Shown: positions 1-64,000 of the stretch, in pieces | How positions within the stretch are numbered: the stretch's first letter is position 1 | How the letters are laid out: each line of letters opens with the position of its first letter | From: a bacterium | GTDB taxonomy: Bacteria; Patescibacteriota; Microgenomatia; Levybacterales; UBA12049 | Assembly: GCA_021777565.1 (NCBI GenBank) | Contig: JAJYDJ010000003.1 | Span: 65,001-129,000, forward strand | Reading direction: 5' to 3' | Length of the DNA stretch: 64,000 nucleotides | Made by a program: the position numbers and the translations under genes | The notes under the pieces: generated by a model | What the model was told of the DNA's origin: nothing | Database searches by the model: none | What the model saw: only the letters and a program-made list of their open reading frames with translations

Positions 1-65
1 TTAATCCACGACTCTTCTGTTGAAACCATGTGACTTCACGAGCCTTATATTGATTAGTTCCAACC

Positions 66-314
66 CTATACAACATTGTTATTGCCCTCCCCTCTATTTG
101 GATAATTAAGTGATACTGTTTGCACAGTAATACCTAGTTTTTTGGCAATTGCCTCTCGTGCTTTTGTCCCAAGAGTTTCGTATATAAGTTCAGCGAGTTT
201 ATATTCCCTATCAATGTGGTGTCTGACGATAGAGAGGTTTATCACTTCTTTATGTAGAGAATTAGCAGCTATTGTACCTTTCGCCCGGACTCTCGGTTTG
301 GTATAATCGTTCAT
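66..314 (-). CDS. hypothetical small DNA-binding protein (predicted HTH near C-terminus)
   Basis: 82-aa ORF. The segment TKAREAIAKKLGITVQTVSL resembles a helix-turn-helix. It lies just outside the tRNA that marks the element boundary. Confidence 0.35.
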   Translation of the reverse strand: MNDYTKPRVRAKGTIAANSLHKEVINLSIVRHHIDREYKLAELIYETLGTKAREAIAKKLGITVQTVSLNYPNRGEGNNNVV

Positions 315-346
315 AAGATTAAGAGCTTCTTTGTCTTAATCTCCAT

Positions 347-421
347 GGCCCGTTCGTCTAGTGGCCTAGGACGCCTGGTTCTCATCCAGGAAATCAGGGG
401 TTCAAATCCCCTACGGGCTAC
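347..421 (+). tRNA. tRNA-Glu (anticodon CTC)
   Basis: 75-nt cloverleaf readable by eye. The 7-bp acceptor stem is GGCCCGT/ACGGGCT with discriminator A. The D-arm TCGTCTAGTGGCCTAGGAC is typical of tRNA-Glu. The anticodon stem is CCTGG/CCAGG with loop TTCTCAT, giving anticodon CUC. The T-arm is AGGGG-TTCAAAT-CCCCT. Confidence 0.85.
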
Positions 422-1925
422 TCATAGCTAAATCGGATTCAGAAATACTCAAAATAGTCTTATATTCCAAGCTAAACTCGCGATTCGACAAGCCAGAATA
501 ACACCAAGTCAACCCAACGGGAGCTATCGAACCAAGAAGTACTCTACGCTCACCTGGGTCTGAGCTCCGATAAGTATTATCCAAATGTGAAAATTTGTCA
601 CGCATAAATACCTCTACGTCTTCCATTGTGTATGCATCCAATATTGTTTCCCCTAATATCACTTCTGCATCTGCAATCTGATTTCCAATAATTTTATTCT
701 GTTCATGGTATACCTCATCTGAATATGTCCCTGCTAGATTCTTTTCAACAAGTGTTTGTCTCATTTGTTTAAGCCGAACAACCGCTTGTGTGGCTTTTTC
801 TCTCTTTGCTTGTAAGTTTGATACATTCTGATAAAAAGACTTTCTTAAAACCATCAAGAATACATCCAATTGTTCTTTTGTTGGTGCAGCAGACTGAAGA
901 AATTCTATCAGAGAATTATCAAGTTTTTCTACGGGAATAGATGGTGCCCCACATCTATTCTTACAAATATAGTACGCATACTTTTTATGTCTTCCTTTAC
1001 TCCATCCTCCAGACAGAACACCATAGCACTTACTACATTTCACAACCTTACGTAAAGGAAAATCTGGATTATCTTGCAAACGCTTACCGATAGTCATGCC
1101 AGCACGATTTCTTCCATCAATAATAGCCTGCACCTTGTAGTACTGTTCTTCAGTAACCATAGCTACATGCCGTCCTAGCACTTCTTCAGGGTACTTCGTT
1201 GAAGTAAGCATACCCATATAAAACTTGTGGCGAAACAGCCTATCAACTGTTTGCGCTCTCAATATGTATTCCTTGCCAGAGACAACCTTACGCATTCCCC
1301 ACCCATTCATTATTTTCGCCATCTCCTTCAAAGATTTTGTTCCCGTTGCCATTAAATTCCATGCATCCTTCATCTTTTCAAAATTCTCTCCATCTTTTAC
1401 AGCATATCCATGATCCATAACATATCCAATCGGCACTTTTCCTGTTACTTGTCCTGACAAGAACCTTGCCCGCAGACCATTTTTTGTCCGTTCTGATCGC
1501 ACGTCATTATCATGCTGTGCAAAACTTGCCATAATTGTCTCAAGAAGTTTTTCAGTGGGTGAGTTCCCTGTTGGTTCATTCGCAGATATTAAAGAGATCC
1601 CGTAGTCTGTCAATCTTTTACGAATTGCTAGATAGTCCTGTGTTTGCCGAGAGATTCTATCCAAACGATAAATAAATACAGCGTCGATATTTTTCTTGTT
1701 TCTTCTGCAATACTCCAGTAACTTTAATAATTCAGGTCTTCCGTTAATTGTTTTTGCCGATTTCCCTTCTTCCCTAAAAACTTCAATAATCTCAAATCCA
1801 CGACGTATTGCTTCTTTTCTACAGATTTGTTCCTGGGTATTTAAAGAAAAATTTTCAACTTGTTCCTCACTCGAAACTCTCAAGTAAATAACAGCGTTTT
1901 TATTCAAAATTGTATTTGACTCCAT
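411..1925 (-). CDS. large serine recombinase (integrase) with resolvase catalytic domain, recombinase domain and zinc ribbon
   Basis: The N-terminus AVIYLRVSSEEQ...IYRLDRISRQ is the classic resolvase/invertase catalytic-Ser motif. The protein is 504 aa. The C-terminal region carries a Cys cluster (CSKCYG...YYICKNRCG). The 3' end of the ORF overlaps the 3' end of tRNA-Glu by ~11 nt. Confidence 0.9.
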   Translation of the reverse strand: MESNTILNKNAVIYLRVSSEEQVENFSLNTQEQICRKEAIRRGFEIIEVFREEGKSAKTINGRPELLKLLEYCRRNKKNIDAVFIYRLDRISRQTQDYLAIRKRLTDYGISLISANEPTGNSPTEKLLETIMASFAQHDNDVRSERTKNGLRARFLSGQVTGKVPIGYVMDHGYAVKDGENFEKMKDAWNLMATGTKSLKEMAKIMNGWGMRKVVSGKEYILRAQTVDRLFRHKFYMGMLTSTKYPEEVLGRHVAMVTEEQYYKVQAIIDGRNRAGMTIGKRLQDNPDFPLRKVVKCSKCYGVLSGGWSKGRHKKYAYYICKNRCGAPSIPVEKLDNSLIEFLQSAAPTKEQLDVFLMVLRKSFYQNVSNLQAKREKATQAVVRLKQMRQTLVEKNLAGTYSDEVYHEQNKIIGNQIADAEVILGETILDAYTMEDVEVFMRDKFSHLDNTYRSSDPGERRVLLGSIAPVGLTWCYSGLSNREFSLEYKTILSISESDLAMSSP

Positions 1926-1929
1926 ATTC

Positions 1930-2226
1930 TCAAACTGATTGCAACAACTCTCTTAGAGTCCTATTGTTAAAGATCTTTTTCTCATATTCTTCCAACCAGT
2001 TTGTCACTAAGTACCCAAATGAAGCAATCATAGATTTTATTTCTTCAGTAGTATAGCTATTACCTACTATTTCTTTTGCCCGTAGCACCATCCTGTCTTC
2101 ATATTCTTGCTCTGGGAAAAGCTCACTCAATGTTGTTGTAAGAGTATTTGAGATATCACCTTTTTTCGTTGAAAGCGGGTTACTTGAAATCATATCATTT
2201 AGGCTCAAAACTATCGCTATATACAT
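1930..2226 (-). CDS. hypothetical protein (possible accessory/RDF-like gene of the integration module)
   Basis: 98-aa ORF immediately downstream of the integrase on the same strand. It is divergent from the XRE regulator. No recognisable motif. Confidence 0.35.
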   Translation of the reverse strand: MYIAIVLSLNDMISSNPLSTKKGDISNTLTTTLSELFPEQEYEDRMVLRAKEIVGNSYTTEEIKSMIASFGYLVTNWLEEYEKKIFNNRTLRELLQSV

Positions 2227-2275
2227 AAATATTATCTTAAATACAAAAGGTTGTCAATAAACAAATATTGCATGA

Positions 2276-2515
2276 ATGCCCTATGGAAATATGATATTAT
2301 ATAAGCATATGGATGCGAGAGAATCTATCGGAACAGCTCTTCGGTTAGCGCGAAAAAAAAGAAAATTAACACAGTTTAAACTTTCACAGGCTGCAGGCAT
2401 AAATGCGAACTACTATGCCCAGATCGAACGAGGAGAAGTAAATGTCTCTGCCAAAATATTACAGATGATCATTGAGGTACTCAAAGTGAAGTCTTCTGAT
2501 ATTTTGCCTTACTGA
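2276..2515 (+). CDS. XRE-family helix-turn-helix transcriptional regulator (Cro/CI-like)
   Basis: LRLARKKRKLTQFKLSQAAGINANYYAQIERGE is a canonical XRE HTH. The gene is divergent from the integrase-side genes, across a 49-bp intergenic region containing the inverted repeat CAATAAACAAATATTG. Confidence 0.7.
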   Translation: MPYGNMILYKHMDARESIGTALRLARKKRKLTQFKLSQAAGINANYYAQIERGEVNVSAKILQMIIEVLKVKSSDILPY

Positions 2516-2553
2516 GATACACCCAATAATCACACCACATAGGCACCACATCC

Positions 2554-5388
2554 ATGTGGTGTAAAAACGATAGTTATAGATTCAAAAGAATGTATTCCAC
2601 ACAAAAAGGCAGATCCCCTACATATACATGTAAAATACTTTTTGTTATGATACATATGCTTTTATCTTCTGCCCTCAAAAGTATATATATGTCACCTATC
2701 CCTCACTGTATTATTAAAGTAGAATTGATTCAGAATACTCCTGTCTTCTCTTGTTATACTCTTCCTCACATCTCTTTTATTTCGTTTACTCCTATTTTTT
2801 ATCTCACACTTCATAGTGTAATTTTCATCTGTTCTGTGTTGTTATTTCTTCTCTGTCTTCGTGGTTTCATACAAATGAAAAGACAATTATCTGAAACACA
2901 TGTACTCCTTGAAATAATACCCCCTTCAGATACTAAGCAGACAACACTTACTACAGAACAATTTATGACAAATTTGCATAGTATCGGACAAAATAGATCA
3001 TGGTTTGATAAATTAGTTGGGAAGAAAAATATTTTTTCTCTTGAGCTTATTGCTACGAAAGAAAAAGGAATACGTTACGTGTTAGGTGTGCCAAAAGAAA
3101 TTGTTCCTATCATCAAAAGACAAGTACTCTCATTCTTAAAAGGAGCCACCATAACAGATACTGATGATTCCCTTCAGAGTATCAACAAACCTACCCATGG
3201 GATGATACGAGAACTTACGTTTCAGAGTCATTATGTATACTCTTTGCAAGAGCAATCATCACTTTCTCAGTATGATCCAATTGCATATATGACAGGGCAC
3301 ATGACAAGGCTTGGAGAGCATGAGACAATACTTCTACAAATAGTTATTACCCCAGTTACAAAGAGTTCTCACTGGTCAATATATACCTTCATTCAAAAAA
3401 CTATTCATAGAATTGAGCTTGGAGAAGACGTATCTGAAAACATAAAGAGTCATCATTCACTCTCTGCCACTATCCTTATGACTCTGCTCCTCTCTGTACC
3501 ATTTATACTCTTCGCACCTTATACGATCATTTCTCAGATTCTCCGTCCTACGAAAGATGGTAACTTTTTTCCCCTATGGCTATATACAGGCGAGAAGAAA
3601 AATCCTATGGACAGACTTACTCCTGAGAAACAGGAAATACAAAGAGATATCGCTCACAAATTGCAAAAAGAACTTTTTGAAACAACAATAAGAATTTACA
3701 GTTCCCACGAAGACCGACAAGGACAAAAGGAACGAATGCAAGGCATTCTGTCATCCTTTCAACCACTTCATACTCACTTGCAAAGGTTACATACAAAGTT
3801 TTCAATCGATGCCACGCAGTGGATTCAAGAATTCTTCCTCATGCATAGAATACTTGCGTTCAAGGGTAATCCTATTCTTTCAGTTTCAGAACTCGCAAAT
3901 CTGTATCACTTTCCATATACGCCAATCACACATACAGAAGATTTAGTGCAAAGCAAAAATCAAGAACTTCCTGTACCACTTTCTCTCAAAAATAGTACTG
4001 ACCTTGCTATTACTTTTGCTACGAATTCCTATGGGGGAATACCAACATCAATTGGACAAGATGCAAACCAAAGAAGAAAGCACACATATATTATTGGGGG
4101 TACTGGTACTGGAAAGACAACGCTTCTTTATACAATGATTATGCAAGATATTATAGCAGGACATGGAATCAATGTGACCGATCCACATGGTGATCTTATA
4201 CAGAAGATCTTGCAAACCATACCAGAAAATCGACAAGATGATGTTGTTCTTTTTGACCCTGACGATACTGAACATCCCTGTGGTTTTAATATTTTAGAGA
4301 TGCCCCAAGTACTTTCCAAGGAAGAAATGGAAAAGTATAAGGACCAACTCTGTGGTATCTTGATTGCTACTTTTCAAAAACTATTTCCTTCACGAGTAAA
4401 CGCCTATCGTATGGAACATATTTTGCGACAGGCGATTTTGACTGTACTTGAGACAGAAAGTCCAACACTTTTTACCATACAGAAGCTACTTACGGATTAC
4501 AAATATAGAAAGAGTGTTGTTGAACAACTCACTGATCCTATTTTAATTAATTTCTGGAAAAAAGAATTCGCTTCAATGGGATCCATGCAGAGAGCAGATG
4601 CTACTTCACCAATCACAACACGCCTCGGTGAATTCTTTGCGTCACATATGGCACGAAACATCCTACTCCAAAAACATACTACTATTGATTTCACGGATAT
4701 TATGAATAATAAAAAGATATTACTTTGTGATCTTTCGAAAGGGAAAATTACTGAAAGCATGAGCTCTTTCTTTGGTGCATTGATTACCGCGCAAATCGAA
4801 ATTACTGCACAACAGAGAGCACGACTACAAGAAAAGGATCGTGTAGATTTCTATGTGTATATTGATGAATTCCAAAATTTTGCCACACCAAGCTTTGCGC
4901 AAATGATGGGAGAATCACGAAAATATCGATTAAATACGATTCTTGCCCATCAGACGATCGCACAGATTGAAGATACAAATTTCATAGATATCGTTCTTGC
5001 AAATACTGGTACAGTTATTTCATTTCATACAGGGAGTCCGAGAGATGAGAGATATCTCCTACCATTCTTCGTACCAGAAGTGCTACCAGGACAGTTGAAT
5101 TCACTGCCACCCTATCACTTTTACATAAAAATCTCCAACAGCACCCCAGCTACCGTCTTTACTGGACAAACCGAGATTCTTATTTACCCTGAGAATCAAG
5201 AAAGAGCAAACAGTATCAGAGAACTTTCAAGAAACAAGTACACAAAGCAGAAATCAGAGATAGAAAGAGAAATAGTAACATTGCTCGAAGATAATGTTTC
5301 AGAAAAGAATACTGCTGATGCACAAGATCAGCTACAAAAAGCAAAAGAGTATCACTTAAAAGATGGAGGTTCTCATGAAAAGAAGTAA
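2554..5388 (+). CDS. type IV secretion coupling-protein-like ATPase (VirD4/TraG/TraD family); start uncertain
   Basis: Walker A is YIIGGTGTGKTT. Walker B is FYVYIDEFQNF. Also present are DPHGD and FDPDD...HPCGFNILE, as in TraG/TraD coupling proteins. There are N-terminal hydrophobic segments. An alternative start lies at ATG 2875 (MKRQLSE...). Confidence 0.7.
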   Translation: MWCKNDSYRFKRMYSTQKGRSPTYTCKILFVMIHMLLSSALKSIYMSPIPHCIIKVELIQNTPVFSCYTLPHISFISFTPIFYLTLHSVIFICSVLLFLLCLRGFIQMKRQLSETHVLLEIIPPSDTKQTTLTTEQFMTNLHSIGQNRSWFDKLVGKKNIFSLELIATKEKGIRYVLGVPKEIVPIIKRQVLSFLKGATITDTDDSLQSINKPTHGMIRELTFQSHYVYSLQEQSSLSQYDPIAYMTGHMTRLGEHETILLQIVITPVTKSSHWSIYTFIQKTIHRIELGEDVSENIKSHHSLSATILMTLLLSVPFILFAPYTIISQILRPTKDGNFFPLWLYTGEKKNPMDRLTPEKQEIQRDIAHKLQKELFETTIRIYSSHEDRQGQKERMQGILSSFQPLHTHLQRLHTKFSIDATQWIQEFFLMHRILAFKGNPILSVSELANLYHFPYTPITHTEDLVQSKNQELPVPLSLKNSTDLAITFATNSYGGIPTSIGQDANQRRKHTYIIGGTGTGKTTLLYTMIMQDIIAGHGINVTDPHGDLIQKILQTIPENRQDDVVLFDPDDTEHPCGFNILEMPQVLSKEEMEKYKDQLCGILIATFQKLFPSRVNAYRMEHILRQAILTVLETESPTLFTIQKLLTDYKYRKSVVEQLTDPILINFWKKEFASMGSMQRADATSPITTRLGEFFASHMARNILLQKHTTIDFTDIMNNKKILLCDLSKGKITESMSSFFGALITAQIEITAQQRARLQEKDRVDFYVYIDEFQNFATPSFAQMMGESRKYRLNTILAHQTIAQIEDTNFIDIVLANTGTVISFHTGSPRDERYLLPFFVPEVLPGQLNSLPPYHFYIKISNSTPATVFTGQTEILIYPENQERANSIRELSRNKYTKQKSEIEREIVTLLEDNVSEKNTADAQDQLQKAKEYHLKDGGSHEKK

Positions 5389-6148
5389 TGTATACATACA
5401 TAACGTTACCCCAGAACAACAGAAAATACTTTGTTGGCTAGCACTATTTACTATACTCACAAAAAAACATATGCAGAAATTGCTCAGACATAAAGATCAT
5501 AAATGGGTATCTGTCTGCATATCCAGACTACAAGCAGATGGATATGTGAAGGAAGTGCCCTTCACATTTGGAAGAACGAAAATTTTTGCATTATCAACCA
5601 AAGGAATGCTACTAGTAAAACGTATAAACACAACAGATACACAGCACAAGCAAATTGCTAAAAATATCTCATTTGCACAGATTGATCGTTTCTTGTGTAT
5701 TGCAGACGTATATGTACAACTCAATGAAAATAGTAAAGATACACTTTCATTTATCGCTAAGGCAAATCTCTCACGCGAAAGTAAAATAATAACACCGGAT
5801 GCATATCTAACATATACAGAAAGTACTCGAATAAAGACATATTTCCTTGAATTAGATAGAGAAACACAAAGCATGAATCCTATGGAAAAGAAACTTGAAA
5901 GATATTCACAGTACTTTTACTCAAAACAATGGAAAAGAATAACGCCAGACCACTTTCCAGCTGTTTGTATCATATGTTTCACACAAGAAAGAAAAAGGAA
6001 TTTGATGAATTTAGCAGAAGACCTATTTAATACGTCTCACTTCGCTCCTATTGTGTTTAAATTTACTACGCTAGATGAAATAAACAATGGTACACAAAAA
6101 GATATCTGCCTTGTTCCGTTCGAAAAAAAATTATATCCTATCCTATAG
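5363..6148 (+). CDS. hypothetical protein, possibly winged-helix / replication-relaxation-like
   Basis: 261-aa ORF that overlaps the end of the coupling-protein gene, suggesting an operon. The N-terminal region looks like wHTH. It has the size and position of the replication-relaxation family proteins of Gram-positive conjugative elements, but the family assignment is tentative. Confidence 0.4.
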   Translation: MEVLMKRSNVYIHNVTPEQQKILCWLALFTILTKKHMQKLLRHKDHKWVSVCISRLQADGYVKEVPFTFGRTKIFALSTKGMLLVKRINTTDTQHKQIAKNISFAQIDRFLCIADVYVQLNENSKDTLSFIAKANLSRESKIITPDAYLTYTESTRIKTYFLELDRETQSMNPMEKKLERYSQYFYSKQWKRITPDHFPAVCIICFTQERKRNLMNLAEDLFNTSHFAPIVFKFTTLDEINNGTQKDICLVPFEKKLYPIL

Positions 6149-6249
6149 GTAAATATACATCTGGATGTTAGATGTGCCAGTTTTGTTTTAATAATATTTA
6201 ACTATAATCTCAGTATAAAGTGGCGATAAGAATATATGTAGGTCAAAAA

Positions 6250-6278
6250 CTGACAACAATACACTTTTAGTGTATAAT
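6250..6278 (+). promoter_or_regulatory. sigma70-like promoter for the cargo operon (CTGACA-17 nt-TATAAT)
   Basis: The -35 element CTGACA is at 6250-6255. A 17-nt spacer contains the palindrome ACACTTTTAGTGT. The -10 element TATAAT is at 6273-6278. A second TATAAT lies near 6320. Confidence 0.45.
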
Positions 6279-6364
6279 ACCTTTTCAAGAACAAAGATCT
6301 ACCTAGAAACTCAGCTGGGAGTATAATTGAGATGACAATTTAGATATACGTTCTTAATAAATAT

Positions 6365-6988
6365 ATGTATACAATTACAGGCACGGCAGGCAATAACTGG
6401 CTTGAATATTGCAAATTAGTACTAGAGTACGGGTCAGACTTTCATGATGAGGGAGAGAAGATCAAAGAACTCCTTGATGTATTCATTCTTTTTGATAATT
6501 TCGATCCTAATGACTCTATTTTCGTTAAATACGGCAATCCTCATACAATTGACTTGTATAAACAGAAAATGATCTCATTGGAGATCATTCCTGAGCTCAA
6601 TACTACCTATGGCAAAAGATTATATGCACAGCAAGGCTTTGATCAGATTAAGTGGCTTACTGATAGGCTAAAAAGGAAACCAGAGACAAAATCAGCAACA
6701 ATCTCTCTTTTACTTCCTGATGACCCTGGACCACGTATTCCATGTTTAACGACTATTGACTGTAAAGTGCGTGGTGGAAAACTGCACATGACCGTATTCT
6801 TCAGATCCCAAAATGTAGCACGCTCCTATGCAAACTTCATTAGCGTTCACTACTTACACGAGAAGATTGCAATTGATTCTGGACATCCACTAGGGCAAAT
6901 GAAGTTTATTGTCTCTTCAGCCCATATTTATGAAAGGGACATAGAACCTGTAAAGAAGATCTTGGAAGAGACCAGTGAGTTAAGATAA
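6365..6988 (+). CDS. thymidylate synthase-fold protein (ThyA / dNMP hydroxymethylase family), minimal 207-aa version
   Basis: IPCLTTIDCKVRGGKLHMTVFFRSQNVARSYANFISVHYLHEKIA aligns to the ThyA active-site block [40 protein letters not shown]. The nucleophilic Cys is present. GQMKFIVSSAHIYERD aligns to GDFVWTGGDTHLYSNH. Confidence 0.65.
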   Translation: MYTITGTAGNNWLEYCKLVLEYGSDFHDEGEKIKELLDVFILFDNFDPNDSIFVKYGNPHTIDLYKQKMISLEIIPELNTTYGKRLYAQQGFDQIKWLTDRLKRKPETKSATISLLLPDDPGPRIPCLTTIDCKVRGGKLHMTVFFRSQNVARSYANFISVHYLHEKIAIDSGHPLGQMKFIVSSAHIYERDIEPVKKILEETSELR

Positions 6989-7003
6989 TACCAGATACTT
7001 ATA

Positions 7004-7591
7004 TCATACATCTGCATTTTTATATCTATCATCAGCTTTCATTTCTTTACGAATTAATCCTCGTATAAGTTCCGTCTTACTTTTTTTGTGAATGAAGGCA
7101 GACCACTCAATGTATCTATCTTCTTGAGAGCTCAGAACTAAATTAAATCTTGTCTTTTTACCAGTTTTATTTTCTTCTAAGAACTTTTCAATAATTTCAG
7201 GTAACTCATTTGTGTTTGTGTACACTTCATCATTTAAAAGCTCTGATATAACTCCATTCGTTGTAAGTGAAAACATATCCCTATTTGTAGATTGATGCAA
7301 ATGGAGAACTGGTTTGCCTTTCTGAAGTGCAATTGTCATCTGATGTCCTGCAGTAAGACCCTTTACCGTTCCTTCAACAATAGCTACATCAGCGTTAATA
7401 ATAGAGGTAATAATATCTGCGTAGAGTTTATCGAAATCAACTTTATTCTTAGTTTCTTGGTTTTGTAGGGCCTCATCAATCCAATCTCTAGTCAACTCAT
7501 GTCCGAGACTCACGATTATTTCACAAATTTGTTTATAAATAGGGAAGTATTCAGGAAGTTTTGATGTTGAGGTGATAAAAACAACTTTCAT
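7004..7591 (-). CDS. nucleoside 2-deoxyribosyltransferase / DNPH1(Rcl)-like protein
   Basis: ADVAIVEGTVKGLTAGHQMTIALQKGKPVLHLHQ parallels the DNPH1 segment ADVVVAEVTQPSLGVGYELGRAVALGKPILCLFR. A small Rossmann-like fold begins at MKVVFITS. Confidence 0.5.
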   Translation of the reverse strand: MKVVFITSTSKLPEYFPIYKQICEIIVSLGHELTRDWIDEALQNQETKNKVDFDKLYADIITSIINADVAIVEGTVKGLTAGHQMTIALQKGKPVLHLHQSTNRDMFSLTTNGVISELLNDEVYTNTNELPEIIEKFLEENKTGKKTRFNLVLSSQEDRYIEWSAFIHKKSKTELIRGLIRKEMKADDRYKNADV

Positions 7592-7632
7592 ATATAAGAG
7601 CTATACTTAACTTCATTTATTTATGTAAAGTA

Positions 7633-7657
7633 TAACATCATTATACATGATGTTATG
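7633..7657. promoter_or_regulatory. perfect palindrome (10-bp arms, 5-bp spacer) in the divergent promoter region; candidate operator
   Basis: ATAACATCAT-TATAC-ATGATGTTAT read directly. It lies in the AT-rich 330-bp intergenic region between the divergent genes 7004-7591 (-) and 7922-8962 (+). Confidence 0.3.
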
Positions 7658-7921
7658 TAATCCTTGTACCCCCATTACAAAGATACTGTTTAGATTTTGA
7701 ATTTCCTCTTGACACAGAATGAAATATGTTATACACATGAATATGTACATATATACACACTTGTGCATTGATGTACTAGTGAATGATGCGTGCATTATTA
7801 GTTTGCCAAAAGTGTAGAAGAGAATATAAAGTTTCATCTAAGGATGAGTCTAAGTTTTCAGTATCACTACTAAAAGTGAGCGATGAGCTTTTAGTACATT
7901 CTGAGGTTTGTCCAAGGTTAT

Positions 7922-8962
7922 ATGGAAAAAGGAAAACTAAATCGAAATAAAAATATGAATAAAATACTAAAAGTAGGCATTATAGGCATGGGTGAGCAGA
8001 TGACTGACAACCTGCTTCCTAGCATATTACTCAATAACTCTGTCATCATAGATAGTGTATGTGATATTGATAAAGAGAAATTGCATATAGCAGAATCAAA
8101 ATATAACGTAGTTGGATGCCAGTCTTATCAAGAAATGCTTACTACTAGAGAACTCGATTGTATTGTAGTGGCATCAACACCCCAAGTTCACGAAGCTGTT
8201 ATACAGTTATCAATTGACAAAGGTATCCCTATCTTTGTCGAGAAACCTCCATTCGTTGATATATCTAGCCTAACTCATATCATGAGTGACCCTAAAGCAA
8301 AAGATTTAATAAGTGGGGTTGGCATTAATTTTAGTTACACTGACAGTTTATTAATTCTCAAGGAATTACTGAATGAAAAAAAGTTTGGCAATATTTTGTA
8401 TTGGAATATTAATCATCTTGCTAATAAACCAACGGAGGCGCTGTGGGGGCTAAATAGCGTACCTCAATCATTTTTGCTCGCGCAAGCGATTCACCCTTTG
8501 GCATTTATATTAAGCTTTGGTGATAATTATAAAATCAAAAGTATTGATTATAGCCAGTTTGCTGATCAACTTCTGTTAAATTTAAATTTAGATATAAATC
8601 GTAATGGAAAGTCCTTTGTTGCAAATATTACATCAGGAACTTGTTCCCCGCACTTTGAGTGGAATATGGAGATTATTACTGACCAAGGGAAAATATTACG
8701 AATCAATTCACTGTGGGAATTGGAGTTGCTAGATGCTGGGAAAAAAACAGATCTCGTTAAAAATACTAAAAGATGGAAAGACGTATGGCATCCAAGTCCT
8801 GTTGGAAATGGTCTAAAAAGGACAGGTTATTATCATGAGCTTTCATCTTTTTTTGATAGCGTAAGGGAAAATAAGACATTTTATCCTAACCTTTCTAATA
8901 TGTTTGCGGTATATACACTCATTGATCAAATAAGTAAAAACATAACTGTAAAATATGTATAA
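7922..8962 (+). CDS. Gfo/Idh/MocA-family NAD(P)-dependent sugar oxidoreductase
   Basis: The N-terminal Rossmann motif is KVGIIGMGE. The EKP motif is present (FVEKPP). An alternative start lies at M12 (MNKILKVG). Confidence 0.7.
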   Translation: MEKGKLNRNKNMNKILKVGIIGMGEQMTDNLLPSILLNNSVIIDSVCDIDKEKLHIAESKYNVVGCQSYQEMLTTRELDCIVVASTPQVHEAVIQLSIDKGIPIFVEKPPFVDISSLTHIMSDPKAKDLISGVGINFSYTDSLLILKELLNEKKFGNILYWNINHLANKPTEALWGLNSVPQSFLLAQAIHPLAFILSFGDNYKIKSIDYSQFADQLLLNLNLDINRNGKSFVANITSGTCSPHFEWNMEIITDQGKILRINSLWELELLDAGKKTDLVKNTKRWKDVWHPSPVGNGLKRTGYYHELSSFFDSVRENKTFYPNLSNMFAVYTLIDQISKNITVKYV

Positions 8963-10091
8963 ACTTGAAAATAAATTCGTAAGTATTAACGCTGAAGATA
9001 TTCAATCTGTGACTGATTCTCTGAGGCAAAAACAGCTTGCTGGGACAGCAGATGTTGTAAAAACCTATGAGCAAAAACTGTCTGAATATTTTGCAGCCAA
9101 ATATGCCCATGCATGCAATTCTGGTACTGCTGGGATTGAGCTTATTCTTAGAGCTCTTGGCGTAGACGAGAACAGTGAAGTTTTATTGCCACCGACGGGT
9201 CCTGTGATGTGTGTATTGCCGATAATAGCAATTGGAGCAAAACCAGTTTTTGTCGATGTAGATTCATCATCTACTTTTGGTATTGATATTGAGGATTTGC
9301 AAAGAAAAATAACAAAAAAAACAAAAGCTCTTCTTGTAGTCCCCATGTGGGGATACCCAATCGAGATGAGTGAAATCAGAAAGATATGCCAAGAAAAACG
9401 AATTATTCTTATTGAAGACGCCTCACACTGTCACGGCAGTAAACTAGGAGAGCACTATGTTGGGACTCTTGCTGATCTTTCTATTTTTAGTACTCAAGAA
9501 AGAAAACTTGTCACGACAGGAGAAGGAGGATTTGTACTTACCAACACGCCTGAGATCAGTCAAGTAGTACAAGAAATGAGGAACTTCGGTAGGGCAACAA
9601 CAAATGTTGCATATTTTGATAGAAAAGTAGATGATTTTGGCGTACGTTTTGGCCTTAATTTTAGGCTTAGTGCAACAAATGCAGCTCTAGGGATATCCCA
9701 GCTAGAGAAATTGGATAATAAGATTAAACAAAGAACTCGAAATGCAGAATACATACGAGAGTCCTTGAATAATTGTAAAGACATTGAAGAAATACCAATT
9801 CTCTCTCATGCAATACCTAATTATTACTCAATAGTTTTTAAGATAAAAAATATGACAAACAACGCTGTGTTTGGGAAATATCTAGACGAGCATGGAATTA
9901 TATCTGACACATATAGATTTAACTATATGCCGCTATATCAAATGCCACTCTTTAGTTCATATGTTTCTTCATGTCCCAATGCAGAATCTGTAACAAAATC
10001 AATCTTTACGTTGCCGACACATGAAGGACTAATCCAGAAAGATTTAGATCATATTATTTCAACTGTAAAAGATTTTTATGCAAATACTTAA
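8955..10091 (+). CDS. DegT/DnrJ/EryC1/StrS-family PLP-dependent sugar aminotransferase
   Basis: Family-typical N-terminus. The Lys-containing segment IEDASHCHGSKLG matches the DAAHA.G.K PLP-binding-Lys region. It overlaps its upstream neighbour by 8 nt. Confidence 0.85.
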   Translation: MYKLENKFVSINAEDIQSVTDSLRQKQLAGTADVVKTYEQKLSEYFAAKYAHACNSGTAGIELILRALGVDENSEVLLPPTGPVMCVLPIIAIGAKPVFVDVDSSSTFGIDIEDLQRKITKKTKALLVVPMWGYPIEMSEIRKICQEKRIILIEDASHCHGSKLGEHYVGTLADLSIFSTQERKLVTTGEGGFVLTNTPEISQVVQEMRNFGRATTNVAYFDRKVDDFGVRFGLNFRLSATNAALGISQLEKLDNKIKQRTRNAEYIRESLNNCKDIEEIPILSHAIPNYYSIVFKIKNMTNNAVFGKYLDEHGIISDTYRFNYMPLYQMPLFSSYVSSCPNAESVTKSIFTLPTHEGLIQKDLDHIISTVKDFYANT

Positions 10092-10581
10092 TAACTTGTT
10101 ATTGCCTGAGAAGTTCTGCAAACATGAGAGGCATATTACTGTTTCAGGCTACATCTTTAACAAAAGTCTAACAAAGGTAGTTTTACTTCATCACAAGAAA
10201 CTACACAAATGGATGGCTGCTGGTGGACATATTGAGGTAAATGAGTTACCGCATGAGGCTATTTCACGAGAGATTAAAGAAGAGGTAGGAGTTGAAGCGG
10301 ATTTTATTGATTCTATGATTGCTGCTAAGTTCGATTCTGTAAATGAGTGGAAGATGCCTTCGCCATATTTTGCCATGATGCAAGTAATCCCTGAAACAAA
10401 AACAAATCCCGAGCATTTACATTACGACTATAGCTATATACTCGTTGCACGCACAAAGAAATTGAATCCTAAACCAGATGAGTCACAAAAAGTTCAATGG
10501 TTCTCTTTACCTGAAGTGCTAAAACTGGAAACATTCCCTATTGTGCCAAAAATTTGTAAAGCGATACTTTCAAAAAAATAA
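10078..10581 (+). CDS. NUDIX hydrolase
   Basis: The Nudix box GGHIEVNELPHEAISREIKEEVGVEA matches GX5EX7REUXEEXGU. Confidence 0.8.
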   Translation: MQILNNLLLPEKFCKHERHITVSGYIFNKSLTKVVLLHHKKLHKWMAAGGHIEVNELPHEAISREIKEEVGVEADFIDSMIAAKFDSVNEWKMPSPYFAMMQVIPETKTNPEHLHYDYSYILVARTKKLNPKPDESQKVQWFSLPEVLKLETFPIVPKICKAILSKK

Positions 10582-10582
10582 T

Positions 10583-12187
10583 ATGAATAACTTACCTCTT
10601 AATTATTCTGATATGTATATAGGGATTGTCTTGACTGCGACTTCAATAGTTTTGGCTCGAGGCATTATGAATCTCTATAAGATAATTGATAATATCTCCT
10701 GGCTTAAAAAGACACATTATTCATCTGACGATTATAAAATCGTAAAGGATTTTCCACCAATCATTATCTGCATACCCATGTTACGGGAACAAAGGACAGC
10801 AAAATCAACAATCGAGTATTTCTCTAGTCTAGAGTATGCTAAAAAAGATTATCAACTTGTTATTGTAACCACTGAGAAAGAGCGGTATGACAAGGATGTT
10901 TACAAAAAAAGATTACCTCAGATATATGCAGACTTAAAACAGGGCATTTCTTTAGCAAGCTTTGTAGATAGGTATCTTGGCGTATTTTCTGAAGCAGAAC
11001 TCGTACATCTATTCCAAGCAAAAGATAAGGGAATTTCCTTGAAAGAAATAACTGAAAAATTTAATCAAATTCCCAGTACTGAAGATATTGCTCAAGAAGA
11101 AGCTAAAAGAATTAATAAAAAAGTGGGATTCGAGCTAATAAAAGTACTCCACTACCCCAAGAATCATAGAACTGTTAGTGAACAGATTAATTATGCGATT
11201 GATTATTATAGAGACATAAAAAGATACGAGAGGGGATATTTTGCATTATATAATGCCGATTCACGTCCAAGTTTAACAATTTTATATGATGCGCTTGTTA
11301 CAAAGGCTAACTTTGAAAGGAAATATAACTATTCTCCTCAAGTCATGCAACAATCTTCACTGTTTACATTAAACTATGGTATGTTTAAGAACAATCTCAA
11401 TGGATTCTTGTTGAAAGCATCAGCATTATTCCAAACAAAATGGACGCTTACCCATGAGTTTTCTATCCTCCGAAGCCAATCAGATACAGCAATGAAAATA
11501 AAGAAGGTAACAAATCCACTTGCGAAAATTTGGTATTCACGTCTAGGTATTTGCATTACGCATGGATTGTTCTTGAGTATGAAACTTATTAAAACACAAT
11601 ATATGCCTACCGACACAGTAACTGAAGACCTGCCATTGGGTTACTATTTATCCTGTCTTAATGAACCAATCGTACCAATACCATCAATTGAGAATTCAGA
11701 ATCCCCAGTTACATTAGGAAGTCTCTTTAATCAAAAAAAAGTTTGGTTCTGGCCATACTTACAATATGAGCAATGCAAAAGGAGAGTATTGAAACACTCT
11801 CTCTATCAATCAACGATATCAGTATATCTCATTACCTTTCAAGGCCAATTAAGAGGATTAACATGGCTACTACAGTCACCAATACTAATACTTTCTTTTT
11901 TGGGTCTTGTCATGTTTAATCACTGGCAAGTAATAGAATTCTCTCTCCTTGCGATAATAATATATTGGTTCATACCTATTTATATTGTTTTGAAACAACT
12001 CAACAGTCTAGAAAATGAGTCAGGCAAAGGTCTCACCACACTGAGTTCTAGAGATTATATCTATACACCCCTCTCTGGGCTTCTCGTTCTTGCTTCCCAC
12101 TCCTATGGCCCTATACTTACTTGCATTGATTACCTCAAAGAGATTCTGTTTGGAAAGGTATACGTTAAGCAAAAAACAGAAAGATAA
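10583..12187 (+). CDS. polytopic membrane protein with GT-A (family-2-like) glycosyltransferase domain
   Basis: It has an N-terminal TM segment. PPIIICIPMLREQ...YQLVIVT resembles the GT2 N-terminal beta-strand/DXD region. The C-terminal third has multiple TM helices. The start is moved to ATG 10583, just after the NUDIX stop. Confidence 0.45.
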   Translation: MNNLPLNYSDMYIGIVLTATSIVLARGIMNLYKIIDNISWLKKTHYSSDDYKIVKDFPPIIICIPMLREQRTAKSTIEYFSSLEYAKKDYQLVIVTTEKERYDKDVYKKRLPQIYADLKQGISLASFVDRYLGVFSEAELVHLFQAKDKGISLKEITEKFNQIPSTEDIAQEEAKRINKKVGFELIKVLHYPKNHRTVSEQINYAIDYYRDIKRYERGYFALYNADSRPSLTILYDALVTKANFERKYNYSPQVMQQSSLFTLNYGMFKNNLNGFLLKASALFQTKWTLTHEFSILRSQSDTAMKIKKVTNPLAKIWYSRLGICITHGLFLSMKLIKTQYMPTDTVTEDLPLGYYLSCLNEPIVPIPSIENSESPVTLGSLFNQKKVWFWPYLQYEQCKRRVLKHSLYQSTISVYLITFQGQLRGLTWLLQSPILILSFLGLVMFNHWQVIEFSLLAIIIYWFIPIYIVLKQLNSLENESGKGLTTLSSRDYIYTPLSGLLVLASHSYGPILTCIDYLKEILFGKVYVKQKTER

Positions 12188-12192
12188 AACAT

Positions 12193-12897
12193 ATGGCTGA
12201 AATACATATCGCAACTATTGATGGGACTAGCTTTGCAGGGAAAACAACTCTACTTGAGGGCATCTCTCATGCAAATTCAAACATACAAAGGATTGAGGAA
12301 TACGATGCGTATGCTGGCGGCTTTATAAATTTCCCTGATTTTCCCCCAACAGATGAACAAGCAGCAAGAGATGGGATAGATTGTATTGTTCGATTAGACC
12401 AAATGCGTACTCCTGATATCAGAAGGAAAAGCGCAGATGGAGCCATTGTTGTTACTGATCGTTCTGTTCTCTCGTGCATTCTTTTTCAAGACACTGTCAG
12501 AAGGTTGATGCCACATATCCCAAATGCATACCAATACTGCTTAGAAGCATTTTTAAGGGCCCATGATGCAGGAGAAGTTATTTTCCCAAACTCACTCATA
12601 TATTTGGAGGCTGTCAATGTTGAAACATTTAATAAACGTGTTGGCAGAAGAGGACGTACTCCGATAGACTTTCTATCAAGCGAGGAGGCTTATTACTTTA
12701 CTAGAGAATGGTTTTCAAAACTCATTTCTCAGCATTATGCTACAGATAATAGTATCTTATTACAATCTGAAGATGGTAGACTAGATGAACTGGTTGCAAA
12801 TGCAATGGCATTTCTCCAAAACTCTAGTTACCAAGGAGATACTCGTCTCATGTTGGAGACATTGCTTGCGAATTGCAACAGATTGGAGCTAAGTTAA
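12193..12897 (+). CDS. P-loop nucleoside/nucleotide kinase (deoxynucleoside kinase / dNMP kinase-like)
   Basis: Walker A is IDGTSFAGKTT (compare dNK IEGNIGSGKTT). The DRS motif is present (VVTDRSVLS). Confidence 0.6.
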   Translation: MAEIHIATIDGTSFAGKTTLLEGISHANSNIQRIEEYDAYAGGFINFPDFPPTDEQAARDGIDCIVRLDQMRTPDIRRKSADGAIVVTDRSVLSCILFQDTVRRLMPHIPNAYQYCLEAFLRAHDAGEVIFPNSLIYLEAVNVETFNKRVGRRGRTPIDFLSSEEAYYFTREWFSKLISQHYATDNSILLQSEDGRLDELVANAMAFLQNSSYQGDTRLMLETLLANCNRLELS

Positions 12898-13529
12898 TGA
12901 TTACACCAAAAATCATCTTTATTGACTGGAATAAAACACTCTCATACTCATTGTTTTGGGAGCAATTGCAGACAGAAGAACATAGATATCATCCTTATGG
13001 TGATCAGATCATCCATTCGCTTTTCAATATTGACTTGAATCTTATAAACGACTGGATGCTTGGAAAGCATACAACAGAAGATGTATGTAATTTTATATCT
13101 GAACATGTAAAACTTCCAGCAAATATAATTCAACAGGAGCTTATTGTAAGTTGTCAGCATATGAAGTTTATTGACAAAGTGATACCTAGATTACTCACAA
13201 AAATACGCAAGAAAGGGATACGAGTAGTGATTGCGACAGACAATATGGATACGTTCCGTCGATTTACTATGCCAGCTCTAAAGTTAGAAGAACATTTTGA
13301 CGATTTTCTCATATCTTCCGAGTTAGGTGTGTTCAAATACACGTTTACTGATGATAAAATACCATTCTTTGATACCTATCTACAAGCCTATAACGCAACA
13401 TATCAAGATGTAGCTCTACTCGATGACAGTCCTGAGCAAACAGGAACATACGAAAAGAAAGGATTTGTTATTCGAGATGTACAGGATAAGAGTGATCTTA
13501 TAAGGTATTTAAAAGAATATGCTGCTTAA
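12897..13529 (+). CDS. HAD-superfamily hydrolase (phosphatase/nucleotidase-like)
   Basis: Motif I-like IIFIDWNKTL. Later conserved acidic motifs are VVIATDN and ALLDDSPEQ. The start ATG 12897 overlaps the upstream stop (TAATG). Confidence 0.5.
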   Translation: MITPKIIFIDWNKTLSYSLFWEQLQTEEHRYHPYGDQIIHSLFNIDLNLINDWMLGKHTTEDVCNFISEHVKLPANIIQQELIVSCQHMKFIDKVIPRLLTKIRKKGIRVVIATDNMDTFRRFTMPALKLEEHFDDFLISSELGVFKYTFTDDKIPFFDTYLQAYNATYQDVALLDDSPEQTGTYEKKGFVIRDVQDKSDLIRYLKEYAA

Positions 13530-14226
13530 TTTGATTTTCCACCATATTTCAACAACGCCATTATCTGATGATCATTGGGCTATTACACCAGAAAAATATT
13601 GGTCAGTTATTGATATGATAAATCAATTAATAAAAACCCAAAAAGTTCCATATGAAGATTATCGAATATATTTTGACGATGGATACAGTTCGTTCTATGA
13701 TTTTATTTACAAAGATATTCCTGAGAAAGAATTATCTCGATATACATTGGCTATTGTGACTGACGATGTAGATACTCCAAACCATATGACTCTCCAGCAG
13801 TTAAAAGAGATTCATGAGACAGGTATACACATGTCCTCTCATGGAGTTTCACATGCTTCTATAGCTATCTATATTGATAATGTTATACAAACTACTCCCC
13901 TGGGGGGCATCTATCAAAACTGTCCTTGGGGGCAAGGAAAAGCATTAAGCGAGAGAGAGGTTTTATATCAACTCCAGGAATCCAAAAAATTCCTTGAAAA
14001 ATATTTTGGAATAATTGATGAATTTGTATTTCCCTTTGGGATTTATAACAATCAGGTAATCGCACTGAATGATAAATACGGTTTATATAGATACATGTCC
14101 ACATGTGATGAAGTTCTTGACCATGGACAGTTTCTAAGACCACGATACCTAATATATAACACAAAAAGTATGGAGCAAATTAAAGACGAATTAATGAACA
14201 TTAAAAATCAATATGAACTACTGTAA
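13519..14226 (+). CDS. polysaccharide deacetylase (CE4/NodB domain)
   Basis: The FDDGY metal-binding motif is present, together with MTLQQLKEIHETGIHMSSHGVSH (HxxH-type motif). Confidence 0.7.
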   Translation: MLLNLIFHHISTTPLSDDHWAITPEKYWSVIDMINQLIKTQKVPYEDYRIYFDDGYSSFYDFIYKDIPEKELSRYTLAIVTDDVDTPNHMTLQQLKEIHETGIHMSSHGVSHASIAIYIDNVIQTTPLGGIYQNCPWGQGKALSEREVLYQLQESKKFLEKYFGIIDEFVFPFGIYNNQVIALNDKYGLYRYMSTCDEVLDHGQFLRPRYLIYNTKSMEQIKDELMNIKNQYELL

Positions 14227-14244
14227 TAAGATTAAATAACTTGT

Positions 14245-14907
14245 ATGGATGAATACTTAATGAAACTCAAGACTAAGGTAGATGTAATGTTTGCCAATGA
14301 AAAAAGTGGGCATGATATTGCACACTTAGAGAGAGTCATGAGACTAGCATTACACATTCAAAAAGAAGAAGGTGGGGATAGACTTATTATCGGCATTTCT
14401 GCATATTTACATGATATACATAGACTTCTTGAAAATAGAGAGCATAAATTTTTCTCTCCAAAAATGTCACTACCAATAGTAAAAGATCTATTAAAATCCG
14501 TAGACTTCCCTGACAGAGAGATCAGTAAAGTTCTCCATTGTATTGAGTTTCACGAGGAGTATGATTTCACCCCACAAGGAAAAACAGTATCAGATCTAGA
14601 GACCCTCATCTTGCAGGATGCAGATAATCTCGATGCAATGGGGGCAATTGGTATTGCAAGAGCATTTATGTACGCAGGACATCATGGTGCGGTTATGTGG
14701 AATCCAGAAGTACCTCTAAATCCTGAAGCTTTATTTGAAGATGCTAAATCATTAGATGACGCATCCACTATACATCATTTCTATCATAATATACTCAAAC
14801 TGTGTGACAACATGAACACCTCGACAGCCAAATCTATTGCAAAAGATAGGCAGGAATTTACGCAAGAGTACATAGAAAGATTTTTTACTGAGTGGGATTT
14901 CATTTAA
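14245..14907 (+). CDS. HD-domain phosphohydrolase (YfbR-like 5'-deoxynucleotidase family candidate)
   Basis: HDIAHLERV...LHDIHR...LQDADNLD gives the H...HD...D metal-ligand pattern of HD hydrolases. Confidence 0.7.
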   Translation: MDEYLMKLKTKVDVMFANEKSGHDIAHLERVMRLALHIQKEEGGDRLIIGISAYLHDIHRLLENREHKFFSPKMSLPIVKDLLKSVDFPDREISKVLHCIEFHEEYDFTPQGKTVSDLETLILQDADNLDAMGAIGIARAFMYAGHHGAVMWNPEVPLNPEALFEDAKSLDDASTIHHFYHNILKLCDNMNTSTAKSIAKDRQEFTQEYIERFFTEWDFI

Positions 14908-14974
14908 TTCCACATTTTGAGACATAGTCCAGGTATAAGTAATTTACTTACCTGTAAGAAATAAATCTAAACGG

Positions 14975-15982
14975 ATGAATAAGCTTTATCATAAAAACAC
15001 ACTTGGTTATCATGTTTTATCTCACGATAATAATTATCCACTTAATATACTAAAACTATCAAATCCAACAGGCCTTACATCTCTATCAATCGTTATACTT
15101 TACTTTGAAGCAGTACAGACAATTAACTTAGTTCTTGAACATTTACTAAAATCCGTTAATAAAATAAAAAAACAAGTTGATAAAACTTGGGATGTTGAAG
15201 TCATCTTGATTGACGATGGATCTACAACTTATACTGCCAAGGAAACAATACACCCAGACTATTTATCTCAAATTAAAGTAGTGAGACACGCTGTAAATAG
15301 GGGTCGATGTATAGCAAGAAATACAGGTATCAGATCGGCAAGAAAAGAGTTACTACTCTTCTTAGATGCAGATATACTGGTAAATGAAACAATTTTATTG
15401 AATCATATGAGGATACATAACGATATTCGGAAGTATGATGATAATGCTATATCCGTTTCGCTATTCAATTTTGTACAAAAAGATATACTTGATAGAACAA
15501 AAGACCTCTCAGTACTTTTTAAAAAAACCAACGACTTTAGAGATGATTGCACATACCAAGAAAAGTGGATAGGATGTGAGGAAGATAAGGAGTTTGCCAA
15601 TCAAAGATTTAGGATTATGAAAGATACACATTATTTACAGAAATGGCCTTTATCAGGCTCTGTTGGACCTTGGATAATGACAAATATGGTTTTGGGGGGA
15701 GCGTTTATGGTAGATCGAAAACTAGCACAACTTGTAAATGGCTGTGATTATCTTTTTGTTGAATATGGATTTGAGGAAACTTCTCTTGCAACGAAACTAA
15801 TTGTTTATTGTGGTTCTTATATAATCCCTGAAACTTCGGCATACCCTATTCACATAATATGTGAGCAAGGAGAGAAAAACAGGCCTGAGAAAAACACTCT
15901 ATTTAGAAAAGCCCATGACCTATATTTTAATAAGTTTTTAAAGAGGAAAATCAATGAAAATGTAATCTTTGATACAGATTGA
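14975..15982 (+). CDS. family 2 glycosyltransferase (GT-A)
   Basis: VILIDDGSTT...RHAVNRGRCIARNTGIRSA...LLFLDADI gives the typical GT2 DXD and catalytic region. Confidence 0.7.
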   Translation: MNKLYHKNTLGYHVLSHDNNYPLNILKLSNPTGLTSLSIVILYFEAVQTINLVLEHLLKSVNKIKKQVDKTWDVEVILIDDGSTTYTAKETIHPDYLSQIKVVRHAVNRGRCIARNTGIRSARKELLLFLDADILVNETILLNHMRIHNDIRKYDDNAISVSLFNFVQKDILDRTKDLSVLFKKTNDFRDDCTYQEKWIGCEEDKEFANQRFRIMKDTHYLQKWPLSGSVGPWIMTNMVLGGAFMVDRKLAQLVNGCDYLFVEYGFEETSLATKLIVYCGSYIIPETSAYPIHIICEQGEKNRPEKNTLFRKAHDLYFNKFLKRKINENVIFDTD

Positions 15983-16069
15983 GATATTGCTAAATTTCCA
16001 CAGACTACGTATAATCTTCGTGAGTTACGTTTATCCTGCCACTGCCCTCCAAACGTCTCTACTTTAACT

Positions 16070-16327
16070 ATGCAAGGACAAGTTATTCAGTTTCCTGGTC
16101 TTGATGCCCTTTTGTGGGGAATCGTTGCTACACTCCAATATTATTCGTTGCCAGCAATGGCACTTTCAATTGCAGCTATAGGCATTGCGTTAGTTATGAG
16201 TGGAGATGATATTGATCGCAAATCAAGACTAAAGCATTGGATCTTTAATATCCTGTTTGGTGGACTTTTTGTTTTTGGTGCTACTACGCTCGCCAATATT
16301 CTCAAGGGATTTTTGAGTAGTCATTAA
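16070..16327 (+). CDS. small two-helix membrane protein, VirB2/TrbC pilin-like candidate
   Basis: 85 aa with two hydrophobic helices separated by a short charged loop. It is the first gene of the T4SS-like block. Confidence 0.35.
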   Translation: MQGQVIQFPGLDALLWGIVATLQYYSLPAMALSIAAIGIALVMSGDDIDRKSRLKHWIFNILFGGLFVFGATTLANILKGFLSSH

Positions 16328-16365
16328 ATCTTAATAATCTCTGTTTATGAAAAATATTTCCAATA

Positions 16366-17646
16366 ATGAAACTTATTCTTGTATTTGCAATTATTTCTGT
16401 TATTCTTTTTAGTGTTCCGTCACCTATTTTCGCAGATACTCCCACCCCTACTCCTATACCCACACAGATACCTCAAGAAGCGACTAATGCACTAGGGAAC
16501 TCCCTCAACGGCTTTTTTTCAGGATTTGATTGGATTGCCGATGGCCTTATCTTCAACACACCTGATGTCACGCGTGATACTATCACACTGAGAGATGGTA
16601 CATCACTTGGAGGAATTAGTCAGTACAAAAATATATTTTATGATATAGCCATTCCAATTTTTGCCATTATTTTGGCAGCAAGTGCATTGCTGCATATTGC
16701 CAATGATGACAAGTATCAACTTGTGAATTTCCTGAAACGACTTGCCTTTGTGGCTATATTATTCATCCTTGCTCCCTATATACTTTCCTACAGTATCCAA
16801 TTCATTAACTTGCTTGATACACAAATACAACAACTACAAGTACTCAATTTAGTTACCTTCCTTACAGAATATGTACAAAGTGGTGATTTTAATAGTTTAC
16901 TTAAATTCAGTAGTAGCCCCCTATTATTTTTCTCCCCCACAGTCCTCTTACAGATGCTTATTATCATCATTTCTATGGGATTTCTCCTCCTAGGGTTTCT
17001 CTATATTGTTTTCCAGGCAGTAACACGCTTCGTAGCATTACTGATCCTTACTGTCTTAATGCCTATTGCTATTCCTTTTGCCCTTTCAGAGAAAACACAA
17101 AATATAACAAACAATTATTTCCGTACGTGGTTTACCTTTCTTATTCAACAGCCTGCATTCGTATTAGGATTTGCGCTCATCACTACTATTTTTGGTAACC
17201 TCTTGAAAGCACATTCATCAAGCATTGGGACACTTTTCCTCTATGCAGGATCACTCATCTTTTTAGGCGGTGTGAATGTCTTCATTGCGCGTATCTTCGG
17301 TAGTGGCTGGGAACTTATGACGATAAACAGTCAAAGTATGTTTGCCGCTGGAATGATTACAGGATTTGGTATGTCATCACTCAACAAATTTAAAGATGGA
17401 GCACTTACAGGAAAGGAAACTGGCATACGAAACCAAGTTGGTGCAACATTTGGACGAACCATGGGCTTTCTTATCATGGACAGAAAGAACTACTCAGAAA
17501 ATAGTGGAATTCCTCACCATGAACAATCTTCTCGAGGTGAGACATTTATAAATAGGCATGGCTATTTTGCTCACAAATCAGGGCAAAGACCAAATATAAC
17601 TTGGGAAAAGCCAAAAGCAAAGAAGGGGACAAATGAAGAGCGTTAG
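16366..17646 (+). CDS. VirB6/TrbL-like polytopic membrane protein
   Basis: A signal peptide is followed by a Thr-Pro-rich linker. There are at least 5 TM helices, and the protein is 426 aa. This is the usual architecture and position of VirB6-family proteins upstream of VirB4. Confidence 0.5.
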   Translation: MKLILVFAIISVILFSVPSPIFADTPTPTPIPTQIPQEATNALGNSLNGFFSGFDWIADGLIFNTPDVTRDTITLRDGTSLGGISQYKNIFYDIAIPIFAIILAASALLHIANDDKYQLVNFLKRLAFVAILFILAPYILSYSIQFINLLDTQIQQLQVLNLVTFLTEYVQSGDFNSLLKFSSSPLLFFSPTVLLQMLIIIISMGFLLLGFLYIVFQAVTRFVALLILTVLMPIAIPFALSEKTQNITNNYFRTWFTFLIQQPAFVLGFALITTIFGNLLKAHSSSIGTLFLYAGSLIFLGGVNVFIARIFGSGWELMTINSQSMFAAGMITGFGMSSLNKFKDGALTGKETGIRNQVGATFGRTMGFLIMDRKNYSENSGIPHHEQSSRGETFINRHGYFAHKSGQRPNITWEKPKAKKGTNEER

Positions 17647-18442
17647 GATATATAAGGATAATTTACGAGAACATATTTTGCGTTCTCTCTTTTTTAGTAA
17701 TAACGTCATCTTTCTCGGTGCAGGAATTGTTATTGCAGTAGTGACATTTCTGATCTTTCACTTTGTACTCCACTCATTCCAAATTGGCCTTTTTGTTATG
17801 ACTGTTTTTACTTCAGAGATATGTCTCGCTCTTATCACCACTATTCAGATAGAAAATCAGACAATTGTTTCACTCATTCCTCGCGTATGTGGGTTTGCAA
17901 CGACAAAAAAACAATATGAAATGAAGGATTTAGATGCGAGCACATCGAATTTCACCATTATTGGAAATGCAATAAAACACAAACAGGAACTTATTGCTAT
18001 TTTCGAGATACAGCCATATGATATTGCTCTTTTGAATGAAGAAGATCGAGACCACTTTTATCATCAAGTAAAGATGATGTTACATACACTACCTAAGCAC
18101 GTGCAGCTCATTGTACGAAAAGAGACCGCGAAAGTATCTGATTATCACAATCACTTCTTCTCCATGTATAAAGGTGCCGAGAAAAAACAAGAGAAGCTCA
18201 TAGCTCAATATGTTAATGACATATCAAGTCTTGTGGAAACAGGCAAGTTTCAAATCATGAAATATTATGCTGTCTTCTCTGCACCACTCCCAACTGACAA
18301 AGAAACGCATTTTGTTGATGCTCAGAAGAGTCTACATGATCAAAGTATTCGATTCATTACCTCACTAGGAGCACTACATATCAATGTGACACAACTGCAA
18401 AAAGAAGATTTAATTGCATATTGTAAATCACAATTACAGTAG
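17633..18442 (+). CDS. membrane-anchored T4SS accessory protein (VirB3/VirB8-like candidate)
   Basis: There are two N-terminal TM helices followed by a soluble domain. It overlaps VirB4 by 29 nt, suggesting an operon. No diagnostic motif. Confidence 0.35.
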   Translation: MKSVRIYKDNLREHILRSLFFSNNVIFLGAGIVIAVVTFLIFHFVLHSFQIGLFVMTVFTSEICLALITTIQIENQTIVSLIPRVCGFATTKKQYEMKDLDASTSNFTIIGNAIKHKQELIAIFEIQPYDIALLNEEDRDHFYHQVKMMLHTLPKHVQLIVRKETAKVSDYHNHFFSMYKGAEKKQEKLIAQYVNDISSLVETGKFQIMKYYAVFSAPLPTDKETHFVDAQKSLHDQSIRFITSLGALHINVTQLQKEDLIAYCKSQLQ

Positions 18443-20603
18443 ACTTATGAGAAAGAAAGATATTGCACCAATAAGATTATTAAAAAGCCCTTTTGGGGCA
18501 TATAGAAATCGACGAATCGTTGGTGATATAAAATCTGAGATTAAAGAGATCTTGCGTAAAAAATCGTTAGCTGAGAAAGGACTCGCGAGTGAAAGAAGCA
18601 AATTCTCTCAATTGAAAGCGAAAACGGAACATCTATACGATATTTATTCTGGCCTTGAAGCATTGAAACAGCTACATAAGCTTCCTCCTCAAAAGGCAGA
18701 GAACAAAGCTATAGAAATATTAAAGGCTGAAATTAAGCGCCTTGAAGCATTAGTGACACTCCAAAGAGAAGAATTAACCAAGAATTTTTATGAAAATCCT
18801 CTTCTCGGGATCCACAAGCCTGTATTTGAGAGATCATACAATCCTATACGTTTCGTTACCAATCTTGTTCACTATAACAAAGAAAAACAAATCTATAACA
18901 AAGTCGTAAACGAGTCAAAGCACGCTGAATACAACAATATCATTGGAAAAGAAGCTAATCATATTCATGTCTCAAATAATGGCACCAGACAATATAAAAG
19001 CGAACAACTGATTGAGAAACAGCAATACATTGAACTTGGAGATAAACTTGTTGCAACGTACTATCTTGCTGATATTCCCGCATATTTAAACCCGTATTCA
19101 TTTTTCAAACTCATTAGCTCATCTCTTCCTTTTACTATCAGCATGTTTATTAAACCAACAGTAAATAGTTCACTCATTAAAATTGCACGTCAGCGATTAT
19201 CTGTGCTTGAGATGCAACAAAAAGAACGTGTGAATAAAGGCAAATTACGTGATGTTGAAACAGATAAACATATTGAGGAAACTTCTGCCTTCCTTGAAGA
19301 CTTAGTGCATGAGCTCGAGAGAGGTATTGAATATAGACTCTTTCTGTCCTTAGAAGCAAAAGATAAAGATGAACTCAAAAGATTACACAAGGAATTACGT
19401 AATGTCGCTGATGCTATGGAGTTTTCCTTTGCACGGTTCTTATATGGGCAGAAAAAGGCATTTGAAGCAACATTACCATTCAATACAAATCTCTTCGTTC
19501 ATAATCGTGTTATCCAGTCATCGGGAGCCGCCTATCTTATGCCATTTATTACAAAACAAATTCACGATCCTGAGGGTGTGTTTCTTGGAATTAATGCATA
19601 TTACGATAGTTTGGTATTTCTGAATCCATCTAGTGTAAGAAATAGCAATGTAAACATTCTAGGAGTATCAGGAGCAGGTAAATCTGTAACTGCGAAAGCA
19701 TTAGCAACACGACTGTATACTCGAGGGACACAAGTCATTATTATTGATCCCGAAGGCGAATATGTTGAATTTGCCAAGGCACTTGGGGGAGAAGTAGTTC
19801 AGTTCTCACGAAAAAATGGTATCAATCCATTCTCACTACGTAGCAAGGAAGAAGATGCTATCTTAGACCATGTAACTATCCTTAAAACGTTCTTCAAATC
19901 ATTCATCCCCGATGACACCTATGATAGCGCCGTACTTGATCAAGTTCTTGTATCGCTGTATAAGAATAGTGAACCAACATTCGAAAATTTCCTCAAATCA
20001 CTCCAGAAAGACCCCATGCACAAATACCTTAATGTGCTCAGTGAAGGCAGCTTACAAGGCATCTTTAACGCAAAACGAGAATTAGAGCTTACTAACGATC
20101 TTATTGTCTTTGATATTTCTCCACTCGGAGACACCGAGAAGAAGGCACCAGCAATGTATCTTCTTACAAGCCTCATTTGGCAACTAGTGAATAAGAAAAG
20201 TGATCGTAAACGAATGTTATTCATAGATGAAGCACATAAATTACTCAAAGACCGTGAAGTAGCAATTTTTTACAGGGAAATGGTTAAACAGGCAAGAAAA
20301 AGAAATTTAGGTGTGGTATCTATTACCCAGGATGTTGAGGATTTTCTTCATGGAGAGTTCGGAAAAGCAATTATCACCAATTCTGAAACAAAGATATTTC
20401 TCAAACAGTCATATGCTACTCTCAATCTCCTCAAGGATATTTTTCCTATGACACAGGAAGAGAGACAACAGTTGGGAAACTTGAATATTGGAGAAATGAT
20501 CCTCTTTCGAGAAAATGAACACATGAGAGTAGATTTTATGGTACTTCCTCACGAAGAACCATTTATCTTCCCCAAAACATATGCAGAAAATTCATCAGAG
20601 TAA
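18414..20603 (+). CDS. VirB4/TrbE/CagE-family type IV secretion ATPase
   Basis: Walker A is ILGVSGAGKSVTAKAL. IIIDPEGEY is present. Walker B is MLFIDEAHKLL. The protein is 729 aa. Confidence 0.9.
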   Translation: MHIVNHNYSRLMRKKDIAPIRLLKSPFGAYRNRRIVGDIKSEIKEILRKKSLAEKGLASERSKFSQLKAKTEHLYDIYSGLEALKQLHKLPPQKAENKAIEILKAEIKRLEALVTLQREELTKNFYENPLLGIHKPVFERSYNPIRFVTNLVHYNKEKQIYNKVVNESKHAEYNNIIGKEANHIHVSNNGTRQYKSEQLIEKQQYIELGDKLVATYYLADIPAYLNPYSFFKLISSSLPFTISMFIKPTVNSSLIKIARQRLSVLEMQQKERVNKGKLRDVETDKHIEETSAFLEDLVHELERGIEYRLFLSLEAKDKDELKRLHKELRNVADAMEFSFARFLYGQKKAFEATLPFNTNLFVHNRVIQSSGAAYLMPFITKQIHDPEGVFLGINAYYDSLVFLNPSSVRNSNVNILGVSGAGKSVTAKALATRLYTRGTQVIIIDPEGEYVEFAKALGGEVVQFSRKNGINPFSLRSKEEDAILDHVTILKTFFKSFIPDDTYDSAVLDQVLVSLYKNSEPTFENFLKSLQKDPMHKYLNVLSEGSLQGIFNAKRELELTNDLIVFDISPLGDTEKKAPAMYLLTSLIWQLVNKKSDRKRMLFIDEAHKLLKDREVAIFYREMVKQARKRNLGVVSITQDVEDFLHGEFGKAIITNSETKIFLKQSYATLNLLKDIFPMTQEERQQLGNLNIGEMILFRENEHMRVDFMVLPHEEPFIFPKTYAENSSE

Positions 20604-21339
20604 TCACTTCACAGAAATCGTCTCAGTTATAGATGGTCCCCTACAAGCGATCCTTAATAGCTTAGTACGCATTTTTCTCACGATGTTCCTCCCTTTCCCT
20701 ATTCCAGATGAAATTATCATGGAGCTCAGAGCATCAATACTCCAAATTCTTTTTATATTACTTCTTGTTCTTATTCTCACTGTCGTCAGCCTTATTGGCA
20801 TTTTCACTCTTCCATTAACACACCAAGTCACGACAATTGCTCCAGCAAGCGATAGCTCTTTCTCTGGGACAGATGTACCGTTTCAGAACCCATTAGGGGG
20901 AATTGGACTATCTTTTGTGCGTATTACTGCATACTTCCATGATAGTGACTATTACGCTCAATTTGGATTATGGCATGAAGGAGTAGATTTCGTACCATCT
21001 GACGCATATTACAAACAAAGTACAGCATATAATGCTCCTAAGAACGTTAATCATGACATTGATGTTTTCTCAACAATTAATGGTGTGGTAACTTATTATC
21101 AGGACCAATACGGATCACACACTATTGAGGTTTTAAACAATGAAGGGACACTAAAGGTTATATTTATGCATTTGAACGACGTATTTGTGAGTACAGGACA
21201 GTCCATAACTGCCGGAACACCGGTGGGAACCATGGGAGATACAGGCTTCTCAACAGGAGAACATTTACATTACCAAATAGATATAAGTAATAATGATTCA
21301 TGGACACCCATTGATCCTTTGGGATATATAAAACAATGA
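20581..21339 (+). CDS. M23-family metallopeptidase (cell-wall hydrolase of the transfer apparatus); start uncertain
   Basis: GTMGDTGFSTGEHLHYQI matches the M23 HxH region, with the HxxxD region further upstream. There is an N-terminal TM segment. An internal Met at ~20719 is a plausible start. Confidence 0.8.
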   Translation: MQKIHQSNHFTEIVSVIDGPLQAILNSLVRIFLTMFLPFPIPDEIIMELRASILQILFILLLVLILTVVSLIGIFTLPLTHQVTTIAPASDSSFSGTDVPFQNPLGGIGLSFVRITAYFHDSDYYAQFGLWHEGVDFVPSDAYYKQSTAYNAPKNVNHDIDVFSTINGVVTYYQDQYGSHTIEVLNNEGTLKVIFMHLNDVFVSTGQSITAGTPVGTMGDTGFSTGEHLHYQIDISNNDSWTPIDPLGYIKQ

Positions 21340-21716
21340 TAAAACTATTTCTAAGACATACAATAGGCACAAAAGTTTTTCTCTATACGAGCGCAATACT
21401 TATTTTCATAATATGGTTTATTTACTTCCATATCATGGAGTACCACTATTGGCTCCAATCTGAGTGGCGTGTCTTTCTTTCTGCATTTATCCTTCTTTTG
21501 TCAGAAGGATTTATCTTTTTTTTGAATCAAAAATGCCGAAGTAAGAAAGAAGAAAAGCAATGGGATTTGATTACATCCATACCCAGAGAAGAGACAGAGA
21601 CACATCATATTCACACTATTGCTGATGGGATGAAGAAAGAATCGCAAAAAGAGGCAACGATTGCCTTTCACGAAGATATCCAGAAAAGAGAGGAGAAAGC
21701 ATGGAAAATACTTTAA
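21336..21716 (+). CDS. hypothetical membrane protein
   Basis: 126 aa with 2-3 TM helices, in the operon with the T4SS genes. Confidence 0.4.
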   Translation: MIKLFLRHTIGTKVFLYTSAILIFIIWFIYFHIMEYHYWLQSEWRVFLSAFILLLSEGFIFFLNQKCRSKKEEKQWDLITSIPREETETHHIHTIADGMKKESQKEATIAFHEDIQKREEKAWKIL

Positions 21717-22483
21717 ATCCAAGACAGAGACAAAGATTAAAAATTGCAGTGATCATCATATCACTTCTATTTTTGCTTGGATACTTCTTTTTTCTATTCA
21801 GTAGGCATGATACGAACGAACAACAGCAAAACCCTGACCAAGTGGTATTTCAACAACCACTTCTCCAAGTTTTTCAATATAAGGAAACACTCAATACATA
21901 CCCCGATGCTATCCGTATACATTATCCCTATCTTTTAGTTGTTAGACCAAATGAAGGAACTACACAAATCTACAATTTACAGCAGAAAACTAAAGATAAA
22001 AAAACTAATGCAGTTCTTCTTGATTATTACGAAGAAATCGAAATATATAACAAAGCAGGCAAAACATACGTCGACAATACAAACCTCAATGTACTTTGTA
22101 CGCTTGCTTTCATGAAGACGAAGCAAGATGTTCTGTGCGTTACCAAACTTGACAGTAACAAACCTGACGTTTCTCTTATTGAGATTGATACAAATACTCT
22201 TACACAAAAAATATTACATACCTCACACATGCTCATTACCGCAATATACTATGCAAATAGTACAATATATCTAGGAGAATATGATCCAGTAATTCAAAAA
22301 TCATTTATCTCAACAAATAACGACACTATTCCTGTACCTGACTGGATTAATATTATCTATCCTATGAATAGCCAGATATACCTTGCCTCTTTTAAGAGTG
22401 TAAGAAATAACAATAAAGAATCTTACAGTTTATTCCAAAACAATAATATAAACTTGATAACACAAGGTGAAATTAGGTTCTAA
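21701..22483 (+). CDS. hypothetical N-terminally anchored extracytoplasmic protein
   Basis: 260 aa with a single N-terminal TM helix and an Asn/Thr-rich exported domain. Confidence 0.4.
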   Translation: MENTLNPRQRQRLKIAVIIISLLFLLGYFFFLFSRHDTNEQQQNPDQVVFQQPLLQVFQYKETLNTYPDAIRIHYPYLLVVRPNEGTTQIYNLQQKTKDKKTNAVLLDYYEEIEIYNKAGKTYVDNTNLNVLCTLAFMKTKQDVLCVTKLDSNKPDVSLIEIDTNTLTQKILHTSHMLITAIYYANSTIYLGEYDPVIQKSFISTNNDTIPVPDWINIIYPMNSQIYLASFKSVRNNNKESYSLFQNNNINLITQGEIRF

Positions 22484-22539
22484 TTATATGGCACAAAATA
22501 CTTGCGGCTTTTTTTCCAAAACTAGTATATAATCTTTTT

Positions 22540-23652
22540 ATGAGAAGCTTTGTGGCTAACAATTTAACTTTTACCTCAATACTATCAAATGCACCTAAAT
22601 TAGTGTCTCTTTTTTCTGGCTGCGGTGGATTAGACCTTGGATTCAAGATGGCAGGATATGAAATAGTTTGGGCAAATGATTTTGATCATTGGTCGTGTGA
22701 GACTTATAAAAGAAATTTTGGTGACCATATTTTAGAAGGAGATATTACTAAAATAAATTTTGATGAAATTCCTGACGCAGATATCATAACTGGTGGATTT
22801 CCATGTCAAGATTTCTCCATGATATGGAAGCGTGAAGGCTTAGGGACAGAAAGAGGCAATCTATATACTTACTTCGTTAAAGCAGTTAAAACAAAAATGC
22901 CAAAAGTTTTTGTAGCAGAGAATGTAAAGGGGTTGTTAACAGCTAATGGAGGAAAAGCTATACAACAAATTGTAAATGATTTTGCAAAATTAGGGTATAA
23001 GATAAATATTGATCTATATAACTTTGCCGAGTATGGAGCACCCCAACTGAGAGAGAGAGTACTAATTGTTGGTGTTAGATCTGATTTGGAATTTTCATTT
23101 AAAAAACCAGAGCCTTTGAGGAATAGTTGGAATTATATGACAGCTGGGGAAGCCCTCTTAGGGGTAGAGAAAGTGAACTACAACAATGAACATCAGAATA
23201 TAAAAGAGAAAACAAAAGAGATGCTTAAGTTAATTCCAGAAGGTGGTAACTTCAGCTCAATTCCTAAAGATAGTCCATATTACGTAAAAGGCATGATTAG
23301 TCACGTGTACCGAAGGCTCCACCGCAACAAGCCCTCTACAACTATTATTGCTGGTGGTGGTGGTGGGACATGGGGGTATCATTACGAAGAACCACGTCCG
23401 TTGACTAATAGAGAAAGAGCTCGTTTGTTTGGTTACCCAGATAATTTTGTGTTCGAAGGATCAATAAGTGAAGTTCGTCATCAAATTGGTAATTCTGTCC
23501 CTCCTATTGCCGCTAAAGTTGTTGCACAGCAATTGCTCCCAGCATTCGAAGCAAATTCTATTGTTGTAGTAAATTCAAAGAATGAAGTTGATTATACTCA
23601 AAAAATTGAAAGTACTTTGAATCTAAAACAATTTACGTTTGCGTTAGGATAA
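22540..23652 (+). CDS. DNA (cytosine-5)-methyltransferase
   Basis: Motif I is LFSGCGGLDLGF. Motif IV is GGFPCQDFS. Motif VI is ENVKGL. Motif X is QIGNSVPP. Confidence 0.9.
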   Translation: MRSFVANNLTFTSILSNAPKLVSLFSGCGGLDLGFKMAGYEIVWANDFDHWSCETYKRNFGDHILEGDITKINFDEIPDADIITGGFPCQDFSMIWKREGLGTERGNLYTYFVKAVKTKMPKVFVAENVKGLLTANGGKAIQQIVNDFAKLGYKINIDLYNFAEYGAPQLRERVLIVGVRSDLEFSFKKPEPLRNSWNYMTAGEALLGVEKVNYNNEHQNIKEKTKEMLKLIPEGGNFSSIPKDSPYYVKGMISHVYRRLHRNKPSTTIIAGGGGGTWGYHYEEPRPLTNRERARLFGYPDNFVFEGSISEVRHQIGNSVPPIAAKVVAQQLLPAFEANSIVVVNSKNEVDYTQKIESTLNLKQFTFALG

Positions 23653-23654
23653 TT

Positions 23655-24713
23655 ATGGCACTTTTATTTTCTAATTTTCCACCACTAAGAACATCTTATC
23701 CTACATATTCTTCCATTTTTAAAGAAAATTTGCAGGTATCAGAAAAGGTGAAAATTGCAACAGGGTATATCTCGTCAGATTCTGCAATAGATTTGAAGCG
23801 CATTATAGAAGACAACAATGGGCCTCATGTTGAGTTATGTGTTGGGATGCAATATTTTGATGGGTTGAACCCAGCTCAAAAAGATGCTTTAGAAAGTTTA
23901 AATACTTCACTGCAAAACAATAACTTAGGAAGAGTATATATGGTAACAACATTCCCATTTCATGGAAAGGTTGTATCCTTTTCAAGGAAAGACACTGTAA
24001 CCTGTTCTATCATCGGATCGTCAAACTTATCAAATATAATTGATGACTGTAGGCAATATGAAGCTGATTATCTATTCAATCAATGCAAGGAGTCTGATGA
24101 ACTCGATCAATTTATCAAAAAATTAATAACAGTCTCGTCACAACCCTTAGAAGGGCTTCAATTAAAGATCATCGAGCCAAATAATGATCTTCTTGCTAAT
24201 CAAATGGGGGTACAGAAATTGACTCTTAAAGATGTACAAAATGCTATGCAGAACCTATCAGATCTAAAATTTCAAATTCCATTAAAAGGCAATGAAGCTC
24301 CCAAAAGTAGCCTTAATCCTTTTTTCGGAGAGGGGAGAAAGAATATTCAAGGATTCATTATACCTCGGCCTTGGTATGAAGTTGAACTTATTGTTCCTAA
24401 GTCAATCACACAATCTGATGGATATCCTAATTCAAAAATTACTCAGGACAATTCATTTCCAGTAATTACGGATGATGGATGGTCATTTCAATGTAAAGTA
24501 AGTGGCGATTACAGCAAGAACTTTCGTTCATGTAATGATTTAAAGATTCTAGGCAAATGGATAAAGGGAAGACTTGAAAACGCTGGAGCATTAAAACCAG
24601 GAGAACTTGTAACAGATACGACTTTTTATAAATATGGACGATCAAGTATCGATTTTACTAGAATAAAAAATTCTGAGAGTTGGTATTTGGATTTTGGAGT
24701 TAATAATGGATAA
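23655..24713 (+). CDS. PLD-superfamily nuclease, candidate restriction endonuclease (NgoFVII/BfiI-like)
   Basis: FHGKVVSF...IIGSSNLSN resembles the PLD HxK...GSxN signature. The size (352 aa) matches BfiI-type enzymes. It starts 3 nt after the MTase stop. Confidence 0.45.
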   Translation: MALLFSNFPPLRTSYPTYSSIFKENLQVSEKVKIATGYISSDSAIDLKRIIEDNNGPHVELCVGMQYFDGLNPAQKDALESLNTSLQNNNLGRVYMVTTFPFHGKVVSFSRKDTVTCSIIGSSNLSNIIDDCRQYEADYLFNQCKESDELDQFIKKLITVSSQPLEGLQLKIIEPNNDLLANQMGVQKLTLKDVQNAMQNLSDLKFQIPLKGNEAPKSSLNPFFGEGRKNIQGFIIPRPWYEVELIVPKSITQSDGYPNSKITQDNSFPVITDDGWSFQCKVSGDYSKNFRSCNDLKILGKWIKGRLENAGALKPGELVTDTTFYKYGRSSIDFTRIKNSESWYLDFGVNNG

Positions 24714-26598
24714 TCACCTTACAAATTATCTTAAAATACTTGAGCAAACATCTTCAGATGCTGTATTGTCAGTAAAAAATACCGTAGAGAAAATTATTCC
24801 AGAACATATAGAATCATTTACACATAAGGAACATATTAGAGGTTTACTGTTAGGGCAAGTGCAAAGCGGTAAAACAAGTCAAATGCTCGGTATTATCGCT
24901 GCTACAGCTGATATAGACAATGGTTTCAAAATATTTGTTCTTCTTACAACCGATAATACTGCTTTACAGCAACAAACTCTGAAAAGAGCACTTGCCTCCA
25001 TGGACACATTCAATGTATGTGATGAGCACGATGAGATGCGCTTTATGGAAGGTGGTATTCGTAAACCATCTTTAATTGTTCTGAAGAAAAATTCGAGTAT
25101 CCTAAAAACGTGGAGGAATATTCTAGGTTCATCGGAACTCAATAAAGGTCGACCAATATTCTTGGTTGATGATGAAGCTGACGCTGCTAGTCTTAATACA
25201 CTAGTTAACAAACAAGAACAAAGTGCAATTAATACACATTTAGAGGCCATATTAAAACTTTTTACAAGTAGTGTTTATCTACAGGTAACGGCAACCCCCC
25301 AATCATTGTTTTTACAAACCGAAGAATCTGGTTGGAAACCTTCATTCGTACACTACTTTCCTCCAGGTAAAAATTATTTAGGCGGGAACTTTTTTTATAC
25401 AAAACCAAAACCATTTACAAACAGATTTACTCAAGATGATGAACTACAAGTCCTCTTAAGAGAGAAATTCATTGCCGATGGACTTAAGCTTGCCATAGAA
25501 AACTTCCTTATAACCTCATCACATCTTACATTGGGGTCTGAATCAAGTGTTTGTAACTTTCTAGTACATCCTAGTGTAAAAATTGACGATCATGAAAAGA
25601 TTAAATCAAAAGTCGTTGACTATCTCAATTATATATTCTCATCTCTTGATTCCAAAGACGTTATTTCTAGACTTAAACATGCGTGGGATGATCTGAAAAC
25701 ATCAAAGCCAGATCTTATTGCATTCGAAGATATTGTGAGTTTTTTGGCAACAAAACCAGAAATAACTGTTATTACAATGAACTCTGGACCAAAGAGTGAT
25801 GCACATTTGACCTATGATGAAGGTCTCAATATTGTTATTGGAGGAAATAGTTTAGGAAGAGGGGTCACATTCAAATGCCTTCAAACAGTTTATTATTGTC
25901 GATCTTCTAAAATACCTCAGGCAGATACTTTCTGGCAACATAGCAGAATGTTTGGTTATGATAGAGACCCTTTACTTATGAGAGTTTTTATGCCACAAGC
26001 GTTATTTAATATGTTCTCAGAGATCAATGATTCAAATGAGATTCTTATCAAGCAAATTGAAGAGAACAAGTTTGATGAAATTCAAATAGTAACTAGTAAT
26101 AAAATTAAACCTACTAGGAAAAATGTTATAGATCAAGATAGATATAATTATCTCGTAGGGGGTGTTAATTACTTTCCACCATATCCTGATCAAGACAACC
26201 TTGCTCTTATGGATAACATTCTGAATAATTTTGATTCAACGAAGAAAGTACATGATATAACAATCGATGATTTGGTGAAAATAGTTTCTAACCTAAAATC
26301 TGATCTATCAAATAGCTGGTCGATTGAATCATTTGTAAATGCATTACTTGCTGTAAAAGCTCAGAGAGGTACTCCTAACCTGGCAAAGCTTATTATCAGA
26401 AGAGACAGAGATATTGGATATGGGACAGGTACTATGCTATCCCCTGATGATAGACAACTAGGAAATGATATTGAGAACCTTCCTGTAATTACTTTCTATA
26501 GGATTAATGGGCAAAAGGAGAAAAACTGGCAAGGACATCCATTCTGGATGCCTAATATAAAACTTCCAATAGGGAAGGTTTTCCATAGAGTGGATTAG
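24694..26598 (+). CDS. Z1-domain P-loop ATPase (R-M-associated)
   Basis: GLLLGQVQSGKTSQMLG is the Z1-type Walker A. A DEAD-like LVDDEAD is present. It overlaps the nuclease gene by 20 nt. Confidence 0.5.
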   Translation: MELIMDNHLTNYLKILEQTSSDAVLSVKNTVEKIIPEHIESFTHKEHIRGLLLGQVQSGKTSQMLGIIAATADIDNGFKIFVLLTTDNTALQQQTLKRALASMDTFNVCDEHDEMRFMEGGIRKPSLIVLKKNSSILKTWRNILGSSELNKGRPIFLVDDEADAASLNTLVNKQEQSAINTHLEAILKLFTSSVYLQVTATPQSLFLQTEESGWKPSFVHYFPPGKNYLGGNFFYTKPKPFTNRFTQDDELQVLLREKFIADGLKLAIENFLITSSHLTLGSESSVCNFLVHPSVKIDDHEKIKSKVVDYLNYIFSSLDSKDVISRLKHAWDDLKTSKPDLIAFEDIVSFLATKPEITVITMNSGPKSDAHLTYDEGLNIVIGGNSLGRGVTFKCLQTVYYCRSSKIPQADTFWQHSRMFGYDRDPLLMRVFMPQALFNMFSEINDSNEILIKQIEENKFDEIQIVTSNKIKPTRKNVIDQDRYNYLVGGVNYFPPYPDQDNLALMDNILNNFDSTKKVHDITIDDLVKIVSNLKSDLSNSWSIESFVNALLAVKAQRGTPNLAKLIIRRDRDIGYGTGTMLSPDDRQLGNDIENLPVITFYRINGQKEKNWQGHPFWMPNIKLPIGKVFHRVD

Positions 26599-26633
26599 TT
26601 GTTTTATTTATCAACCGCGAGTTATCATAAATA

Positions 26634-26978
26634 TCAGTTTCTACTCTCAATTCTAGTCCTTATTCTCGCCCTATTCTGCTCATGTTCAGCAACTACCTCC
26701 TTATATTGATCCTCTCCTCCCATAACTGCGGCTAGATATAGCATACCAAAGTCAATTCCATACTTTGCAGTATAGTAACCACCAAGTTCAGCGAAAGGAC
26801 TAAGCTTTTCCTTACCACCTTTTGTCTCCTTCTGAACTTTCTTTATAAATTCTACATCTTCTGGTGGAACTTGCCCAATAAAGGCCAATTCAACAAGATT
26901 GATCTGATTTTGGGTTAACACAATCTTATCTTCAGATAAAATCTCAATATCGTTCATTTTGTTTTTCATTGACTTCAT
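26634..26978 (-). CDS. hypothetical protein
   Basis: 114-aa ORF, convergent with the R-M block. It is the last gene before the AT-rich gap that precedes the core chromosome genes. Confidence 0.4.
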   Translation of the reverse strand: MKSMKNKMNDIEILSEDKIVLTQNQINLVELAFIGQVPPEDVEFIKKVQKETKGGKEKLSPFAELGGYYTAKYGIDFGMLYLAAVMGGEDQYKEVVAEHEQNRARIRTRIESRN

Positions 26979-27305
26979 TATACAATACTCTTGTAGGAAT
27001 TACGTTTACAGCCATAAGCATCCATTAGTTTAAATATCCAGACTAGAAGCGGTTCGATGGTGTTTGCATTGAGTCTGCACTTTTCACACCTTTTAGCCTC
27101 AAAATAGCCTATAATCTTGACCCAGTACCCCTACATATGGTATACTACCGTTAGCAGATTGAGAGAAATGATCTGCTTAATAAGCAGTATATTTGATTAG
27201 ATAAGTAAAAGATAAAAGTAATAGAAATTTTAATATCCGTATCTTTCTTCACTAACTCCAAATCATCTTCATTAAGCAGTTCCTTTTTTCTCAACTGCAT
27301 AGTAT

Positions 27306-28481
27306 ATGCAAAATAAACACTTTCACGCACCACAACGTGCACAAAAGAAGCCTAAAACTATCTCACAGAATGATTTAGTAGCACTTATTGCCTCAAGCAA
27401 GATAGAAAAAAGTACCTATCTTGAGCCAGAGATTGTTGATGCACAAGTAAAAACATTTGATGAATTCGCTATCTCCCAACAGCTCTTGCAAAATATTTTG
27501 AGCAAAGGCTATACCCAGCCAACACCAATTCAGGCGCAGGCCATCCCAGCAATTCTTGCAGACAGGGATGTAATTGGTATTGCAGATACAGGGACAGGAA
27601 AGACAGCTGCATTTTTGATCCCACTCATTGAAAAAGTTGTGAAACAGCCTACAGAAAAAGTACTTATTATCACGCCAACACGTGAGCTGGCGGTGCAGAT
27701 TCGTGATGAACTCGCTTCATTTACCGATGGGTTCTCTATCAAGTCCACACTCTTGATCGGTGGTATGAATATCGAAAGACAAAAACAAAATTTGAAAGAG
27801 AATCCTCACTTTGTTATCGGGACGCCCGGCAGAATAAAAGATCTTTTGAAAAGCCCTCACTTTTCTCTTACTCAATTCACTAACGTTGTCTTGGACGAAG
27901 CAGATCGCATGGTCGATATTGGTTTTATACACGATATCAAATATTTCATAAGCCTCCTCCCTCAACAACGCCTTTCACTCTTTTTCTCTGCAACGATAAA
28001 TCATAAAGTAAAAGAGATTTTAGAGAAATTTGTTTCTAACCCAATTACTATTTCAATAAAACAAAAAGAGACAGCACCTTTGGTTGAGCAAAGGCTTATT
28101 CGCCTAGAACCTGGCATGAATAAAATTGACACACTACATGACCTTTTAGTACGTGAAAATTGTACCAAAGCCATACTTTTTGGCCGAACCAAATGGGGAA
28201 TAGAACATCTTGAGAAAGACCTTGTCAGGAGAGGTTTTCATGTGGCAGCAATACATGGGAATAAAAATCAGAATCAGAGACAGCGCGCAATTACACAATT
28301 TAAAGAAGGACTAGTACAAATTCTTTTAGCAACAGACGTCGCATCTCGAGGACTAGACATCCCAGACGTGACTCATGTGATCAACTATGATCTACCAGCA
28401 ACCCATGAGGACTATATTCACCGCATAGGAAGAACTGGGCGTGCACAAAAACAAGGAATTGCATTTACCTTTCTAACGTAA
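27306..28481 (+). CDS. DEAD-box ATP-dependent RNA helicase
   Basis: The Q motif is PTPIQ. Walker A is ADTGTGKT. PTRELA is present. DEAD is VLDEADRM. SAT is present. HRIGRTGR is present. Confidence 0.9.
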   Translation: MQNKHFHAPQRAQKKPKTISQNDLVALIASSKIEKSTYLEPEIVDAQVKTFDEFAISQQLLQNILSKGYTQPTPIQAQAIPAILADRDVIGIADTGTGKTAAFLIPLIEKVVKQPTEKVLIITPTRELAVQIRDELASFTDGFSIKSTLLIGGMNIERQKQNLKENPHFVIGTPGRIKDLLKSPHFSLTQFTNVVLDEADRMVDIGFIHDIKYFISLLPQQRLSLFFSATINHKVKEILEKFVSNPITISIKQKETAPLVEQRLIRLEPGMNKIDTLHDLLVRENCTKAILFGRTKWGIEHLEKDLVRRGFHVAAIHGNKNQNQRQRAITQFKEGLVQILLATDVASRGLDIPDVTHVINYDLPATHEDYIHRIGRTGRAQKQGIAFTFLT

Positions 28482-28615
28482 CCAACAATACTTACGGAAC
28501 ATGTGCTATACTATATATAGACATACCTTGTCTACCACATCAGTGGTCGTTTATTACAGCTTATAAACCTTTACGTTTTAGCATTAGCTTCTTACACACG
28601 TTACAATACAAAAAT

Positions 28616-28867
28616 ATGAAAAATACGTCTGAAAAACTAGCCCCTTGCACCCGTTGTGGGAGTGAACAAATAGTTGCAAAGACATGGACTGAAAATGTTC
28701 CAAATCTTGTTGGGACAACAACCGTACAATATTCAATTATGGTCTGTACCAATGAAGCATGTCAAAAAGAATTTGATCAAAACCGTCTAAAAGAGAAAGA
28801 AAAGAGACAGCAACTGCAACTCCAGAAGGAAGAACGAACAAAAAACAACGCCAAGAAAAAAGCATAA
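28616..28867 (+). CDS. small zinc-ribbon protein with Lys/Glu-rich tail
   Basis: CTRCGS...CTNEAC gives two Cys pairs in 83 aa. Confidence 0.4.
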   Translation: MKNTSEKLAPCTRCGSEQIVAKTWTENVPNLVGTTTVQYSIMVCTNEACQKEFDQNRLKEKEKRQQLQLQKEERTKNNAKKKA

Positions 28868-28901
28868 CCCTTTTTAACCTTCACCAATTACAAACCAGAC
28901 A

Positions 28902-28928
28902 TTGACAAATCCTAGAGAGTGCTATAAT
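28902..28928 (+). promoter_or_regulatory. sigma70-like promoter with extended -10 (TTGACA ... TGcTATAAT), apparently producing a leaderless mRNA
   Basis: TTGACA is at 28902-07. TGCTATAAT is at 28920-28. The start codon at 28936 lies only 8 nt after the -10 element. Confidence 0.45.
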
Positions 28929-28935
28929 AGCGATT

Positions 28936-29988
28936 GTGACACAAATAACATCACATCTTGGCCTGACATATGATGACGTCATATTAAGACCTCAGTATTC
29001 TGATATTAGATCCCGAAGTGATGTTAATACTTCTGTAGAATTAGCAAAAGGCATTACCTTACGAATTCCCCTTATTGCAGCCAGCATGCATACCGTTATT
29101 TCTGTCGAGCTAGCCACCAAACTGTGGGAACTTGGAGGTATCGCACAACTGCATCAATTTCAAAGTATTGAAAAAGAGGTTGAGATGCTCAAGGAGATAA
29201 AGAAGAGAAATGCAAAAGTTATCGGGGTTGTAGGAGCAGTACGAGAAACATATGAACGAGCTAAAGCATTAGTAGAAGAGGGCGTGGATATGCTCAGTAT
29301 CGATACCCCCCATGCACATAGTATCTATGCAATAGAGGCAACGAAAAAATTAAAGAAAGAATTCCCCAACATTCCTTTACTCGTTGGTACAGTTGCTACA
29401 AAAGAAGGAGTTGAAGACCTCATAAAGGCAGGTGCTGACTCAATAAAATTTGGAGTTGGCGCAGGTGCAGCGTGCACAACGCGCATCAGTGCAGGAGTTG
29501 GTGTCCCACAGTTTAGTGCCATTCTTGATGGCATTTTAGGAATGCATGATAGTGGGGTTACTCTCATCGCAGATGGCGGCATTAAGATCCCTGCTGACCT
29601 TGCAAAAGCGATTGGAGCAGGAGCACATGCTGTCATGGCAGGGAAAATCTTTGCTGGGACTGACGAAGCACCATCTGAACTGGTTGAGAAAGATGGAAAG
29701 AAATACAAAATATACATGGGTGAAGCTTCAGCTGCATCAAAGGCTGATCGCGCAAAAAATGACCCGAACTATAAAGGGAAAACAGATGAGTATGTAGAAG
29801 GTGATGCTGGACTTATTCCTTATGGCGGAAGTCTTGAGTCAGTGGTTAATGCATTTTTGAATGGACTTCGCTCTGGTATGAGCTATTCAGGAGCACGGAC
29901 TGTACAAGAATTTCACGAAAAGGCCATCTTTATGCAAGTTTCACAAAGTGCTCAGGTAGAAAGCGCTGCACATGGACTTATTAAATAA
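28936..29988 (+). CDS. IMP dehydrogenase/GMP reductase family protein (no CBS insert)
   Basis: It is a TIM-barrel protein. GVGAGAACTTRISAGVGVPQ matches the IMPDH/GMPR catalytic-Cys loop G.G.GSICTTR. The protein is 350 aa. Confidence 0.8.
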   Translation: MTQITSHLGLTYDDVILRPQYSDIRSRSDVNTSVELAKGITLRIPLIAASMHTVISVELATKLWELGGIAQLHQFQSIEKEVEMLKEIKKRNAKVIGVVGAVRETYERAKALVEEGVDMLSIDTPHAHSIYAIEATKKLKKEFPNIPLLVGTVATKEGVEDLIKAGADSIKFGVGAGAACTTRISAGVGVPQFSAILDGILGMHDSGVTLIADGGIKIPADLAKAIGAGAHAVMAGKIFAGTDEAPSELVEKDGKKYKIYMGEASAASKADRAKNDPNYKGKTDEYVEGDAGLIPYGGSLESVVNAFLNGLRSGMSYSGARTVQEFHEKAIFMQVSQSAQVESAAHGLIK

Positions 29989-30036
29989 TTCTCTCTTCAT
30001 TTGACTAATCAATACGTCTGAACTAGAGTAAAAGTA

Positions 30037-31317
30037 ATGGGGCAGTTAATCCAAAATTTTCAAGATCTTGCAATAACTCCTGAAAGAAAAGCCGTTCTGG
30101 AAGTTATTGAAGCAGGACTCCAAGCAATTCAACCTAAAAAAATTCTTCAAGATAATTTTATCAAAAACAATTCACTCCTGAGTATAAAAGGAAAACAATT
30201 TGATCTCAGTTCCTACAAAAGAGTTTTCCTTATTGGATTTGGTAAGGGATCTGCCGGCATCGCGCAAGACATTGAAGATATTCTGGGGGATACCCTCACT
30301 GATGGGTATGTTATTGATAACGTAGCACAGCAATTTAAAAAAATACATTTTACCCTTGGCACTCACCCACTGCCTTCTCAACAAAATATCGACTTCACAA
30401 AGCAGGTCTTAGCCAGTATTCATGATCTCAATGAAGACGATCTAGTACTCGTTGTGGTGTGTGGTGGTGGATCAGCGATGTTCGAATCCCCACATATAGC
30501 GACCCTTGATGAGTTGGATCGTATCTCACAGGCACTTCTTAAAAGTGGTGCTGATATTGAAGAAATCAATGTTATTCGCAAACATCTTTCCCAAGTAAAA
30601 GGAGGCGATCTTGCCTATCATCTATACCCTGGGACCGTCGTCTCGCTCATTTTTTCTGACGTGCCAGGAAGTGATCTGTCAGTCATCGCATCGGGACCGA
30701 CTGTCCAAGACAAAACAACATTGGAAGAAGCACATGAGATTATTACCAAGTATCATATCAATCAAGCTGTTCCAAATATAGAGAATATGATGCAACGACT
30801 TCATTCAGACGAAAAATACTTTATCCATGTTCATAATATTCTTATTGCCAGTAATCTGGATGCACTCAAGGCGATGCAGGAGAAAGCAGCAGAGTTGCAT
30901 ATCACTACATCAATTTTTTCAGACAAAGTTCAAGGTGATGCGAAGACAATAGGGAAAGAGCTCCTTGGAAATGCGCCGGAACATAGCATGATGCTTGCAG
31001 GTGGAGAGACAACGGTGGTTGTGAAGGGCAGTGGCAAAGGAGGGCGTAATCAGACGGTTGTGGTAGCATCTCTCCCCTATCTTAAAAACAATGAGGTGAT
31101 TGCATCCATCGGTTCTGATGGACTCGACTATTATTATTTTGCGGGAGCAATTGGTGACATGAAGACCAGTGAAAAGGCCAAACAAAAAGGCCTTGACCCA
31201 CAAGTTTTTCTGGACAATGATAATACGTATGAGTTTCTTTCACAAATTGGAGACGGTATATATACTGGGAAACTTGAATCAAATGTTTCAGACTTAATGG
31301 TAGTCTATAAACCATAA
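30037..31317 (+). CDS. glycerate kinase (MOFRL family, glycerate 2-kinase)
   Basis: The N-terminus is typical of the GckA/TtuD family. LAGGETTVVVKGSGKGGRNQ is the MOFRL signature. Confidence 0.8.
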   Translation: MGQLIQNFQDLAITPERKAVLEVIEAGLQAIQPKKILQDNFIKNNSLLSIKGKQFDLSSYKRVFLIGFGKGSAGIAQDIEDILGDTLTDGYVIDNVAQQFKKIHFTLGTHPLPSQQNIDFTKQVLASIHDLNEDDLVLVVVCGGGSAMFESPHIATLDELDRISQALLKSGADIEEINVIRKHLSQVKGGDLAYHLYPGTVVSLIFSDVPGSDLSVIASGPTVQDKTTLEEAHEIITKYHINQAVPNIENMMQRLHSDEKYFIHVHNILIASNLDALKAMQEKAAELHITTSIFSDKVQGDAKTIGKELLGNAPEHSMMLAGGETTVVVKGSGKGGRNQTVVVASLPYLKNNEVIASIGSDGLDYYYFAGAIGDMKTSEKAKQKGLDPQVFLDNDNTYEFLSQIGDGIYTGKLESNVSDLMVVYKP

Positions 31318-31322
31318 CGAAT

Positions 31323-32186
31323 ATGTCTATAGATCTCACAGACGAACAAATTATTGATTTGGAAGAAAAAGCCAATACGATCAGAGAGCTAATTATTAGC
31401 TCATTGGTTGAAGCTGGTTCAGGACATTCCGCAGGCCCGTTGGGCATGGCAGATATTTTCACGGCACTGTATTTTCATATTCTTAATCATGATCCCCAAA
31501 ACCCTGAGTGGGAGGATAGAGATAGGCTTATTTTATCCAATGGACACATTTGTCCTGTCAGATATGCCGCTATGGCACTCGCAGGATATTTCCCTGTTGA
31601 GGAATTAAAAACCTTACGAAAAATAAATTCACGTCTGCAAGGACATCCACATCGAACGGCACTTCCAGGACTTGAGACGACATCAGGGCCACTAGGAGAG
31701 GGTCTATCGCAGGCAATTGGTGTCGCGTTGGCGGCACGACTCGATCAAAAAAGATACACCGTGTACTGTCTTACTTCAGATGGAGAACATCAGGAAGGCA
31801 ATACCTGGGAAGCTGCAATGTTTGCAGGTAAACACAAACTCCACAATCTTATTCAAGTCATGGATCGCAATCATATCCAGATCGATGGCTTTACTGAACA
31901 AGTCATGCCCCTAGAGCCTCTTAGGGATAAATATCGTGCATTTGGCTGGGAAGTTATTGAAGTAGATGGGAATAATATTCATGCATTCGTGGATGCAGTC
32001 AATCAAGCCAAGGCAACACAAGAAAAACCAGTCTTAATACTTGCTCACACTATCCCAGGAGAAGGAGTGGATTTTATGGAAAATGATTTTCACTGGCATG
32101 GAACACCACCTAACCCAGAACAGGCCAAGAAAGCACTTGCTGAACTGCGTACCCTTGGGGGTAAGATTGTCAGTGAGCAAGAATAA
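31323..32186 (+). CDS. transketolase, N-terminal subunit (split Tkt)
   Basis: SGHSAGPLGMADIFTALYF and LSNGH are the TPP-binding transketolase N-terminal motifs. Confidence 0.9.
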   Translation: MSIDLTDEQIIDLEEKANTIRELIISSLVEAGSGHSAGPLGMADIFTALYFHILNHDPQNPEWEDRDRLILSNGHICPVRYAAMALAGYFPVEELKTLRKINSRLQGHPHRTALPGLETTSGPLGEGLSQAIGVALAARLDQKRYTVYCLTSDGEHQEGNTWEAAMFAGKHKLHNLIQVMDRNHIQIDGFTEQVMPLEPLRDKYRAFGWEVIEVDGNNIHAFVDAVNQAKATQEKPVLILAHTIPGEGVDFMENDFHWHGTPPNPEQAKKALAELRTLGGKIVSEQE

Positions 32187-32189
32187 CAT

Positions 32190-33179
32190 ATGTTAAATCC
32201 GAAATTACATCTCAATCCTAAACTGTTTGATACAGACGTTGAGCAAAAAGCGACACGCGATGGGTATGGAGAGGCTTTAGTGGCCCTCGGCGAGGCTGAC
32301 AAACGGGTAGTGGCACTTACTGCAGATCTTGCTGAATCAACCAGAACTGAAGCATTCGCGACAAAATTCCCAGAGAGATTTTTTGAGTGTGGCGTGGCAG
32401 AGCAGAATATGGCTGCGATTGCGGCAGGACTTGCAGTCACAGGCAAAATACCATTTATTTCCTCCTACGCTACCTTCTCTCCTGGCAAAAATTTAGAGAC
32501 TATCCGAACAACTATCATCTATAACAATGCCAACGTGAAGATCGCCGGGCATCACAGTGGCATCATGACAGGGCCCGATGGGGCTACCCATCAAGCCACG
32601 GAAGATATTGCCATCATGAGAGCGCTCCCTGATGTGCAGGTAGTTGTCCCGTGTGATGCAATTGAGGCAAAGAAAGCAACTATGGCTGCAGGCACGTACG
32701 TAGGGCCTGTGTATCTACGTTTTACTCGTGACAAGACACCGCTGATAACCACCGAAGATACGCCATTTGATGGGACTGTGCAACAATTTTGGGTTACTGA
32801 TCATCCGGTTGTGACAATTTTTGCCACAGGATACATGCTTATGTATGCACTTCTTGCAGCTAAAGAACTCGAAGGAGAAGGAATCTCTGTCATCGTTGCC
32901 AATGTAGCCAGTATTAAACCTCTGGATGAAGCCACAGTTCTCTCACTTGTACAAGAGTCAGGGGCAGCAGTCACTGTGGAAGACCATCAAGTTATGGGAG
33001 GCTTAGGAGGACTGATCGCAGAAGTATGTGCGAAAAATCATCCTGTCCCAATGGAATTTATTGGACTGCAAAATACGTTTGGTGAGTCAGGGAAACCTGC
33101 AGAGCTTATCGAAAAATATGGCATGGGCAAAGAAAGTATTAAACAAGCGGTAAAAAAAGTGATTGAAAGAAAAAAATAA
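32190..33179 (+). CDS. transketolase, C-terminal subunit
   Basis: It contains the pyrimidine-binding domain and the C-terminal domain. It immediately follows the N-terminal subunit gene. Confidence 0.9.
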   Translation: MLNPKLHLNPKLFDTDVEQKATRDGYGEALVALGEADKRVVALTADLAESTRTEAFATKFPERFFECGVAEQNMAAIAAGLAVTGKIPFISSYATFSPGKNLETIRTTIIYNNANVKIAGHHSGIMTGPDGATHQATEDIAIMRALPDVQVVVPCDAIEAKKATMAAGTYVGPVYLRFTRDKTPLITTEDTPFDGTVQQFWVTDHPVVTIFATGYMLMYALLAAKELEGEGISVIVANVASIKPLDEATVLSLVQESGAAVTVEDHQVMGGLGGLIAEVCAKNHPVPMEFIGLQNTFGESGKPAELIEKYGMGKESIKQAVKKVIERKK

Positions 33180-33180
33180 T

Positions 33181-34833
33181 ATGGATACCCAACTTATAGA
33201 AAAACTCAAAGCAATCATCTCAGGAGAAGTCATGAGTGATAACGAGACACTGCAAACATATTCTCATGACGCATCGCTTTTCGAGGTCATGCCACAAGTG
33301 GTTGTGGCTCCAAAAGACGCCAAAGATGTACAAGCGCTCGTGAGTTTTGTTACTGAACAAAAGAAAAAGTATCCCAGTCTTTCACTCACTGGCAGATCAG
33401 CCGGCACCGATATGGGAGGAGGATCTATCAATGATGGCATTATCGTTTCATTTACCCAGCATTTCAATCACACCCCAACTGTAAAAGGTACTGTCGCCAC
33501 AACTGAGCCAGGTGTTTTTTACCGTGACTTTGAGAAAGAGACCCTCAAACATAATTTAATTTTCCCCTCCTACCCTGCTAGTCGAGAAATTTGTGCAATG
33601 GGTGGCATTGTGAATAACAACTCAGGTGGAGAGAAGTCTCTGCAGTACGGAAAAACGGAAAAGTATGTCAAGCGAGTGAAAGTTGTCCTCTCTGACGGAA
33701 AGATTTATGAATTTAAACCACTCACAGAGACTGAACTGAAGAAGAAAATGACGCAGAAAGATTTTGAAGGTAAATTATATAAAGAATTATATGCTCTTAT
33801 TTCAGAGAATTATGACCTTCTGCAAAAAGCAAAACCTAAAGTTACCAAAAACTCAGCAGGATACTATTTGTGGAATGTTTGGGACAAAGATAAGAAAATT
33901 TTCGACCTGACAAAATTATGGGTTGGTGCACAGGGCACGCTGGGGATGCTTCTTGAAGCTGATATTGAACTTGTCCCCGTGCATAAACATCACGAAATGG
34001 AAGTCATATTTCTGCATGACATGAGCCATCTCAAGCAGATTGTGGATACCATCCTGCCTCTGCAACCAGAAAGTTTCGAGAGTTATGATGACAATACCTT
34101 AAAACTGGCCTTGCGATACTTTCCGGAGTTTATCCATCAACTAGGCATCGGTGGGATGATAGAGGCAGGATTTGCCTTCATGCCAGCATTTATGGATATG
34201 CTTCTGGGACGACTTCCCAAGCTTATCTTACAGGTGGATTTTGCCGGGGATGATCCAGACGAACTGAAGCAAAAGATTGCAACACTTCGTGAGAAATTAA
34301 GACCGCTACACCCACAGACAACTATTGCGGTTGATGAACAGGAGAAAAAATATTGGCTCGTACGCCGTGAGAGCTTTAATTTATTGAGAAAGAAAGTACG
34401 CAATCTTCATACCGCACCATTTATCGATGATATTGTGGTTGATTGGCATGATTTTGCAACAGTATTTACCGAAGTAAGTAACATTCTGAAAAAACACAAA
34501 GAGTTTATCTTTGCCGGACAGGGTCATGTGGGAGATGGAAATTTTCACATTATTCCACTCGTAGATATCGCCAACCCAAAAGTCAGGCAGTTAATTCCAG
34601 AAATTTCCAAACAAGTATATAGCCTGGTCATCGCTCACCATGGGTCCATCACCGGTGAGCATAATGATGGGCTTATCCGTACACCATATCTAGAGGAGAT
34701 GTATGGCAAAGATATTGTCGAGCTTTTTAGAAAAACAAAAGAGATTTTTGATCCAGAAGATATCTTTAATCCCCGAAAGAAAATTGGTGGGACAATAGAA
34801 TATGCGATGAGCCATATCCGTGAGAATTGGTGA
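33181..34833 (+). CDS. FAD-linked oxidase (GlcD / D-lactate dehydrogenase-like)
   Basis: The FAD-binding PCMH domain LTGRSAGTDMGGGS is present, with the typical C-terminal domain. The start is set at M7 (33181), just after the upstream stop. Confidence 0.8.
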   Translation: MDTQLIEKLKAIISGEVMSDNETLQTYSHDASLFEVMPQVVVAPKDAKDVQALVSFVTEQKKKYPSLSLTGRSAGTDMGGGSINDGIIVSFTQHFNHTPTVKGTVATTEPGVFYRDFEKETLKHNLIFPSYPASREICAMGGIVNNNSGGEKSLQYGKTEKYVKRVKVVLSDGKIYEFKPLTETELKKKMTQKDFEGKLYKELYALISENYDLLQKAKPKVTKNSAGYYLWNVWDKDKKIFDLTKLWVGAQGTLGMLLEADIELVPVHKHHEMEVIFLHDMSHLKQIVDTILPLQPESFESYDDNTLKLALRYFPEFIHQLGIGGMIEAGFAFMPAFMDMLLGRLPKLILQVDFAGDDPDELKQKIATLREKLRPLHPQTTIAVDEQEKKYWLVRRESFNLLRKKVRNLHTAPFIDDIVVDWHDFATVFTEVSNILKKHKEFIFAGQGHVGDGNFHIIPLVDIANPKVRQLIPEISKQVYSLVIAHHGSITGEHNDGLIRTPYLEEMYGKDIVELFRKTKEIFDPEDIFNPRKKIGGTIEYAMSHIRENW

Positions 34834-34863
34834 TGTGACCTGCAACGAGTATACTAAGAATAG

Positions 34864-35898
34864 ATGAAAAAAGTTTTCTTGTTTTTAATTACTTTTGTGG
34901 TGCTTATTGTCCTCTCCCCAAAGATCGTCTCAGCTCATGAGGCATATGTACTCACCCAACAAGAGTTTCAGCAAGGCAGTAGTGTAATCACAACCAACCC
35001 ACTTGCTCCACTCTTAACACCAGAGTACTTTCAAATCTCATCATTTATTACGTTCTGTGTTGTGCTCGCCTATCTCTTAGTAATTCTTTGGTCTCTTACT
35101 CCCTGGGCAAAAGTTGCTGACGGCATAATTAAGAAAGCACATGGGATAGGCCCACTCATCATACGACTTGCAGTTAGCAGCTCATTTTTCTTTGCAGCAC
35201 AGGCCAACTGCTTTCTAGGACCAGAGCTTTCTCTTGCGAGCATTCCGGGCGGCCAGATTCTCCGGTTCTTAGCATACGTTATAGCCATTATGGTATTCCT
35301 TGGATTTTTCACAGAGATTGTTGCGGCCCTCGCGCTAGGAATTTTCTTGTATAGTAGCTATTTTTTTGGCGCCTATATGATGACCTATGCGAATTATTTT
35401 GGAGAATTTCTCATTTTAATGCTCTTCGGATCACGCTTTGTGTCCCTTGACCAGCTTTTGTTTGGGAACAAACTACTTTTCACGAAACTTAAAAAATATA
35501 CGAGCTTAGAAACGCCAATCGTACGAATCCTGTACGGGTTTGGACTCATTTATGCTGGATATAACATCAAATTTGTTCATCAAATTCTCACCATATGGGT
35601 CTATAACCAATACCATTTGCAAGACTTCTTCCACGCATCAGCAGGGTTTATCGCAGCTGGAGCAGGTCTATCAGAGATTCTCATTGGCTTTTTTATCATG
35701 ATCGGGTTTGCGATGCGTTTTACTATTCTTATTTCACTCGTATTCATCACACTTTCGCTCATCTATTTCCATGAGCTTCTTTGGCCACATATTATTCTCT
35801 ACGGTATTTCATTCTCACTGCTTATCAACTCGGGAGATTTCCTGACAATAGATCACTACATCAAGCCACTCATGAGGAAACTTATTGGTAAGAAATAG
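34864..35898 (+). CDS. hypothetical polytopic membrane protein
   Basis: There are about 8 predicted TM helices. No catalytic motif was recognised. Confidence 0.5.
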   Translation: MKKVFLFLITFVVLIVLSPKIVSAHEAYVLTQQEFQQGSSVITTNPLAPLLTPEYFQISSFITFCVVLAYLLVILWSLTPWAKVADGIIKKAHGIGPLIIRLAVSSSFFFAAQANCFLGPELSLASIPGGQILRFLAYVIAIMVFLGFFTEIVAALALGIFLYSSYFFGAYMMTYANYFGEFLILMLFGSRFVSLDQLLFGNKLLFTKLKKYTSLETPIVRILYGFGLIYAGYNIKFVHQILTIWVYNQYHLQDFFHASAGFIAAGAGLSEILIGFFIMIGFAMRFTILISLVFITLSLIYFHELLWPHIILYGISFSLLINSGDFLTIDHYIKPLMRKLIGKK

Positions 35899-36367
35899 TT
35901 ATTACGTCGTTTGGCCGCAGTGGTGTTTCTCTGCCTGAATTTACTTCTTTCCCATTCACAAGGATGTGGACTCGATGTCCAGACTCAACTTTATAGGTCA
36001 TAATTTGCGTATTGGAGAAGGTCTTGTGCCAGACATCGAAGAATTGTCCTAGAGTATACGTACTGGTATCATTTGCTCTGATATAAACTACGCCACTTGC
36101 ATCAGTCGTATACATGGTATGCATACATTTCCCGTAGTCATAGCCAATCCTTGGTTCCAAAGGATATGGCTGACCATCCACGGTGATCGTGATATGCACT
36201 TGGAATGCCTGACGCACAGGCTGTGTCGTGTCAAAACAAGGGACAGTCGGAAGACCTTGATAGACAGAGCTTGTGAGGGCAGACTGGTACAGATACCATG
36301 CACCAAGAAAGATACAGACTATACCACCCAAAATAGCTATCTTTTTACCAGGATGTTTCATGAACAC
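35882..36367 (-). CDS. hypothetical exported/membrane-anchored protein
   Basis: 161 aa with an N-terminal TM/signal anchor. Confidence 0.45.
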   Translation of the reverse strand: MFMKHPGKKIAILGGIVCIFLGAWYLYQSALTSSVYQGLPTVPCFDTTQPVRQAFQVHITITVDGQPYPLEPRIGYDYGKCMHTMYTTDASGVVYIRANDTSTYTLGQFFDVWHKTFSNTQIMTYKVESGHRVHILVNGKEVNSGRETPLRPNDVITISYQ

Positions 36368-36399
36368 TCTTTTATTGTAGCAAATAGAAGAAAGTTTGA

Positions 36400-37275
36400 T
36401 TAGGCAGCAACGACTTCACCAACCGCTGGTTTGTGAGCAATGATGACAGCACGGACTCTGATCCCAGCCTCTCCATGGCCATATCCTTGTCCCATATAGT
36501 TATCATACGCTTGGGGATCAATATCTCGCACGTCGTCCCCATCAGGAATTGGAAGTTCTTCAATACGATCGATGACAAACCCAGCGTCACGAATAATCTG
36601 GGCACTACGATCTACTTCACGATAGTAATTCGTGCCTTGCCCACCCCATGGGAAATTGGTGACAAAAGGACCTTCTTCAGTCACATGCTCCGTGTGTGCA
36701 ACACGTTGAGGGTCCGTCCAGATAGTTACTAACCGGCCACCCGGTTTGAGTGCATCAAGGGTGTTTCTCGAAGTTGCTGCGAGTGCCTCATTACTTAAAT
36801 GCTCATCTACCATATGTCGCACAGCTACATCAAAGTGATCTGAAGGGAGCTCAACTGTGCTTAAATCACCCACGATAAAATGAGCTTCTGGGATGTCCTG
36901 CTGGGCAAGGGCAACTTGATCTGGACTAATTTCGACACCAGTAATATTTTGAGGCTGCGCACCCATCGCGATCAGCTGTTTGGTAATTCTGCCACTCGCG
37001 CTTCCTCCGTCATAAATTTGTGCCTGAGAAAGATCCATATCTGCCAATGAGTGTTCTAGTGCGGGACGACCTACAGCCTCCCATGAAAGTAGCTTCGGGG
37101 CTTTTGTATGGAATGCCTCGGCACCAGCATCATAAACTTGTGCGTTATTTGTAAGATCCATACCTGATCTTCTTGAGGTAGTATCCTCAGTCGCAGCCTC
37201 AACCGTAGTGTCTTCAGCCTGGACATCGTGCTCATCATTGAGTGCCATGGGTGTTATTTTACGTTTCATAGTCAC
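36400..37275 (-). CDS. class I SAM-dependent methyltransferase
   Basis: Motif I-like IYDGGSASGRIT. Later motifs are VGDLS and LKPGGRLV. The gene is markedly more GC-rich than its neighbours. Confidence 0.7.
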   Translation of the reverse strand: MTMKRKITPMALNDEHDVQAEDTTVEAATEDTTSRRSGMDLTNNAQVYDAGAEAFHTKAPKLLSWEAVGRPALEHSLADMDLSQAQIYDGGSASGRITKQLIAMGAQPQNITGVEISPDQVALAQQDIPEAHFIVGDLSTVELPSDHFDVAVRHMVDEHLSNEALAATSRNTLDALKPGGRLVTIWTDPQRVAHTEHVTEEGPFVTNFPWGGQGTNYYREVDRSAQIIRDAGFVIDRIEELPIPDGDDVRDIDPQAYDNYMGQGYGHGEAGIRVRAVIIAHKPAVGEVVAA

Positions 37276-37406
37276 TAATTACAATATATCATTTTGTAGG
37301 TGAATTTTCTCTCTCTTTCTAAGAAATAAGAAAATAACGCCTGAGACACAGGTCACAGATACCCCCTTGACAGTAGCCTATAGGAGTATTATGATGCCTT
37401 TCAACT

Positions 37407-37841
37407 ATGGCACAATTTACTGAAGCTGACGTCCAAATAGCGCTCGTTGACGATGAGGCAGACATTAGAGATATCATACAGGGCATTCTTATTGATGAAG
37501 GTGTTGCCCCTGAGAGAATTACTCAATTTAGGAATGGTGGGGAAGCCATGGATGCACTACGCCAAAATGGACTCGAAGGCATTGCCTCTGGTCGCAGACC
37601 AGCCATCGTCCTCCAGGATGGGAAATGTGGTGGAGGAGTGACAGGCGTTGAGGTAACCCAAGCGATTCGAGATGAACAAGATAAAGAAGAGCAAGCCACG
37701 GGTTCACGCCGTAATGTCTATGTGATTGCAGTCACTGCAGAGAGTAATATGACCTATGGTGATGAAAAAATTCAAAAGCCATTTAACCTCACTGATCTTC
37801 TTGATGCGGTTGACCGCGGTAAACAAGCCGTACTTGCCTAA
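37407..37841 (+). CDS. stand-alone response-regulator receiver (CheY-like) protein
   Basis: IALVDDEADIRDII has the acidic pocket. A (beta-alpha)5 pattern is present. There is no output domain. Confidence 0.6.
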   Translation: MAQFTEADVQIALVDDEADIRDIIQGILIDEGVAPERITQFRNGGEAMDALRQNGLEGIASGRRPAIVLQDGKCGGGVTGVEVTQAIRDEQDKEEQATGSRRNVYVIAVTAESNMTYGDEKIQKPFNLTDLLDAVDRGKQAVLA

Positions 37842-37868
37842 GGGCACTCCTTTTGTAATACTAAAAGG

Positions 37869-37979
37869 ATGAAACCCTCCCAACCTTGCCCCAATTGTGG
37901 ACACCCTATAGGAATAGTTGCTGGTTCCAAAGAAGCCATCTGCAAAAACTGCGGATTTAAAGATCCTTGTTGTGAGTAA
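37869..37979 (+). CDS. 36-aa zinc-ribbon peptide (CPNC...CKNC)
   Basis: Hand-translated as MKPSQPCPNCGHPIGIVAGSKEAICKNCGFKDPCCE. It is absent from the ORF track because it is shorter than 60 aa. It is followed by a hairpin terminator. Confidence 0.35.
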   Translation: MKPSQPCPNCGHPIGIVAGSKEAICKNCGFKDPCCE

Positions 37980-37987
37980 CCTACCAA

Positions 37988-38020
37988 AAACCCCCACTCT
38001 CAAATTGAATGTGGGGGTTT
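37988..38020. terminator. bidirectional intrinsic terminator between convergent small genes
   Basis: The stem AAACCCCCAC / GTGGGGGTTT (8-10 bp, GC-rich) has a 13-nt loop. It is flanked by an A-tract on the 5' side and a T-rich run on the 3' side, so it forms a U-tract terminator in either orientation. Confidence 0.5.
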
Positions 38021-38037
38021 ATTCTACAACCAAGTAA

Positions 38038-38184
38038 TTATTTGGCTGCGCCAATTTTGAACATAGCGGTTCCACAAACTGGGCACTTCCCTTTCATTGC
38101 TGGTTTACCATTTTTCATGGTAACTTCAACTGCGTTTGGGTCTTCGCGCTTTGCTCGACATTTTACACAATACATTGATGCCAT
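38038..38184 (-). CDS. 48-aa zinc-ribbon protein (CVKC...CPVCG type)
   Basis: Hand-translated as MASMYCVKCRAKREDPNAVEVTMKNGKPAMKGKCPVCGTAMFKIGAAK. A strong SD (AAAGGGGGTGA) lies 8-10 nt upstream. A terminator hairpin lies downstream. The + strand ORF 38009-38239 in the track is probably spurious. Confidence 0.55.
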   Translation of the reverse strand: MASMYCVKCRAKREDPNAVEVTMKNGKPAMKGKCPVCGTAMFKIGAAK

Positions 38185-38201
38185 ATTTAATTCACCCCCT
38201 T

Positions 38202-38453
38202 TCAATAATTCACGTTTGGAATTATCACAACATGTTTAAGTAATAGCATATACAAAATGACTTCACCCAGGACTAACAGTCCAATCATAATCGCGGTTTT
38301 ACGAAGATCATATAAAACGTGACGTGCCTCACGCTGCTGGATCTCTTTTTGATGCATTACTGTTACCGCTATAGGATGGGAGTACTGCAGTTGTGGGAGA
38401 ACTGTTTGGGAGACAGAGATTGTCTTGTCTGGCTGCTGTGCTTGTTTAGCCAT
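38202..38453 (-). CDS. hypothetical small membrane protein
   Basis: 83 aa with one TM helix. Confidence 0.3.
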   Translation of the reverse strand: MAKQAQQPDKTISVSQTVLPQLQYSHPIAVTVMHQKEIQQREARHVLYDLRKTAIMIGLLVLGEVILYMLLLKHVVIIPNVNY

Positions 38454-38474
38454 ACGTGAACTCAGGCTACACTA

Positions 38475-38999
38475 TTGACACTCGTGCTGTCAAGAGGATA
38501 TCATGATAGGAAGATTATGACAATTGTCGTTTGGGTCTTATTATCAATCTTTTTTGTGTGGATGGGTTTTTTAACTTTCCTTTTTTGGAGTTTGTATCGA
38601 CACTACAATACAATCGTCAAAGGGACAACAAAGAAGACGCTGCAATCATTGCTGGAAGATATCTTAAAACGTGATGAAAAGACAAAAGAGGATATTGCAT
38701 TACTCTCTAAAAGATGTGATACCATTGAACTAGATGGGAAAATGCACATCCAAAAAATTGGATTGTTGCGATTTAACCCCTTTCACGACACCGGTGGTGA
38801 TCAGAGCTTTATTTTAGCTTTGGTAGATGGACACGATACCGGTGTTGTTATTTCTGGGCTCTACTCACGATCCGGCACTAGGTGGTATGCAAAGAAAGTG
38901 CAAAATGGAAAAAGTCTGGATCATGAACTGTCCGAAGAAGAAGCTCAAGCTCTTAAGCAGGCAGAAAAAGTAGAGAAAACAGAAAAAGAGAAAAAATAA
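38475..38999 (+). CDS. DUF4446-like membrane-anchored protein
   Basis: An N-terminal TM helix is followed by LRFNPFHDTGGDQSFILALVD, which matches the conserved core of the DUF4446 family as remembered. Confidence 0.45.
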   Translation: MTLVLSRGYHDRKIMTIVVWVLLSIFFVWMGFLTFLFWSLYRHYNTIVKGTTKKTLQSLLEDILKRDEKTKEDIALLSKRCDTIELDGKMHIQKIGLLRFNPFHDTGGDQSFILALVDGHDTGVVISGLYSRSGTRWYAKKVQNGKSLDHELSEEEAQALKQAEKVEKTEKEKK

Positions 39000-39002
39000 T
39001 CT

Positions 39003-40154
39003 ATGTCAAAAAAGACACTTATTGTCGCACTCGTTCTGTACCTGGTAATTGCAGGAGCTTCCTTTGCCGTATTCTCATTTGTTTTTAAAACAAAAACCGC
39101 TGTTATCCAGCCACCATCACCAAAAGTCACCACTAATGGGACACAATTTGATCAAACACTCCCCAAAACAGAGGCATGTCCACTTAATGGTGTCCTCTAC
39201 TCTACCCAACAGCGCAACTGGTGGGAACAACACCGACCTCTGGCTGTCATGATTGAGAATCATGTTGATGCTCGTCCTCAGTCTGGTATTAGTAAAGCAG
39301 ACGTTGTGTATGAAGCGATTGCCGAAGGTGGCATCACTCGTACCATGGATGTTTTCTACTGTCAGGATGCCTCAGAGATTGCCCCAATTCGCTCAGCACG
39401 AACCTATTTCATTGACTATGCCTCAGAATATGGTGATAAGCCACTCTATGCCCACGTTGGTGGTGCCAATGCTGCTGGGCCTGCTGATGCACTCGGGCAA
39501 CTGGATCAGTACGGCTGGTCTGGGGTAAATGATCTTAATCAGTTCTCGATCGGGTTCCCTACCTTCTATCGTAACTACAACCGTCTTGATCATACGGTAG
39601 CGACTGAACATACCATGGAATCAAGTACAACCAAACTCTGGGATTTTGCTGCCAAAGACCGTGGACTTACCAATGTCGATAAACAAGGCACGTCATGGAA
39701 CACTAAGTTCGTCCAATACTCATTCAAGGATGATCAACCAACGCCAAATGGCACACAGACTATTCACCTTTCATTCTGGGGTGATCCGGACTATGCTGTT
39801 GACTGGATCTATGACAGTGCTACCAACACCTACAAGAGAAACAATGGTGGCCAGCCACACATGGATTTGCTGACTCATCAACAGCTTGCTGCCAAAAACG
39901 TCGTCGTACTTTTGGAGAAAGAGTTGAATGCTGATGATGGATATGCCAATAACGAACATCTTTTGTACGGCGATACTGGCACAGGCAAAGCACTTGTCTT
40001 CATGGATGGCAAAGAAACTATGGCGACCTGGAAGAAAGCAAGTCGTACCGCCCGTACGCTCTTATACGACCAACAAGGAAATCCAATCAAATTCGATCGT
40101 GGACAGATCTGGTTTACGATCTATCCAGCAGATAAAGACGTCGTTGTGAAATAA
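39003..40154 (+). CDS. DUF3048-domain exported protein (YerB-like)
   Basis: There is a signal anchor. RPLAVMIENHVDARPQSGISKADVVYEAIAEGGITR is the hallmark N-terminal block of DUF3048. Confidence 0.75.
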   Translation: MSKKTLIVALVLYLVIAGASFAVFSFVFKTKTAVIQPPSPKVTTNGTQFDQTLPKTEACPLNGVLYSTQQRNWWEQHRPLAVMIENHVDARPQSGISKADVVYEAIAEGGITRTMDVFYCQDASEIAPIRSARTYFIDYASEYGDKPLYAHVGGANAAGPADALGQLDQYGWSGVNDLNQFSIGFPTFYRNYNRLDHTVATEHTMESSTTKLWDFAAKDRGLTNVDKQGTSWNTKFVQYSFKDDQPTPNGTQTIHLSFWGDPDYAVDWIYDSATNTYKRNNGGQPHMDLLTHQQLAAKNVVVLLEKELNADDGYANNEHLLYGDTGTGKALVFMDGKETMATWKKASRTARTLLYDQQGNPIKFDRGQIWFTIYPADKDVVVK

Positions 40155-40198
40155 TCCTGTCCCTCTACACAACTGATGAAAAAAAGTATACAATATCG

Positions 40199-40786
40199 TT
40201 GATTATGTTCTCAGATCTCATCACTTCACAATCTAGAATAAAGCTTCTAAACGTATTTTTTCAGACCCCTCTTGAAATGTTTCATGTACGAGAAATAGTC
40301 CGAAGAACCAATGATGAAATTAATGCGGTGAGGCGTGAGCTTGCCTTCCTGGAAAAGCATGGCATCCTCTCAAAAGAGCAACGCGCCAACCGAGTCTACT
40401 ACATGCTTGATAAGAATTATCCATTTTATTTTGATCTTCTGAGAATCGGTGCCAAATCTGTTGGACTTGGTGCACAAATTTTAAAAAATCGTGTAAAACT
40501 TGGCAAGATCAAATATGCCTATCTGTCTGGGAAGTTTGTTAGAAATTTACCAAAAGGGGATAACGACGTTGATCTTTTACTCGTGGGTACGGTTGTGCTT
40601 CCAGAGATTGCGCTTCTGGTGCGTAATGAAGAAGCTCGCACCGGAACTGAAATAAATTATACCGTCATGACAGAGGAAGAATTTTCTTTCAGAAAAACCC
40701 GCAATGATCCGTTTATTAAGCAAGCACTTTATAATTCTCGCGTGATGTTGATCGGAGACGAAGAAGCACTGCTGAATGAAAAATAA
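40199..40786 (+). CDS. hypothetical protein with N-terminal winged-helix-like region
   Basis: 195 aa. No catalytic motif was recognised. It is followed immediately by secD. Confidence 0.4.
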   Translation: MIMFSDLITSQSRIKLLNVFFQTPLEMFHVREIVRRTNDEINAVRRELAFLEKHGILSKEQRANRVYYMLDKNYPFYFDLLRIGAKSVGLGAQILKNRVKLGKIKYAYLSGKFVRNLPKGDNDVDLLLVGTVVLPEIALLVRNEEARTGTEINYTVMTEEEFSFRKTRNDPFIKQALYNSRVMLIGDEEALLNEK

Positions 40787-42158
40787 TCCACGTCTTATCC
40801 TTTTTCTTATTACACTCCTGACCATTGTCGCAGGAGTCCTCGTCCTACCTCCCACACAGCCAGTCAAGATAACGACTCCTAAACTTCCAGGCCTGAATAG
40901 ACAATTCACCCTTACTCTCCCTTTATATGGCTCAACTGTTGATGTGAGTTGGGGGAATAATCATTTTGTAAAACAATTCCCATTTAGAAAAGGTCTTGAT
41001 CTTGCTGGTGGTACCAGTGTCACTATGAAAGCTGATATGAGTAAGATCTCACCAGATAATCGCGATAGCGCGCTGGCAGGAGCAAAGACGGTTATCGAAA
41101 ATCGTGTCAATTTGTACGGAGTCAGTGAGCCACTCGTGCAGACATCCAAAGTAAATAATGACTATCGTCTTATCGTTGATTTGCCAGGGGTGAGTACTGA
41201 GCAAGCACTTTCGCTGATTGGGACCACGGCACAACTTTCATTCTGGGAAGCAGTGGCAAGTGGCAGTGCCGATGCCTATCCTGTGGAGGCTTTACCACTT
41301 GGTATCCTCCAGACAATTGGTCCCTACGCTCATCCAACGAGTCTGAGTGGCAAAGATTTACAAAATACTACCGTTACCTTTGATGCCAATACTGGTGCGC
41401 CACAGGTACAGTTGCAATTCACTCCCGACGGAACAAAGAAGTTTGCTGATATTACGGGGAGAAATGTAGGCAAAATCGTTGCGATTGTTTTGGATAATAT
41501 GGTTGTTGAGGCTCCACGAGTCCAACAAATTATTCCTAATGGCGATGCTGTGATTAGCGGCAGTATGACCACCGATACGGCCAATCAGCTCAAAATTGAG
41601 CTGCAGGCAGGACAGCTTCCTATTCCACTCTCTATTCTCCAACAGCAGACCATCGGCGCGACACTTGGTGCCAGTTCTCTGTCAAAAAGTCTTTTTGCAG
41701 GATTTGTCGGATTTGTCATCATCGCTCTTTTCATGATGGTGTTATATGGCAGACTTGGGATTATTGCCAGCATGGCACTCGTTGTGTATGTGATCCTCAC
41801 CTTGTGCGTCTTTAAGCTCATCCCAGTCACGCTGACTTTGGCCGGCATTGCAGGATTCATTCTCTCGGTGGGTATGGCTGTTGATGCAAATATTTTGATT
41901 TTTGAGCGTATGCGGGAGGAGCATCGGAGTGGCAAGTCCTTTGATAAAGCGCTTACTCTTGGCTTCGCACGAGCATGGACCTCAATTAGAGACAGTAATC
42001 TTTCCACACTTATTACCTGTTTTGTTCTGTACCAATTTGGGACAGGAATTGTGAGAGGATTTGCCTTTACTTTGGCTATCGGGGTGGCTATCTCACTGTT
42101 CTCAGCTATCGTCGTGACACGCACGCTTATCCGTACTATGATGGGAGAACACATATGA
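40776..42158 (+). CDS. secD: protein translocase subunit SecD
   Basis: An N-terminal TM helix is present. GLDLAGGTSV is the SecD signature. There is a C-terminal 6-TM bundle. Confidence 0.9.
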   Translation: MKNNPRLILFLITLLTIVAGVLVLPPTQPVKITTPKLPGLNRQFTLTLPLYGSTVDVSWGNNHFVKQFPFRKGLDLAGGTSVTMKADMSKISPDNRDSALAGAKTVIENRVNLYGVSEPLVQTSKVNNDYRLIVDLPGVSTEQALSLIGTTAQLSFWEAVASGSADAYPVEALPLGILQTIGPYAHPTSLSGKDLQNTTVTFDANTGAPQVQLQFTPDGTKKFADITGRNVGKIVAIVLDNMVVEAPRVQQIIPNGDAVISGSMTTDTANQLKIELQAGQLPIPLSILQQQTIGATLGASSLSKSLFAGFVGFVIIALFMMVLYGRLGIIASMALVVYVILTLCVFKLIPVTLTLAGIAGFILSVGMAVDANILIFERMREEHRSGKSFDKALTLGFARAWTSIRDSNLSTLITCFVLYQFGTGIVRGFAFTLAIGVAISLFSAIVVTRTLIRTMMGEHI

Positions 42159-43045
42159 ACATAATCAAGCACAAGAATTGGTATTTTGCTCTCTCACTGA
42201 TCGTCATTATCCCAGGCACGATTGCACTTCTTTTGTGGGGATTGAGATTGTCTATTGATTTTACTGGGGGAAGTCGTATCACCTACCTTGCCAAGACTGC
42301 CACACCAGTCAATATGCAACAGATTCAAAGTGTTGAGAAAGAATCCAACATTACTTTTGTTTCTATCGCAACCAGCCCAACACAAATTAGTATCAAGACC
42401 AAACCACTTACCAATGATCAACACACGGCGCTAACCAAAGCATTTACTGACAAGCTTCCTGGCTATGTTGAAGAGTCTTACGAAACCGTGGGGCCAGTGG
42501 TCGGACAAGAGACGACCTGGAATGCTATCAAAGGTGTCGGCCTGGCATCTATCCTGATCATTCTTTTTATTGCATTCTCTTTCCGCAGTGTTCCCAAGCC
42601 TGCCAACAGCTGGAGATTTGGGATTTGCGCCATCATAGCTCTTCTGCACGACGTGTTGGTAGTGGTGGGTATTTTTGCGATCTTGGGACATTTCTTTGAC
42701 GTGGAAGTAGACAGTCTTTTTGTGACTGCACTTCTGACTGTGATTGGCTTTTCAGTACATGACACGATCGTGGTATTTGACAGAATTCGAGAGAATTTAA
42801 AGAAGAGCCTTCTAAGGCCATTTGACGAAGTCGTCAATGATGCGATCCTCCAGACACTCAACAGATCACTCAACACGTCATTTACGGTCATTCTCGTGCT
42901 CCTGGCAATACTTCTTTTTGGAGGAGAGAGTATCAGGTGGTTTGTCGCAGCACTTTTGATCGGCGTGATCTCAGGAACGTATTCTTCTATCTTTAACGCA
43001 TCCCCCATGCTCGTCCTCTGGCAAGAATTGAGTAAGAAGAAATAG
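42155..43045 (+). CDS. secF: protein translocase subunit SecF
   Basis: SIDFTGGS is the SecF motif. The C-terminus is polytopic. It overlaps secD by 4 nt. Confidence 0.9.
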   Translation: MNIIKHKNWYFALSLIVIIPGTIALLLWGLRLSIDFTGGSRITYLAKTATPVNMQQIQSVEKESNITFVSIATSPTQISIKTKPLTNDQHTALTKAFTDKLPGYVEESYETVGPVVGQETTWNAIKGVGLASILIILFIAFSFRSVPKPANSWRFGICAIIALLHDVLVVVGIFAILGHFFDVEVDSLFVTALLTVIGFSVHDTIVVFDRIRENLKKSLLRPFDEVVNDAILQTLNRSLNTSFTVILVLLAILLFGGESIRWFVAALLIGVISGTYSSIFNASPMLVLWQELSKKK

Positions 43046-43046
43046 T

Positions 43047-43634
43047 ATGGTAATTAATTTCATCACTGGCAATGCTGGCAAATTTGTTAGCATGAAAGAG
43101 CACGTTAGCAAGTACGGCTTCGAGGTAAAACAAACCACGCTACCAATAATTGAGCCACAAGCAGATACACCTGAAGAGGTTTCGCTTTCCAAGGCAAAAC
43201 AAGCATATGAATTGCTTCACGAACCAGTTGCAGTTGAAGATAGTTCGTTTCATATAGATGCACTCCATGGCTTCCCCGGACCATATATCAAATATGTCAT
43301 GCAAACTATTGGCGTAGACGGGATCTTGAAAGTAACTGAGACCATAACAGAAAGGACATGTAGATTTACTAGTGTGCTTACCTTTATTGATGCAGATGGA
43401 ACCGTTCAGCAATTCGTACAAAAAGATGATGCGGGGACACTTGCCACGAAAAAAGATGAGACACCTATGGAACAGGCATGGTCAGATTTGTGGAGAATTT
43501 TTATTCCTGCAGGATATTCCAAACCTCTCTCTGGACTTTCTGCAGAAGAGAACAGACAAGTAAATGAAGATTGGCAAAAAGTTTCAACATTTACCCAGTT
43601 TGCCAAGTGGCTGCACGAGAACAAAAAAAGCTAA
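43047..43634 (+). CDS. non-canonical purine NTP pyrophosphatase (Ham1/RdgB family)
   Basis: INFITGNAGKF and later blocks are typical of the Ham1 family. Confidence 0.85.
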   Translation: MVINFITGNAGKFVSMKEHVSKYGFEVKQTTLPIIEPQADTPEEVSLSKAKQAYELLHEPVAVEDSSFHIDALHGFPGPYIKYVMQTIGVDGILKVTETITERTCRFTSVLTFIDADGTVQQFVQKDDAGTLATKKDETPMEQAWSDLWRIFIPAGYSKPLSGLSAEENRQVNEDWQKVSTFTQFAKWLHENKKS

Positions 43635-43636
43635 TA

Positions 43637-44086
43637 CTATCCCAAACTTTCTTTTACCCTCTTACTGACCAGGGAGCCGTCAGCTTTGCCTTTGATCTTC
43701 GGTGCAAGATAACCCATGACTTTACCCATATCAGCTGGTGTTGCGGCGCCAGTTGCAGACTTTGCCTCATCAATCAGGGCCTTTATCTCCTCTTCTGACA
43801 TTTGTGCTGGCAGGTATGCTTGGAGCAAATGCAGCTCTGCTTTCTCTTTTTCTACCAATTCCTGACGTCCTGCTTGTTCAAATTGTTCGATACTGTCTCT
43901 GTGCTGTTTGACCTGTGTCCCAATCACGGACATGATATCTTCCTCAGTTGCCTGGTAGCCTGCTCCACCTTTTTGGATTTCAAAATACGTCACGGCAGAG
44001 ATAAGCATACGAAGGACTGACTTTCTGACTTCATCTTGTGCCATCATGGCATCCTTCAGTTGGCTTTGTAGATCTTGCTTGGTCAT
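43637..44086 (-). CDS. GatB/YqeY-domain protein
   Basis: AMMAQDEVRKSVLRMLISAV is the YqeY signature. The start is trimmed to M28 to avoid overlap with lon. Confidence 0.8.
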   Translation of the reverse strand: MTKQDLQSQLKDAMMAQDEVRKSVLRMLISAVTYFEIQKGGAGYQATEEDIMSVIGTQVKQHRDSIEQFEQAGRQELVEKEKAELHLLQAYLPAQMSEEEIKALIDEAKSATGAATPADMGKVMGYLAPKIKGKADGSLVSKRVKESLG

Positions 44087-44108
44087 AGCACTAGTATAGC
44101 ACACCCAT

Positions 44109-46517
44109 TTAGTCAGCAGGGTGGAGAGGAAGCGCCGTACCCTTGGCAGATGATTGTGGCGAGACACTCAATGTCTTGGCAAGAGCCACTGGTAACACCT
44201 CATCCATGTGTGAAACATAGTAAAACTTCAAATCATTCTGCACTTCTTTTGGCACGTCTTCCACCACATCTTTTTTGTTCTCGCGTGGTAGGATGACTGT
44301 CTTGATACCCGCGCGATGTGCTGCAATGACTTTTTCCTTTACCCCACCAATTTCAAGTGCCCGACCTCTGAGTGTTACCTCCCCCGTCATTGCCACATCT
44401 TTTCTCACCGGTATCTTGGTGAGAGCCGATATCATCGATGTCGTTATAGCCAGACCGGCTGATGGGCCGTCTTTAGGGATGGCACCTTCTGGCATATGGA
44501 CATGAATATCTATTTTCTGGAAAAATCCTTCTGGAAGTCCGAACTGTTTTGCACGGGCTCTGATATAGGAGAGTGCCGCTTGCCCTGATTCTTTCATCAC
44601 GTCGCCCAGCTGTCCAGTGAGAATAAGACTTCCCTTGCCTGGCATGACGGTTGATTCAATCTGTAGGATACTTCCCCCAGATGGTGACCACCCCAGACCG
44701 GTGGACATTCCGACTTCATCTTTTTTCTCTGCAGTGGTTGCATTAAATCGTTCTGGTCCCAGATATTTCTCGACCAACTTTGGCGTGACACTCACAGAAG
44801 TTTTCTTACCGTCGGCCACTTGTTTGGCTACTTTTCTAAATATATCTGCCAGTTTTCTCTCAAGATTACGTACCCCAGCCTCAAGAGTATAATGCTCAAT
44901 GACAAATCGCAGTGCCGCATCGGTCATCTCAATCTGGTCTTCAGAGAGACCATGATTGGACTGCAGTTTCTTCAAGAGATATTTTTTCGCGATCGCAAAT
45001 TTCTCATCCTGTGTATACCCAGAGAATGAAATAATTTCAAGACGATCACGAAGCGCTGGTGGAATTGTATCCAGCATATTTGCAGTGGTAATAAACATCA
45101 CATTAGACAGATCAAATGGTACTTCCAGATAGTGATCTGAGAAACTGTTGTTTTGTTCTGGATCCAGCGCCTCCAAAAGTGCACTTGATGGATCACCACG
45201 ATAGTCAGAACCAAGTTTATCTATTTCATCAAGCATAAAGACTGGGTTTTTCGTCCCCGCGTCTTTAATCCCTTGAATAATGCGTCCTGGAAGCGCACCC
45301 ACATAGGTTCGTCTGTGTCCCCTGATTTCTGCCTCATCACGCACACCACCAAGAGACATTCTCACAAATTTACGCCCGAGTGCTTTGGCAATTGATTTCC
45401 CAATTGAGGTTTTCCCAACTCCCGGAGGCCCAGCAAAACACAAAATCGGACTTTTCATGGTAGTTCCTTTCTCACTGGTGAGCTTGCGTACTGCCAGGTA
45501 TTCCAAAATACGCTCTTTTGCTTTTTCCAGACCATAATGCTCTTCATTGAGGATTTTCTCTGCTTTTTTCAAATCAAATTCTTCCTTGCTTTCAATATCC
45601 CACGGCAGAGCAGACAGAGTTTCGACATAATTTCTGATATAACCTGACTCAGGGTTAAACTGGTTCATTTGGGAAAGCTTTTTTATTTCCTTCTTTACTT
45701 TTTCATAGACATCCTCAGGCATATGGGCATTTTTTGCTGCATCTACAAGCTCTTTCATATCCCCTGTTGCCTCATCATTGCCAAGCTCTTGTTCAATTGT
45801 TTTTAATTTCTCACGAAGAATTGCTTCCTTGGCACCTTTATCAAATTTTGCTTGTGTTTTGGTTGCAATTTTCTGTTCCAACTCCAGTACTTTGATTTCT
45901 TTTGCCAGATAGTCAGACACTTTTTCAAGACGTGTCTTTACATCAAAAATTTCAAGAAGTTCTTGTCTCTCCTGATTTTTAATCTCAAGAACTGATGCTA
46001 CCAAATCAGCGAGCTGTGATGGGGTAGTATCTGACATGATATTCATAAAGACCAAGAAATCAGCATGCTTGCCAATATTCATGGCTTTTCTAAATTCAGT
46101 GGTTAGATGGTTGCAAAGCGCTTTTATTTCAGGAGAATTATCTTCAGTTTCAGGAATTTCTGTCACTTTCCCCATGAGGAAATACTCATGATTTTCATAG
46201 GATTCAATACGCACTCTGGTAATACCACGTACTTGTGCACTTATATTATCATCAAGTTTTACCATGCGCTCGATATGAGCAAGTGTCCCGATGGTATAGA
46301 GATCTTCTGGACCTGGTTCATGATTACGAGTGTTTTTTTGGAGGACAAAACAGACGGTCCTATCGCCCTGTGATGCTGCCTCAAGTGCCGACAGACTTTT
46401 CGGTCGCCCAAAGGTAAGCATGGAATCTGTATGTGGGAAAATCGTCCCGTCTCGAATTGGGATGATCGGAACAATTAACTCATTTGGATTAAGTAGTGAT
46501 GACTCTGTGTCTTGCAT
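44109..46517 (-). CDS. lon: ATP-dependent Lon protease
   Basis: An N-terminal LON domain is present. The AAA+ Walker A is GPPGVGKTS. The S16 protease domain has the catalytic PKDGPSAG motif. Confidence 0.95.
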
Positions 46518-46564
46518 ATGAGTATATTAGCACTCTATCAACTCTGGTGCTAATTGTCAAGATA

Positions 46565-47395
46565 TCAATACGTATAATACCCCACCAGTAGCCCATTTGT
46601 ATTATACAAAAATGCGCTATCGTGATCATTATTCCAGACCGGATATGCTGCTTGGGGACATGCCCAATAAACATCTTTTGTGGTGTTAGTTCCACATCCC
46701 GAGTGAATAGTAATTGTTGAACCTGACACCAGGCTGACATCGGGAAAGGTAAAACGATTAGATGAAGAGTTATCTTTCAACAGATAACCCTTGAGCGAGA
46801 TGGTATTGGGGCAAATGTTTTGAATTTGGATCCATTCATCATTTCGCGTCTGGCCAGATGTGTTAATCGAGGGGAATGAGAGACACTTCCCTTCTGGCTT
46901 ACAAAGTCCTTCCCACATACCTTGGCATTGGGTACGTGCATCATCTTCTGCACTCGTCAAAACTGCTTCATATTTCATGTTTTTTTGCATAAAATCTGTA
47001 ATCGCCATACCATCCTTGACCATTTCTTCATTGACGAACATATCCCCTAAAAACACATAAGCAAGTGTCCGTCCATAGCGATCAGTCTTTTCATTTTCAT
47101 ACTCAAGGCTGACTGGCTTCCCTTCAACAAGCTTCTTTAACAGGTTCATCGCTTCATCATGATATGACTCCCCTTTTTCTGAGCTATTAATCCCTAAAAA
47201 ACGTACATGTCTTTTATCAGAAAGTATAGCTGTGTCCCCATCAATCACATAGGTGACAGTTAGTGCATTCGTTGTATTGCCAGACAAGACGGTTTTGTGT
47301 GGAGTGGGATGACTTGCGAGAAGTAATAAGACCCCACCTGAGAAAAAAAGGAGTGCACTCGCCAAACTTATAAGCCAGAAACGTTTCAAAAACAT
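46565..47395 (-). CDS. secreted thermonuclease (SNase-like) with C-terminal lamin-tail-like domain
   Basis: A signal anchor is present. VIDGDT...RFLGINSSE...RYGRTLAYV is the SNase catalytic core. The C-terminal ~100 aa are LTD-like. Confidence 0.7.
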   Translation of the reverse strand: MFLKRFWLISLASALLFFSGGVLLLLASHPTPHKTVLSGNTTNALTVTYVIDGDTAILSDKRHVRFLGINSSEKGESYHDEAMNLLKKLVEGKPVSLEYENEKTDRYGRTLAYVFLGDMFVNEEMVKDGMAITDFMQKNMKYEAVLTSAEDDARTQCQGMWEGLCKPEGKCLSFPSINTSGQTRNDEWIQIQNICPNTISLKGYLLKDNSSSNRFTFPDVSLVSGSTITIHSGCGTNTTKDVYWACPQAAYPVWNNDHDSAFLYNTNGLLVGYYTY

Positions 47396-47400
47396 GAGAC

Positions 47401-48336
47401 TTACCAGGGTTTAAAGGTACTTTGATTGAGCCAATTAAGCAGATCCTGCCCTCTACGAACGCCTGGCCTGAGTCGATACAGAAAGTAACGATTGTCATTA
47501 CTCTGGACAATTCCGGGGATGGTTGACGTAGCAGTGCGGAATCCTACACCTCTGATGACATCAATACTTTGTGCATCAAATGCACCAAATGGATAAGCGA
47601 AAGATACGACCGGTTTGCCGGTGATAGCTTCCAACACTACCTTACTCTGTGCTGTCTCGGTAGTATCTTCCTGAAGAGATTTCCCTTTGAGCCAGTCATG
47701 ATGAACAGTGTGTGCACCAATTTCAATAATGCCACTATCTGACATTTCCCTCACTTGCCACGTATACAGATGGTTGGGGTGATCGAGAAAGCCAGAGATA
47801 ACATAATTAGTTGCCTTCACATTATATTTTTTCAAAATTGGGTAGGCATCAGTATAAAAATCCTGGTATCCGTCATCAAAAGTTAGGGCAACTGATGGGG
47901 AGGCAAGTTTTATCTTGCCATCTAAGACATCTGCGACTTCTGACATCGTCAGGAAGGTATATCCGGCGTTTTTCAACGTCTGTACCTGTGCGTCAAGAGT
48001 TGTTGGAAGCGTATCCAGAGAGACGCGTGTCTTATCATTTTTATCTTGTACATACTCTACGTAGTGATACATAAGAATCGGCAGACGTAAAGAGGCGGAG
48101 ATAGTTGCAGACGTATTTTGCGACATTCTCTTTTTTACGTCTGCAGGGATAGAATTCTGATGAATTTCTTTTATTTCACTTCCATTAAGTGATGTATCAA
48201 TTTGTTTGACAATATATCTTTGATATAAAAATCCTAAGACAAAAAAGAGTATGAGTGAGACACCAAAAGAGGTAAAGAAAATAAATTTCTTCTTTTCAAT
48301 TTTTACGTATTGTGCGGCTTTCTGAACTGACTTCAT
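47401..48336 (-). CDS. polysaccharide deacetylase (CE4)
   Basis: There is a TM anchor. LTFDDGY and IGAHTVHHDW are the NodB motifs. Confidence 0.8.
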   Translation of the reverse strand: MKSVQKAAQYVKIEKKKFIFFTSFGVSLILFFVLGFLYQRYIVKQIDTSLNGSEIKEIHQNSIPADVKKRMSQNTSATISASLRLPILMYHYVEYVQDKNDKTRVSLDTLPTTLDAQVQTLKNAGYTFLTMSEVADVLDGKIKLASPSVALTFDDGYQDFYTDAYPILKKYNVKATNYVISGFLDHPNHLYTWQVREMSDSGIIEIGAHTVHHDWLKGKSLQEDTTETAQSKVVLEAITGKPVVSFAYPFGAFDAQSIDVIRGVGFRTATSTIPGIVQSNDNRYFLYRLRPGVRRGQDLLNWLNQSTFKPW

Positions 48337-48337
48337 A

Positions 48338-49897
48338 TTATTGTGGACCAGTATAGTGTTTTAGCTTGTATATGTCTACCACTGACAGATGTGTTTTACT
48401 GACAATATCTGCACGCCCAAATCCTGCGACCTCCCACAAGGAATATCCAAGTGGTGAACATGGCACACTTTCACAAACGATCAGGAGTTGATCCGTCACT
48501 GTCCTGCGCTCTGGATCAACAATTGAATTATCTATTGTCACTGGCGGATGACCCCAGATCGTCAGGTAATATCGGTACGCATAGTCTGAGTTCCCTCCAG
48601 TGATGAGCGCAAAGTTATATGGCTTTCCATTTGTCTCATTCAAGACTTCCTGTGCTATTACTTTTGTCTGTGATACTTGATTATTCGGCGGGTAACGGAA
48701 AGGAAGCTGAAAGATATTTAAAACCAAAATCCCTACGATCACACAAGGGATAAACAAACGGAGCATTCGATTGACATGCCAAAGATAGACAAAAAGACCC
48801 GCGCTCAGCATAATCGAGACCGGGAACAAGAACTCAAAGTAGTATTCATAGATATTTTTTTTGTAAAACCCAAAGCCTACCACGCCAAATGCCAACCACA
48901 AAGCAACAAAGAGATATTTCAAAAAGGTTTCACGATTTTTCTTTCGCACATCTACCAGAAGAAATAAAAATAAACCTACGGCTGCGCATCCAAGGATGAT
49001 GCCTGACCAATTCCACACAGCAAGCTGCCACTGTGCATAATGGGCAAACTCCACGGGTTCTGGGAATGCAAGAACACCGCGGGTGAAAATGCGAGTGAAC
49101 ACATCAACTATCGTTGGGATCATCTGCGCCCCACTCCCTGCATCTTTTGAGTGAAACATGAACGTAATGATATTACGAGTATTCACAAATTGATGTCGAA
49201 GTTCAAATGCAATAATTGGTGAGATACCGACAGCAAACCCAGCACCAAAGACAAGGTAGGCAACAATTAATTTTTTAATCCACGCCATCAGTGGCCTTGT
49301 CCAGAGAATATACCCAATAAACGCAATGACAGCGGCCGCGAAAAAGAGGGTAACAAAATGAAGTTCAAAGGTAATTCCATAGAAAAAACCAGCAAGCAGT
49401 ATCCACTTTTTATTCTCTTTCTTAATGTAGGAAAATAATGACAAAACAGTCAGTAATACAAAAAATGGAACAACATGTGGGTTCCAAGATGATCTAGAGA
49501 ATGTTACTAAAAGTGATGAGGTCGCATACAAGAAAGCCGCAACAAGGCCAACTGCTGGAGAGAATATATCTTTAACAACTCGATAAAGTAAATAAATTGT
49601 CGCTGTGGCAAAAAGCGCTACCATCGCTGCCGGACCGACCGGATCATAGTGGGCTAGCCATAGAAATGGCGCAATCATGTAGTAGTATATTGGCCCAAAG
49701 AAAAAGCCCCCAACACTCGCAGTCGGACCAAGAAGGGTCAATTTCCCATGTAATATCCCATATGCCACCAGTACATCACGTCCTTCATCGCCAAGAAAGA
49801 TCTGGTATGGACCTATCATGTATAGGCGTAGCACTGCACCGATAAGTAAAATGGCACACAAAAGAACCGTATGGATATGTTTGGAAAGAAAGCTCAT
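48338..49897 (-). CDS. polytopic membrane glycosyltransferase (GT39/ArnT/PMT-like)
   Basis: There are about 12 TM helices, typical of lipid-linked-sugar-dependent GT-C enzymes. It lies next to a polyprenyl-phosphate sugar synthase-like GT2. The start is set at M12. Confidence 0.5.
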   Translation of the reverse strand: MSFLSKHIHTVLLCAILLIGAVLRLYMIGPYQIFLGDEGRDVLVAYGILHGKLTLLGPTASVGGFFFGPIYYYMIAPFLWLAHYDPVGPAAMVALFATATIYLLYRVVKDIFSPAVGLVAAFLYATSSLLVTFSRSSWNPHVVPFFVLLTVLSLFSYIKKENKKWILLAGFFYGITFELHFVTLFFAAAVIAFIGYILWTRPLMAWIKKLIVAYLVFGAGFAVGISPIIAFELRHQFVNTRNIITFMFHSKDAGSGAQMIPTIVDVFTRIFTRGVLAFPEPVEFAHYAQWQLAVWNWSGIILGCAAVGLFLFLLVDVRKKNRETFLKYLFVALWLAFGVVGFGFYKKNIYEYYFEFLFPVSIMLSAGLFVYLWHVNRMLRLFIPCVIVGILVLNIFQLPFRYPPNNQVSQTKVIAQEVLNETNGKPYNFALITGGNSDYAYRYYLTIWGHPPVTIDNSIVDPERRTVTDQLLIVCESVPCSPLGYSLWEVAGFGRADIVSKTHLSVVDIYKLKHYTGPQ

Positions 49898-49899
49898 GA

Positions 49900-51075
49900 C
49901 TATTTTTTCTTCAAATGTTGGGTCTTCCAAATAAACTTATTATAGATAATGTAATTCATTGGAATGACGACCAAGATAATTGTTGGGAAGAGAATAAGGA
50001 TTCGTGTTGCAACAGAGTAGCCCAATAGATGCATTTGTACTCCAAAAACTTGTTCAGCAATCCATACCGCAACCACTTGCACCACCACTGCTCCTATGGA
50101 AGTAAAGTTGAACTTCACCAGTTTGACGAAAACATTGGAACTCCCCTCTGTATGTTGTGCATCTGAGAATGTCCACACATGATTCCATAAAAAATTAGAG
50201 AGAATCGCTGTCTCAGCACCAATTCCTACTGCCCATGCATGAGGTGCATGTAAGGCAACTGATCCTTCCTGTGCTACAAGCTGGACGATAAACCCCGTAC
50301 CTCCGACAACTAAAAATTTAATAATACGTTCCCAATCTCTCCAGGCAAGCATGCACACGACATACAAAGACTCAAATTGCTCTGTTTTATTGATTTTACT
50401 GACTCCAACTTCCCTTTCAAGGAAATTGACAGGAATCTCTTTCACCTTAGCTCCTGCTTTGTATGCATCATGAAGGATCTGCATTTTGTAGGCAAATTGC
50501 TTGGAAAGCATATGATCCAAATCAATTTTTTTAAGTATCGATGTTCTTGTCAGCTTAAGACCAGCAGTAATGTCATGAATATCAAATTTGAGCCACATAA
50601 TGCGAGCAAACATGCCACCAAACCGACTGAGGATCTTTCTATCTAGACCCCAGTTCTCAGGGACCGAACCACCTTTGACGTACCTACTCCCAATAACATA
50701 ATCATAGCCTTTGTCCATCTCTGCAATTAGTCGAGGGATATCATGCGGGTTATGCTGAAAATCACAGTCAAATTCAATGACTGCATAGGCATCCATTTCA
50801 TTCATGGCATGCTTCATCGCACGAACATATGCAGCACCGAGTCCTTCTTTCTTCCCCATCAAAAGCTCAATGTTTTTGAACTTTTTCATTTTTTCTTTAA
50901 TAATATCTGCAGTACCATCAGGGGAGGTATCATCAGCGAAAAGAATAACCATTTCATGGTTGGTTATCTGGGGAAAGATTTCATCTTCAAGTACATCGAC
51001 CATACGACCGACATTTTCTTTTTCATTATACGTAGGAATGATAACTACTACTTTTGTTTTTTCTTCTTTCACCAT
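49900..51075 (-). CDS. GT2 glycosyltransferase with C-terminal GtrA-like TM domain (polyprenyl-phosphate sugar synthase-like)
   Basis: VVVIIPTYNEKENV...DDTSPDGT is the classic DPM1/GtrB-like N-terminus. There are four C-terminal TM helices. Confidence 0.8.
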   Translation of the reverse strand: MVKEEKTKVVVIIPTYNEKENVGRMVDVLEDEIFPQITNHEMVILFADDTSPDGTADIIKEKMKKFKNIELLMGKKEGLGAAYVRAMKHAMNEMDAYAVIEFDCDFQHNPHDIPRLIAEMDKGYDYVIGSRYVKGGSVPENWGLDRKILSRFGGMFARIMWLKFDIHDITAGLKLTRTSILKKIDLDHMLSKQFAYKMQILHDAYKAGAKVKEIPVNFLEREVGVSKINKTEQFESLYVVCMLAWRDWERIIKFLVVGGTGFIVQLVAQEGSVALHAPHAWAVGIGAETAILSNFLWNHVWTFSDAQHTEGSSNVFVKLVKFNFTSIGAVVVQVVAVWIAEQVFGVQMHLLGYSVATRILILFPTIILVVIPMNYIIYNKFIWKTQHLKKK

Positions 51076-51107
51076 ATAAAAAGTATATCAGGATTTTTAT
51101 CAAGTTA

Positions 51108-52517
51108 CTATTCTTTTGTCCCTCGCATGTAAATAGCTTGCCATGGTCGATAATTACTCACAAATGTATCCTGGGCCAATACATCATTTCCTCGTGTCAC
51201 GGTACGTGAGAAGCTCACGTGAGCACCCCACGCAGAGAAATCCACCTGTTTAAGAACGCCTTTTGCAAGGGTTGGGTCATCAACATACAAATCTGGGGGT
51301 GGTGGTGCCTGTCCTGTTACCACGGGGGTTGTCATAGAGACTTTTCTGCCATCACTTGTTCCATACATATCAAACGTAAGGCGCATATTTGTTGTATCTG
51401 CAGTTGCTTGAATAAGAATCCAGTGGCCGGTATTATTGGTGAATTTAAGGTCAACGGTAGGCACATTGACTGCCGCATCGATTCCAGGTGGCCCATCTTC
51501 CTCATAATACCCAACTCGATAGTCATGTGGATGGCGTTCATTAATCGGAAGTCCTGCATCAAGTGCCGCACGGAAAAGTGTGGTTGAGACCTGACATACG
51601 CCCCCTCCATCACCCAAAATTGTTCTTCCTCCCGAGATTACATATGCTTGCTGATATCCCGTTTGTGCTGAAATATCACCCACTGTCTTTGCAAAAGAGA
51701 ACTCCTCACCAGGAGCGATGAGCACACCATTCAGCTTACTCGTCGCTAGAGAGATATTGTAAATGCGATTAGGAATTGAGTGGTAATACAGAGAAGTGCC
51801 ATGGCCAATGAGTTCTTTAATACCAAGGTTATTTGCGCCATCCGTGCTTACTCGCGGTTTAATCACTTTTACTGGAATATCAATGTGTATTGGTTCTGTG
51901 CTTTTCATCATGAGCCTCCCTACTAACTGATTCTCAAGAGTTGTTCTCAGCGCATCAATATCCACATCCTGCCCATCTTTGGAAAGTTGGAAGGCAGTCA
52001 CTTTATTGTTGCTAAAGGTAAACAGTCCATCCACAGGATCTTTTTTTACCGTCGCAGAGAAGGACGCAACGATATCCCGCAGCGCATCGTCACTATAGCT
52101 ATAGGAAGCTGGTAGGTTAATACCGTACATATAACTTCCGACAATCTGTGAGATATTAGAGACAAGCGATGGAGAGCGTCCAAGGACATATGCTTGATCA
52201 GCCAACAAGTCAGCATTGTAGCCAAACTGAAGTTGCTGAGCAGATACAGTAGCAACTTGATTCTGATATGAAAAAGTGATTTGGGTTTGGGCAATGGAGG
52301 TGTTTTGCCCTATGAGATACTCTTTTACTTGCTGCTGCGTTTTACCCCCAACATCATGACCTACGACATGAATACCTGGGTACACATAATTCCCATATAT
52401 TTGTTGAAAAATAATGATAATAAAGCTAAGTGAGAAGAAAAGACCTAGACTTGCTCCAACAATAAACCAGAATACACTTTTTCCTACATGCTTCGCTTTC
52501 TGTTTCATTGCCGACAT
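51108..52517 (-). CDS. VanW-family protein
   Basis: There is an N-terminal TM helix. GGGVCQVSTTLFRAALDAGL is the VanW core. Confidence 0.8.
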   Translation of the reverse strand: MSAMKQKAKHVGKSVFWFIVGASLGLFFSLSFIIIIFQQIYGNYVYPGIHVVGHDVGGKTQQQVKEYLIGQNTSIAQTQITFSYQNQVATVSAQQLQFGYNADLLADQAYVLGRSPSLVSNISQIVGSYMYGINLPASYSYSDDALRDIVASFSATVKKDPVDGLFTFSNNKVTAFQLSKDGQDVDIDALRTTLENQLVGRLMMKSTEPIHIDIPVKVIKPRVSTDGANNLGIKELIGHGTSLYYHSIPNRIYNISLATSKLNGVLIAPGEEFSFAKTVGDISAQTGYQQAYVISGGRTILGDGGGVCQVSTTLFRAALDAGLPINERHPHDYRVGYYEEDGPPGIDAAVNVPTVDLKFTNNTGHWILIQATADTTNMRLTFDMYGTSDGRKVSMTTPVVTGQAPPPPDLYVDDPTLAKGVLKQVDFSAWGAHVSFSRTVTRGNDVLAQDTFVSNYRPWQAIYMRGTKE

Positions 52518-52545
52518 ACATTGTATAGTATATCATTATACGTAT

Positions 52546-54117
52546 ATGGATCCATTGCAAACAATGCCAGGGCAAACTACTCCATCAGTTCCACCAATTG
52601 ATTCTCTCAACCCTGTCCCACCAGCACCTGCAGATATGAATCCCCAGACTGCTCCGACTGTGCCTCCAACAAATCCTGCTGCGGCAACACCTCTCACCTC
52701 AACAGAGATTCCTTTATCCACACTGCCTCAAACATTTGGGGCTCAGTCGCCTTTCGCAAACAATCCAGCTGGTACGCCACCACCTGCCATGCCATCCCAT
52801 CCTATGCTTGAAGAAGAACATTCTGGGATGCCAATTTTCATTAAGATTGCAGCGGTTCTGTTGGTCGTCTTTGCTGTAATAGCACTGGTTTTATTCCTCT
52901 TTTCGATGAGAAAAGCAAGCAGCGATACACAAAAGGTAACACTTACCTACTGGGGGCTGTGGGAAGACAAGAGCGTGATGGCAAATGTATTAAATGATTT
53001 TACCAAACAACACCCGAATATCACTGTCGACTATATACAACAAGACCCAAAACAATATACAGAGAGACTTATTACCAGAATTCAGGGAGGCAATGGTCCT
53101 GATGTATTTAGATTCCACAACACATGGCTGCCATTTCTCCAGCCACTCATGACGCCTCTGAGTAAAGAAACTATTTCGCCGCAGGATTTCAATACCAATT
53201 ATTATCCGGTTATTCGTTCTGACTTGAGTAAAAATGGAGCCATTTATGGAGTTCCTCTTGAGATCGACACCTTGGCGATGTTTGTCAACACTGACCTTCT
53301 CAAGAAAGCCGGTGTATCAGTCCCTACGACCTGGAATGATTTTGTCACTGATGCGCGCACCCTTACTGTCGTAGATGCTAATGGCAAAATCCAAACGGCA
53401 GGGGCTGCTATAGGGACCTATGACAATGTCACCCACGCGCCAGACATTCTTTCCATGCTTTTTGTACAAAGTGGCGTTAACCCAATCAACTTCTCTCAAA
53501 ATGCACAGAATGCCGGAGACGCACTTTCTTTCTATACGTCATTTGCTCTTGGAAAGACTGCGGTCTGGGATAGTTCGCAAGAGCAGGCATGGAGTATGTT
53601 CGCCAAAGGTAAGGTTGCTATTTATTTCGGATACTCATGGGACGTGTTCCAAATTAAAGCAGTTAACCCCACCTTGCCATTTGCAGTATATCCAGTCCCA
53701 CACTTACCGGGTAGCAAAGCAACCATTGCGAGTTATTGGGCAGAAGGCATTTCAAACAAAAGTACTCATCAACAAGAAGCACAATTACTTTTGGCATATC
53801 TCAGTAAGAAAGAGACACTGCAAAAGTTGTACACGGAAGAGTCAAAGGTTCGTCTTTTTGGGGAGCCATATCCACGAATTGATTTAGCAAGTACAGTGAA
53901 GGACAATCCTTATATTGCTCCTTTCCTCGCTGCTGCACCAGATGCAGTATCTTCCTACTTCGTTGGCAACACCTATGACTCGGCTGTGAACATTCCATTG
54001 GATAATTACCTCGGAGATGCAGTGAGATCAGTGCTCAGTAACACCTCAGCTCAGACAGCCATTACGACCCTCTCACAAGGGACTGCCCAAGTCCTTTCAA
54101 GATATGGCATTAAGTAG
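52546..54117 (+). CDS. ABC transporter extracellular solute-binding protein (family 1) with Pro-rich N-terminal extension and TM anchor
   Basis: About 100 aa of Pro/Thr-rich sequence is followed by a TM helix, then KVTLTYWGLWED... in an SBP_bac_1-like fold. The start is taken at ATG 52546. Confidence 0.7.
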   Translation: MDPLQTMPGQTTPSVPPIDSLNPVPPAPADMNPQTAPTVPPTNPAAATPLTSTEIPLSTLPQTFGAQSPFANNPAGTPPPAMPSHPMLEEEHSGMPIFIKIAAVLLVVFAVIALVLFLFSMRKASSDTQKVTLTYWGLWEDKSVMANVLNDFTKQHPNITVDYIQQDPKQYTERLITRIQGGNGPDVFRFHNTWLPFLQPLMTPLSKETISPQDFNTNYYPVIRSDLSKNGAIYGVPLEIDTLAMFVNTDLLKKAGVSVPTTWNDFVTDARTLTVVDANGKIQTAGAAIGTYDNVTHAPDILSMLFVQSGVNPINFSQNAQNAGDALSFYTSFALGKTAVWDSSQEQAWSMFAKGKVAIYFGYSWDVFQIKAVNPTLPFAVYPVPHLPGSKATIASYWAEGISNKSTHQQEAQLLLAYLSKKETLQKLYTEESKVRLFGEPYPRIDLASTVKDNPYIAPFLAAAPDAVSSYFVGNTYDSAVNIPLDNYLGDAVRSVLSNTSAQTAITTLSQGTAQVLSRYGIK

Positions 54118-54982
54118 TCTTGAGTCTTCCATCCTTGCAACAGTAGCCTATGCAGATGTGTTTTCATTTCCACTATCTGAGGCTGAGCTCTGGTACTATT
54201 TCTATCCAGTCCAAGCCTGCAGGCTGAATAAAACACTTTTCCGCCAGTCTCTCACTCATTTGATCGAAAGAAAATATCTACGCCAAGAATCTGGATACAT
54301 CACGTTCTATAATCAGACTAAATCGCTGGTCAATCGAGAGAAATCAGAAAAATATACGCAAGCAAAAGTGTCTTTTTCGAAATTTTATGCATCCATTCTT
54401 TTTTGCATCCCCTCCATTTTATTCATTGGTATCTCTGGATCTGTGGCTGCACATAATGCAGTGCGAGATGATGATATTGATTTCATTATTATTTGTGAAC
54501 AAGGGACGATTTGGGCGACACGTTTCCTAGTATATTTTGTACTCAAATTACTCAACTCAAAGAGAAAAAGAAACGAAGACAATCCAAACAACAAAATTTG
54601 CACAAATTTTTTTATCACTAATCGATCACTTTCTATGTCCAAAAATAGACGAAATATTTACACAGCTCATGAAATAGCTAATATACTCCCCCTATTTGAT
54701 CGCAATAATACCTATCAGCAATTTTGGGCTAACAATGCATGGGTACACGAATTCCTTCCTCATGTAAAAAATGTCGTCATAGAAACCGACCGGAGACGAA
54801 ACGCTACAACACGTGCCCTCTTACGTCTTCTTAACCCAATTGTGAAATACCCTCAGATTTGGTACATGCATCCACACCTTACGAACGAAACGATAACTGA
54901 TGATATGCTAGCGTTTCATCCTCGTGACGCAATGTCTGATACATTGAAAGCCTTCAACAAGATACTCACCCAATTGCATTGA
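54104..54982 (+). CDS. nucleotidyltransferase-fold protein (Pol-beta superfamily candidate)
   Basis: GISGSVAAHNAVRDDDIDFII matches the GS...D.D minimal NTase motif. Confidence 0.4.
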   Translation: MALSSLESSILATVAYADVFSFPLSEAELWYYFYPVQACRLNKTLFRQSLTHLIERKYLRQESGYITFYNQTKSLVNREKSEKYTQAKVSFSKFYASILFCIPSILFIGISGSVAAHNAVRDDDIDFIIICEQGTIWATRFLVYFVLKLLNSKRKRNEDNPNNKICTNFFITNRSLSMSKNRRNIYTAHEIANILPLFDRNNTYQQFWANNAWVHEFLPHVKNVVIETDRRRNATTRALLRLLNPIVKYPQIWYMHPHLTNETITDDMLAFHPRDAMSDTLKAFNKILTQLH

Positions 54983-55168
54983 CTGCAGACTGTATTGTGA
55001 CATAGACCACATATATTGTGGTCGGCAAAACAACAACAATTATTCTATTTAGGTTGATATGACAGCACAAACCCACAATTACTAGAGGTTATTGACAAAT
55101 CCTGATAAGTTGTCTAACATGCGTTAAGTAACTTCCCAGACCTAGTGTGTTGGGAATTTATTTTTTTT

Positions 55169-55639
55169 ATGCAACCTAAGAAAATTTATGTAACAAAAGA
55201 AGGACTCGCAGACCTGCAAAAGGAATACGATGACTTAACTAAGAAAAAGCGCCCAGAACTTCTGGAAGCTCTTTCAAGTGCTCGTGCAGAAGGCGATCTC
55301 TCTGAGAACGCTGAGTACCAAGCTGCTAAGCAGGACCTCGCATTCATTGATGGTCGCATTGATGAACTCGAAGAGATGCTCAAGCAGGCTGAAATTATTG
55401 TAGAAGACAAGAAGAGTGGCAACAAAGTTGTAGAGCTTGGTTCTGAGGTAACAGTAAAAATTGGTGCAAAAGAGCATGTGTACAAACTCGTTGGGGAATG
55501 GGAAGCAGCTCCTGCAGAAAAAAAGATTTCACATGAATCTCCTCTGGGGAAGGCTCTCCTTGGCAAAGTAGTTGGCGATACTATCGAAGTAGATGCGCCA
55601 GCAGGAAAAGTGGCATACACTATCGTTGCTATTGCATAA
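55169..55639 (+). CDS. greA: transcription elongation factor GreA
   Basis: GDLSENAEYQAAKQ is the acidic coiled-coil tip. The C-terminal FKBP-like domain is present. The start is set at MQPKK. Confidence 0.9.
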   Translation: MQPKKIYVTKEGLADLQKEYDDLTKKKRPELLEALSSARAEGDLSENAEYQAAKQDLAFIDGRIDELEEMLKQAEIIVEDKKSGNKVVELGSEVTVKIGAKEHVYKLVGEWEAAPAEKKISHESPLGKALLGKVVGDTIEVDAPAGKVAYTIVAIA

Positions 55640-55668
55640 ACTCTCCTCCTATCGCGTATCATACAGAT

Positions 55669-57411
55669 ATGCAGTCACCAACCCTTCTCAAAAATCTCAA
55701 TGATTTGAAGATAACGCCAAATCTTACTGAGTACGTATCTCAAAGCCAACCGCAATGGGACAGTCTCGCGAAAGACATCCCATCCTTCTCTGAGGGGATA
55801 AAACATATTACCTATCACTGTCTAGACTTTCACCTGATGCAAAGCACGAAGGATAAGGAGGCACTGCTTTTCTGGAATAAAGAAGATATGAAGGAAAGCT
55901 ATACGTATGCCGATCTCGCAACACTCTCAAACAAATTTGCACACGTGCTATCCACGCAAGAAGTAGTGAAAGGCGATAGAGTATGTATTTTTCTTCCAAC
56001 GATTCCAGAGCGTCTCGTGACCTTCCTTGGGACACTCAGAACAGGTGCTATCGTACTCCCACTTTTTGCCGCGTTTCAAGAGATGGCACTTCTTGACAGG
56101 CTGAAAGATAGTGAAGCGAAAGTCGTTGTCACAACACATGAGTTATATCCTCGCATCCACAAAATCATGCACAATCTCCCACATCTCAAGAAAATTATTA
56201 TTATCCAGAGAGGCTCTTTTGAGATGCCAACTGGGGATCAGATTGTATCCTACAACGAATATATGGCAGAGGCGCCAGATGTCTATATCTCTCCCGAGAT
56301 TTTACCCACTGATCCGGCATTTATGCTCTATACGTCCGGGACCACTGGCAAGCCAAAAGGTATTATACACACACACAAAGATGTGATCGGGGCAGCGGTG
56401 ACAAGTAAGTATGTTCTTGACCTGCATGAGGATGATATCTACTGGTGCACTGCGGACCTTGGATGGGTCACAGGAGTTGTGTACGGAGTTATTGGGCCCC
56501 TCACACTGGGTGTGACGACTGTGGGCTACGAAGGGAGATTCTCTGCAACCAATTGGTATAGTGTCCTGGAGAAAAGTAATGTCAGTGTCTGGTATACCGC
56601 ACCAACTGCTATTCGCATGCTTATGGGGTCAGAGACCACTCCAAGCGACTATCACTTCCCTGCACTACGTCTTCTGGCAAGTGTTGGTGAGCCACTTAAT
56701 CCTGAAGGCATTTGGTGGGGGCTTGAGAAGTTTGGCCTCCCTTTTCACGATACATGGTGGCAAACAGAGTTAGGGTGTATCTGTATCACCAATTTCGCCT
56801 CTATGGACATCAAACCAGGCTCCATGGGCAAACCTTTCCCAGGCATCAAAGCAGCCATTCTCGATGATGACGGAGAAGTACTTCCCACAGGACAGGAGGG
56901 CATGCTTGCTCTGGATAAGACAACTATTCAGCCACTTATGGATGCTATTTGGAAAAATTCTGAGAAGTACCAGTCTTACTTCCATAACAATTGGTATCTG
57001 TCCGGGGACAGAGCCTATCAAGATGAAGACGGATATTTCTGGTTTGTGGGACGAGCGGACGATATTATTAACACGAGCGGAGAACGCGTTGGGCCTTTTG
57101 AAGTTGAGAGCGCGCTGGTTGCACATCCTGATGTCGTAGAAGCAGGTGTTATCGGATATCCTGATGAACTGCGTGGAGAGATTGTGATGGCATGTGTTGT
57201 TCTTAAGCCAAATATCACCCCATCAGATGAGTTGATAAAAGACATTGAAATATTTGTGAAGCAACATCTTTCAGGGTATGCATACCCAAGAAAAATAGTA
57301 TTTGTTGATAAACTTCCAAAAACACGCAGTGGCAAAATCATGAGACGAGTACTCAAGGCTCGTGTACTAGGACTTCCTGAGGGAGATACTTCTACGCTTG
57401 AGGAGTATTAA
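55669..57411 (+). CDS. acetyl-CoA synthetase-like AMP-forming acyl-CoA ligase
   Basis: The AMP-binding motif is YTSGTTGKPKG. The Acs-typical motif DTWWQTE is present. The C-terminal PKTRSGKIMRR is present. Confidence 0.85.
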   Translation: MQSPTLLKNLNDLKITPNLTEYVSQSQPQWDSLAKDIPSFSEGIKHITYHCLDFHLMQSTKDKEALLFWNKEDMKESYTYADLATLSNKFAHVLSTQEVVKGDRVCIFLPTIPERLVTFLGTLRTGAIVLPLFAAFQEMALLDRLKDSEAKVVVTTHELYPRIHKIMHNLPHLKKIIIIQRGSFEMPTGDQIVSYNEYMAEAPDVYISPEILPTDPAFMLYTSGTTGKPKGIIHTHKDVIGAAVTSKYVLDLHEDDIYWCTADLGWVTGVVYGVIGPLTLGVTTVGYEGRFSATNWYSVLEKSNVSVWYTAPTAIRMLMGSETTPSDYHFPALRLLASVGEPLNPEGIWWGLEKFGLPFHDTWWQTELGCICITNFASMDIKPGSMGKPFPGIKAAILDDDGEVLPTGQEGMLALDKTTIQPLMDAIWKNSEKYQSYFHNNWYLSGDRAYQDEDGYFWFVGRADDIINTSGERVGPFEVESALVAHPDVVEAGVIGYPDELRGEIVMACVVLKPNITPSDELIKDIEIFVKQHLSGYAYPRKIVFVDKLPKTRSGKIMRRVLKARVLGLPEGDTSTLEEY

Positions 57412-57437
57412 GGCCATCTGGTACACTAGGTACTGGT

Positions 57438-58601
57438 ATGGCACGTAAAAAAATTACTGAGTTTCGCGCAAAGTCTCTTTTGATCCCCAATTATCAGGGC
57501 ATACGAATCACTCCTGACAGCGATATTTCTAAGGAAGTCGCCAAACTCCAGGATACCCAGACGTATGTCGTGAAGATCGATCACGGAGTGAAAAAACGCA
57601 TGAAACAAGGGCTTATTCTTCTAGATATAAAAAGGGATGCAGTACCAGATGCCATTGAGACATTGAAAGCAAAAGGATATACGAACTTTCTCATTGAACC
57701 ATTCCTTCGCTATAACCCCACAGAAGAAAGATATCTCAGTTTGCAGCGAGTGAGAGACGGGATCATGATCCTTTATGCGCCACAAGGTGGTATCGAGATA
57801 GAGGATCGCCCAGAAAGTCTTATCGCAGAGACTATCCATGCTCCCCAAGAGCTCGCAGCATTCGCAGAGAAGACTGGCCTTACACCCTCACTTTTACAAA
57901 CTATCTATGAAGAATTTGAAGAAAATTACTATGCATTTTTTGAGATAAACCCACTAGTCCTTCATGATGGCAAGTTCCTTCCATTAGATATCGCCTGTGA
58001 AGTCGATGATGCGGCAGAACTTCTCGTCCATCACCGATGGAGTGCTGATGATTTTCCTATCATGACAGCAAAGACTGAAGAGGAAGAAAATATTGATATC
58101 CTTAAAACTAAAAGTGCTGCATCATTTTCATTTGTGCCACTTAATTTAAATGGTAGTATCTTTATGCTCCTCTCTGGAGGAGGAGTAAGTATTGTCCTTG
58201 CAGATGAAGTATATAATTTAGGATATGGAAAAGAATTGGCAAATTATGGAGAATACAGTGGAAATCCCAATGCAGAAGAGACATATTTATATACAAAAAA
58301 TGTATTACAACTTTTACTCAAATCAACCGCTACAAAAAAAGTTTTACTTATTGGCGGCGGGGTAGCAAATTTCACTGATATCGCCAAAACATTTACCGGA
58401 GTCATTCATGCGCTCAGTGAAGTAGCTGATCAGATGCAACAACAACATGTTACTGTATTTGTTCGTCGAGGAGGACCCAATCAGGCAGAAGGGCTTGCCA
58501 AGATGCATAATTTTCTACAAGAAAATAATTTACTTGGCGCCGTGTGTGGACCAGACACACCGCTACCAGATATCGTTGCCCAAATGGTCAAAACAATATG
58601 A
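57438..58601 (+). CDS. ATP-citrate lyase small subunit-like protein (ATP-grasp, AclB/SucC-like)
   Basis: The protein is 387 aa. The ATP-grasp N-terminus resembles succinyl-CoA synthetase beta / ACL. It is translationally coupled (ATGA) to the next gene. Confidence 0.55.
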   Translation: MARKKITEFRAKSLLIPNYQGIRITPDSDISKEVAKLQDTQTYVVKIDHGVKKRMKQGLILLDIKRDAVPDAIETLKAKGYTNFLIEPFLRYNPTEERYLSLQRVRDGIMILYAPQGGIEIEDRPESLIAETIHAPQELAAFAEKTGLTPSLLQTIYEEFEENYYAFFEINPLVLHDGKFLPLDIACEVDDAAELLVHHRWSADDFPIMTAKTEEEENIDILKTKSAASFSFVPLNLNGSIFMLLSGGGVSIVLADEVYNLGYGKELANYGEYSGNPNAEETYLYTKNVLQLLLKSTATKKVLLIGGGVANFTDIAKTFTGVIHALSEVADQMQQQHVTVFVRRGGPNQAEGLAKMHNFLQENNLLGAVCGPDTPLPDIVAQMVKTI

Positions 58602-60382
58602 TCGATATACAAACATTACGAAATACTCCTCACACGATTATTGCAATTGGGACGTACCCTGCGATTATCCAAGCCATGATTGATTTCGATTTTCTCTCAG
58701 GCAAAGATAAACCAAGTATTGCTCTTATCCTTGCAGAAGGACGTAACCACGAGCGGTACTTCTGGGGCAAAGAAGAAATTCTTATTCCTGTCGTTCATGA
58801 AGTCCATAGTATCCCAGATTCACTGCAAAAACAGATAACATTCTTTGTCAATTTTTCCTCAGGCAGACGAACCAAAGACACAACTCTTGAGATTCTTGAT
58901 GCACTTCCCGGGCTTATCGGCGGTGCACTTTTTGCAGAGAAAGTACCTGAGAAACATAGTCTTCGTATGTATGCACATGCCAAGAAGTTAGGAAAGTTCA
59001 TTGTCGGACCCGCAAGTATTGGGTTGTTACTCCCAGGGAGTGTAAAACTTGGAGCCATTGGAGGTACTGATGCACGGCAGCTTATCAGTGCTGACGTATT
59101 CCAGAGAGGATCTGTTGCTGTCCTTTCAGCATCAGGGGGCATGACAAATGAGCTTATTAATGCCGTCACCAGAAGTAACAAGCGCATCTCATTTTCTCTT
59201 GCCTTTGGTGGAGAAAGATTCCCCGTGACGACTCCAACCGAAGCGTTCTTGGCAGCAGAAAAAGATCTAGAGACCAAAACCATCATTTATTTTGGTGAAC
59301 TTGGCGGAAGCGATGAATACGATCTTGCACAACTCATGCAGTCTGGTAGTATTACCAAACCAATCCTCTGCTACATCGCAGGCAGCGTTGCTGAGATGTT
59401 TGATACTCCTCCACAGTTTGGTCACGCAAAGGCACTCGCTCAGTCCAAAGACGAAACCGCACGTGGGAAAAGAGACATGCTTGAAAAAGCCGGCGCACAG
59501 GTTGCAGAGTCTTTTACCGAGTTTCTTTCAATGATCAATGCGCTCCCTGTCGATCAATTTGAAGAAAAATCATATGCGCATGCCCTGCAACTTTTTGCGT
59601 CCCGACATGAGGCATTGATTACTTCTTCTATATCCGGCGATGCCAACGGCGTCACCGGATTGCTGCATGAAGATTTACTTTCTTTCGTGCAAAAGAGATC
59701 ATTTGCCGGAATTGTTTGTTCACTTTTCTTAGGAAGAAATGAGGTCTCACCTGAACTAGAAGAGTTTGTCGATTTTGTCCTGAGATTATTGGTTGATCAT
59801 GGACCAAATGTAAGTGGTGCTATGAATACGATCGTTACGGCTCGTGCAGGACGTGATATTGTTTCGTCTCTTGTTTCAGGACTGCTGACTATTGGTCCTC
59901 GTTTTGGTGGCGCTATCAATCAGGCTGCAGAAAACCTTTTATTAGGCGTCACCACCGGACAAGACGCCGCAGATTTTGTAGAATCATTTGCATCCACCAG
60001 ACAATACATTGCTGGCATTGGTCATAAAAAATATCGTAGTGATCTTCCTGATCCACGGGTAAAGGCACTGAAAGCATTTGGCGAGAAGTTGGAACAAAAA
60101 CGTTTCCTGCAATACGCACTCGCGATTGAAAAAATTACAACCCAAAAGAAAGGGAATCTTATTCTCAATGTTGATGGCGCAATTGCTGCAATACTCCTTG
60201 ATATCCTTTCTGAAAAAGAGCATTATAGTGATCAAGAATTACAAACTCTCGTTGAAAGTGAATTCTTCAATGCCTTCTTTATTCTTTCCCGATCGGTCGG
60301 ATTTTTGGCACATTTCCTTGATCAAAAGCGCATTGATGAGGGCATATTTAGGCTTCCTGATGATTTGATTCTTCACATCTAA
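58598..60382 (+). CDS. ATP-citrate lyase large subunit-like protein (CoA-binding/ligase domains + citrate-synthase-like C-terminal domain)
   Basis: The N-terminus has a CoA-binding Rossmann fold. A phosphohistidine-loop-like FGHAKAL is present. C-terminal GHKKYRSDLPDPRV resembles the citrate synthase GHRVYK..DPR motif. The size, 594 aa from the 58598 start (612 aa for the full ORF), matches AclA. Confidence 0.55.
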   Translation: MIDIQTLRNTPHTIIAIGTYPAIIQAMIDFDFLSGKDKPSIALILAEGRNHERYFWGKEEILIPVVHEVHSIPDSLQKQITFFVNFSSGRRTKDTTLEILDALPGLIGGALFAEKVPEKHSLRMYAHAKKLGKFIVGPASIGLLLPGSVKLGAIGGTDARQLISADVFQRGSVAVLSASGGMTNELINAVTRSNKRISFSLAFGGERFPVTTPTEAFLAAEKDLETKTIIYFGELGGSDEYDLAQLMQSGSITKPILCYIAGSVAEMFDTPPQFGHAKALAQSKDETARGKRDMLEKAGAQVAESFTEFLSMINALPVDQFEEKSYAHALQLFASRHEALITSSISGDANGVTGLLHEDLLSFVQKRSFAGIVCSLFLGRNEVSPELEEFVDFVLRLLVDHGPNVSGAMNTIVTARAGRDIVSSLVSGLLTIGPRFGGAINQAAENLLLGVTTGQDAADFVESFASTRQYIAGIGHKKYRSDLPDPRVKALKAFGEKLEQKRFLQYALAIEKITTQKKGNLILNVDGAIAAILLDILSEKEHYSDQELQTLVESEFFNAFFILSRSVGFLAHFLDQKRIDEGIFRLPDDLILHI

Positions 60383-60383
60383 T

Positions 60384-60605
60384 TTATTTCTCAGCGAAAT
60401 TCACTTGATGTTTTCTTTGTAAAAGGTCGCGGGCTATAGATTGTAATTCCTTCACCATTTGGATTTGTACCTCACCTCGTACTTTTTCAATTTGAAACGT
60501 ATTGGCCGCGTAAAAAATGTGAAGTAATACTTCAACATCTTTCCCTTTGGCGATACGGTAGGTCGCTTTTTCAAACAAAAATGTATCAATATATGTTACC
60601 TTCAT
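60384..60605 (-). CDS. hypothetical protein
   Basis: 73-aa ORF with no recognisable motif. Confidence 0.3.
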   Translation of the reverse strand: MKVTYIDTFLFEKATYRIAKGKDVEVLLHIFYAANTFQIEKVRGEVQIQMVKELQSIARDLLQRKHQVNFAEK

Positions 60606-60758
60606 GCGCTCTCACCTCACTTATTACAAAACAATTCTGCTTTGCAGGAAGGTTTATTCTTGAAGCTAAAAGAAGCGACGTTTCTGCAAACCAACTATTT
60701 CAGTGGTTTGCGACAACAAGATAAATTGCAAAAATTCATACTCTGATAATATCCTGTC

Positions 60759-60897
60759 TTGACGTTTCTGACAAGCACGATATAATACAAGTACCTATGA
60801 CATACGTTTTCTCTGCAAAAAAGTCAAACAAGAAGAACCTCTAACGAGGGCTTGTTTGCATGAATAAAAACAACGCCCTCCCCAGGAGGGTTTTTTT
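60759..60897 (+). promoter_or_regulatory. promoter + Lys-codon-rich leader peptide + terminator/antiterminator: candidate translation-coupled attenuator for lysK
   Basis: TTGACG is at 60759-64, followed by a 16-nt spacer and TATAAT at 60781-86. The mini-ORF 60797-60844 encodes MTYVFSAKKSNKKNL, with 4 Lys codons in 15. GAGGGC at 60846-51 is complementary to GCCCTC at 60875-80. That GCCCTC overlaps the 5' arm of the terminator hairpin (CCCTCC at 60876-81 pairing with GGAGGG at 60885-90), which is followed by a T7 tract. Confidence 0.4.
60875..60897 (+). terminator. intrinsic terminator (GC stem + T7 tract) upstream of lysK
   Basis: CCCTCC-cca-GGAGGG is followed by TTTTTTT at 60891-97. It is not usable in the reverse orientation because the opposite strand has no U-tract after the stem. 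Confidence 0.55.
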
Positions 60898-60926
60898 GTA
60901 GGGTAGAAAAGACGTATAATAGATAT

Positions 60927-62447
60927 ATGAAATACTGGTCAGACACATTAGCTGAAAAATTAAAAGAGAGGCACTTACCTCTGGAGGGTGTCGATGATAT
61001 GAAAACACCATCTGGTCGTGTGCACATGGGGGCGCTTCGAGGGCTGGTTATCCACGATCTCGTATATAAATCACTCCAACAAGCAGACGTACCTACGCGA
61101 TATACCTATGTATATGACGACCATGATCCTATGGATGGATTCCCAGTTTACCTTCCAGAAGAGTTTAAACAATACATGGGTATGCCACTCTACCAAATTC
61201 CTTCTCCTGGTCCAGGAGCAGAAAATTTTGCCCAATATTTTGCCAACGAATTTACAGAAGTTTTTAACAAGATCGGATGTCATCCAGAAATTATTTGGGC
61301 ATCCAAACTCTATGAAGACGGCAAAATGAATGATCTGATCCGTGTCGCTCTCGACCATGCTGATGATATACGCGAAATCTATGAAAAAATGTATAAAAAA
61401 GAGATTGCTAAACCATGGTATCCATACCAGCCGTATTGTCCACAATGTAAAAAAGTTGCGACAACTACAGTTACTGATTGGGATGGCGAACAAATTACAT
61501 TTACCTGTGAAGTGAATAAAGTAAACTGGACACAAGGGTGTGGATACACAGGGAAAATGTCGCCGTTTAGTCATGGTACCGTCGTTGGAAAATTACCATG
61601 GAAAATTGAATGGCCGGCAGTCTGGAAAGTTATTGGAGTAACTGTTGAGGGAGCGGGGAAAGACCATATGTCAGCTGGTGGTTCACACGACGTCGCCAAA
61701 CAAATTTCTGAGAAAGTCTTCCACTACGAAACACCATACCCTATTGCTTATGAGTGGTTTAATATTGGGGGCAAAAAAATGTCCAGTTCTAAAGGAGTTG
61801 GGACATCAGCTGCCGAAATGTTAGAGCTCCTCCCACCAGAATTGGTACGTTTCTTGATGGTACGAACTGACTACAATAAAGCAATTAATTTTGATCCATT
61901 TGGGGATACAATTCCAGCACTTTTTGATGAATATCAACGAGCTGCTCAGGCATATACTGACAAAAGCGATGAACTTCTTGCCCGTATGTTTGAGTTGTCA
62001 CAAATTAATGGCGTACATATGCCACCAAAACTCAGATTCTCAGTCATCGCTCAGCTGGTACAAATGCCAAATATGAAAGACTACATTGCATCAGAGGGTC
62101 TGGAATCTTGGGCGCACTATGCACGCAATTGGGTTGAAAAATATGCGCCAGAAGATGAAAAATTTAGTATCCAAGAAAGTCTGCCAGAAGCAGCAAAAAA
62201 TCTCACAACAACACAAAAAGAATTGCTTGCACGTATTGCAAAAGAACTGGATACAGACTGGGAAGCAGAAAAATTACAATTTGAAATCTATGAATGGGGC
62301 AAAGCGATGGGGATGTCAGGGAAAGAAGTATTTAGTGCAATCTATACAGCACTTATCGGCAAAGATCACGGGCCGAAAGCAGCATGGCTTATTCTTTCAC
62401 TTGAAAAAAACTTTGTACAAAAAAGATTTGAAGAAGCCGCGAAATAA
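60927..62447 (+). CDS. lysK: lysine--tRNA ligase, class I
   Basis: The N-terminal TPSGRVHMG is the class I LysRS HIGH-region variant. KMSSSKG is the KMSKS motif. The protein is 506 aa. TATAAT at 60913-18 lies only 8 nt before the ATG, so the mRNA may be leaderless. Confidence 0.9.
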   Translation: MKYWSDTLAEKLKERHLPLEGVDDMKTPSGRVHMGALRGLVIHDLVYKSLQQADVPTRYTYVYDDHDPMDGFPVYLPEEFKQYMGMPLYQIPSPGPGAENFAQYFANEFTEVFNKIGCHPEIIWASKLYEDGKMNDLIRVALDHADDIREIYEKMYKKEIAKPWYPYQPYCPQCKKVATTTVTDWDGEQITFTCEVNKVNWTQGCGYTGKMSPFSHGTVVGKLPWKIEWPAVWKVIGVTVEGAGKDHMSAGGSHDVAKQISEKVFHYETPYPIAYEWFNIGGKKMSSSKGVGTSAAEMLELLPPELVRFLMVRTDYNKAINFDPFGDTIPALFDEYQRAAQAYTDKSDELLARMFELSQINGVHMPPKLRFSVIAQLVQMPNMKDYIASEGLESWAHYARNWVEKYAPEDEKFSIQESLPEAAKNLTTTQKELLARIAKELDTDWEAEKLQFEIYEWGKAMGMSGKEVFSAIYTALIGKDHGPKAAWLILSLEKNFVQKRFEEAAK

Positions 62448-62450
62448 GAT

Positions 62451-63599
62451 TTATCTATTTATTGATATCCCGCGCTGTTGCAGAAACTCCTCATGAGCTG
62501 TAACAAAATCTTTTCCATAAAGCATTGCTGCAGTCATGTGGACTCTCCAAGCATCGATGTCATCCATCGTCTGCAGTACTTCCAATGTTGTTCTGTATAC
62601 TTCCTGTGATATAGCAATATGTCTTCCTACCACATCTGATCCCCTGTAATTATCTGAGGCAAGGAGATGATAATAGACATCTCCTATAAGTCCTTGCCAC
62701 AATTCTAAATCAGTAAGGGTGTCTTCTCGAGGCCGCATAGTAAATCTATCATGAAAGGAAAATGGAAATTCTCGACCTCCCACCAGATCTCTATCTCTTT
62801 CTACCGAGACGCTATATCCCTCTGCTGCGAGCATGTCACCAATAGGTTCATGTGCCATCCCGCGACGAACCACAACGGCATAAATATTTGGATTCTCTCC
62901 AACAAGAGTGGTAAGACGTCGTACTAAGAGAGTATCTCTATCGAACACATTCTCGCGTGCCAGATCAAGACTACTGCGATACAGCCCGAAAGCTTCATCA
63001 AAATTTCCTGTAGCGAGATTTTGATATGACATTTTTTCTTGCCAACCAAAAAGATTTGAGACAGTTCTCTTTTCTCTTCTTCCAGCTACAAACGGATCCT
63101 CTTCCTCAACTTCCCCCCTATTACTTGCGATAATTTCATCAGTATTCCCTTCAACAACTAAAAGCAATCTCCCACCATGCATTTCGTATAAATTCGTAAG
63201 AATTGCTATTGCCTGTGCTATTTCTGGATTTGTATGCACTGTATAGGCTCGTAGAGCGTTTCTATAATTAAGCGTATTTCCTCTTGCATCCTCTGGTGTC
63301 ACATGTTGTGTTGCACAAACGAATGCCTGCAGTGGTGTAAGTGGAGTTTCCCTGTGTAGTCCTTGTGCGCTCAAACGGGTTACCTCATCGGCGACTTCTT
63401 GTGTCATGTCTGCCATCTCTAGAACAGCAGCAACAGCCATAGGAGCTCCCTCTGGCGTACGCATATCCTCGCTTTCTCTCAAGCGTCGTGCTACTTGATC
63501 TCTCAGCTGAGTGATCCCCTCAGAATGATACGTTGGACCAAGGTCATGCACCATCGAGGAAATATCAAAGAATGGCCCTTGTTGTTCAGAATTCGACAT
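62451..63599 (-). CDS. hypothetical protein
   Basis: 382-aa ORF with no motif recognised. It is somewhat GC-richer than its surroundings. Confidence 0.45.
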   Translation of the reverse strand: MSNSEQQGPFFDISSMVHDLGPTYHSEGITQLRDQVARRLRESEDMRTPEGAPMAVAAVLEMADMTQEVADEVTRLSAQGLHRETPLTPLQAFVCATQHVTPEDARGNTLNYRNALRAYTVHTNPEIAQAIAILTNLYEMHGGRLLLVVEGNTDEIIASNRGEVEEEDPFVAGRREKRTVSNLFGWQEKMSYQNLATGNFDEAFGLYRSSLDLARENVFDRDTLLVRRLTTLVGENPNIYAVVVRRGMAHEPIGDMLAAEGYSVSVERDRDLVGGREFPFSFHDRFTMRPREDTLTDLELWQGLIGDVYYHLLASDNYRGSDVVGRHIAISQEVYRTTLEVLQTMDDIDAWRVHMTAAMLYGKDFVTAHEEFLQQRGISINR

Positions 63600-63658
63600 C
63601 GTGGAGAGATTATATTATAGGTTAAGAAAAAATTCAAGTAGAAGCTTGCCTTATAGCA

Positions 63659-64000
63659 TTATCTCTGTTGGTACTGTTTCTTGTAGAATTTCTGATACTC
63701 GCCTGATTTTATGTCTTTCCACCACTGTTCGTGCTCTTGATACCACTTCACCATACGCTCAAGGTAAGTATCAAAATCATATTGTGGTGCCCAACCAAGT
63801 TCGTTGTGAATTTTTGACCAGTCGACTGCATAACGCACATCATGGCCTGGTCGATCTTTCACGTATTCTATACTTGTCTCATCTTTACCCAGAAGTGCAA
63901 TAATCTTTTTTATGGCAACAATATTTGGGATATCCTCTGTCAAACCCCCTATACAATAGGTGTCGCCTATCTTCCCTTTTTGTAAAATGAGATCAATTGC
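63659..64000 (-). CDS. rfbB: dTDP-glucose 4,6-dehydratase, C-terminal part (N-terminus beyond window edge)
   Basis: DRPGHDVRYAVDWSKIHNELGWAPQYDF...WY..H..WW matches the RfbB C-terminus. The frame is open to position 64000 (upstream residues ...IGDTYCIGGL), so the CDS is truncated by the window. Confidence 0.75.
   Translation of the reverse strand, partial: AIDLILQKGKIGDTYCIGGLTEDIPNIVAIKKIIALLGKDETSIEYVKDRPGHDVRYAVDWSKIHNELGWAPQYDFDTYLERMVKWYQEHEQWWKDIKSGEYQKFYKKQYQQR

Follow-up and report, generated by a model that had tools for sequence, protein, structure and literature searches.

The segment at positions 420–27074 of the window (the whole stretch of DNA that was analysed, 64,000 nucleotides) is likely to be an integrative conjugative-type element of 26.66 kb, carried by a Patescibacterium of the Microgenomates/Levybacteria neighbourhood, although its excision and transfer, including the activity of its relaxase, are inferred. 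This interpretation rests on the joint presence of an integrase, a coupling protein, a relaxase candidate of the MobC superfamily, and a block comprising VirB4, VirB6, VirB2-like and hydrolase genes. The element extends from attL, within a tRNA-Glu gene, to a mapped attR, with the gene order tRNA-Glu, integrase, XRE regulator, VirD4-type protein, cargo, seven-gene type IV secretion block, three-gene restriction-modification (R-M) unit and, beyond it, housekeeping genes. An earlier reading made from the sequence alone had proposed an element at tRNA-Glu with a serine integrase, transfer genes, cargo and an R-M system; these features were found at or near the positions it gave, and its integrative conjugative-type interpretation is supported to the extent that excision and transfer can be inferred.

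Attachment sites and extent of the element

The integration target is tRNA-Glu(CTC) (347–421, plus strand; ARAGORN, and Rfam tRNA at 60.7 bits). Positions 1–72 of the tRNA derive from the host, while the discriminator A73 (position 420) and everything 3′ of it derive from the element; because the element provides the discriminator base and the 3′ trailer, the tRNA remains intact. Comparison of the two junctions places the crossover dinucleotide CT at 418–419 in attL (tRNA positions 71–72; context GGTTCAAATCCCCTACGGG[CT]ACTCATAGCTAAATCGGATTC) and at 27075–27076 in attR (context GGTGTTTGCATTGAGT[CT]GCACTTTTCACACC), with host DNA restarting at 27077. This CT is the only 2 bp common to attL and attR, and inverted half-sites surround it (TGAGT-CT-ACTCA). 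A 2-bp junction identity, a non-palindromic core and inverted half-sites fit the expectation for a serine integrase. A displaced tRNA fragment was searched for and none was found, since the crossover comprises 2 bp rather than a tRNA-fragment direct repeat of tens of base pairs. As inferred from the junctions, the large serine recombinase would recombine attP with the last two acceptor-stem base pairs (71–72, CT) of tRNA-Glu(CTC).

The P arm of attP (26979–27074, minus strand) was recognized by similarity to the far ends of two related loci, L088 and L089. It matches L089 at 57/75 nt and L088 at 58/75 nt (76–77%), and the similarity ends at the junction, with 12/40 nt identical just beyond. 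Both loci have the same att geometry, but with the dinucleotide GT (tRNA sense); the central dinucleotide thus co-varies with the target tRNA, CT here and GT in L088.

The sequence-only reading had placed the end of the element at ~27300 and had called for the att sites to be defined; the mapped attL (418–419) and attR (27075–27076) correct the right end to 27074–27076. The abrupt switch that it noted to housekeeping genes (DEAD helicase, IMPDH family, transketolase) held, with DEAD helicase, IMPDH-family, DUF4147/MOFRL and transketolase genes present from 27306. GC content is ~0.32–0.39 up to ~29 kb and 0.40–0.47 further on. Coding density within the element is high, and no pseudogenes are visible. 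Phage-type recombination, replication and lysis genes lie to the left of the tRNA gene, outside the window.

The integrase and its reading frame across attP

The integrase is a large serine recombinase of 504 aa in the integrated state (411–1925, minus strand), with Resolvase (PF00239, 3.8e-34), Recombinase (PF07508) and Zn_ribbon_recom (PF13408) domains and a PHROG match to integrase (1.4e-71). The earlier assignment of 411–1925 to a serine recombinase ending inside the 3′ end of tRNA-Glu(CTC) held: the stop codon (411–413) lies within the tRNA gene, and the last two codons (Ser-Pro) and the stop are tRNA antisense, the Ser codon spanning the crossover. Homologues number 860; the protein aligns full-length with homologues at 55–77% identity, and the YxRVS catalytic motif (Y14, R16, V17, S18) is invariant across 30 of them. 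The gene is therefore considered intact on the grounds of full-length alignment and an invariant motif, its recombination activity being inferred, and the possibility of a truncated pseudogene, raised in the earlier reading, was not borne out.

The integrase reading frame runs across attP, and the excised circle would encode a protein of 534 aa. The minus strand of the P arm encodes a 30-aa C-terminal extension (..LNANTIEPLLVWIFKLMDAYGCKRNSYKSIV) that would be gained only in the excised form. Of the P-arm frames, only the one that continues the integrase frame is open, and the ratio of synonymous to non-synonymous changed codons is 15:16 in the integrase frame and 4:32 and 4:28 in the other frames. 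The tail motif is also present in integrase P0050 (55% identical). In the integrated state, a start-codon-bearing open reading frame covering 26979–27074 was looked for and none was found. On the excised circle, the stop codon of the extended integrase overlaps the ATG of a terminal 114-aa gene (TAATG). Excision would in this way yield a 534-aa integrase that carries the conserved tail and whose translation is coupled to that of the 114-aa gene, and the integrated copy would give a 504-aa enzyme ending in tRNA-antisense codons; the arrangement is shown by the sequence, and its function is inferred.

Small end genes and regulator

A 98-aa protein is encoded 4 bp upstream of the integrase and co-directionally with it (1930–2226, minus strand), and 73 of 76 family loci have a homologue in the same place, immediately upstream of their integrase gene. 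A profile search of this gene for a recombination directionality factor, proposed in the sequence-only reading, gave no match in Pfam or PHROGs; a candidate directionality factor or integrase partner is inferred. An XRE-family HTH regulator (2276–2515, plus strand; Pfam HTH_3, 1.1e-10) is divergent from the 98-aa/integrase pair and is likely to be the switch regulator. Judged from gene content, excision would probably involve this conserved 98-aa protein, with XRE as its regulator.

The terminal 114-aa gene (26634–26978, minus strand) is of unassigned function. Its homologues occupy the far end of both L088 and L089; in L089 an XRE homologue adjoins the terminal 107-aa gene. Only eight cluster representatives of the 114-aa protein were found among 1.84 billion proteins, and its AF2 model is all-helical and of low confidence.

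Present-day mobility

Neither an empty tRNA-Glu site nor a circular junction was found, and present-day mobility is for that reason only inferred. The seven contigs that include the flank and the six that include the integrase are all 100% identical to the window and in the integrated form. No syntenic empty site was present in the 80 loci examined (the best of 182 relatives found), and the nearest helicase relatives are at most 64% identical and share no synteny, in a collection holding one genome per species.

These observations leave room for a fixed remnant, that is, a composite built by tandem accretion at tRNA-Glu with internal deletions, in which attL and attR never recombine. Accretion does happen, as shown by older integrase C-terminus relics just outside attR in L088 and L089; the host side of attR agrees with the integrase 3′ coding region at 17/20 nt; every assembly is identical and integrated; and the XRE and terminal genes, adjacent in L089, are 24 kb apart here. 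Against this, the integrase is intact with its catalytic residues kept, the crossover dinucleotides are identical (CT/CT) and the half-sites are still inverted repeats, the attP read-through frame is still open with its tail conserved, and coding density is high without visible pseudogenes. A fixed remnant is accordingly regarded as unlikely.

A family of tRNA-targeting integrases

The integrase belongs to a large, apparently undescribed family that targets tRNA genes at acceptor-stem positions 71–72. A tRNA 3′ end abuts the 3′ end of the integrase gene in 67 of 76 informative loci, with the tRNA gene on the opposite strand; the targets are 28 Leu, 20 Glu, 8 Phe and 4 His tRNAs, plus Arg, Tyr, Thr, Ala, Gly and Ser. 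The earlier remark that a serine integrase at a tRNA gene is less common holds in that the combination is unusual, yet it is the rule throughout this family. A coupling-protein homologue is found upstream of the integrase in 29 of the 44 loci with ≥4 kb of upstream sequence, and a relaxase beside the integrase in 11 of 27, where the sensitivity of tblastn restricts the count. In every case the genes that recur with the integrase (98-aa gene, coupling protein and relaxase) are on its 5′ side. Most family loci look mobilizable, because only a coupling protein and, where detectable, a relaxase are in view; some, this element among them, also have a secretion block. The element would, in this view, be a member of a large modular family of tRNA-targeting serine-integrase elements of Patescibacteria.

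A single true member of the integrase family was found in 2.9 million viral contigs, compared with 444 matches in metagenome contigs, and this near-absence argues that it is not a phage integrase family. The attP sequence was also sought in viral contigs and was absent. A prophage reading, in which the integrase belongs to a phage-like region left of the tRNA and the secretion and cargo genes are unrelated chromosome, draws support from genes for RecT, an exonuclease, a DnaD-like loader and a CHAP endolysin directly left of the tRNA and co-directional with the integrase. It is nevertheless very unlikely: past the tRNA, other family loci have ordinary host genes (GreA, ribosomal protein L33, glycosyltransferases), attR lies at 27075 on the secretion side, the partner genes keep to the integrase 5′ side, the family is nearly missing from viral contigs, and the integrase operon and the divergent XRE/coupling-protein operon are a mere 50 bp apart. 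Pfam and PHROGs revealed no virion structural, packaging or lysis genes, the criterion for a prophage, within 420–27074.

Coupling protein, relaxase candidate and secretion block

The coupling protein is of the VirD4/TraG type (2554–5388, plus strand; 944 aa; PF10412, PF02534 and PF12696), with predicted transmembrane segments at its N terminus. It is followed by a relaxase candidate of the Replic_Relax/MobC superfamily (5363–6148, plus strand), which matches PF13814 over profile positions 1–183 of 191 (E 2.5e-14; 54.3 bits against a cut-off of 25.3). The earlier statement that no relaxase was recognizable therefore failed, and the profile search of 5363–6148 that accompanied it supplied the candidate. 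PF13814 has been placed in the MobC superfamily (PMC5357655), and the Replic_Relax fold is of the PD-(D/E)XK type (PMC3424549). The protein also shows weak matches to ‘replication-relaxation’ genes on Bacillus conjugative plasmids and is 24–30% identical to its nearest relatives, so the assignment is one of remote homology. On the strength of the profile match the element has its own relaxase candidate, with nicking activity inferred. No oriT was identified, only short inverted repeats near the relaxase candidate gene.

The seven-gene type IV secretion block (16070–22483, plus strand throughout; Pfam and transmembrane prediction) comprises a TrbC/VirB2-like pilin (16070–16327; 26.4 bits, just below the 27.9-bit cut-off), a TrbL/VirB6-like protein with six transmembrane segments (16366–17646; PF04610, clear match), a 269-aa membrane protein (17633–18442; transmembrane prediction), the VirB4 ATPase (18414–20603; PF19044/PF12846, clear match), an M23 peptidase taken as the cell-wall hydrolase (20581–21339; PF01551, clear match), a 126-aa protein with two predicted transmembrane segments (21336–21716) and a 260-aa protein predicted to be membrane-anchored (21701–22483). 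The same gene order is kept in L094, L258, L259/L260 and L095–L097. A VirB8/TcpC-like component was not recognized, and neither the 260-aa nor the 269-aa protein matches any family significantly. With VirB4, the polytopic VirB6-like protein and the hydrolase all encoded in a single cluster, the block satisfies one criterion for a monoderm (MPF_FATA-like/Patescibacterial) type IV system. As inferred from gene content, the MobC-superfamily relaxase would nick an unidentified oriT, and the VirD4-type protein would pass DNA to the element's own monoderm-type machine, built in this view from the VirB2-like protein, VirB6, VirB4, the M23 hydrolase and three membrane proteins.

It remains possible that the island is bounded by an integrase but that the secretion block is the usual Patescibacterial type IV system, serving an epibiotic lifestyle or effector delivery, and merely lies within or was captured by the element, the mobilization module being coupling protein, relaxase and integrase only. 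VirB4 belongs to a widespread Patescibacterial clade (hundreds of matches at 52–59% identity), which has been described as located on chromosomes, lacking a relaxase in most cases and perhaps recruited to other roles, with type IV secretion genes reported as essential to epibiotic growth in Saccharimonadia (PMC12102498); the block occurs in L094–L097 without integrase, coupling protein or relaxase within view; and in L089 a different secretion block lies outside the integrase element. Against this, both the coupling protein and the VirB4 block lie between attL and attR, and the block would excise along with the element. In L258 the full seven-gene block (pilin 95% and VirB4 66% identical) is followed directly by a 96-aa gene and the family integrase; in L131/L134 a small gene, the integrase and tRNA-Leu(TAA) come after the tail of the block, which in L131 is separated from the small gene by one unrelated reverse-strand ORF, block and integrase being one ORF apart; and in L259/L260 the block adjoins a weak Replic_Relax-like gene and a coupling protein. 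Such repeated linkage to integrase and mobilization genes is unexpected for a purely housekeeping machine.

Cargo and restriction-modification genes

The cargo of the integrative conjugative-type element would comprise a type II R-M unit, a thymidylate-synthase-like/deoxyribosyltransferase-like pair and a nine-gene nucleotide-sugar/glycan operon. The earlier description of a ten-gene cargo operon held in part, the region consisting of a thymidylate-synthase-like gene, two minus-strand ORFs and a nine-gene operon. The first gene encodes a short, 207-aa enzyme of the thymidylate synthase family (6365–6988, plus strand; PF00303, 4.7e-13; PHROG thymidylate synthase), which scores 85.8 bits against TIGR03283, under the cut-off of that model. 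Alignment with ThyA from the PDB shows that it retains the catalytic Cys and an Asn at the pyrimidine-recognition position; the latter suggests, by inference from sequence only, that a uracil nucleotide substrate is favoured. The first minus-strand ORF (7004–7591; 195 aa) is weakly annotated, by remote similarity, as a nucleoside 2-deoxyribosyltransferase/Rcl-like protein; its product is 23–26% identical to PF05014-bearing proteins in loci L097 and L119, and its Rcl/DNPH1 matches in the PDB are non-significant. The second minus-strand ORF lies at 7613–7837.

The nine co-directional genes of the operon (7922–15982, plus strand; Pfam, NCBIfam, PHROGs, PDB and transmembrane prediction) encode, in order, a GFO/IDH/MocA oxidoreductase, a DegT/PseC-type aminotransferase, a NUDIX protein, a 548-aa membrane GT2-like protein, a P-loop dNMP-kinase-like protein, a HAD phosphatase, a polysaccharide deacetylase, a YpgQ/YedJ-type HD phosphohydrolase (PDB match) and a GT2 glycosyltransferase. 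Its function is inferred, and a cell-envelope glycan is possible as its product, as a best guess only.

The type II R-M unit (22540–26598, plus strand; Pfam and PADLOC) consists of a C5 cytosine methyltransferase, an NgoFVII-type PLD endonuclease and a Z1/helicase-domain protein, all matched full-length by PADLOC (MTase_II 6e-118, REase_II 6e-91 and Helicase_II 6e-204). The methyltransferase is 74% identical to one in L128, another element of the integrase family.

A phage-type DNA hypermodification pathway (hydroxymethyl-pyrimidine formation and glycosylation), which calls for a pyrimidine hydroxymethylase, a dedicated kinase and a DNA glycosyltransferase or DNA kinase with known homologues, was considered, and its criteria were not satisfied. 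No cargo product matched a known DNA-modifying transferase in PHROGs, PADLOC or the PDB; the cargo glycosyltransferases are membrane GT2/GtrB-like, and the thymidylate-synthase-like gene is present with its reaction unassigned.

Comparison with known systems

Streptococcal ICEs with a single serine integrase at rumA (Ambroset et al. 2016, PMC4701971) share the Resolvase/Recombinase/Zn-ribbon recombinase type, a very short junction identity, monoderm-type conjugation genes and an att site in the 3′ end of the integrase gene, whereby integration swaps the integrase C-terminus. Here, however, the target is the end of a tRNA gene, left undisrupted, the host phylum, secretion lineage and relaxase (MobC/Replic_Relax) are different, and the excised-form tail is conserved and coupled to the downstream gene.

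The Patescibacterial MPF_FATA-related clusters (Quinonero-Coronel et al. 2025, PMC12102498) share the VirB4 clade, VirB6, a VirB2-like pilin and a cell-wall hydrolase. In that survey the clusters are chromosomal and mostly without a relaxase, with the coupling protein elsewhere, and the terms integrase and tRNA have 0 occurrences each in its text; here, by contrast, one att-bounded element holds the block, a coupling protein and a MobC-type relaxase candidate. A VirD4 gene paired with MobC is a typical feature of certain mobilizable plasmids and integrative mobilizable elements (IMEs; PMC5704250), and the same adjacent coupling-protein/PF13814 pair occurs, for example, in two Streptococcus IMEs (PMC5704250, PMC5357655). 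Such elements are without a mating-pore block, whereas the pair in the present element stands alongside a tRNA-targeting serine integrase and a full secretion block.

The classical islands and ICEs with tyrosine integrases at tRNA 3′ ends (PMC7192596, PMC4701971) have the same type of site, a tRNA restored by the element, an integrase adjoining the tRNA and tandem accretion, but their recombinase is unrelated; the crossover here is 2 bp at the very end of the acceptor stem. Archaeal integrases of the SSV type are tyrosine recombinases whose gene is split mid-way on integration into a tRNA gene; they resemble the present case in having attP inside the integrase ORF and a tRNA gene as target. 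Phage phiRSM uses a small resolvase-like serine recombinase at a tRNA-Ser site (reference 22 of PMC7192596), likewise a serine-family enzyme at a tRNA but not a large serine recombinase. Targeting of tRNA genes has been described as ‘not known’ for serine integrases (PMC7192596).

Implications

A bolder reading, towards which the balance of evidence does not quite tip, is that the ‘orphan’ type IV systems of Patescibacteria and thousands of stray VirD4 genes form one conjugative ecosystem of modular elements, with a tRNA-integrating serine recombinase clade and divergent MobC/Replic_Relax relaxases largely missed by standard screens, in which integration removes the 30-aa tail and uncouples the 114-aa gene, so that the enzyme would have an ‘entering’ and a ‘resident’ form with a built-in switch between them. 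Still more speculatively, the products of the thymidylate-synthase-like, kinase, NUDIX, HD and HAD genes might serve to alter pyrimidines in the element's DNA during transfer.

Patescibacteria account for a large share of bacterial diversity, and gene exchange among them is hardly known. The element suggests that their puzzling secretion machines can serve conjugation: a type IV system is found in an excisable unit that also encodes a coupling protein and a candidate relaxase of the MobC type, and the linkage recurs in related contigs. With the block inside an att-bounded unit and the linkage repeated, the question of conjugation is directly testable. Since tRNA genes offer conserved landing sites, a family of large serine recombinases that targets them is also relevant to the mining of integrases as tools for genome engineering. 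The course of the integrase ORF across attP, and the conserved tail that only the excised form would make, moreover suggest that recombination is controlled according to the state of the element, a matter open to biochemistry.

Gene content

The tRNA-Glu(CTC) gene (347–421; Rfam score of 60.7 bits) is the single tRNA detected in the window by ARAGORN. The 504-residue integrase ORF (411–1925, minus strand), comprising Resolvase (3.8e-34), Recombinase and Zn_ribbon_recom domains, ends within it, its TAG stop being the reverse complement of positions 411–413 in the T-stem/acceptor region. Right of the integrase lie an XRE regulator (2276–2515), a 944-residue VirD4/TraG-type coupling protein (2554–5388), and transfer genes encoding a TrbC/VirB2-like protein (85 residues), a TrbL/VirB6-like protein with six transmembrane segments, a VirB4 ATPase and an M23 peptidase. 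The restriction–modification (R-M) genes encode a C5 methyltransferase, an NgoFVII-type PLD nuclease and a Z1 protein (full-length MTase_II, REase_II and Helicase_II in PADLOC). Housekeeping genes start at 27306 (DEAD-box helicase, IMPDH-family protein, DUF4147/MOFRL protein and transketolase), and the GC content is 0.32–0.39 up to approximately 29 kb and 0.40–0.47 beyond.

The gene list proposed by the sequence-only reading held, as the same genes were recovered, and two of its other claims failed. It had recognized no relaxase and had suggested a profile search of the ORF at 5363–6148; that search, once run, matched nearly the entire Pfam Replic_Relax profile (PF13814; E-value of 2.5e-14). 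This family is listed as the MobC relaxase superfamily (Coluzzi et al. 2017, PMC5357655) and was assigned a PD-(D/E)XK fold (Steczkiewicz et al. 2012, PMC3424549), so a relaxase candidate is recognizable, albeit by remote homology. For an oriT, only short, unconvincing inverted repeats were seen. The cargo, previously read as one 10-gene operon, has three parts: a short thymidylate-synthase-family gene (6365–6988); two minus-strand ORFs, one weakly related to nucleoside 2-deoxyribosyltransferase (7004–7591) and the other a doubtful ORF of 74 codons (7613–7837); and a nine-gene operon (7922–15982).

Ends of the element and att sites

A direct repeat of the tRNA 3′ end was considered as attR and rejected, as none occurs in the window within 3 mismatches over 20 nt; general repeat searches yielded only chance-level pairs. 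The lack of such a repeat is expected if the serine integrase exchanges strands at a 2-bp core. In two small family elements, at loci L089 and L088, homologues of the terminal ORF of the window element, which encodes a 114-residue protein (26634–26978, minus strand), likewise lie at the far end. The DNA just outside this gene is identical at 57/75 and 58/75 nt between the window and these elements, and conservation then ends sharply (12/40 in the following 40 nt). The right junction (attR) reads GCATTGAGT[CT]GCAC and the tRNA junction (attL) reads ACGGG[CT]ACTCATAGC; the two have nothing but CT in common. The element-side arms are inverted repeats, TGAGT and ACTCA, extending imperfectly to TCGAACC and TCGGATTC.

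The CT of attL, at 418–419, corresponds to tRNA positions 71–72; both the discriminator A73 and the trailer originate from the element. At L088, which targets tRNA-Glu(TTC), the core is GT at identical tRNA positions; L089 also has a GT core, although its integrase end has no detectable intact tRNA. The core dinucleotide thus changes along with the target. The element spans 420–27074, with a predicted circle of 26,657 bp, a predicted attP of GAATCCGATTTAGCTATGAGT-AG-ACTCAATGCAAACACCATCGAACC and a predicted attB of GGTTCAAATCCCCTACGGG-CT-GCACTTTTCACACCTTTTAGCC. The predicted attP had no match in viral contigs.

Outside attR in L088 and L089 lies a diverged relic of an earlier integrase C-terminus, in the same orientation as the resident integrase and 36–47% identical to that of the window (L089:4865–5083, integrase residues 431–503; L088:2535–2867, residues 393–503). 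These relics indicate successive insertion and replacement at one tRNA. Integrase relics were also sought in 80 metagenome loci as a route to more att pairs; L088 and L089 remained the only usable cases, a third relic, in L160, being uninformative. Separately, 27098–27116 on the host side of attR matches 448–467 in the integrase 3′ coding region directly at 17/20 nt (E-value of approximately 0.5), which could be an eroded remnant of a previous element at tRNA-Glu, or chance.

The integrase frame continues across attP

When the ends are joined in silico, the integrase ORF grows from 504 to 534 residues, gaining the tail ..AMS-RLNANTIEPLLVWIFKLMDAYGCKRNSYKSIV, and its stop overlaps the ATG of the 114-residue protein gene (TAATG). 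The joined L089 and L088 integrases have 530 and 537 residues, with similar tails, and a 546-residue database integrase (P0050, 55% identical) ends in the same WIFKLMDAYGCK motif. Across the tail region only the integrase frame is open. Synonymous to non-synonymous changed codons in this frame number 5:6, 5:4 and 5:6 in three pairwise comparisons, against 1:11, 2:10 and 1:11, and 2:9, 2:8 and 0:11, in the remaining two frames. The higher synonymous share argues for translation of the tail. When the element is integrated, the tail region is not covered by any ORF that has a start codon.

The rumA-targeting serine integrases of streptococcal ICEs swap 3′ parts with their target genes (Ambroset et al. 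2016, PMC4701971), so an attP-spanning arrangement has precedent in the principle of 3′-end exchange. The use of a tRNA as target and the coupling of the integrase to a gene downstream have no such precedent. The 114-residue protein returned itself alone in a word-indexed search and eight small relatives in a full HMMER scan; its single-sequence AlphaFold model was poor (pLDDT of 51) and unfit as a search query. Roles for this protein, the integrase tail and the 98-residue protein beside the integrase (1930–2226, minus strand) remain hypotheses.

Many called integrases among the homologues P0001–P0120 terminate in a G-x-R-T-x-D-type sequence, which is the tRNA T-arm translated antisense. The database ‘C-termini’ of the family are thus partly tRNA-encoded and vary with the target.

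Ownership of the integrase

Left of the tRNA, outside the window, genes for RecT, an exonuclease, a DnaD-like loader and a CHAP endolysin all run co-directionally with the integrase, which could suggest that the integrase belongs to a prophage on that side. Against this reading, integrase homologues in other genomes (55–77% identical) have a uniform layout: a small co-directional ORF, often with a coupling protein and a Replic_Relax gene, lies 5′ of the integrase, and an opposite-strand tRNA lies at its 3′ end with ordinary host genes past it. A metagenome scan with the integrase alignment gave 444 relatives, of which 76 examined loci were informative (at least 90 nt past the integrase). A tRNA gene follows in 67/76 (28 Leu, 20 Glu, 8 Phe and 4 His, plus Arg, Tyr, Thr, Ala, Gly and Ser), and the 98-residue protein has a homologue in 73/76. 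The coupling protein is present in 29/44 loci with at least 4 kb upstream, and the relaxase in 11/27 with at least 7 kb upstream, detection being limited by tblastn sensitivity. A set of 2.9 million viral contigs contains just one true family member, and single-protein queries of viral contigs (the integrase and a 548-residue cargo protein) gave no match. Moreover, only 50 bp separate the operon of the 98-residue protein and integrase from the divergent XRE/coupling-protein operon. On the grounds of family layout, tRNA association, viral scarcity and this short gap the prophage reading is rejected, and the integrase is assigned to the element on its right.

The phage-like block itself occupies L004:11612–21515 (approximately 9.6 kb directly left of window position 1) and abuts the 5′ side of tRNA-Glu, the first ORF on that side (window 66–314) lying only 33 bp from the tRNA. 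It encodes RecT, a RecE/YqaJ-like exonuclease, a pentapeptide-repeat protein, a DnaD-like loader, and a CHAP endolysin with small neighbours. Within the sequence in view, the block lacks a dedicated integrase; it may be a separate prophage or the carrier of the tRNA.

Cargo

The R-M unit is of a standard type, and its methyltransferase is 74% identical to that of another family element (L128). The thymidylate-synthase-like enzyme retains the catalytic Cys and the uracil-reading Asn. Relatives of this and the deoxyribosyltransferase-like protein occur together in a nucleotide-metabolism cluster in another locus, L119. That cluster (L119:2149–8444) sits downstream of one of the family integrases for which no tRNA was detected, and comprises a Ham1 pyrophosphatase, two QueC-like PP-loop proteins, a class I/II aminotransferase, an AAA_17 kinase, and thymidylate-synthase-like (34% identical to that of the window), dCTP-deaminase-like and deoxyribosyltransferase-like genes; it could represent a modified-pyrimidine or salvage pathway.

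The nine-gene operon encodes sugar-nucleotide tailoring enzymes (an oxidoreductase, a PseC-like aminotransferase and a deacetylase), two membrane GT2-type transferases, and nucleotide-handling proteins (NUDIX, YpgQ-like HD, P-loop kinase and HAD). PDB sequence searches with the 548-residue glycosyltransferase-like and 234-residue kinase-like proteins found no matches. A role for the cargo in DNA hypermodification is suggested by the combination of thymidylate-synthase-like, kinase, NUDIX, HD, HAD and glycosyltransferase genes. This reading lacks support, since the transferases appear to be membrane proteins and no match to a known DNA-modifying enzyme was obtained, although it is not excluded. 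Our best guess for the operon is a surface glycan pathway with its precursor supply.

Host and search for an empty site

The window is 100% identical to a 953-kb ENA contig and to GCA_027350285.1, and exact-protein look-ups returned identical integrated copies and nothing else. The nearest relatives of the DEAD-box helicase (at most 64% identical) come from Patescibacteria MAGs labelled Levybacteria/Levyibacteriota, Microgenomates, Woesebacteria and others, from which the host is inferred to be a Patescibacterium with a genome of approximately 1 Mb. The empty tRNA-Glu site that the sequence-only reading proposed to seek in relatives was not found among the best 80 of 182 helicase relatives, all at most 64% identical. 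tRNA-Glu(CTC) was in view in only 2/80 of these loci, adjoining the helicase in neither, and the only neighbours in common with the window were a small zinc-ribbon gene and, in three loci, the IMPDH gene. No circular form was found either; that the element is mobile is an inference from its anatomy and from comparison with related loci.

Breakpoints coincide between independent assemblies. L002 and L003 both begin at 26185, within the Z1 gene, and L005 and L006 stop close to the pentapeptide-repeat gene, approximately 2975 bp left of window position 1. Possible causes are repeats, coverage or strain variation.

The secretion block and the element family

The seven-gene type IV secretion block (16070–22483) is situated between attL and attR. 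Hundreds of Patescibacterial homologues are 52–59% identical to its VirB4, which falls in a clade whose systems were described as chromosomal, for the most part lacking a relaxase and usually having the coupling protein at another location (Quinonero-Coronel et al. 2025, PMC12102498). Other contigs also keep the seven genes together. A 96-residue protein gene and a family integrase come immediately after the complete block of L258 (pilin 95% and VirB4 66% identical). In L131 the block end precedes one unrelated reverse-strand ORF, a small gene, an integrase and tRNA-Leu(TAA); L134 has the same end, the stretch between block end and small gene not having been examined. L259 and L260 have the block, then a weak Replic_Relax-like gene (22.1 bits against a cut-off of 25.3 bits) and a coupling protein. 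No integrase, coupling protein or relaxase partners are in view near the block in L094–L097, and linkage is therefore recurrent, not universal. L089 has a distant block outside its integrase element.

A small PLDc_2 protein (146–171 residues) recurs at the edge of secretion-block regions (L094:14391–14873, L095:12952–13437, L097:20715–21230 and L088:5116–5556), and in L089 (11604–12095) it comes right after the integrase; it may be a boundary marker or merely a common neighbour. In L094 (10956–14148), an AAA_15 ATPase and a UvrD-type helicase, a Gabija-like pair, come after the nearest relative of the block (VirB4 78% identical), in the place of the window R-M system. The slot after the block may hold exchangeable defence genes.

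Several secretion components, like the relaxase, have only remote matches or are unassigned. The window element is likely to be an ICE within a modular family, its mobility being inferred, and the smaller family members, with a coupling protein, relaxase and integrase, are probably mobilizable elements, as inferred from their gene content.

Follow-up and report, generated by a model that had tools for sequence, protein, structure and literature searches.

Cargo of an integrative conjugative element most probably combines a conserved amino-sugar surface-glycan gene set with a separate thymidylate-type gene pair

The cargo of the conjugative element in the window, i.e., the whole analysed stretch of 64,000 nucleotides, most probably consists of a conserved gene set for an amino-sugar surface glycan and a separate, adjoining pair of thymidylate-type nucleotide genes. 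We consider it fairly likely that these represent two functionally separate units, a glycoconjugate operon (Unit 1) and a ThyA/DNPH1-like pair (Unit 2, 6365-7591), which were joined on one integrative conjugative element.

Gene organization on the conjugative element

All open reading frames described in an earlier note for 6250-15982 are present at the coordinates listed below, and most of its domain assignments hold in Pfam and NCBIfam searches.

411-1925, - strand: serine recombinase
2554-5388: T4 coupling protein (T4CP)
5363-6148: MobC-type relaxase
6250-6278, + strand: best sigma-70-like promoter match upstream of the ThyA-like gene, CTGACA-17-TATAAT
6259-6275: perfect inverted repeat ATACACT-TTT-AGTGTAT, overlapping this promoter match
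6365-6988, + strand: short ThyA-fold enzyme of 207 aa (Pfam Thymidylat_synt, 49 bits)
7004-7591, - strand: DNPH1/Rcl-like protein (nucleoside 2-deoxyribosyltransferase fold), without Pfam hit
7613-7837: ORF of 74 aa, no family, no gene call on the parent contig
7753-7768: imperfect inverted repeat ATACACA-CT-TGTGCAT, within the divergent region separating the DNPH1-like gene from the operon
7922-8962, + strand: Gfo/Idh/MocA NAD-dependent sugar (or inositol) dehydrogenase (Pfam GFO_IDH_MocA), first gene of the operon
8955-10091, + strand: DegT/DnrJ/EryC1-family PLP aminotransferase (Pfam DegT, 273 bits)
10078-10581, + strand: NUDIX hydrolase (Pfam)
10583-12187, + strand: polytopic GT2 glycosyltransferase with cellulose/hyaluronan-synthase-like fold (alternative TTG start at 10541)
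12193-12897, + strand: P-loop kinase of a small dNK-like family (Pfam dNK, weak at 17 bits, below cut-off)
12897-13529, + strand: HAD-superfamily phosphatase (Pfam and NCBIfam; alternative TTG start at 12873)
13519-14226, + strand: CE4 N-deacetylase (Pfam Polysacc_deac_1, 41 bits)
14245-14907, + strand: HD-domain phosphohydrolase, YedJ/PRK10119-like (Pfam HD)
14975-15982, + strand: soluble GT-A (GT2) glycosyltransferase (Pfam Glycos_transf_2, 58 bits), last cargo gene before VirB2
16070-20603: VirB2, VirB6, VirB4
22540-24713: Dcm methylase and NgoFVII-type restriction enzyme

The genes of Unit 1 form a single compact operon (7922-15982) with successive intergenic gaps of -8, -14, 1, 5, -1, -11, 18, and 67 nt, while the ThyA-like gene and its partner are transcription units apart from it: a 216-nt upstream region belongs to the ThyA-like gene alone, the DNPH1-like gene is convergent to it, and a 330-nt divergent region separates the latter from the operon. 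The tight packing previously ascribed to the entire run is therefore limited to 7922-15982. Of the three glycosyltransferases in the previous list of sugar-related genes, two remain, the polytopic GT2 at 10583-12187 and the soluble GT2 at 14975-15982.

The location on a mobile element with a restriction-modification system is confirmed by the recombinase, T4CP, relaxase and VirB genes and the Dcm/NgoFVII-type pair. With its VirB4, VirB6, VirB2-like pilin, T4CP, cell-wall hydrolase, and MobC/Replic_Relax relaxase, the element resembles the monoderm-type (MPF-FATA-like) T4SS and MobC ICEs of Patescibacteria, and its gene repertoire agrees with the Patescibacteria T4SS repertoire of PMC12102498. 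The element probably resides in a CPR bacterium (Patescibacteria-type) with a small genome, as suggested indirectly by the contigs of relatives and the parent contig of 953 kb. A relaxase was found near virB4 in only 15 cases of that survey (PMC12102498), whereas the present element holds relaxase, T4CP, and serine recombinase together and carries the glycan cassette between the relaxase and pilin genes. In L056, a second conjugative element that is divergent from the present one, the cassette is likewise inserted between the relaxase and the pilin/VirB genes, and T4CP and VirB4 of L056 are 34% and 30% identical to those of the window; co-occurrence of the cluster with T4SS genes in related elements is thus borne out for this one divergent element.

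Recurrence of the cassette

The cassette recurs in 80 metagenome loci; no description of it emerged from a limited literature search. The membrane GT2, kinase, and HAD phosphatase recur in Woesebacteria, Dojkabacteria, and unclassified MAGs, accompanied in some loci by the second glycosyltransferase and the deacetylase. The kinase follows the membrane GT2 in all 14 eligible close loci, the HAD phosphatase is present in 11 of 12, and orthologues of the soluble GT2 occur in 20 cassette loci (31-41% identity). The dehydrogenase, aminotransferase, and NUDIX genes lie directly upstream of the membrane GT2 gene in two unrelated lineages with GC contents of 30% and 73%. The former (L034) keeps the same order at identities of 54, 58, and 46%, respectively, and the latter (L041, L042, L079) contains a PIG-L deacetylase instead of the CE4 enzyme, an exchange also seen in L023. 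The NUDIX protein is 46% identical in L034 and L027 and 26-27% identical in L041, L042, L043, and L079, its gene always being located directly upstream of that for the membrane GT2.

The ThyA-like gene, its DNPH1-like partner, and the HD gene are absent from all 31 eligible cassette loci, each of which has at least 5 kb of flank. Because the NUDIX, kinase, and HAD genes are linked to the membrane GT2 in the absence of ThyA, they belong to the glycan pathway, so three of the six genes that had been grouped as nucleotide-handling fall into the glycan module. The separate recurrence of the cassette and the ThyA pair supports what the earlier note had offered as its alternative, namely two adjacent modules for nucleotide metabolism and for surface glycan or nucleotide-sugar conversion. 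An HD gene within the operon and a ThyA pair beside it are features of the present element only; HD genes unrelated to 14245-14907 occur nearby in L019 and L023.

These element-specific additions, together with the variation among loci (UGDH or dehydrogenase/aminotransferase/NUDIX as upstream genes, CE4 or PIG-L as deacetylase, GT2 or GT4 as second glycosyltransferase), might also be read as a collection of salvage and cell-wall genes which are each useful by themselves, were gathered singly by the element and do not constitute a coherent pathway. We regard this as quite improbable, given that the order of the core genes and the overlaps between their stop and start codons persist over a GC range of 27% to 73% and at protein identities as low as about 25-30%, that the kinase linkage is invariant in the close loci, and that the same eight functions recur with a non-orthologous replacement of the deacetylase, which we consider a signature of a pathway. 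The occurrence of the core in dozens of independent loci likewise indicates that the gene arrangement is not due to chance.

Proposed glycan pathway

The operon is proposed to build a membrane-associated or secreted glycoconjugate containing an amino sugar. The dehydrogenase, which matches a "probable dehydrogenase" in the PDB over its full length (3m2t, E=1.7e-63), and the aminotransferase, whose gene overlaps that of the dehydrogenase by 8 nt and whose best PDB matches are inosose and keto-sugar aminotransferases (130-138 bits), would convert a nucleotide-sugar (or cyclitol) to an amino derivative. An overlapping pair of this type is also known from WbpB/WbpE, GnnA/GnnB, RifL/RifK(/RifM/RifN), and NtdC/NtdA/NtdB, but the respective equivalog matches all stay far below cut-off. 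The accompanying phosphatase and kinase further recall the kanosamine route, in which an oxidoreductase, an aminotransferase, a phosphatase, and a kinase act together (PMC8788734). In contrast to the modules named, the kinase of the cassette has a dNK fold instead of belonging to the ROK family, a NUDIX protein is the conserved third member, and the substrate may be an inosose.

The soluble GT2 (motifs DDGS and DAD; weak NCBIfam matches to EPS-type glycosyltransferases) and the membrane GT2, for which the cellulose/hyaluronan-synthase fold is shown, would assemble and probably export the product. In the membrane GT2, a single membrane helix lies at the N-terminus and about four at the C-terminus, and the motifs YNADSRP, NEDLPFGY, and QKxxW are present. 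With D/DxD-like, ED, and Q...W motifs, it resembles synthase-type membrane GT2 systems such as the bacterial cellulose synthase BcsA, hyaluronan synthases of class I, NodC/NodB, PgaC/PgaB, and PcManGT, a minimal archaeal enzyme. The partnership with an N-deacetylase is shared with NodC/NodB and PgaC/PgaB, and many EPS loci likewise contain UDP-sugar dehydrogenase or amino-sugar genes upstream of a membrane GT2. However, the identity to such synthase-type enzymes amounts to only 9-13%, no Pfam or NCBIfam model is matched at cut-off, and a helical insertion of about 80 aa is present in the GT domain. Moreover, the QKxxW motif lacks the Arg of the QxxRW motif of processive synthases, which counts against the glycan reading. 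A further difference is the deacetylase, which is predicted to be cytoplasmic since no signal peptide, membrane segment, or hydrophobic segment was found in the protein; as judged from its family and from the unrelated deacetylase family that takes its place in other loci, it would convert GlcNAc-type residues to free amines.

Another difference from synthase-type systems is the obligate linkage of the membrane GT2 to a kinase of the dNK fold and a phosphatase of the HAD superfamily. A profile of the kinase family, for which a search of 1.8 billion proteins gave 57 representatives at E<1e-10, matches dNK-family chains in the PDB (E 5e-6 to 1e-3) as well as NDUFA10, and the HAD phosphatase has a DxN variant of motif I (IDWNKTLS). 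As shown by their conserved linkage to the membrane GT2, the kinase, HAD phosphatase, and NUDIX protein are integral to the glycan pathway, although their roles within it are guesses: by analogy to MshA/MshA2/MshB and RifL/K/M/N, they probably provide an acceptor or precursor in phosphorylated form and subsequently dephosphorylate it, or recycle it. To our knowledge, no characterised synthase-type polysaccharide system contains a dNK-fold kinase, NUDIX, and HAD protein.

The same genes would also allow the synthesis of a small-molecule glycoside rather than a polymer, e.g., a mycothiol-, GPI-, or GlcN-lipid-like conjugate or an aminoglycoside- or kanosamine-type compound. In such a route, the kinase would phosphorylate an acceptor, the glycosyltransferase add GlcNAc, the HAD enzyme remove the phosphate, and the deacetylase free the amine, with the membrane GT2 being responsible for a further sugar or for attachment of the product to a lipid. 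A set of glycosyltransferase, phosphatase, N-deacetylase, and kinase fits the logic of MshA/MshA2/MshB, the second glycosyltransferase of L020 is a GT4 enzyme with best NCBIfam matches to MshA, BshA, and GlcNAc-PG synthase, and the PIG-L enzymes replacing CE4 represent the deacetylase type of GlcNAc-PI and mycothiol. APH/choline-kinase-type kinases in L023, L024, and a JGI locus, the inosose aminotransferases matched by the DegT protein, and the kanosamine analogy (PMC8788734) point in the same direction. Yet BcsA and hyaluronan synthases match the membrane GT2 almost as well, over 364-372 residues including the membrane helices, the cassette has no conserved tailoring genes of the acyl-, peptidyl-, or ligase type, and the matches to named enzymes are all far under the family cut-offs, so we consider a glycoside product unlikely.

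The ThyA-like pair, DNA modification and regulation

The best NCBIfam match of the ThyA-like protein is the methanogen-type thymidylate synthase TIGR03283 (full-length, 86 bits, under the cut-off of 174.55). PDB alignment and family invariants show that the nucleophile Cys127, Asn157 (uracil-type), Ser148 (2'-deoxy-type), and His187/Tyr189 are kept, whereas Lys109/Ser110 substitute for Arg126/Arg127 and Asn150 for the folate-binding Asp169 (E. coli numbering; residue roles from PMC5175136). A four-sequence profile of the partner protein matches Rcl/DNPH1 in full length (E=1e-5, residues 3-139 versus 5-141 of 152). The nucleophile Glu (PMC10603095) is retained as E73, and a conserved stretch of about 50 aa extends the C-terminus. 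The pairing is kept at 48-57% identity in L004-L013. In relatives, the pair is chromosomal and embedded in nucleotide-metabolism neighbourhoods; without the cassette, the pair adjoins genes for ArgRS, NDK, Ham1, guanylate kinase, and a CYTH-like protein.

Such an adjoining, conserved pair of ThyA and DNPH1/MilB folds with the nucleophile Glu resembles MilA/MilB, BcmA/BcmB, and DNPH1, and the Lys at the Arg126' position is shared with MilA and BcmA (PMC5175136). Differences are the Asn (uracil-type) and Ser (deoxy-type) in place of the Asp and Ala of MilA (PMC5175136), the additional C-terminal domain and the lost Tyr/Phe-position consensus of the partner compared to MilB, BcmB, and DNPH1, and the housekeeping nucleotide genes as neighbours instead of antibiotic genes. 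Unit 2 is probably the pair typical of the lineage, in which a short ThyA-fold enzyme would act on a uracil deoxynucleotide and its DNPH1-like partner would serve as a nucleotide-binding protein or N-glycosidase.

The headline reading of the earlier note was candidate DNA hypermodification. In such a pathway, the ThyA homologue would produce 5-hydroxymethyl-dUMP (or dCMP), the kinase, NUDIX, HD, and HAD enzymes would reshape the dNTP pool, and the glycosyltransferases and aminotransferase would decorate the base, yielding DNA that protects the element. The parts list, composed of a ThyA homologue, a P-loop kinase, pyrophosphatase/phosphatase-type hydrolases, glycosyltransferases, and an aminotransferase, indeed shows a superficial likeness to phage systems (T4 gp42/gp1/gp56 plus glucosyltransferases; 5-hmdU-derived thymidine types). 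The ThyA homologue is atypical, as indicated by its substitutions and scores below the NCBIfam thymidylate synthase cut-offs, and its sequence does not discriminate between methyl and hydroxymethyl transfer; the dNK fold of the kinase, the restriction-modification system, and a weak Mom-like protein after the ThyA pair in L012 are also in line with this reading. However, the kinase, HAD, NUDIX, deacetylase, and glycosyltransferase genes are conserved together without ThyA, which in turn occurs without them as part of a separate chromosomal pair. The parts do not co-occur outside the present element, and the main glycosyltransferase is membrane-embedded. Searches of IMG/VR and INPHARED found no relatives of the ThyA, kinase, and membrane GT2 families beyond generic thymidylate synthases (27-30% identity), the kinase does not match the 5-hmdU DNA kinase family in Pfam or phage genomes, and PADLOC returned zero hits. 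Asn157 speaks against a cytosine substrate (PMC5175136). Enzymes such as DNPH1 and MilB degrade hydroxymethyl-pyrimidine nucleotides (PMC10603095), and an N-glycosidase of this type would destroy the modified dNMP rather than supply it to DNA. Hypermodification around a ThyA-like hydroxymethylase is therefore not supported, and we regard it as highly improbable.

Unit 2 is predicted to be expressed from its own promoter at 6250-6278, which scores highest within 6000-16500 (11/12 match). The inverted repeat overlapping this promoter and that in front of the operon have an identical half-site arrangement, and their pattern occurs in the 64 kb only at 6259-6275 and 7753-7768, against 0.05 expected for a pattern derived post hoc from both sites. 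An operator-like sequence common to Unit 2 and the operon front hints at shared regulation, and some functional coupling of the HD gene and the ThyA pair with the operon may therefore exist.

Gene content and layout of the region

The reading frames proposed earlier for positions 6250-15982 were recovered, and most of their families are borne out by Pfam or NCBIfam matches, but the number of glycosyltransferase genes had to be corrected from the three claimed to two.

Features of the region, with the basis of assignment
6365-6988, plus strand: ThyA-fold protein (Pfam/NCBIfam)
7004-7591, minus strand: Rcl/DNPH1-like protein of 195 aa (no Pfam match; profile of four sequences)
7922-8962: Gfo/Idh/MocA dehydrogenase, GFO (Pfam/NCBIfam)
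8955-10091: DegT aminotransferase (Pfam/NCBIfam)
10078-10581: NUDIX hydrolase (Pfam/NCBIfam)
10583-12187, plus strand: membrane (polytopic) GT2
12193-12897: dNK-like kinase (weak alone; family profile against PDB)
12873/12897-13529: HAD hydrolase (Pfam/NCBIfam)
13519-14226: CE4 deacetylase (Pfam/NCBIfam)
14245-14907: HD phosphohydrolase (Pfam/NCBIfam)
14975-15982, plus strand: soluble GT2 (Pfam/NCBIfam)

The tight packing that the earlier note ascribed to the whole run applies to the operon at 7922-15982, whose genes are spaced by -8, -14, 1, 5, -1, -11, 18, and 67 nt, but not to the ThyA gene and its partner. The ThyA gene has an upstream region of its own, which holds the area's best promoter-like match, the DNPH1-like gene is convergent to it, and a divergent region of 330 nt lies ahead of the operon. 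Overall, scans for terminators and promoters gave no excess over chance.

The glycosyltransferase-kinase cassette

At genome loci of the kinase family, the kinase gene is adjoined by those for a polytopic GT2 (36-38% identity over the full length), a second GT2, a HAD protein, and a CE4 deacetylase, and the same gene set was found around homologues of the polytopic GT2, with a PIG-L deacetylase replacing CE4 at one locus. A metagenome scan added 80 further cassette loci. Co-occurrence was counted by tblastn with the proteins of the window as queries (E<1e-4), taking as close loci those with membrane GT2 relatives of at least 32% identity and enough flanking sequence. The kinase is present in all 14 close loci and HAD in 11 of 12, while CE4 was found in 3/12 and the window-type GT2 in 4/14; other close loci have a different glycosyltransferase or deacetylase. 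ThyA, its partner, and the HD protein occur in 0/7 close loci and are absent from 24/24 eligible distant ones. In a locus of 30% GC (L034), GFO, DegT, and NUDIX immediately precede the membrane GT2, ordered as in the window (54, 58, and 46% identity), and a lineage of 73% GC shows the order GFO-DegT-NUDIX-PIG-L-GT2(membrane)-GT2-...-kinase-HAD; elsewhere, a UDP-sugar 6-dehydrogenase holds the GFO-DegT-NUDIX position. Overlapping stop and start codons, a gene order retained at loci of widely differing GC content, and the non-orthologous replacement of the deacetylase mark the conserved cassette as a predicted pathway with NUDIX, kinase, and HAD among its members.

The earlier note had interpreted the region mainly as a ThyA-centered pathway of DNA hypermodification, and the atypical active site of the ThyA homologue, the dNK fold of the kinase, and a weakly Mom-like neighbor in one relative would fit such a function. 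However, the parts do not co-occur with ThyA outside the element, since ThyA is missing from all 31 cassette loci with at least 5 kb of flanking sequence, over which absence was counted, and 10 ThyA-pair loci hold none of the other cargo genes; moreover, the principal glycosyltransferase is embedded in the membrane. Phage relatives are also lacking in the collections searched: IMG/VR scans with patterns for the ThyA family and the membrane GT2 returned none, and INPHARED gave no match to the kinase and only generic thymidylate synthases (27-30% identity) for ThyA, while PADLOC defence models matched nothing relevant. Finally, the ThyA partner is of the DNPH1/MilB fold, whose characterized members hydrolyze hydroxymethyl-pyrimidine nucleotides (PMC10603095), which is the opposite of feeding modified nucleotides into DNA. 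Hypermodification is therefore considered extremely improbable, and the parts list resembling phage systems appears as a tempting over-reading that dissolves on comparison of gene neighborhoods. The alternative of separate nucleotide and glycan modules is supported and becomes sharper, with NUDIX, kinase, and HAD now placed in the glycan module.

The membrane GT2 joins a GT-A domain to interface and transmembrane helices as in the synthase fold, with comparison values of 24.9 for PcManGT, 23.5 for BcsA, 21.6 for the Chlorella virus hyaluronan synthase, and 19.3 for Xenopus HAS1. The conserved family motifs YNADSRP, NEDLPFGY, and QKxxW are of the D/DxD, ED, and Q..W types, respectively, and the Arg of QxxRW is missing from the family. 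The protein scores 19.5 bits with Pfam Glyco_trans_2_3 (cut-off 27), and as a single query it matched no PDB sequence. Membership in the PNAG (PgaC/PgaB) or Nod-factor (NodC/NodB) systems was rejected, as scores are far under the respective cut-offs. The soluble GT2 weakly resembles GT-A enzymes of the EPS type, and neither it nor the CE4 protein has a signal peptide. The dehydrogenase and DegT genes are adjacent with an overlap of 8 nt, as in WbpB/WbpE-type pairs, and stay together in L034 and in the GC-73% lineage (L041, L042, and L079); none of the WbpB/WbpE-type equivalog thresholds was reached, and DegT finds its best PDB matches among inosose aminotransferases.

The kinase remains below the Pfam dNK cut-off (17.4, against 27) and singly matched nothing in the PDB, but the alignment of its family retrieved dNK-family chains at E values of 5e-6 to 1e-3. 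Invariant or nearly so are G16, K17, E36, D89-R90-S91, and R149/R153, and the hallmarks of dNKs are present with P-loop, Glu base, (D/E)RS motif, and Arg-rich lid; in dNK structures, the Glu base lies ~19 residues past the P-loop Lys. A word-index protein search returned only the kinase itself and one fragment, and an exhaustive one revealed a small family with 57 representatives at E<1e-10. Hosts in the genome scan, which used the subset with SFSGKTTL in common, are Dojkabacteria, Woesebacteria, unclassified MAGs, and a nanoarchaeon. Most members of the HAD family, including that of the window, carry a DxN variant of motif I.

The dehydrogenase and the aminotransferase would provide an amino sugar (or aminocyclitol) precursor, the soluble and the membrane GT2 would assemble and probably export a glycoconjugate, and the cytoplasmic deacetylase would expose an amine. 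By analogy, kinase, HAD, and NUDIX may act on a phosphorylated acceptor or a nucleotide-linked precursor by preparing, proofreading, or recycling it, a step for which MshA/MshA2/MshB are a precedent. RifL/RifK/RifM/RifN of kanosamine synthesis offer another for the kinase/phosphatase step (PMC8788734). The product may be polymeric, or it may be a glycoside that is small or linked to a lipid. From the available sequences, the cassette is best described as a putative synthase-fold GT2 system with an obligatory partner of nucleoside-kinase fold, which is found widely among CPR genomes and as mobile cargo of ICEs; a limited literature search yielded no description of this combination. CPR bacteria (Patescibacteria) live attached to host cells, and to our knowledge almost nothing is known of their surface chemistry. 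A conserved and mobile amino-sugar glycoconjugate cassette would offer a concrete way into studying how the cell surface is built and varied in this group.

Some cassette loci (L023, 12544-13329; L024, 12937-14288; and one from JGI 3300072015) carry an extra kinase of the APH/choline-kinase type, accompanied in two cases by an AbiEii-like nucleotidyltransferase. The two proteins may represent a salvage pair of sugar-1-kinase and nucleotidylyltransferase of the AmgK/MurU type. A role of APH-type kinases as substitutes for the P-loop kinase was ruled out, as the loci concerned have both.

The short ThyA homologue and its DNPH1-like partner

The ThyA homologue passes the Pfam threshold (49.3 vs 24.3) but misses all NCBIfam equivalog cut-offs, the best being that of the methanogen-type thymidylate synthases (TIGR03283), to which it aligns over the full length at half the cut-off (85.8 vs 174.55). 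Compared with PDB entries, it is closer to thymidylate synthase than to MilA (40 vs 20 bits). The canonical active-site set (Cys146, Arg166, Ser167, Asp169, Asn177, His207, Tyr209, and Arg126'/127' in E. coli numbering) is incomplete in the window's protein, with Asp169 replaced by Asn, Arg126' by Lys, and Arg127' by Ser. The short-ThyA family keeps the nucleophilic Cys, Arg166, Ser167, Asn177, His207, and Tyr209; Asn for Asp169 and Lys for Arg126' are invariant, and the Arg127' position is nearly conserved as Ser/Ala. According to the rules for the ThyA fold, Asn indicates a uracil substrate, Ser a 2'-deoxy substrate, and Lys the state of MilA/BcmA (PMC5175136). In the protein of the window, Asn157 is of the uracil type, and Asn150, Lys109, and Ser110 are the unusual residues. 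Thymidylate synthase and dUMP hydroxymethylase cannot be separated by sequence for this protein.

The profile of the DNPH1-like protein and three relatives matches Rcl/DNPH1 over the full length (E=1e-5). The conserved Glu73 aligns with the catalytic nucleophile, the role of which is established in DNPH1-type enzymes (PMC10603095), the invariant Asp59 is one position off the aligned column of the acid Asp (D80 in the human enzyme), and the position of the 2'-reading Tyr/Phe is occupied by Phe or Val. A single-sequence AF2 model was unusable (pLDDT 38), and a ribbon-helix-helix DNA-binding domain considered for the C-terminal 50 residues found no support in Pfam or PDB profile searches.

Homologues of the short ThyA with 57-67% identity are chromosomal, with ArgRS, NDK, Ham1, guanylate kinase, and GTP cyclohydrolase II among their neighbors. 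At every such locus, a DNPH1-like gene (48-57% identity) lies upstream in divergent orientation and a CYTH-like gene lies downstream, the latter being followed by P-loop kinases, NDK, or Ham1.

Adjacent pairs of ThyA and DNPH1-like genes
Window: 6365-7591
Related locus L004: 9283-11231
Related locus L008: 3642-5573
Related locus L012: 9261-11216

The short-ThyA pair of these related lineages echoes the pairing of ThyA-fold and DNPH1-fold proteins in MilA/MilB and BcmA/BcmB, which questions the plain label of thymidylate synthase for the short-ThyA family. The minimal gene set of CPR bacteria includes this short "thymidylate synthase", whose active site deviates from the canonical one and which is partnered by a DNPH1-like protein.

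The inverted repeat ATACAC-N3-5-GTGYAT, a pattern derived post hoc, has only two copies in the 64 kb.

Copies of the inverted repeat
6259-6275: copy 1, overlapping the ThyA promoter
7753-7768: copy 2, in the divergent region ahead of the operon

Comparable palindromes with the half-sites TGTGTAT/ATACACA lie between ThyA and partner in the relatives, and together with the shared repeat they suggest that a common regulator, possibly the DNPH1-like partner itself, may act on the ThyA pair and the operon. A perfect 10-bp inverted repeat at 7633-7660 (ATAACATCAT-TATAC-ATGATGTTAT), ~40 nt upstream of the DNPH1-like start, is distinct from the ATACAC/GTGTAT repeats.

In L012, downstream of the genes for ThyA and CYTH comes one for a 503-aa protein (11237-12748) with a weak match to the Mom family (25 bits, just below the cut-off), and then an AAA_17 kinase and Ham1. 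This neighborhood may have to do with nucleotide or DNA modification, without relation to the cargo of the window. The more distant short ThyA proteins of Firmicutes have another partner: in Clostridium baratii and Acetatifactor (L015, 8001-10069; L016 and L017, 8001-10135), a short ThyA of 43% identity is translationally coupled to a protein of 480-500 aa with an FGE-sulfatase domain; in L016 and L017, a Pkinase-TPR/STAND protein is encoded upstream of the pair.

The conjugative element and its relatives

The mobile-element setting proposed earlier holds, including the restriction-modification system. The left side of the element codes for a serine recombinase, a T4CP, and a MobC-type relaxase, and the right side for VirB2, VirB6, VirB4, an M23 hydrolase, and the restriction-modification system of the Dcm/NgoFVII type. 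With recombinase, relaxase, coupling protein, and VirB4-type T4SS, its gene content is that of an ICE. The GC content is 33-39% within the element and 40-46% beyond ~28 kb. A near-identical element is present in four samples, in one of them on a 953-kb contig, and a megablast of the region against plasmids gave no match. Among the best 120 homologues of the short ThyA, the element-borne copy is the only one on the 953-kb contig, so this genome may have no short-ThyA gene besides that of the element.

Co-occurrence of the cluster with T4SS genes in related elements was found for one divergent conjugative element, L056 (1-17880, ERZ773263 NODE-510), whose T4CP and VirB4 are 34 and 30% identical to those of the window; around most other cassette loci, T4SS genes are missing within 10 kb. 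The genes of L056 run in the order T4CP, CHAP hydrolase, VirB4, VirB6/pilin, pilin, and HxlR regulator, followed by UGDH, membrane GT2, kinase, GT2, HAD, CE4, Replic_Relax relaxase, and serine recombinase, without the ThyA pair, GFO/DegT, or HD. The cassette therefore occupies the same slot, the interval between relaxase and pilin, in a second, divergent element. A survey of patescibacterial T4SS recorded a relaxase near virB4 in 15 cases only, with MOBC as the commonest class (PMC12102498), and because of this rarity the element of the window and L056 are of some interest themselves. The repeated placement of the cassette in elements with relaxase, coupling protein, and recombinase bears on whether CPR type IV systems conjugate.

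A more novel reading would regard the GT2-kinase-HAD core, with optional GFO-DegT-NUDIX or UGDH, as an undescribed type of glycoconjugate pathway of ultra-small bacteria with an obligatory nucleoside-kinase-like step, which one family of conjugative elements in CPR bacteria would possess as a built-in transfer accessory (e.g., a surface glycan for mating-pair or host-cell contact); separately, ThyA and its DNPH1-like partner might form a hydroxymethyl-pyrimidine system of the MilA/MilB type rather than a plain thymidylate synthase. Taken with all its parts, this reading is speculative and rather unlikely.

L053 is a close relative of L056. At the apparent left edge of the window's element, a tRNA-Glu(CTC) gene (347-421) adjoins the serine recombinase gene (411-1925) at the latter's 3' end, and genes for RecT and pentapeptide-repeat proteins lie further left on the parent contig (L001, 269-3950). 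VirB4 (17633-20603) is divided between two overlapping reading frames, one of 269 aa that corresponds to the N-terminal part of an ICE VirB4 model and one of 729 aa with the ATPase; since a second sample (L014) shows this arrangement too, it is no assembly error.

Follow-up and report, generated by a model that had tools for sequence, protein, structure and literature searches.

The window analysed here, a 64-kb stretch that makes up about 7% of a 953-kb contig from a tiny Patescibacteria genome, contains a gene for a short thymidylate synthase-like (TS-like) protein and, convergent with it, a gene for a second protein, p195, with a promoter-like site and three palindromes around the pair (Table 1). 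The two genes are flanked by relaxase and T4SS genes and belong to a low-GC conjugative island that adjoins a tRNA, which bears out the mobile-element setting proposed in an earlier note made from the sequence alone. The island also bears a restriction-modification system, and an operon of amino-sugar, glycosyltransferase and kinase genes is adjacent on it. A search for att repeats of at least 11 nt matching the 3' end of the tRNA came back empty, and Rfam at gathering thresholds gave neither a riboswitch nor another RNA element around the TS-like gene. The earlier note placed a kinase and a DNPH1-like gene beside the TS-like gene. The DNPH1-like gene is indeed adjacent, by fold and by profile, but the kinase-like gene (12193-12897) is 5 kb off, with weak dNK/dTMP-kinase matches (E about 4e-3) and no match in the PDB.

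Table 1. Features of the TS-like locus, in positions of the window.
Feature	Position	Strand	Description
Promoter-like site CTGACA-17-TATAAT, upstream of the TS-like gene	6250..6278	+	Sigma-70-like consensus match only
Palindrome ATACACTtttAGTGTAT, candidate operator	6259..6275		In the spacer of the TS-like promoter; overlaps the -10 element
TS-like gene	6365..6988	+	207 aa, ATG start; TS-fold protein of the Asn169/Asn177 clade; Cys127 nucleophile; R147-S148-Q149-N150; N157; H187; Y189
p195 gene	7004..7591	-	195 aa; DNPH1/Rcl-fold N-terminal domain and basic C-terminal tail, a putative DNA-binding region
Palindrome TAACATCAttatacaTGATGTTA, 8-bp arms	7633..7655		Overlaps the predicted p195 promoter; none seen in other loci
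Second operator-like palindrome copy ATACACACTTGTGCAT	7753..7768		Between p195 and the divergent GFO/DegT operon

The 207-aa protein has the TS fold, and its homology to the family is far above chance. It matches Pfam PF00303 (E 4.7e-13) and, over its full length, the NCBIfam family of short methanogen-type TS, TIGR03283 (E 2.6e-24; residues 9-194 against 9-199 of 201), and its AlphaFold model (pLDDT 95.5) finds MilA and ThyA in a Foldseek search of the PDB (E 5e-14). The earlier description of a minimal TS-fold protein with a conserved nucleophile is supported. The N-terminus lines up with those of the homologs. Compared with E. coli ThyA the chain lacks 57 residues, close to the roughly 55 estimated earlier; a stretch near ThyA residues 40-80 is deleted internally, and the C-terminus stops about 45 residues early. 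Against the NCBIfam ThyA equivalogs it scores 22-35 bits, compared with cutoffs of 108-427 bits.

With an E. coli ThyA reference sequence that agrees with PDB 1aob, the motif correspondences were the same in three independent alignments, HMMER included, and the active-site blocks quoted earlier align as claimed: I-P-C127-L with A-P-C146-H (P-C127 for P-C146), F-R147-S148-Q with Q-R166-S167-C, A-N157-F with F-N177-I, and S-A-H187-I-Y189 with D-T-H207-L-Y209. Like canonical ThyA (EC 2.1.1.45), the protein therefore has, in ThyA numbering, the Pro-Cys nucleophile (Cys146), Arg166, Ser167, Asn177, Tyr94 (its Tyr82), His207 and Tyr209 on a common fold. All of these but Asn177 are residues by which ThyA-type enzymes add Cys to pyrimidine C6 and so activate C5. 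Asn157, invariant in the family, corresponds to Asn177, the Asn that selects uracil over cytosine; the uracil-type reading of this position in the earlier note is retained. By the same residue comparison, the folate-binding apparatus is lost. The Glu58-Trp83 folate segment (Glu58, Trp80, Trp83) and the C-terminal lid (~45 aa) are missing, His147 is replaced by Leu and Gln165 by Phe, and the pterin-contacting Asp169 is replaced by Asn150, an Asn that is invariant among 117 family members. Replacements of Asp221, the L. casei TS equivalent of Asp169, abolish dTMP synthesis. In ThyA, Glu58, Trp80, Trp83, His147 and Gln165 belong to the folate and water-network residues. In the phosphate clamp (Arg21, Arg126', Arg127', Arg166), Arg166 alone is kept and the others have become Glu29, Lys109 and Ser110; with three of four phosphate-binding Arg replaced, even the nucleotide-monophosphate substrate is something we infer. 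The L143 equivalent, three residues before the nucleophile, is Arg124 by position, at a point where the alignments differ by a two-residue gap, and is Asn, Ser or His in relatives.

So many losses (Arg21, Arg126/127, His147, Gln165 and Glu58) could also describe a catalytically idle uracil-nucleotide-binding protein, a pseudo-enzyme or sensor, and family members are often paired with sensor- or effector-type partners. The pattern of conservation is, however, that of an active enzyme. The nucleophilic Cys is present in 144 of 151 aligned sequences, the other seven being mostly fragments gapped at that column, and Tyr94, Arg166, His207 and Tyr209 are conserved almost as well; in the wider family, members fused to Ham1, NUDIX or methyltransferase domains further imply a small-molecule product. 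We regard an idle protein as highly improbable.

After an exhaustive search, a neighbour-joining (NJ) tree placed the protein in a monophyletic clade carrying Asn169 and Asn177, on a branch separate from methanogen-type TS. Clustered at 50% identity, the clade has some 30 to 40 representatives; it is distinct from methanogen-type TS, from ThyA, from hydroxymethylases of the MilA type and from the 5-hydroxy-dCMP synthases of phages. Methanogen-type TS (TIGR03283) are also compact (~200 aa), can be aligned end to end with the protein and keep Asn177, Cys146 and Arg166, but their signature is Arg126-Arg127/Asp169/Asn177, often with pterin-domain fusions, where the TS-like protein has Lys-Ser/Asn/Asn. 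Despite its full-length match it scores 85.8 bits against the TIGR03283 cutoff of 174.55, and this score, the residue signature and the separate NJ branch rule out membership of that group. Only ~16 clusters share more than 50% identity with the TS-like protein, whereas Lon, whose homologs gave the lineage of the host, has at least 120 relatives of the same lineage, among those listed all 69-74% identical, so the TS-like gene is sporadic in the lineage. Pattern searches returned 4 loci only in reference genomes and 7 in a metagenome scan. Searched with two short motif patterns of the close subfamily, IMG/VR (2.9 million viral contigs) yielded no relative, which leaves a phage origin unsupported.

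The closest orthologs (57-66% identity) sit in ordinary chromosomal nucleotide-metabolism surroundings, with guanylate kinase, P-loop kinase and NDK and no recognisable effectors. At two loci (L015 and L019) a P-loop kinase and NDK lie downstream of the orthologous module, an arrangement that resembles phage pairs of a TS homolog and a dNMP kinase (PMC13326640). The third gene of that module, of 199 aa, has no Pfam or PDB match and is absent from the window. Orthologs that adjoin nucleotide kinases and NDK, together with full-length similarity to TIGR03283, are what one would expect if the gene were the organism's own housekeeping TS, a methanogen-like short form that happens to sit on an island. 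The window holds no other TS-type gene and no ThyX motif, which points the same way, although at ~7% of the contig it says little about a second gene. We nevertheless consider a housekeeping role very unlikely, in line with the doubt voiced in the earlier note: the protein reaches half the TIGR03283 cutoff and lacks the Arg-Arg/Asp169 signature, the gene is sporadic and lies on a mobile, low-GC island, other clade members occur in large genomes, for example on the 3.17-Mb Clostridium baratii chromosome, and dTMP synthesis has been reported in the minimal gene set of Patescibacteria (PMC12455944). For a housekeeping ThyA in particular, we reject the assignment on the residues, curated cutoffs, rarity and mobile context.

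The only characterised enzymes with Asn169 are the phage flavin-dependent 5-hydroxy-dCMP (5hodCMP) synthases, of which we considered RB69 gp48 (given as PDB 9iqc), the HY126 enzyme (9iqc/9iqu/9ir2), DLP3 gp80 and RL38J1 gp216. The Asp169-to-Asn change is the sole residue common to all 5hodCMP-producing TS homologs, each of nine diverse Asn169 homologs tested made 5hodC, and the synthases bind FMN and take their oxygen from O2 (Lee et al. 2026, PMC13326640). The same study found that Asn or Asp at position 177 decides between uracil and cytosine, and that in the phage enzymes a polar residue at the L143 position correlates with non-methyl products (PMC13326640). The TS-like protein resembles these enzymes (234-259 aa) in its fold and in a short form that ends right after the SAH(I/V)(Y/F)(E/D)RD helix; both have lost Arg21 and kept Cys146, Tyr94 and His207, and the R-S-Q-N motif with the diagnostic Asn169 is identical in RB69 gp48 and RL38J1 gp216, the latter being the phage match with the highest query coverage (93%). 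The differences are also considerable. Identity is 27-30% only, the TS-like protein is ~30 residues shorter in the Glu58 region, and it has the uracil-type Asn177 instead of the cytosine-type Asp177, Lys-Ser at Arg126/127, Arg instead of Glu at the L143 equivalent and Leu instead of Thr at His147; the genes are cellular or carried by mobile elements, whereas the synthases are phage-borne. Common descent is unsupported by clade-profile scores: the validated hydroxylases score best on the methanogen-type profile (76-78 bits, compared with 52-65 bits on that of the Asn169/Asn177 clade), which indicates that Asn169 is a parallel change and not shared ancestry. The pairing of Asn169 with the uracil-type Asn177 is found in no characterised enzyme, and a literature search found no report of 5-hydroxy-dUMP synthases.

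Retention of the uracil-attack residues, loss of the folate-binding parts and the Asn169 signature together suggest that the product is probably a modified uracil nucleotide and not thymidylate. The substrate would be a uracil nucleotide, dUMP or UMP, modified at C5 without the ThyA-type use of methylene-tetrahydrofolate. By analogy with the phage enzymes, the most likely reaction would be a flavin-assisted C5 hydroxylation to 5-hydroxy-(d)UMP. Of the two alternatives in the earlier note, a pyrimidine C5-modifying enzyme other than a dUMP hydroxymethylase is the better one; the closest Asn169 precedent is a hydroxylase and not a one-carbon transferase. The predicted hydroxylase chemistry hangs on one diagnostic residue, Asn169, and inside one system type this residue toggles between Asp and Asn (P0154 versus P0161/P0164).

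A different chemistry would keep the one-carbon transfer of the family, with a folate- or pterin-dependent enzyme acting on dUMP, as a hydroxymethylase or unusual methylase, and methylene-pterin held in a remodelled pocket. The retained nucleophile, Tyr94, Arg166/Ser167 and Asn177 would all serve it, the L143 equivalent is polar (Arg; Asn/Ser/His in relatives), the closest curated family is the pterin-type TIGR03283, and in structure the protein matches the hydroxymethylase MilA best (TM 0.85, rmsd 2.7 Å). Asp169 is retained in the sister group and in rare clade members. Many clade members are found in strict anaerobes (Clostridium baratii, Acetatifactor, Lachnospiraceae, Oscillospiraceae), which argues against an O2-dependent reaction and suits an O2-independent transfer better. 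The pterin-contacting residue is, however, Asn in all 117 members, the Glu58/Trp80/Trp83 segment and C-terminal lid are absent, and the demonstrably pterin-linked relatives, fused to MtrA or PterinBD-DUF4346, all keep Asp169 and Arg126/127 and belong to a different clade. The dCMP/CMP hydroxymethylases (T4 gp42, MilA) carry an Asp177 and Asp169 signature that the TS-like protein lacks; MilA itself has 318-342 aa and both Asp residues (aligning as R-A-N-D ... D) where the TS-like protein has Asn and Asn. A folate-dependent dUMP hydroxymethylase would be expected to have Asn177, Asp169 and a polar residue at position 143; the TS-like protein has Asn177, Asn at 169 and, by position, Arg124 at 143. 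With Asp169 replaced and the folate segment and lid gone, the folate-dependent dUMP hydroxymethylase put forward in the earlier note is not favoured, and we consider one-carbon transfer in general unlikely.

The convergent neighbour points to how the predicted uracil C5-hydroxylase may be controlled. The N-terminal 140 aa of p195 match DNPH1 in Foldseek (E 3e-7, TM 0.83-0.86), with MilB among the structural matches, and a profile comparison with Rcl gives E 3.5e-5. A pair of TS-fold and DNPH1/NDT-fold genes is also known from mildiomycin, in the CMP hydroxymethylase MilA and the hydroxymethyl-CMP N-glycosidase MilB. p195 has kept an equivalent of rat Asp69 (Asp59), but Gln84 stands at the position of the catalytic Glu (rat E93) and Phe5 at that of the catalytic Tyr (rat Y13), both invariant in 10/10 family members, and the phosphate-binding Ser and Arg positions differ from DNPH1/Rcl. 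It further differs in an extra basic tail of ~50 aa (about residues 147-190) with RFNLVL followed by two helices, an extended stretch plus two helices as in ribbon-helix-helix proteins. A ribbon-helix-helix assignment has no statistical support: the tail profile matched nothing in Pfam or the PDB, and hhalign against Arc aligned the FNL strand only (E 0.16). Without the catalytic Glu and Tyr, and with the added C-terminal tail, release of a base is unlikely, and from its sequence p195 is most likely a ligand-binding regulator, not an enzyme. The p195 family numbers 10 members only, and its place beside the TS-like gene is conserved at four other loci (L004, L015, L019, L020).

The promoter-like site upstream of the TS-like gene is the best sigma-70-like match within 6100-8000 (11/12 positions), and the palindrome in its spacer has the half-sites ATACAC and GTGTAT. 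The pattern ATACAC-N(0-12)-GTGYAT matches three times, at two sites, in the 64 kb, compared with 0.10 expected, and three matches were reached in 0/100 shuffles. In L015, L019 and L020, palindromes built from the same half-sites closely precede the TS-like or p195 genes, and the hexamers occur 13 times in these promoter regions against 0.75 expected, for a motif chosen post hoc. From the anatomy of the locus we infer a regulatory model in which p195, a DNPH1-like domain that would no longer hydrolyse nucleotides fused to a basic tail, would bind the palindrome in the TS-like promoter spacer; the p195 gene is itself preceded by the second copy. Transcription would stay repressed while the DNPH1-like pocket is empty, and a nucleotide binding there, plausibly one that the TS-like enzyme consumes or makes, would lift the repression.

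Elsewhere, clade members recur in conflict-type loci. One combines AIRS, TS-like and mCpol/Cas10-palm proteins beside DarT-Macro, SLFN-NACHT and Cas1/Cas2, and another AIRS and TS-like proteins with DprA/SLOG-like and PRTase genes. In others the TS-like protein is beside or fused to FGE-sulfatase sensor-type domains near kinase-STAND-TPR proteins, or is fused or adjacent to a membrane module of four TM segments (4-TM), on elements that carry serine recombinases. A literature search found no report of TS-like proteins with mCpol or FGE-sulfatase. These loci, and the position of our pair between relaxase and T4SS genes on an island with a restriction-modification system, would fit a nucleotide-based conflict module for defence, addiction or anti-defence, in which the enzyme makes a toxic or signalling uracil-nucleotide analogue and p195 is an antidote-like, autoregulating, sequestering partner in the manner of a toxin-antitoxin pair. 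The DNPH1-like partner found at another locus (L025) has retained the catalytic Glu (Y-E-L-G), and DNPH1 is annotated in the PDB as a 5-hydroxymethyl-dUMP N-hydrolase. Such a module concerns biological role and fits either chemistry. No PADLOC 2023 model of a known defence system matched, the closest orthologs lie in the nucleotide-metabolism neighbourhoods without recognisable effectors described above, and the p195 family is small; we think this role rather unlikely. The broader view, that conflict systems of cells and mobile elements employ the TS-like product to poison, to signal or to mark DNA, seems doubtful to us. It would take in AIRS-TS-like-mCpol, TS-like-FGE-sulfatase, the membrane-fused forms and the pseudo-DNPH1-repressor module seen here. 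Taken furthest, it would have the adjacent amino-sugar, glycosyltransferase and kinase operon build a glycosylated 5-hydroxyuracil on a conjugative element, paralleling the glycosyl-5-hydroxycytosine of phages.

Our preferred reading, held tentatively and with somewhat less than even confidence, is that the locus encodes a repressor-controlled, mobile accessory TS-fold enzyme that would modify a uracil nucleotide at C5 without folate, most likely by hydroxylation. Instead of making dTMP in bulk, it would provide the island with a non-canonical uracil nucleotide that serves conflict or cargo purposes.

The TS superfamily has long been regarded as carrying out folate-dependent one-carbon transfer only, until a flavin-dependent, cytosine-hydroxylating branch recognised by a single Asp-to-Asn change was described in phages in 2026 (PMC13326640). 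Here, a coherent cellular clade combines that phage-type change with a uracil-type active site. If the prediction is true, a textbook enzyme family would gain another branch and another product, 5-hydroxy-dUMP or 5-hydroxy-UMP, which would be tied to mobile elements and to defence-like systems of bacteria; the locus would also provide a natural case of the DNPH1 fold recruited as the ligand sensor of a transcription factor. Should it fail, the clade would still mark unassigned chemistry in an intensively studied fold.

The TS-like gene, encoding a thymidylate synthase (TS)-fold protein of 207 aa (the query), is a real feature and neither ordinary nor an annotation artefact. Pfam Thymidylat_synt matches residues 77–203 only (E 4.7e-13), and NCBIfam TIGR03283, the short methanogen-type TS, matches over its full length (query 9–194, model 9–199 of 201; E 2.6e-24) at 85.8 bits, below the cutoff of 174.55. 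AlphaFold, given 117 homologs, yields a model of very high confidence (pLDDT 95.5, pTM 0.92), to which Foldseek assigns the TS fold, with the CMP hydroxymethylase MilA on top (E 5e-14, TM 0.85, rmsd 2.7 Å) and ThyA structures behind (TM 0.69–0.76). Searched against the PDB with the family profile, ThyA, MilA, T4 Td and 9iqu are all equally distant (E 1e-11 to 1e-12). The earlier note had recognized a TS fold with a conserved nucleophile, which profile matches, structure searches and alignments confirm; its reading of the active-site motifs against ThyA was reproduced in three independent alignments.

In the numbering of E. coli ThyA (sequence identical to PDB 1aob; query residues in brackets), the protein keeps Cys146 (C127), Arg166-Ser167 (R147-S148), Asn177 (N157), Tyr94 (Y82), His207 (H187) and Tyr209 (Y189). 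The folate-binding and hydride-transfer residues, which if all intact would have pointed to the organism's own TS according to the earlier note, are not all present, because Arg21 is replaced by Glu29, Arg126/Arg127 by Lys109/Ser110, His147 by Leu128, Gln165 by Phe146, Cys168 by Gln149 and Asp169 by Asn150, the stretch with Glu58, Trp80 and Trp83 has been lost, and the C terminus stops about 45 residues short of that of ThyA. Only one of the four phosphate-binding arginines remains, and Asn150 and Asn157 are invariant across the 117 homologs.

Coordinates of features in the window and in loci of other genomes with TS-like relatives (L numbers)
Locus	Feature	Coordinates	Detail
Window	TS-like gene	6365–6988 (+)	207 aa
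Window	p195 gene	7004–7591 (−)	195 aa; convergent with TS-like gene
Window	Promoter-like site	6250–6278	CTGACA-17-TATAAT; best one near TS-like gene
Window	Palindrome ATACACTtttAGTGTAT	6259–6275	Inside promoter spacer, overlaps −10 element
Window	Second copy, ATACACACTTGTGCAT	7753–7768	Upstream of p195
Window	Palindrome TAACATCAttatacaTGATGTTA	7633–7655	Perfect, 8-bp arms; overlaps predicted p195 promoter; differs from ATACAC/GTGTAT element
Window	Adjacent operon	7922–15982	Tightly packed
Window	P-loop kinase-like protein	12193–12897	In adjacent operon
Window	FAD-linked oxidase	33163–34833	
Window	AMP-forming acyl-CoA synthetase	55669–57411	
Window	612-aa ORF	58544–60382	CoA-ligase domain plus C-terminal part of citrate synthase (ATP-citrate-lyase-like)
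L004	197–199-aa gene after TS-like gene	10632–11231	
L015	197–199-aa gene after TS-like gene	10623–11216	
L019	197–199-aa gene after TS-like gene	10630–11226	
L020	197–199-aa gene after TS-like gene	1137–1715	
L014	AIRS (PurM-like), TS-like, mCpol/Cas10-palm	6848–10622	Asn169/Asn177
L028	AIRS (PurM-like), TS-like, mCpol/Cas10-palm	5925–9548	Asn169/Asn177
L029, L030	AIRS, TS-like, DprA/SLOG-like, PRTase-DUF6273		
L009	TS-like, then FGE-sulfatase (478–498 aa)	8001–10069	Clostridia
L011	TS-like, then FGE-sulfatase (478–498 aa)	8001–10135	Clostridia
L017, L023	TS-like, then FGE-sulfatase (478–498 aa)		Clostridia
L024	Four-helix membrane module (~200 aa, predicted helices) upstream of TS-like domain	2777–4151	
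L025	Four-helix membrane module (~200 aa, predicted helices) upstream of TS-like domain	1061–3717	

The setting of the gene supports two further points of the earlier note, that it is carried on a mobile element and may not be a housekeeping TS. The island that contains it has a GC content of 0.34–0.37, against 0.40–0.46 in the host part, adjoins tRNA-Glu, and encodes a serine recombinase, a VirD4-like coupling protein, a Replic_Relax relaxase directly upstream of the TS-like gene, TrbC/TrbL/VirB4-type transfer genes, and a Dcm methyltransferase with restriction-like genes. The best named Lon homologs (69–72% identity) belong to Saccharimonadales, Levybacteria and 'Patescibacteria group', in line with a host from the Patescibacteria. 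Only some 16 protein clusters exceed 50% identity to the query, whereas Lon relatives from the same lineage, used for comparison, show 69–74% identity for all 120 among the matches listed. Synthesis of dTMP is reported within the minimal gene set of Patescibacteria (PMC12455944); the window, about 7% of the 953-kb contig, holds no second TS gene. More distant members of the clade occur in large genomes, such as the 3.17 Mb of Clostridium baratii. In the same window, the 612-aa ATP-citrate-lyase-like ORF, near which lie the synthetase and oxidase genes listed in the table, is an unusual gene to find in a Patescibacteria genome of some 1 Mb.

We searched 1.84 billion representatives exhaustively by HMM and found 89 proteins at E ≤1e-30 and 1736 at E ≤1e-10, and a table of signature residues together with a distance tree resolved the short TS-like proteins into three large clades. 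The methanogen-type clade carries Arg-Arg at 126/127, Asp at 169 and Asn at 177, with many members fused to MtrA and PterinBD-DUF4346. The cytosine-type clade has Lys-Ser, Asp and Asp, has some members fused to Ham1/ITPase, NUDIX or SAM-methyltransferase, and harbours an embedded Asp169/Asn177 subclade. The query clade has Lys-Ser, Asn and Asn, and its fusions involve FGE-sulfatase, a 4-TM membrane module or SAM-methyltransferase; in the distance tree it is essentially monophyletic with few reversions, and a small sister group retains Asp169. Fusion proteins from the other short TS-like clades include P0169, P0174, P0189, P0235, P0223, P0232 and P0217.

The closest precedent for chemistry comes from the phage TS homologs RB69 gp48, DLP3 gp80 and RL38J1 gp216, which make 5-hydroxy-dCMP with bound FMN and oxygen from O2 (Lee et al., Nucleic Acids Res 2026, PMC13326640). 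Asp169-to-Asn is the sole active-site change common to every producer, and nine of nine diverse homologs picked by Asn169 made 5-hydroxy-dC; a polar residue at position 143 accompanies non-methyl products, and at position 177 Asn specifies uracil and Asp cytosine (PMC13326640). The same paper notes that the homologous enzyme from phage HY126 has a crystal structure containing a flavin. Like RB69 gp48 and RL38J1 gp216, the query has the exact R-S-Q-N motif and the SAH(I/V)(Y/F)(E/D)RD motif, and its chain stops directly after the helix of the latter; RL38J1 gp216 gives the widest coverage of the query among phage matches (93%, at 27% identity). The decisive difference is position 177, which is Asp in the phage enzymes but Asn in the query and its whole family. 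Moreover, validated phage hydroxylases score 76–78 bits against the methanogen-type profile but 52–65 against that of the query clade, so Asn169 was acquired in parallel, which sets an important limit to the analogy. PDB entries 9iqc, 9iqu and 9ir2, among the best sequence matches of the query, are titled just 'Thymidylate synthase' yet are about 98% identical to RB69 gp48, a flavin-dependent 5-hydroxy-dCMP synthase, and annotation transferred from them would mislabel relatives.

Conserved residues support a first step in which Cys127 (query numbering) would attack a uracil nucleotide at C6, with Arg147/Ser148 holding the nucleotide and Asn157 reading it, to give a C5 nucleophile. The electrophile would then not be a folate iminium but most likely a flavin hydroperoxide, giving a 5-hydroxy product once Tyr82 takes the C5 proton and the cysteine is eliminated. 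The parallel origin of Asn169, the loss of phosphate-binding arginines, the toggling of position 169 between Asp and Asn within one system type, and the presence of the clade in strict anaerobes, among them every host of the TS-like/FGE-sulfatase loci, are the main arguments against this second step. The earlier suggestion of a dUMP hydroxymethylase or other C5-transferase instead of a housekeeping TS is supported in its non-housekeeping part, although we rate a folate-independent reaction above hydroxymethylation.

In other genomes the enzyme has changing partners. Four loci (L004, L015, L019 and L020) combine a regulator, the TS-like gene and a gene of about 199 aa among ordinary chromosomal nucleotide-metabolism genes; this last gene follows the TS-like gene in every close orthologous locus, but the window lacks it, and it has no match in Pfam or PDB. 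By eye, it shows CYTH/triphosphate-tunnel-like motifs (ELEIRGKF ... CWEIEATK). It is followed by a P-loop kinase and NDK in L015 and by ORFs agreeing in size and order only in L019, and together with the phage precedent these operons suggest that kinases could raise the product to the di- and triphosphate. Around the AIRS/TS-like/mCpol operons lie defence islands with DarT-Macro, SLFN-NACHT and Cas1/Cas2 genes, and the AIRS operons look like undescribed nucleotide-centric conflict systems. The FGE-sulfatase pair is fused in P0163 (789 aa) and adjoins Pkinase-STAND-TPR genes in Acetatifactor (L011–L013). The membrane module is fused to the TS-like N terminus in P0154, P0161 and P0164, its loci neighbour serine recombinases, and P0200 carries a C-terminal SAM-methyltransferase. 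Variable partners of this kind around a constant enzyme are typical of conflict systems; no PADLOC 2023 model matched the arrangements and we found no paper describing them.

The convergent neighbour p195 belongs to a family of just 10 clusters among 5.8 billion proteins and accompanies the close TS-like subfamily in L004, L015, L019 and L020 (49, 57, 54 and 52% identity, respectively), where gene order and orientation vary. Its first 140 residues adopt the DNPH1/Rcl fold (Foldseek E 3e-7, TM 0.83–0.86; profile E 3.5e-5), with invariant Gln84 at the catalytic Glu and invariant Phe5 at the catalytic Tyr, the pattern expected of a domain that binds rather than hydrolyses. The last 50 residues, an invariant RFNLVL followed by two predicted helices, may resemble a ribbon-helix-helix, for which searches gave no statistical support. 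L025, another mobile element, which also carries a serine recombinase and part of a VirD4-like gene, has a TS-like gene 36% identical to the query between a membrane protein and a downstream DNPH1/NDT-like protein that retains the Y-E-L-G catalytic motif. The pairing, which recalls MilA/MilB, therefore recurs both ways, with an active form in L025 and an inactive one in p195.

The ATACAC/GTGTAT-type palindrome occurs in 64 kb only at the two sites near these genes (3 strand matches against 0.10 expected; ≥3 in 0 of 100 shuffles). In L015 and L019 the same half-sites make up palindromes just ahead of the start codon of the TS-like gene, and in L020 they do so upstream of p195; the promoter regions of five loci hold 13 hexamers against 0.75 expected, with an optimistic P value since the motif was chosen post hoc. 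Together these sites make a good case that the module has a dedicated DNA-binding regulator, for which p195 is the sole candidate, and the layout predicts repression. We infer that p195 is a new kind of regulator, a disabled DNPH1 fold coupled to the TS-like gene, which would sense a nucleotide and so control transcription through the palindrome embedded in the promoter.

The adjacent operon encodes a GFO/IDH/MocA oxidoreductase, DegT aminotransferase, NUDIX protein, 548-aa membrane glycosyltransferase-like protein, HAD phosphatase, polysaccharide deacetylase, HD protein and GT2 glycosyltransferase, besides the kinase-like protein, which has weak dNK/dTMPK matches and none in the PDB. It superficially parallels phage 5-hydroxycytosine-glycosylating clusters, which combine a TS homolog, kinase, NDP-sugar synthesis, HAD phosphatase and glycosyltransferases (PMC13326640), and could possibly serve nucleotide or DNA glycosylation linked to the TS-like gene. 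It could equally serve cell-envelope glycan (amino-sugar) synthesis, and elsewhere the TS-like/p195 pair is present without it.

Overall, the TS-like protein is very probably an accessory C5-modifying enzyme that is not a ThyA and belongs to a clade of its own, whereas we put the full mechanism of enzyme and regulator at somewhat below even chances. The short TS-like assemblage is far larger and more diverse than one would gather from TIGR03283 alone, and within the TS superfamily the query belongs to a coherent, uncharacterised clade, from whose active-site signature a new activity is predicted.
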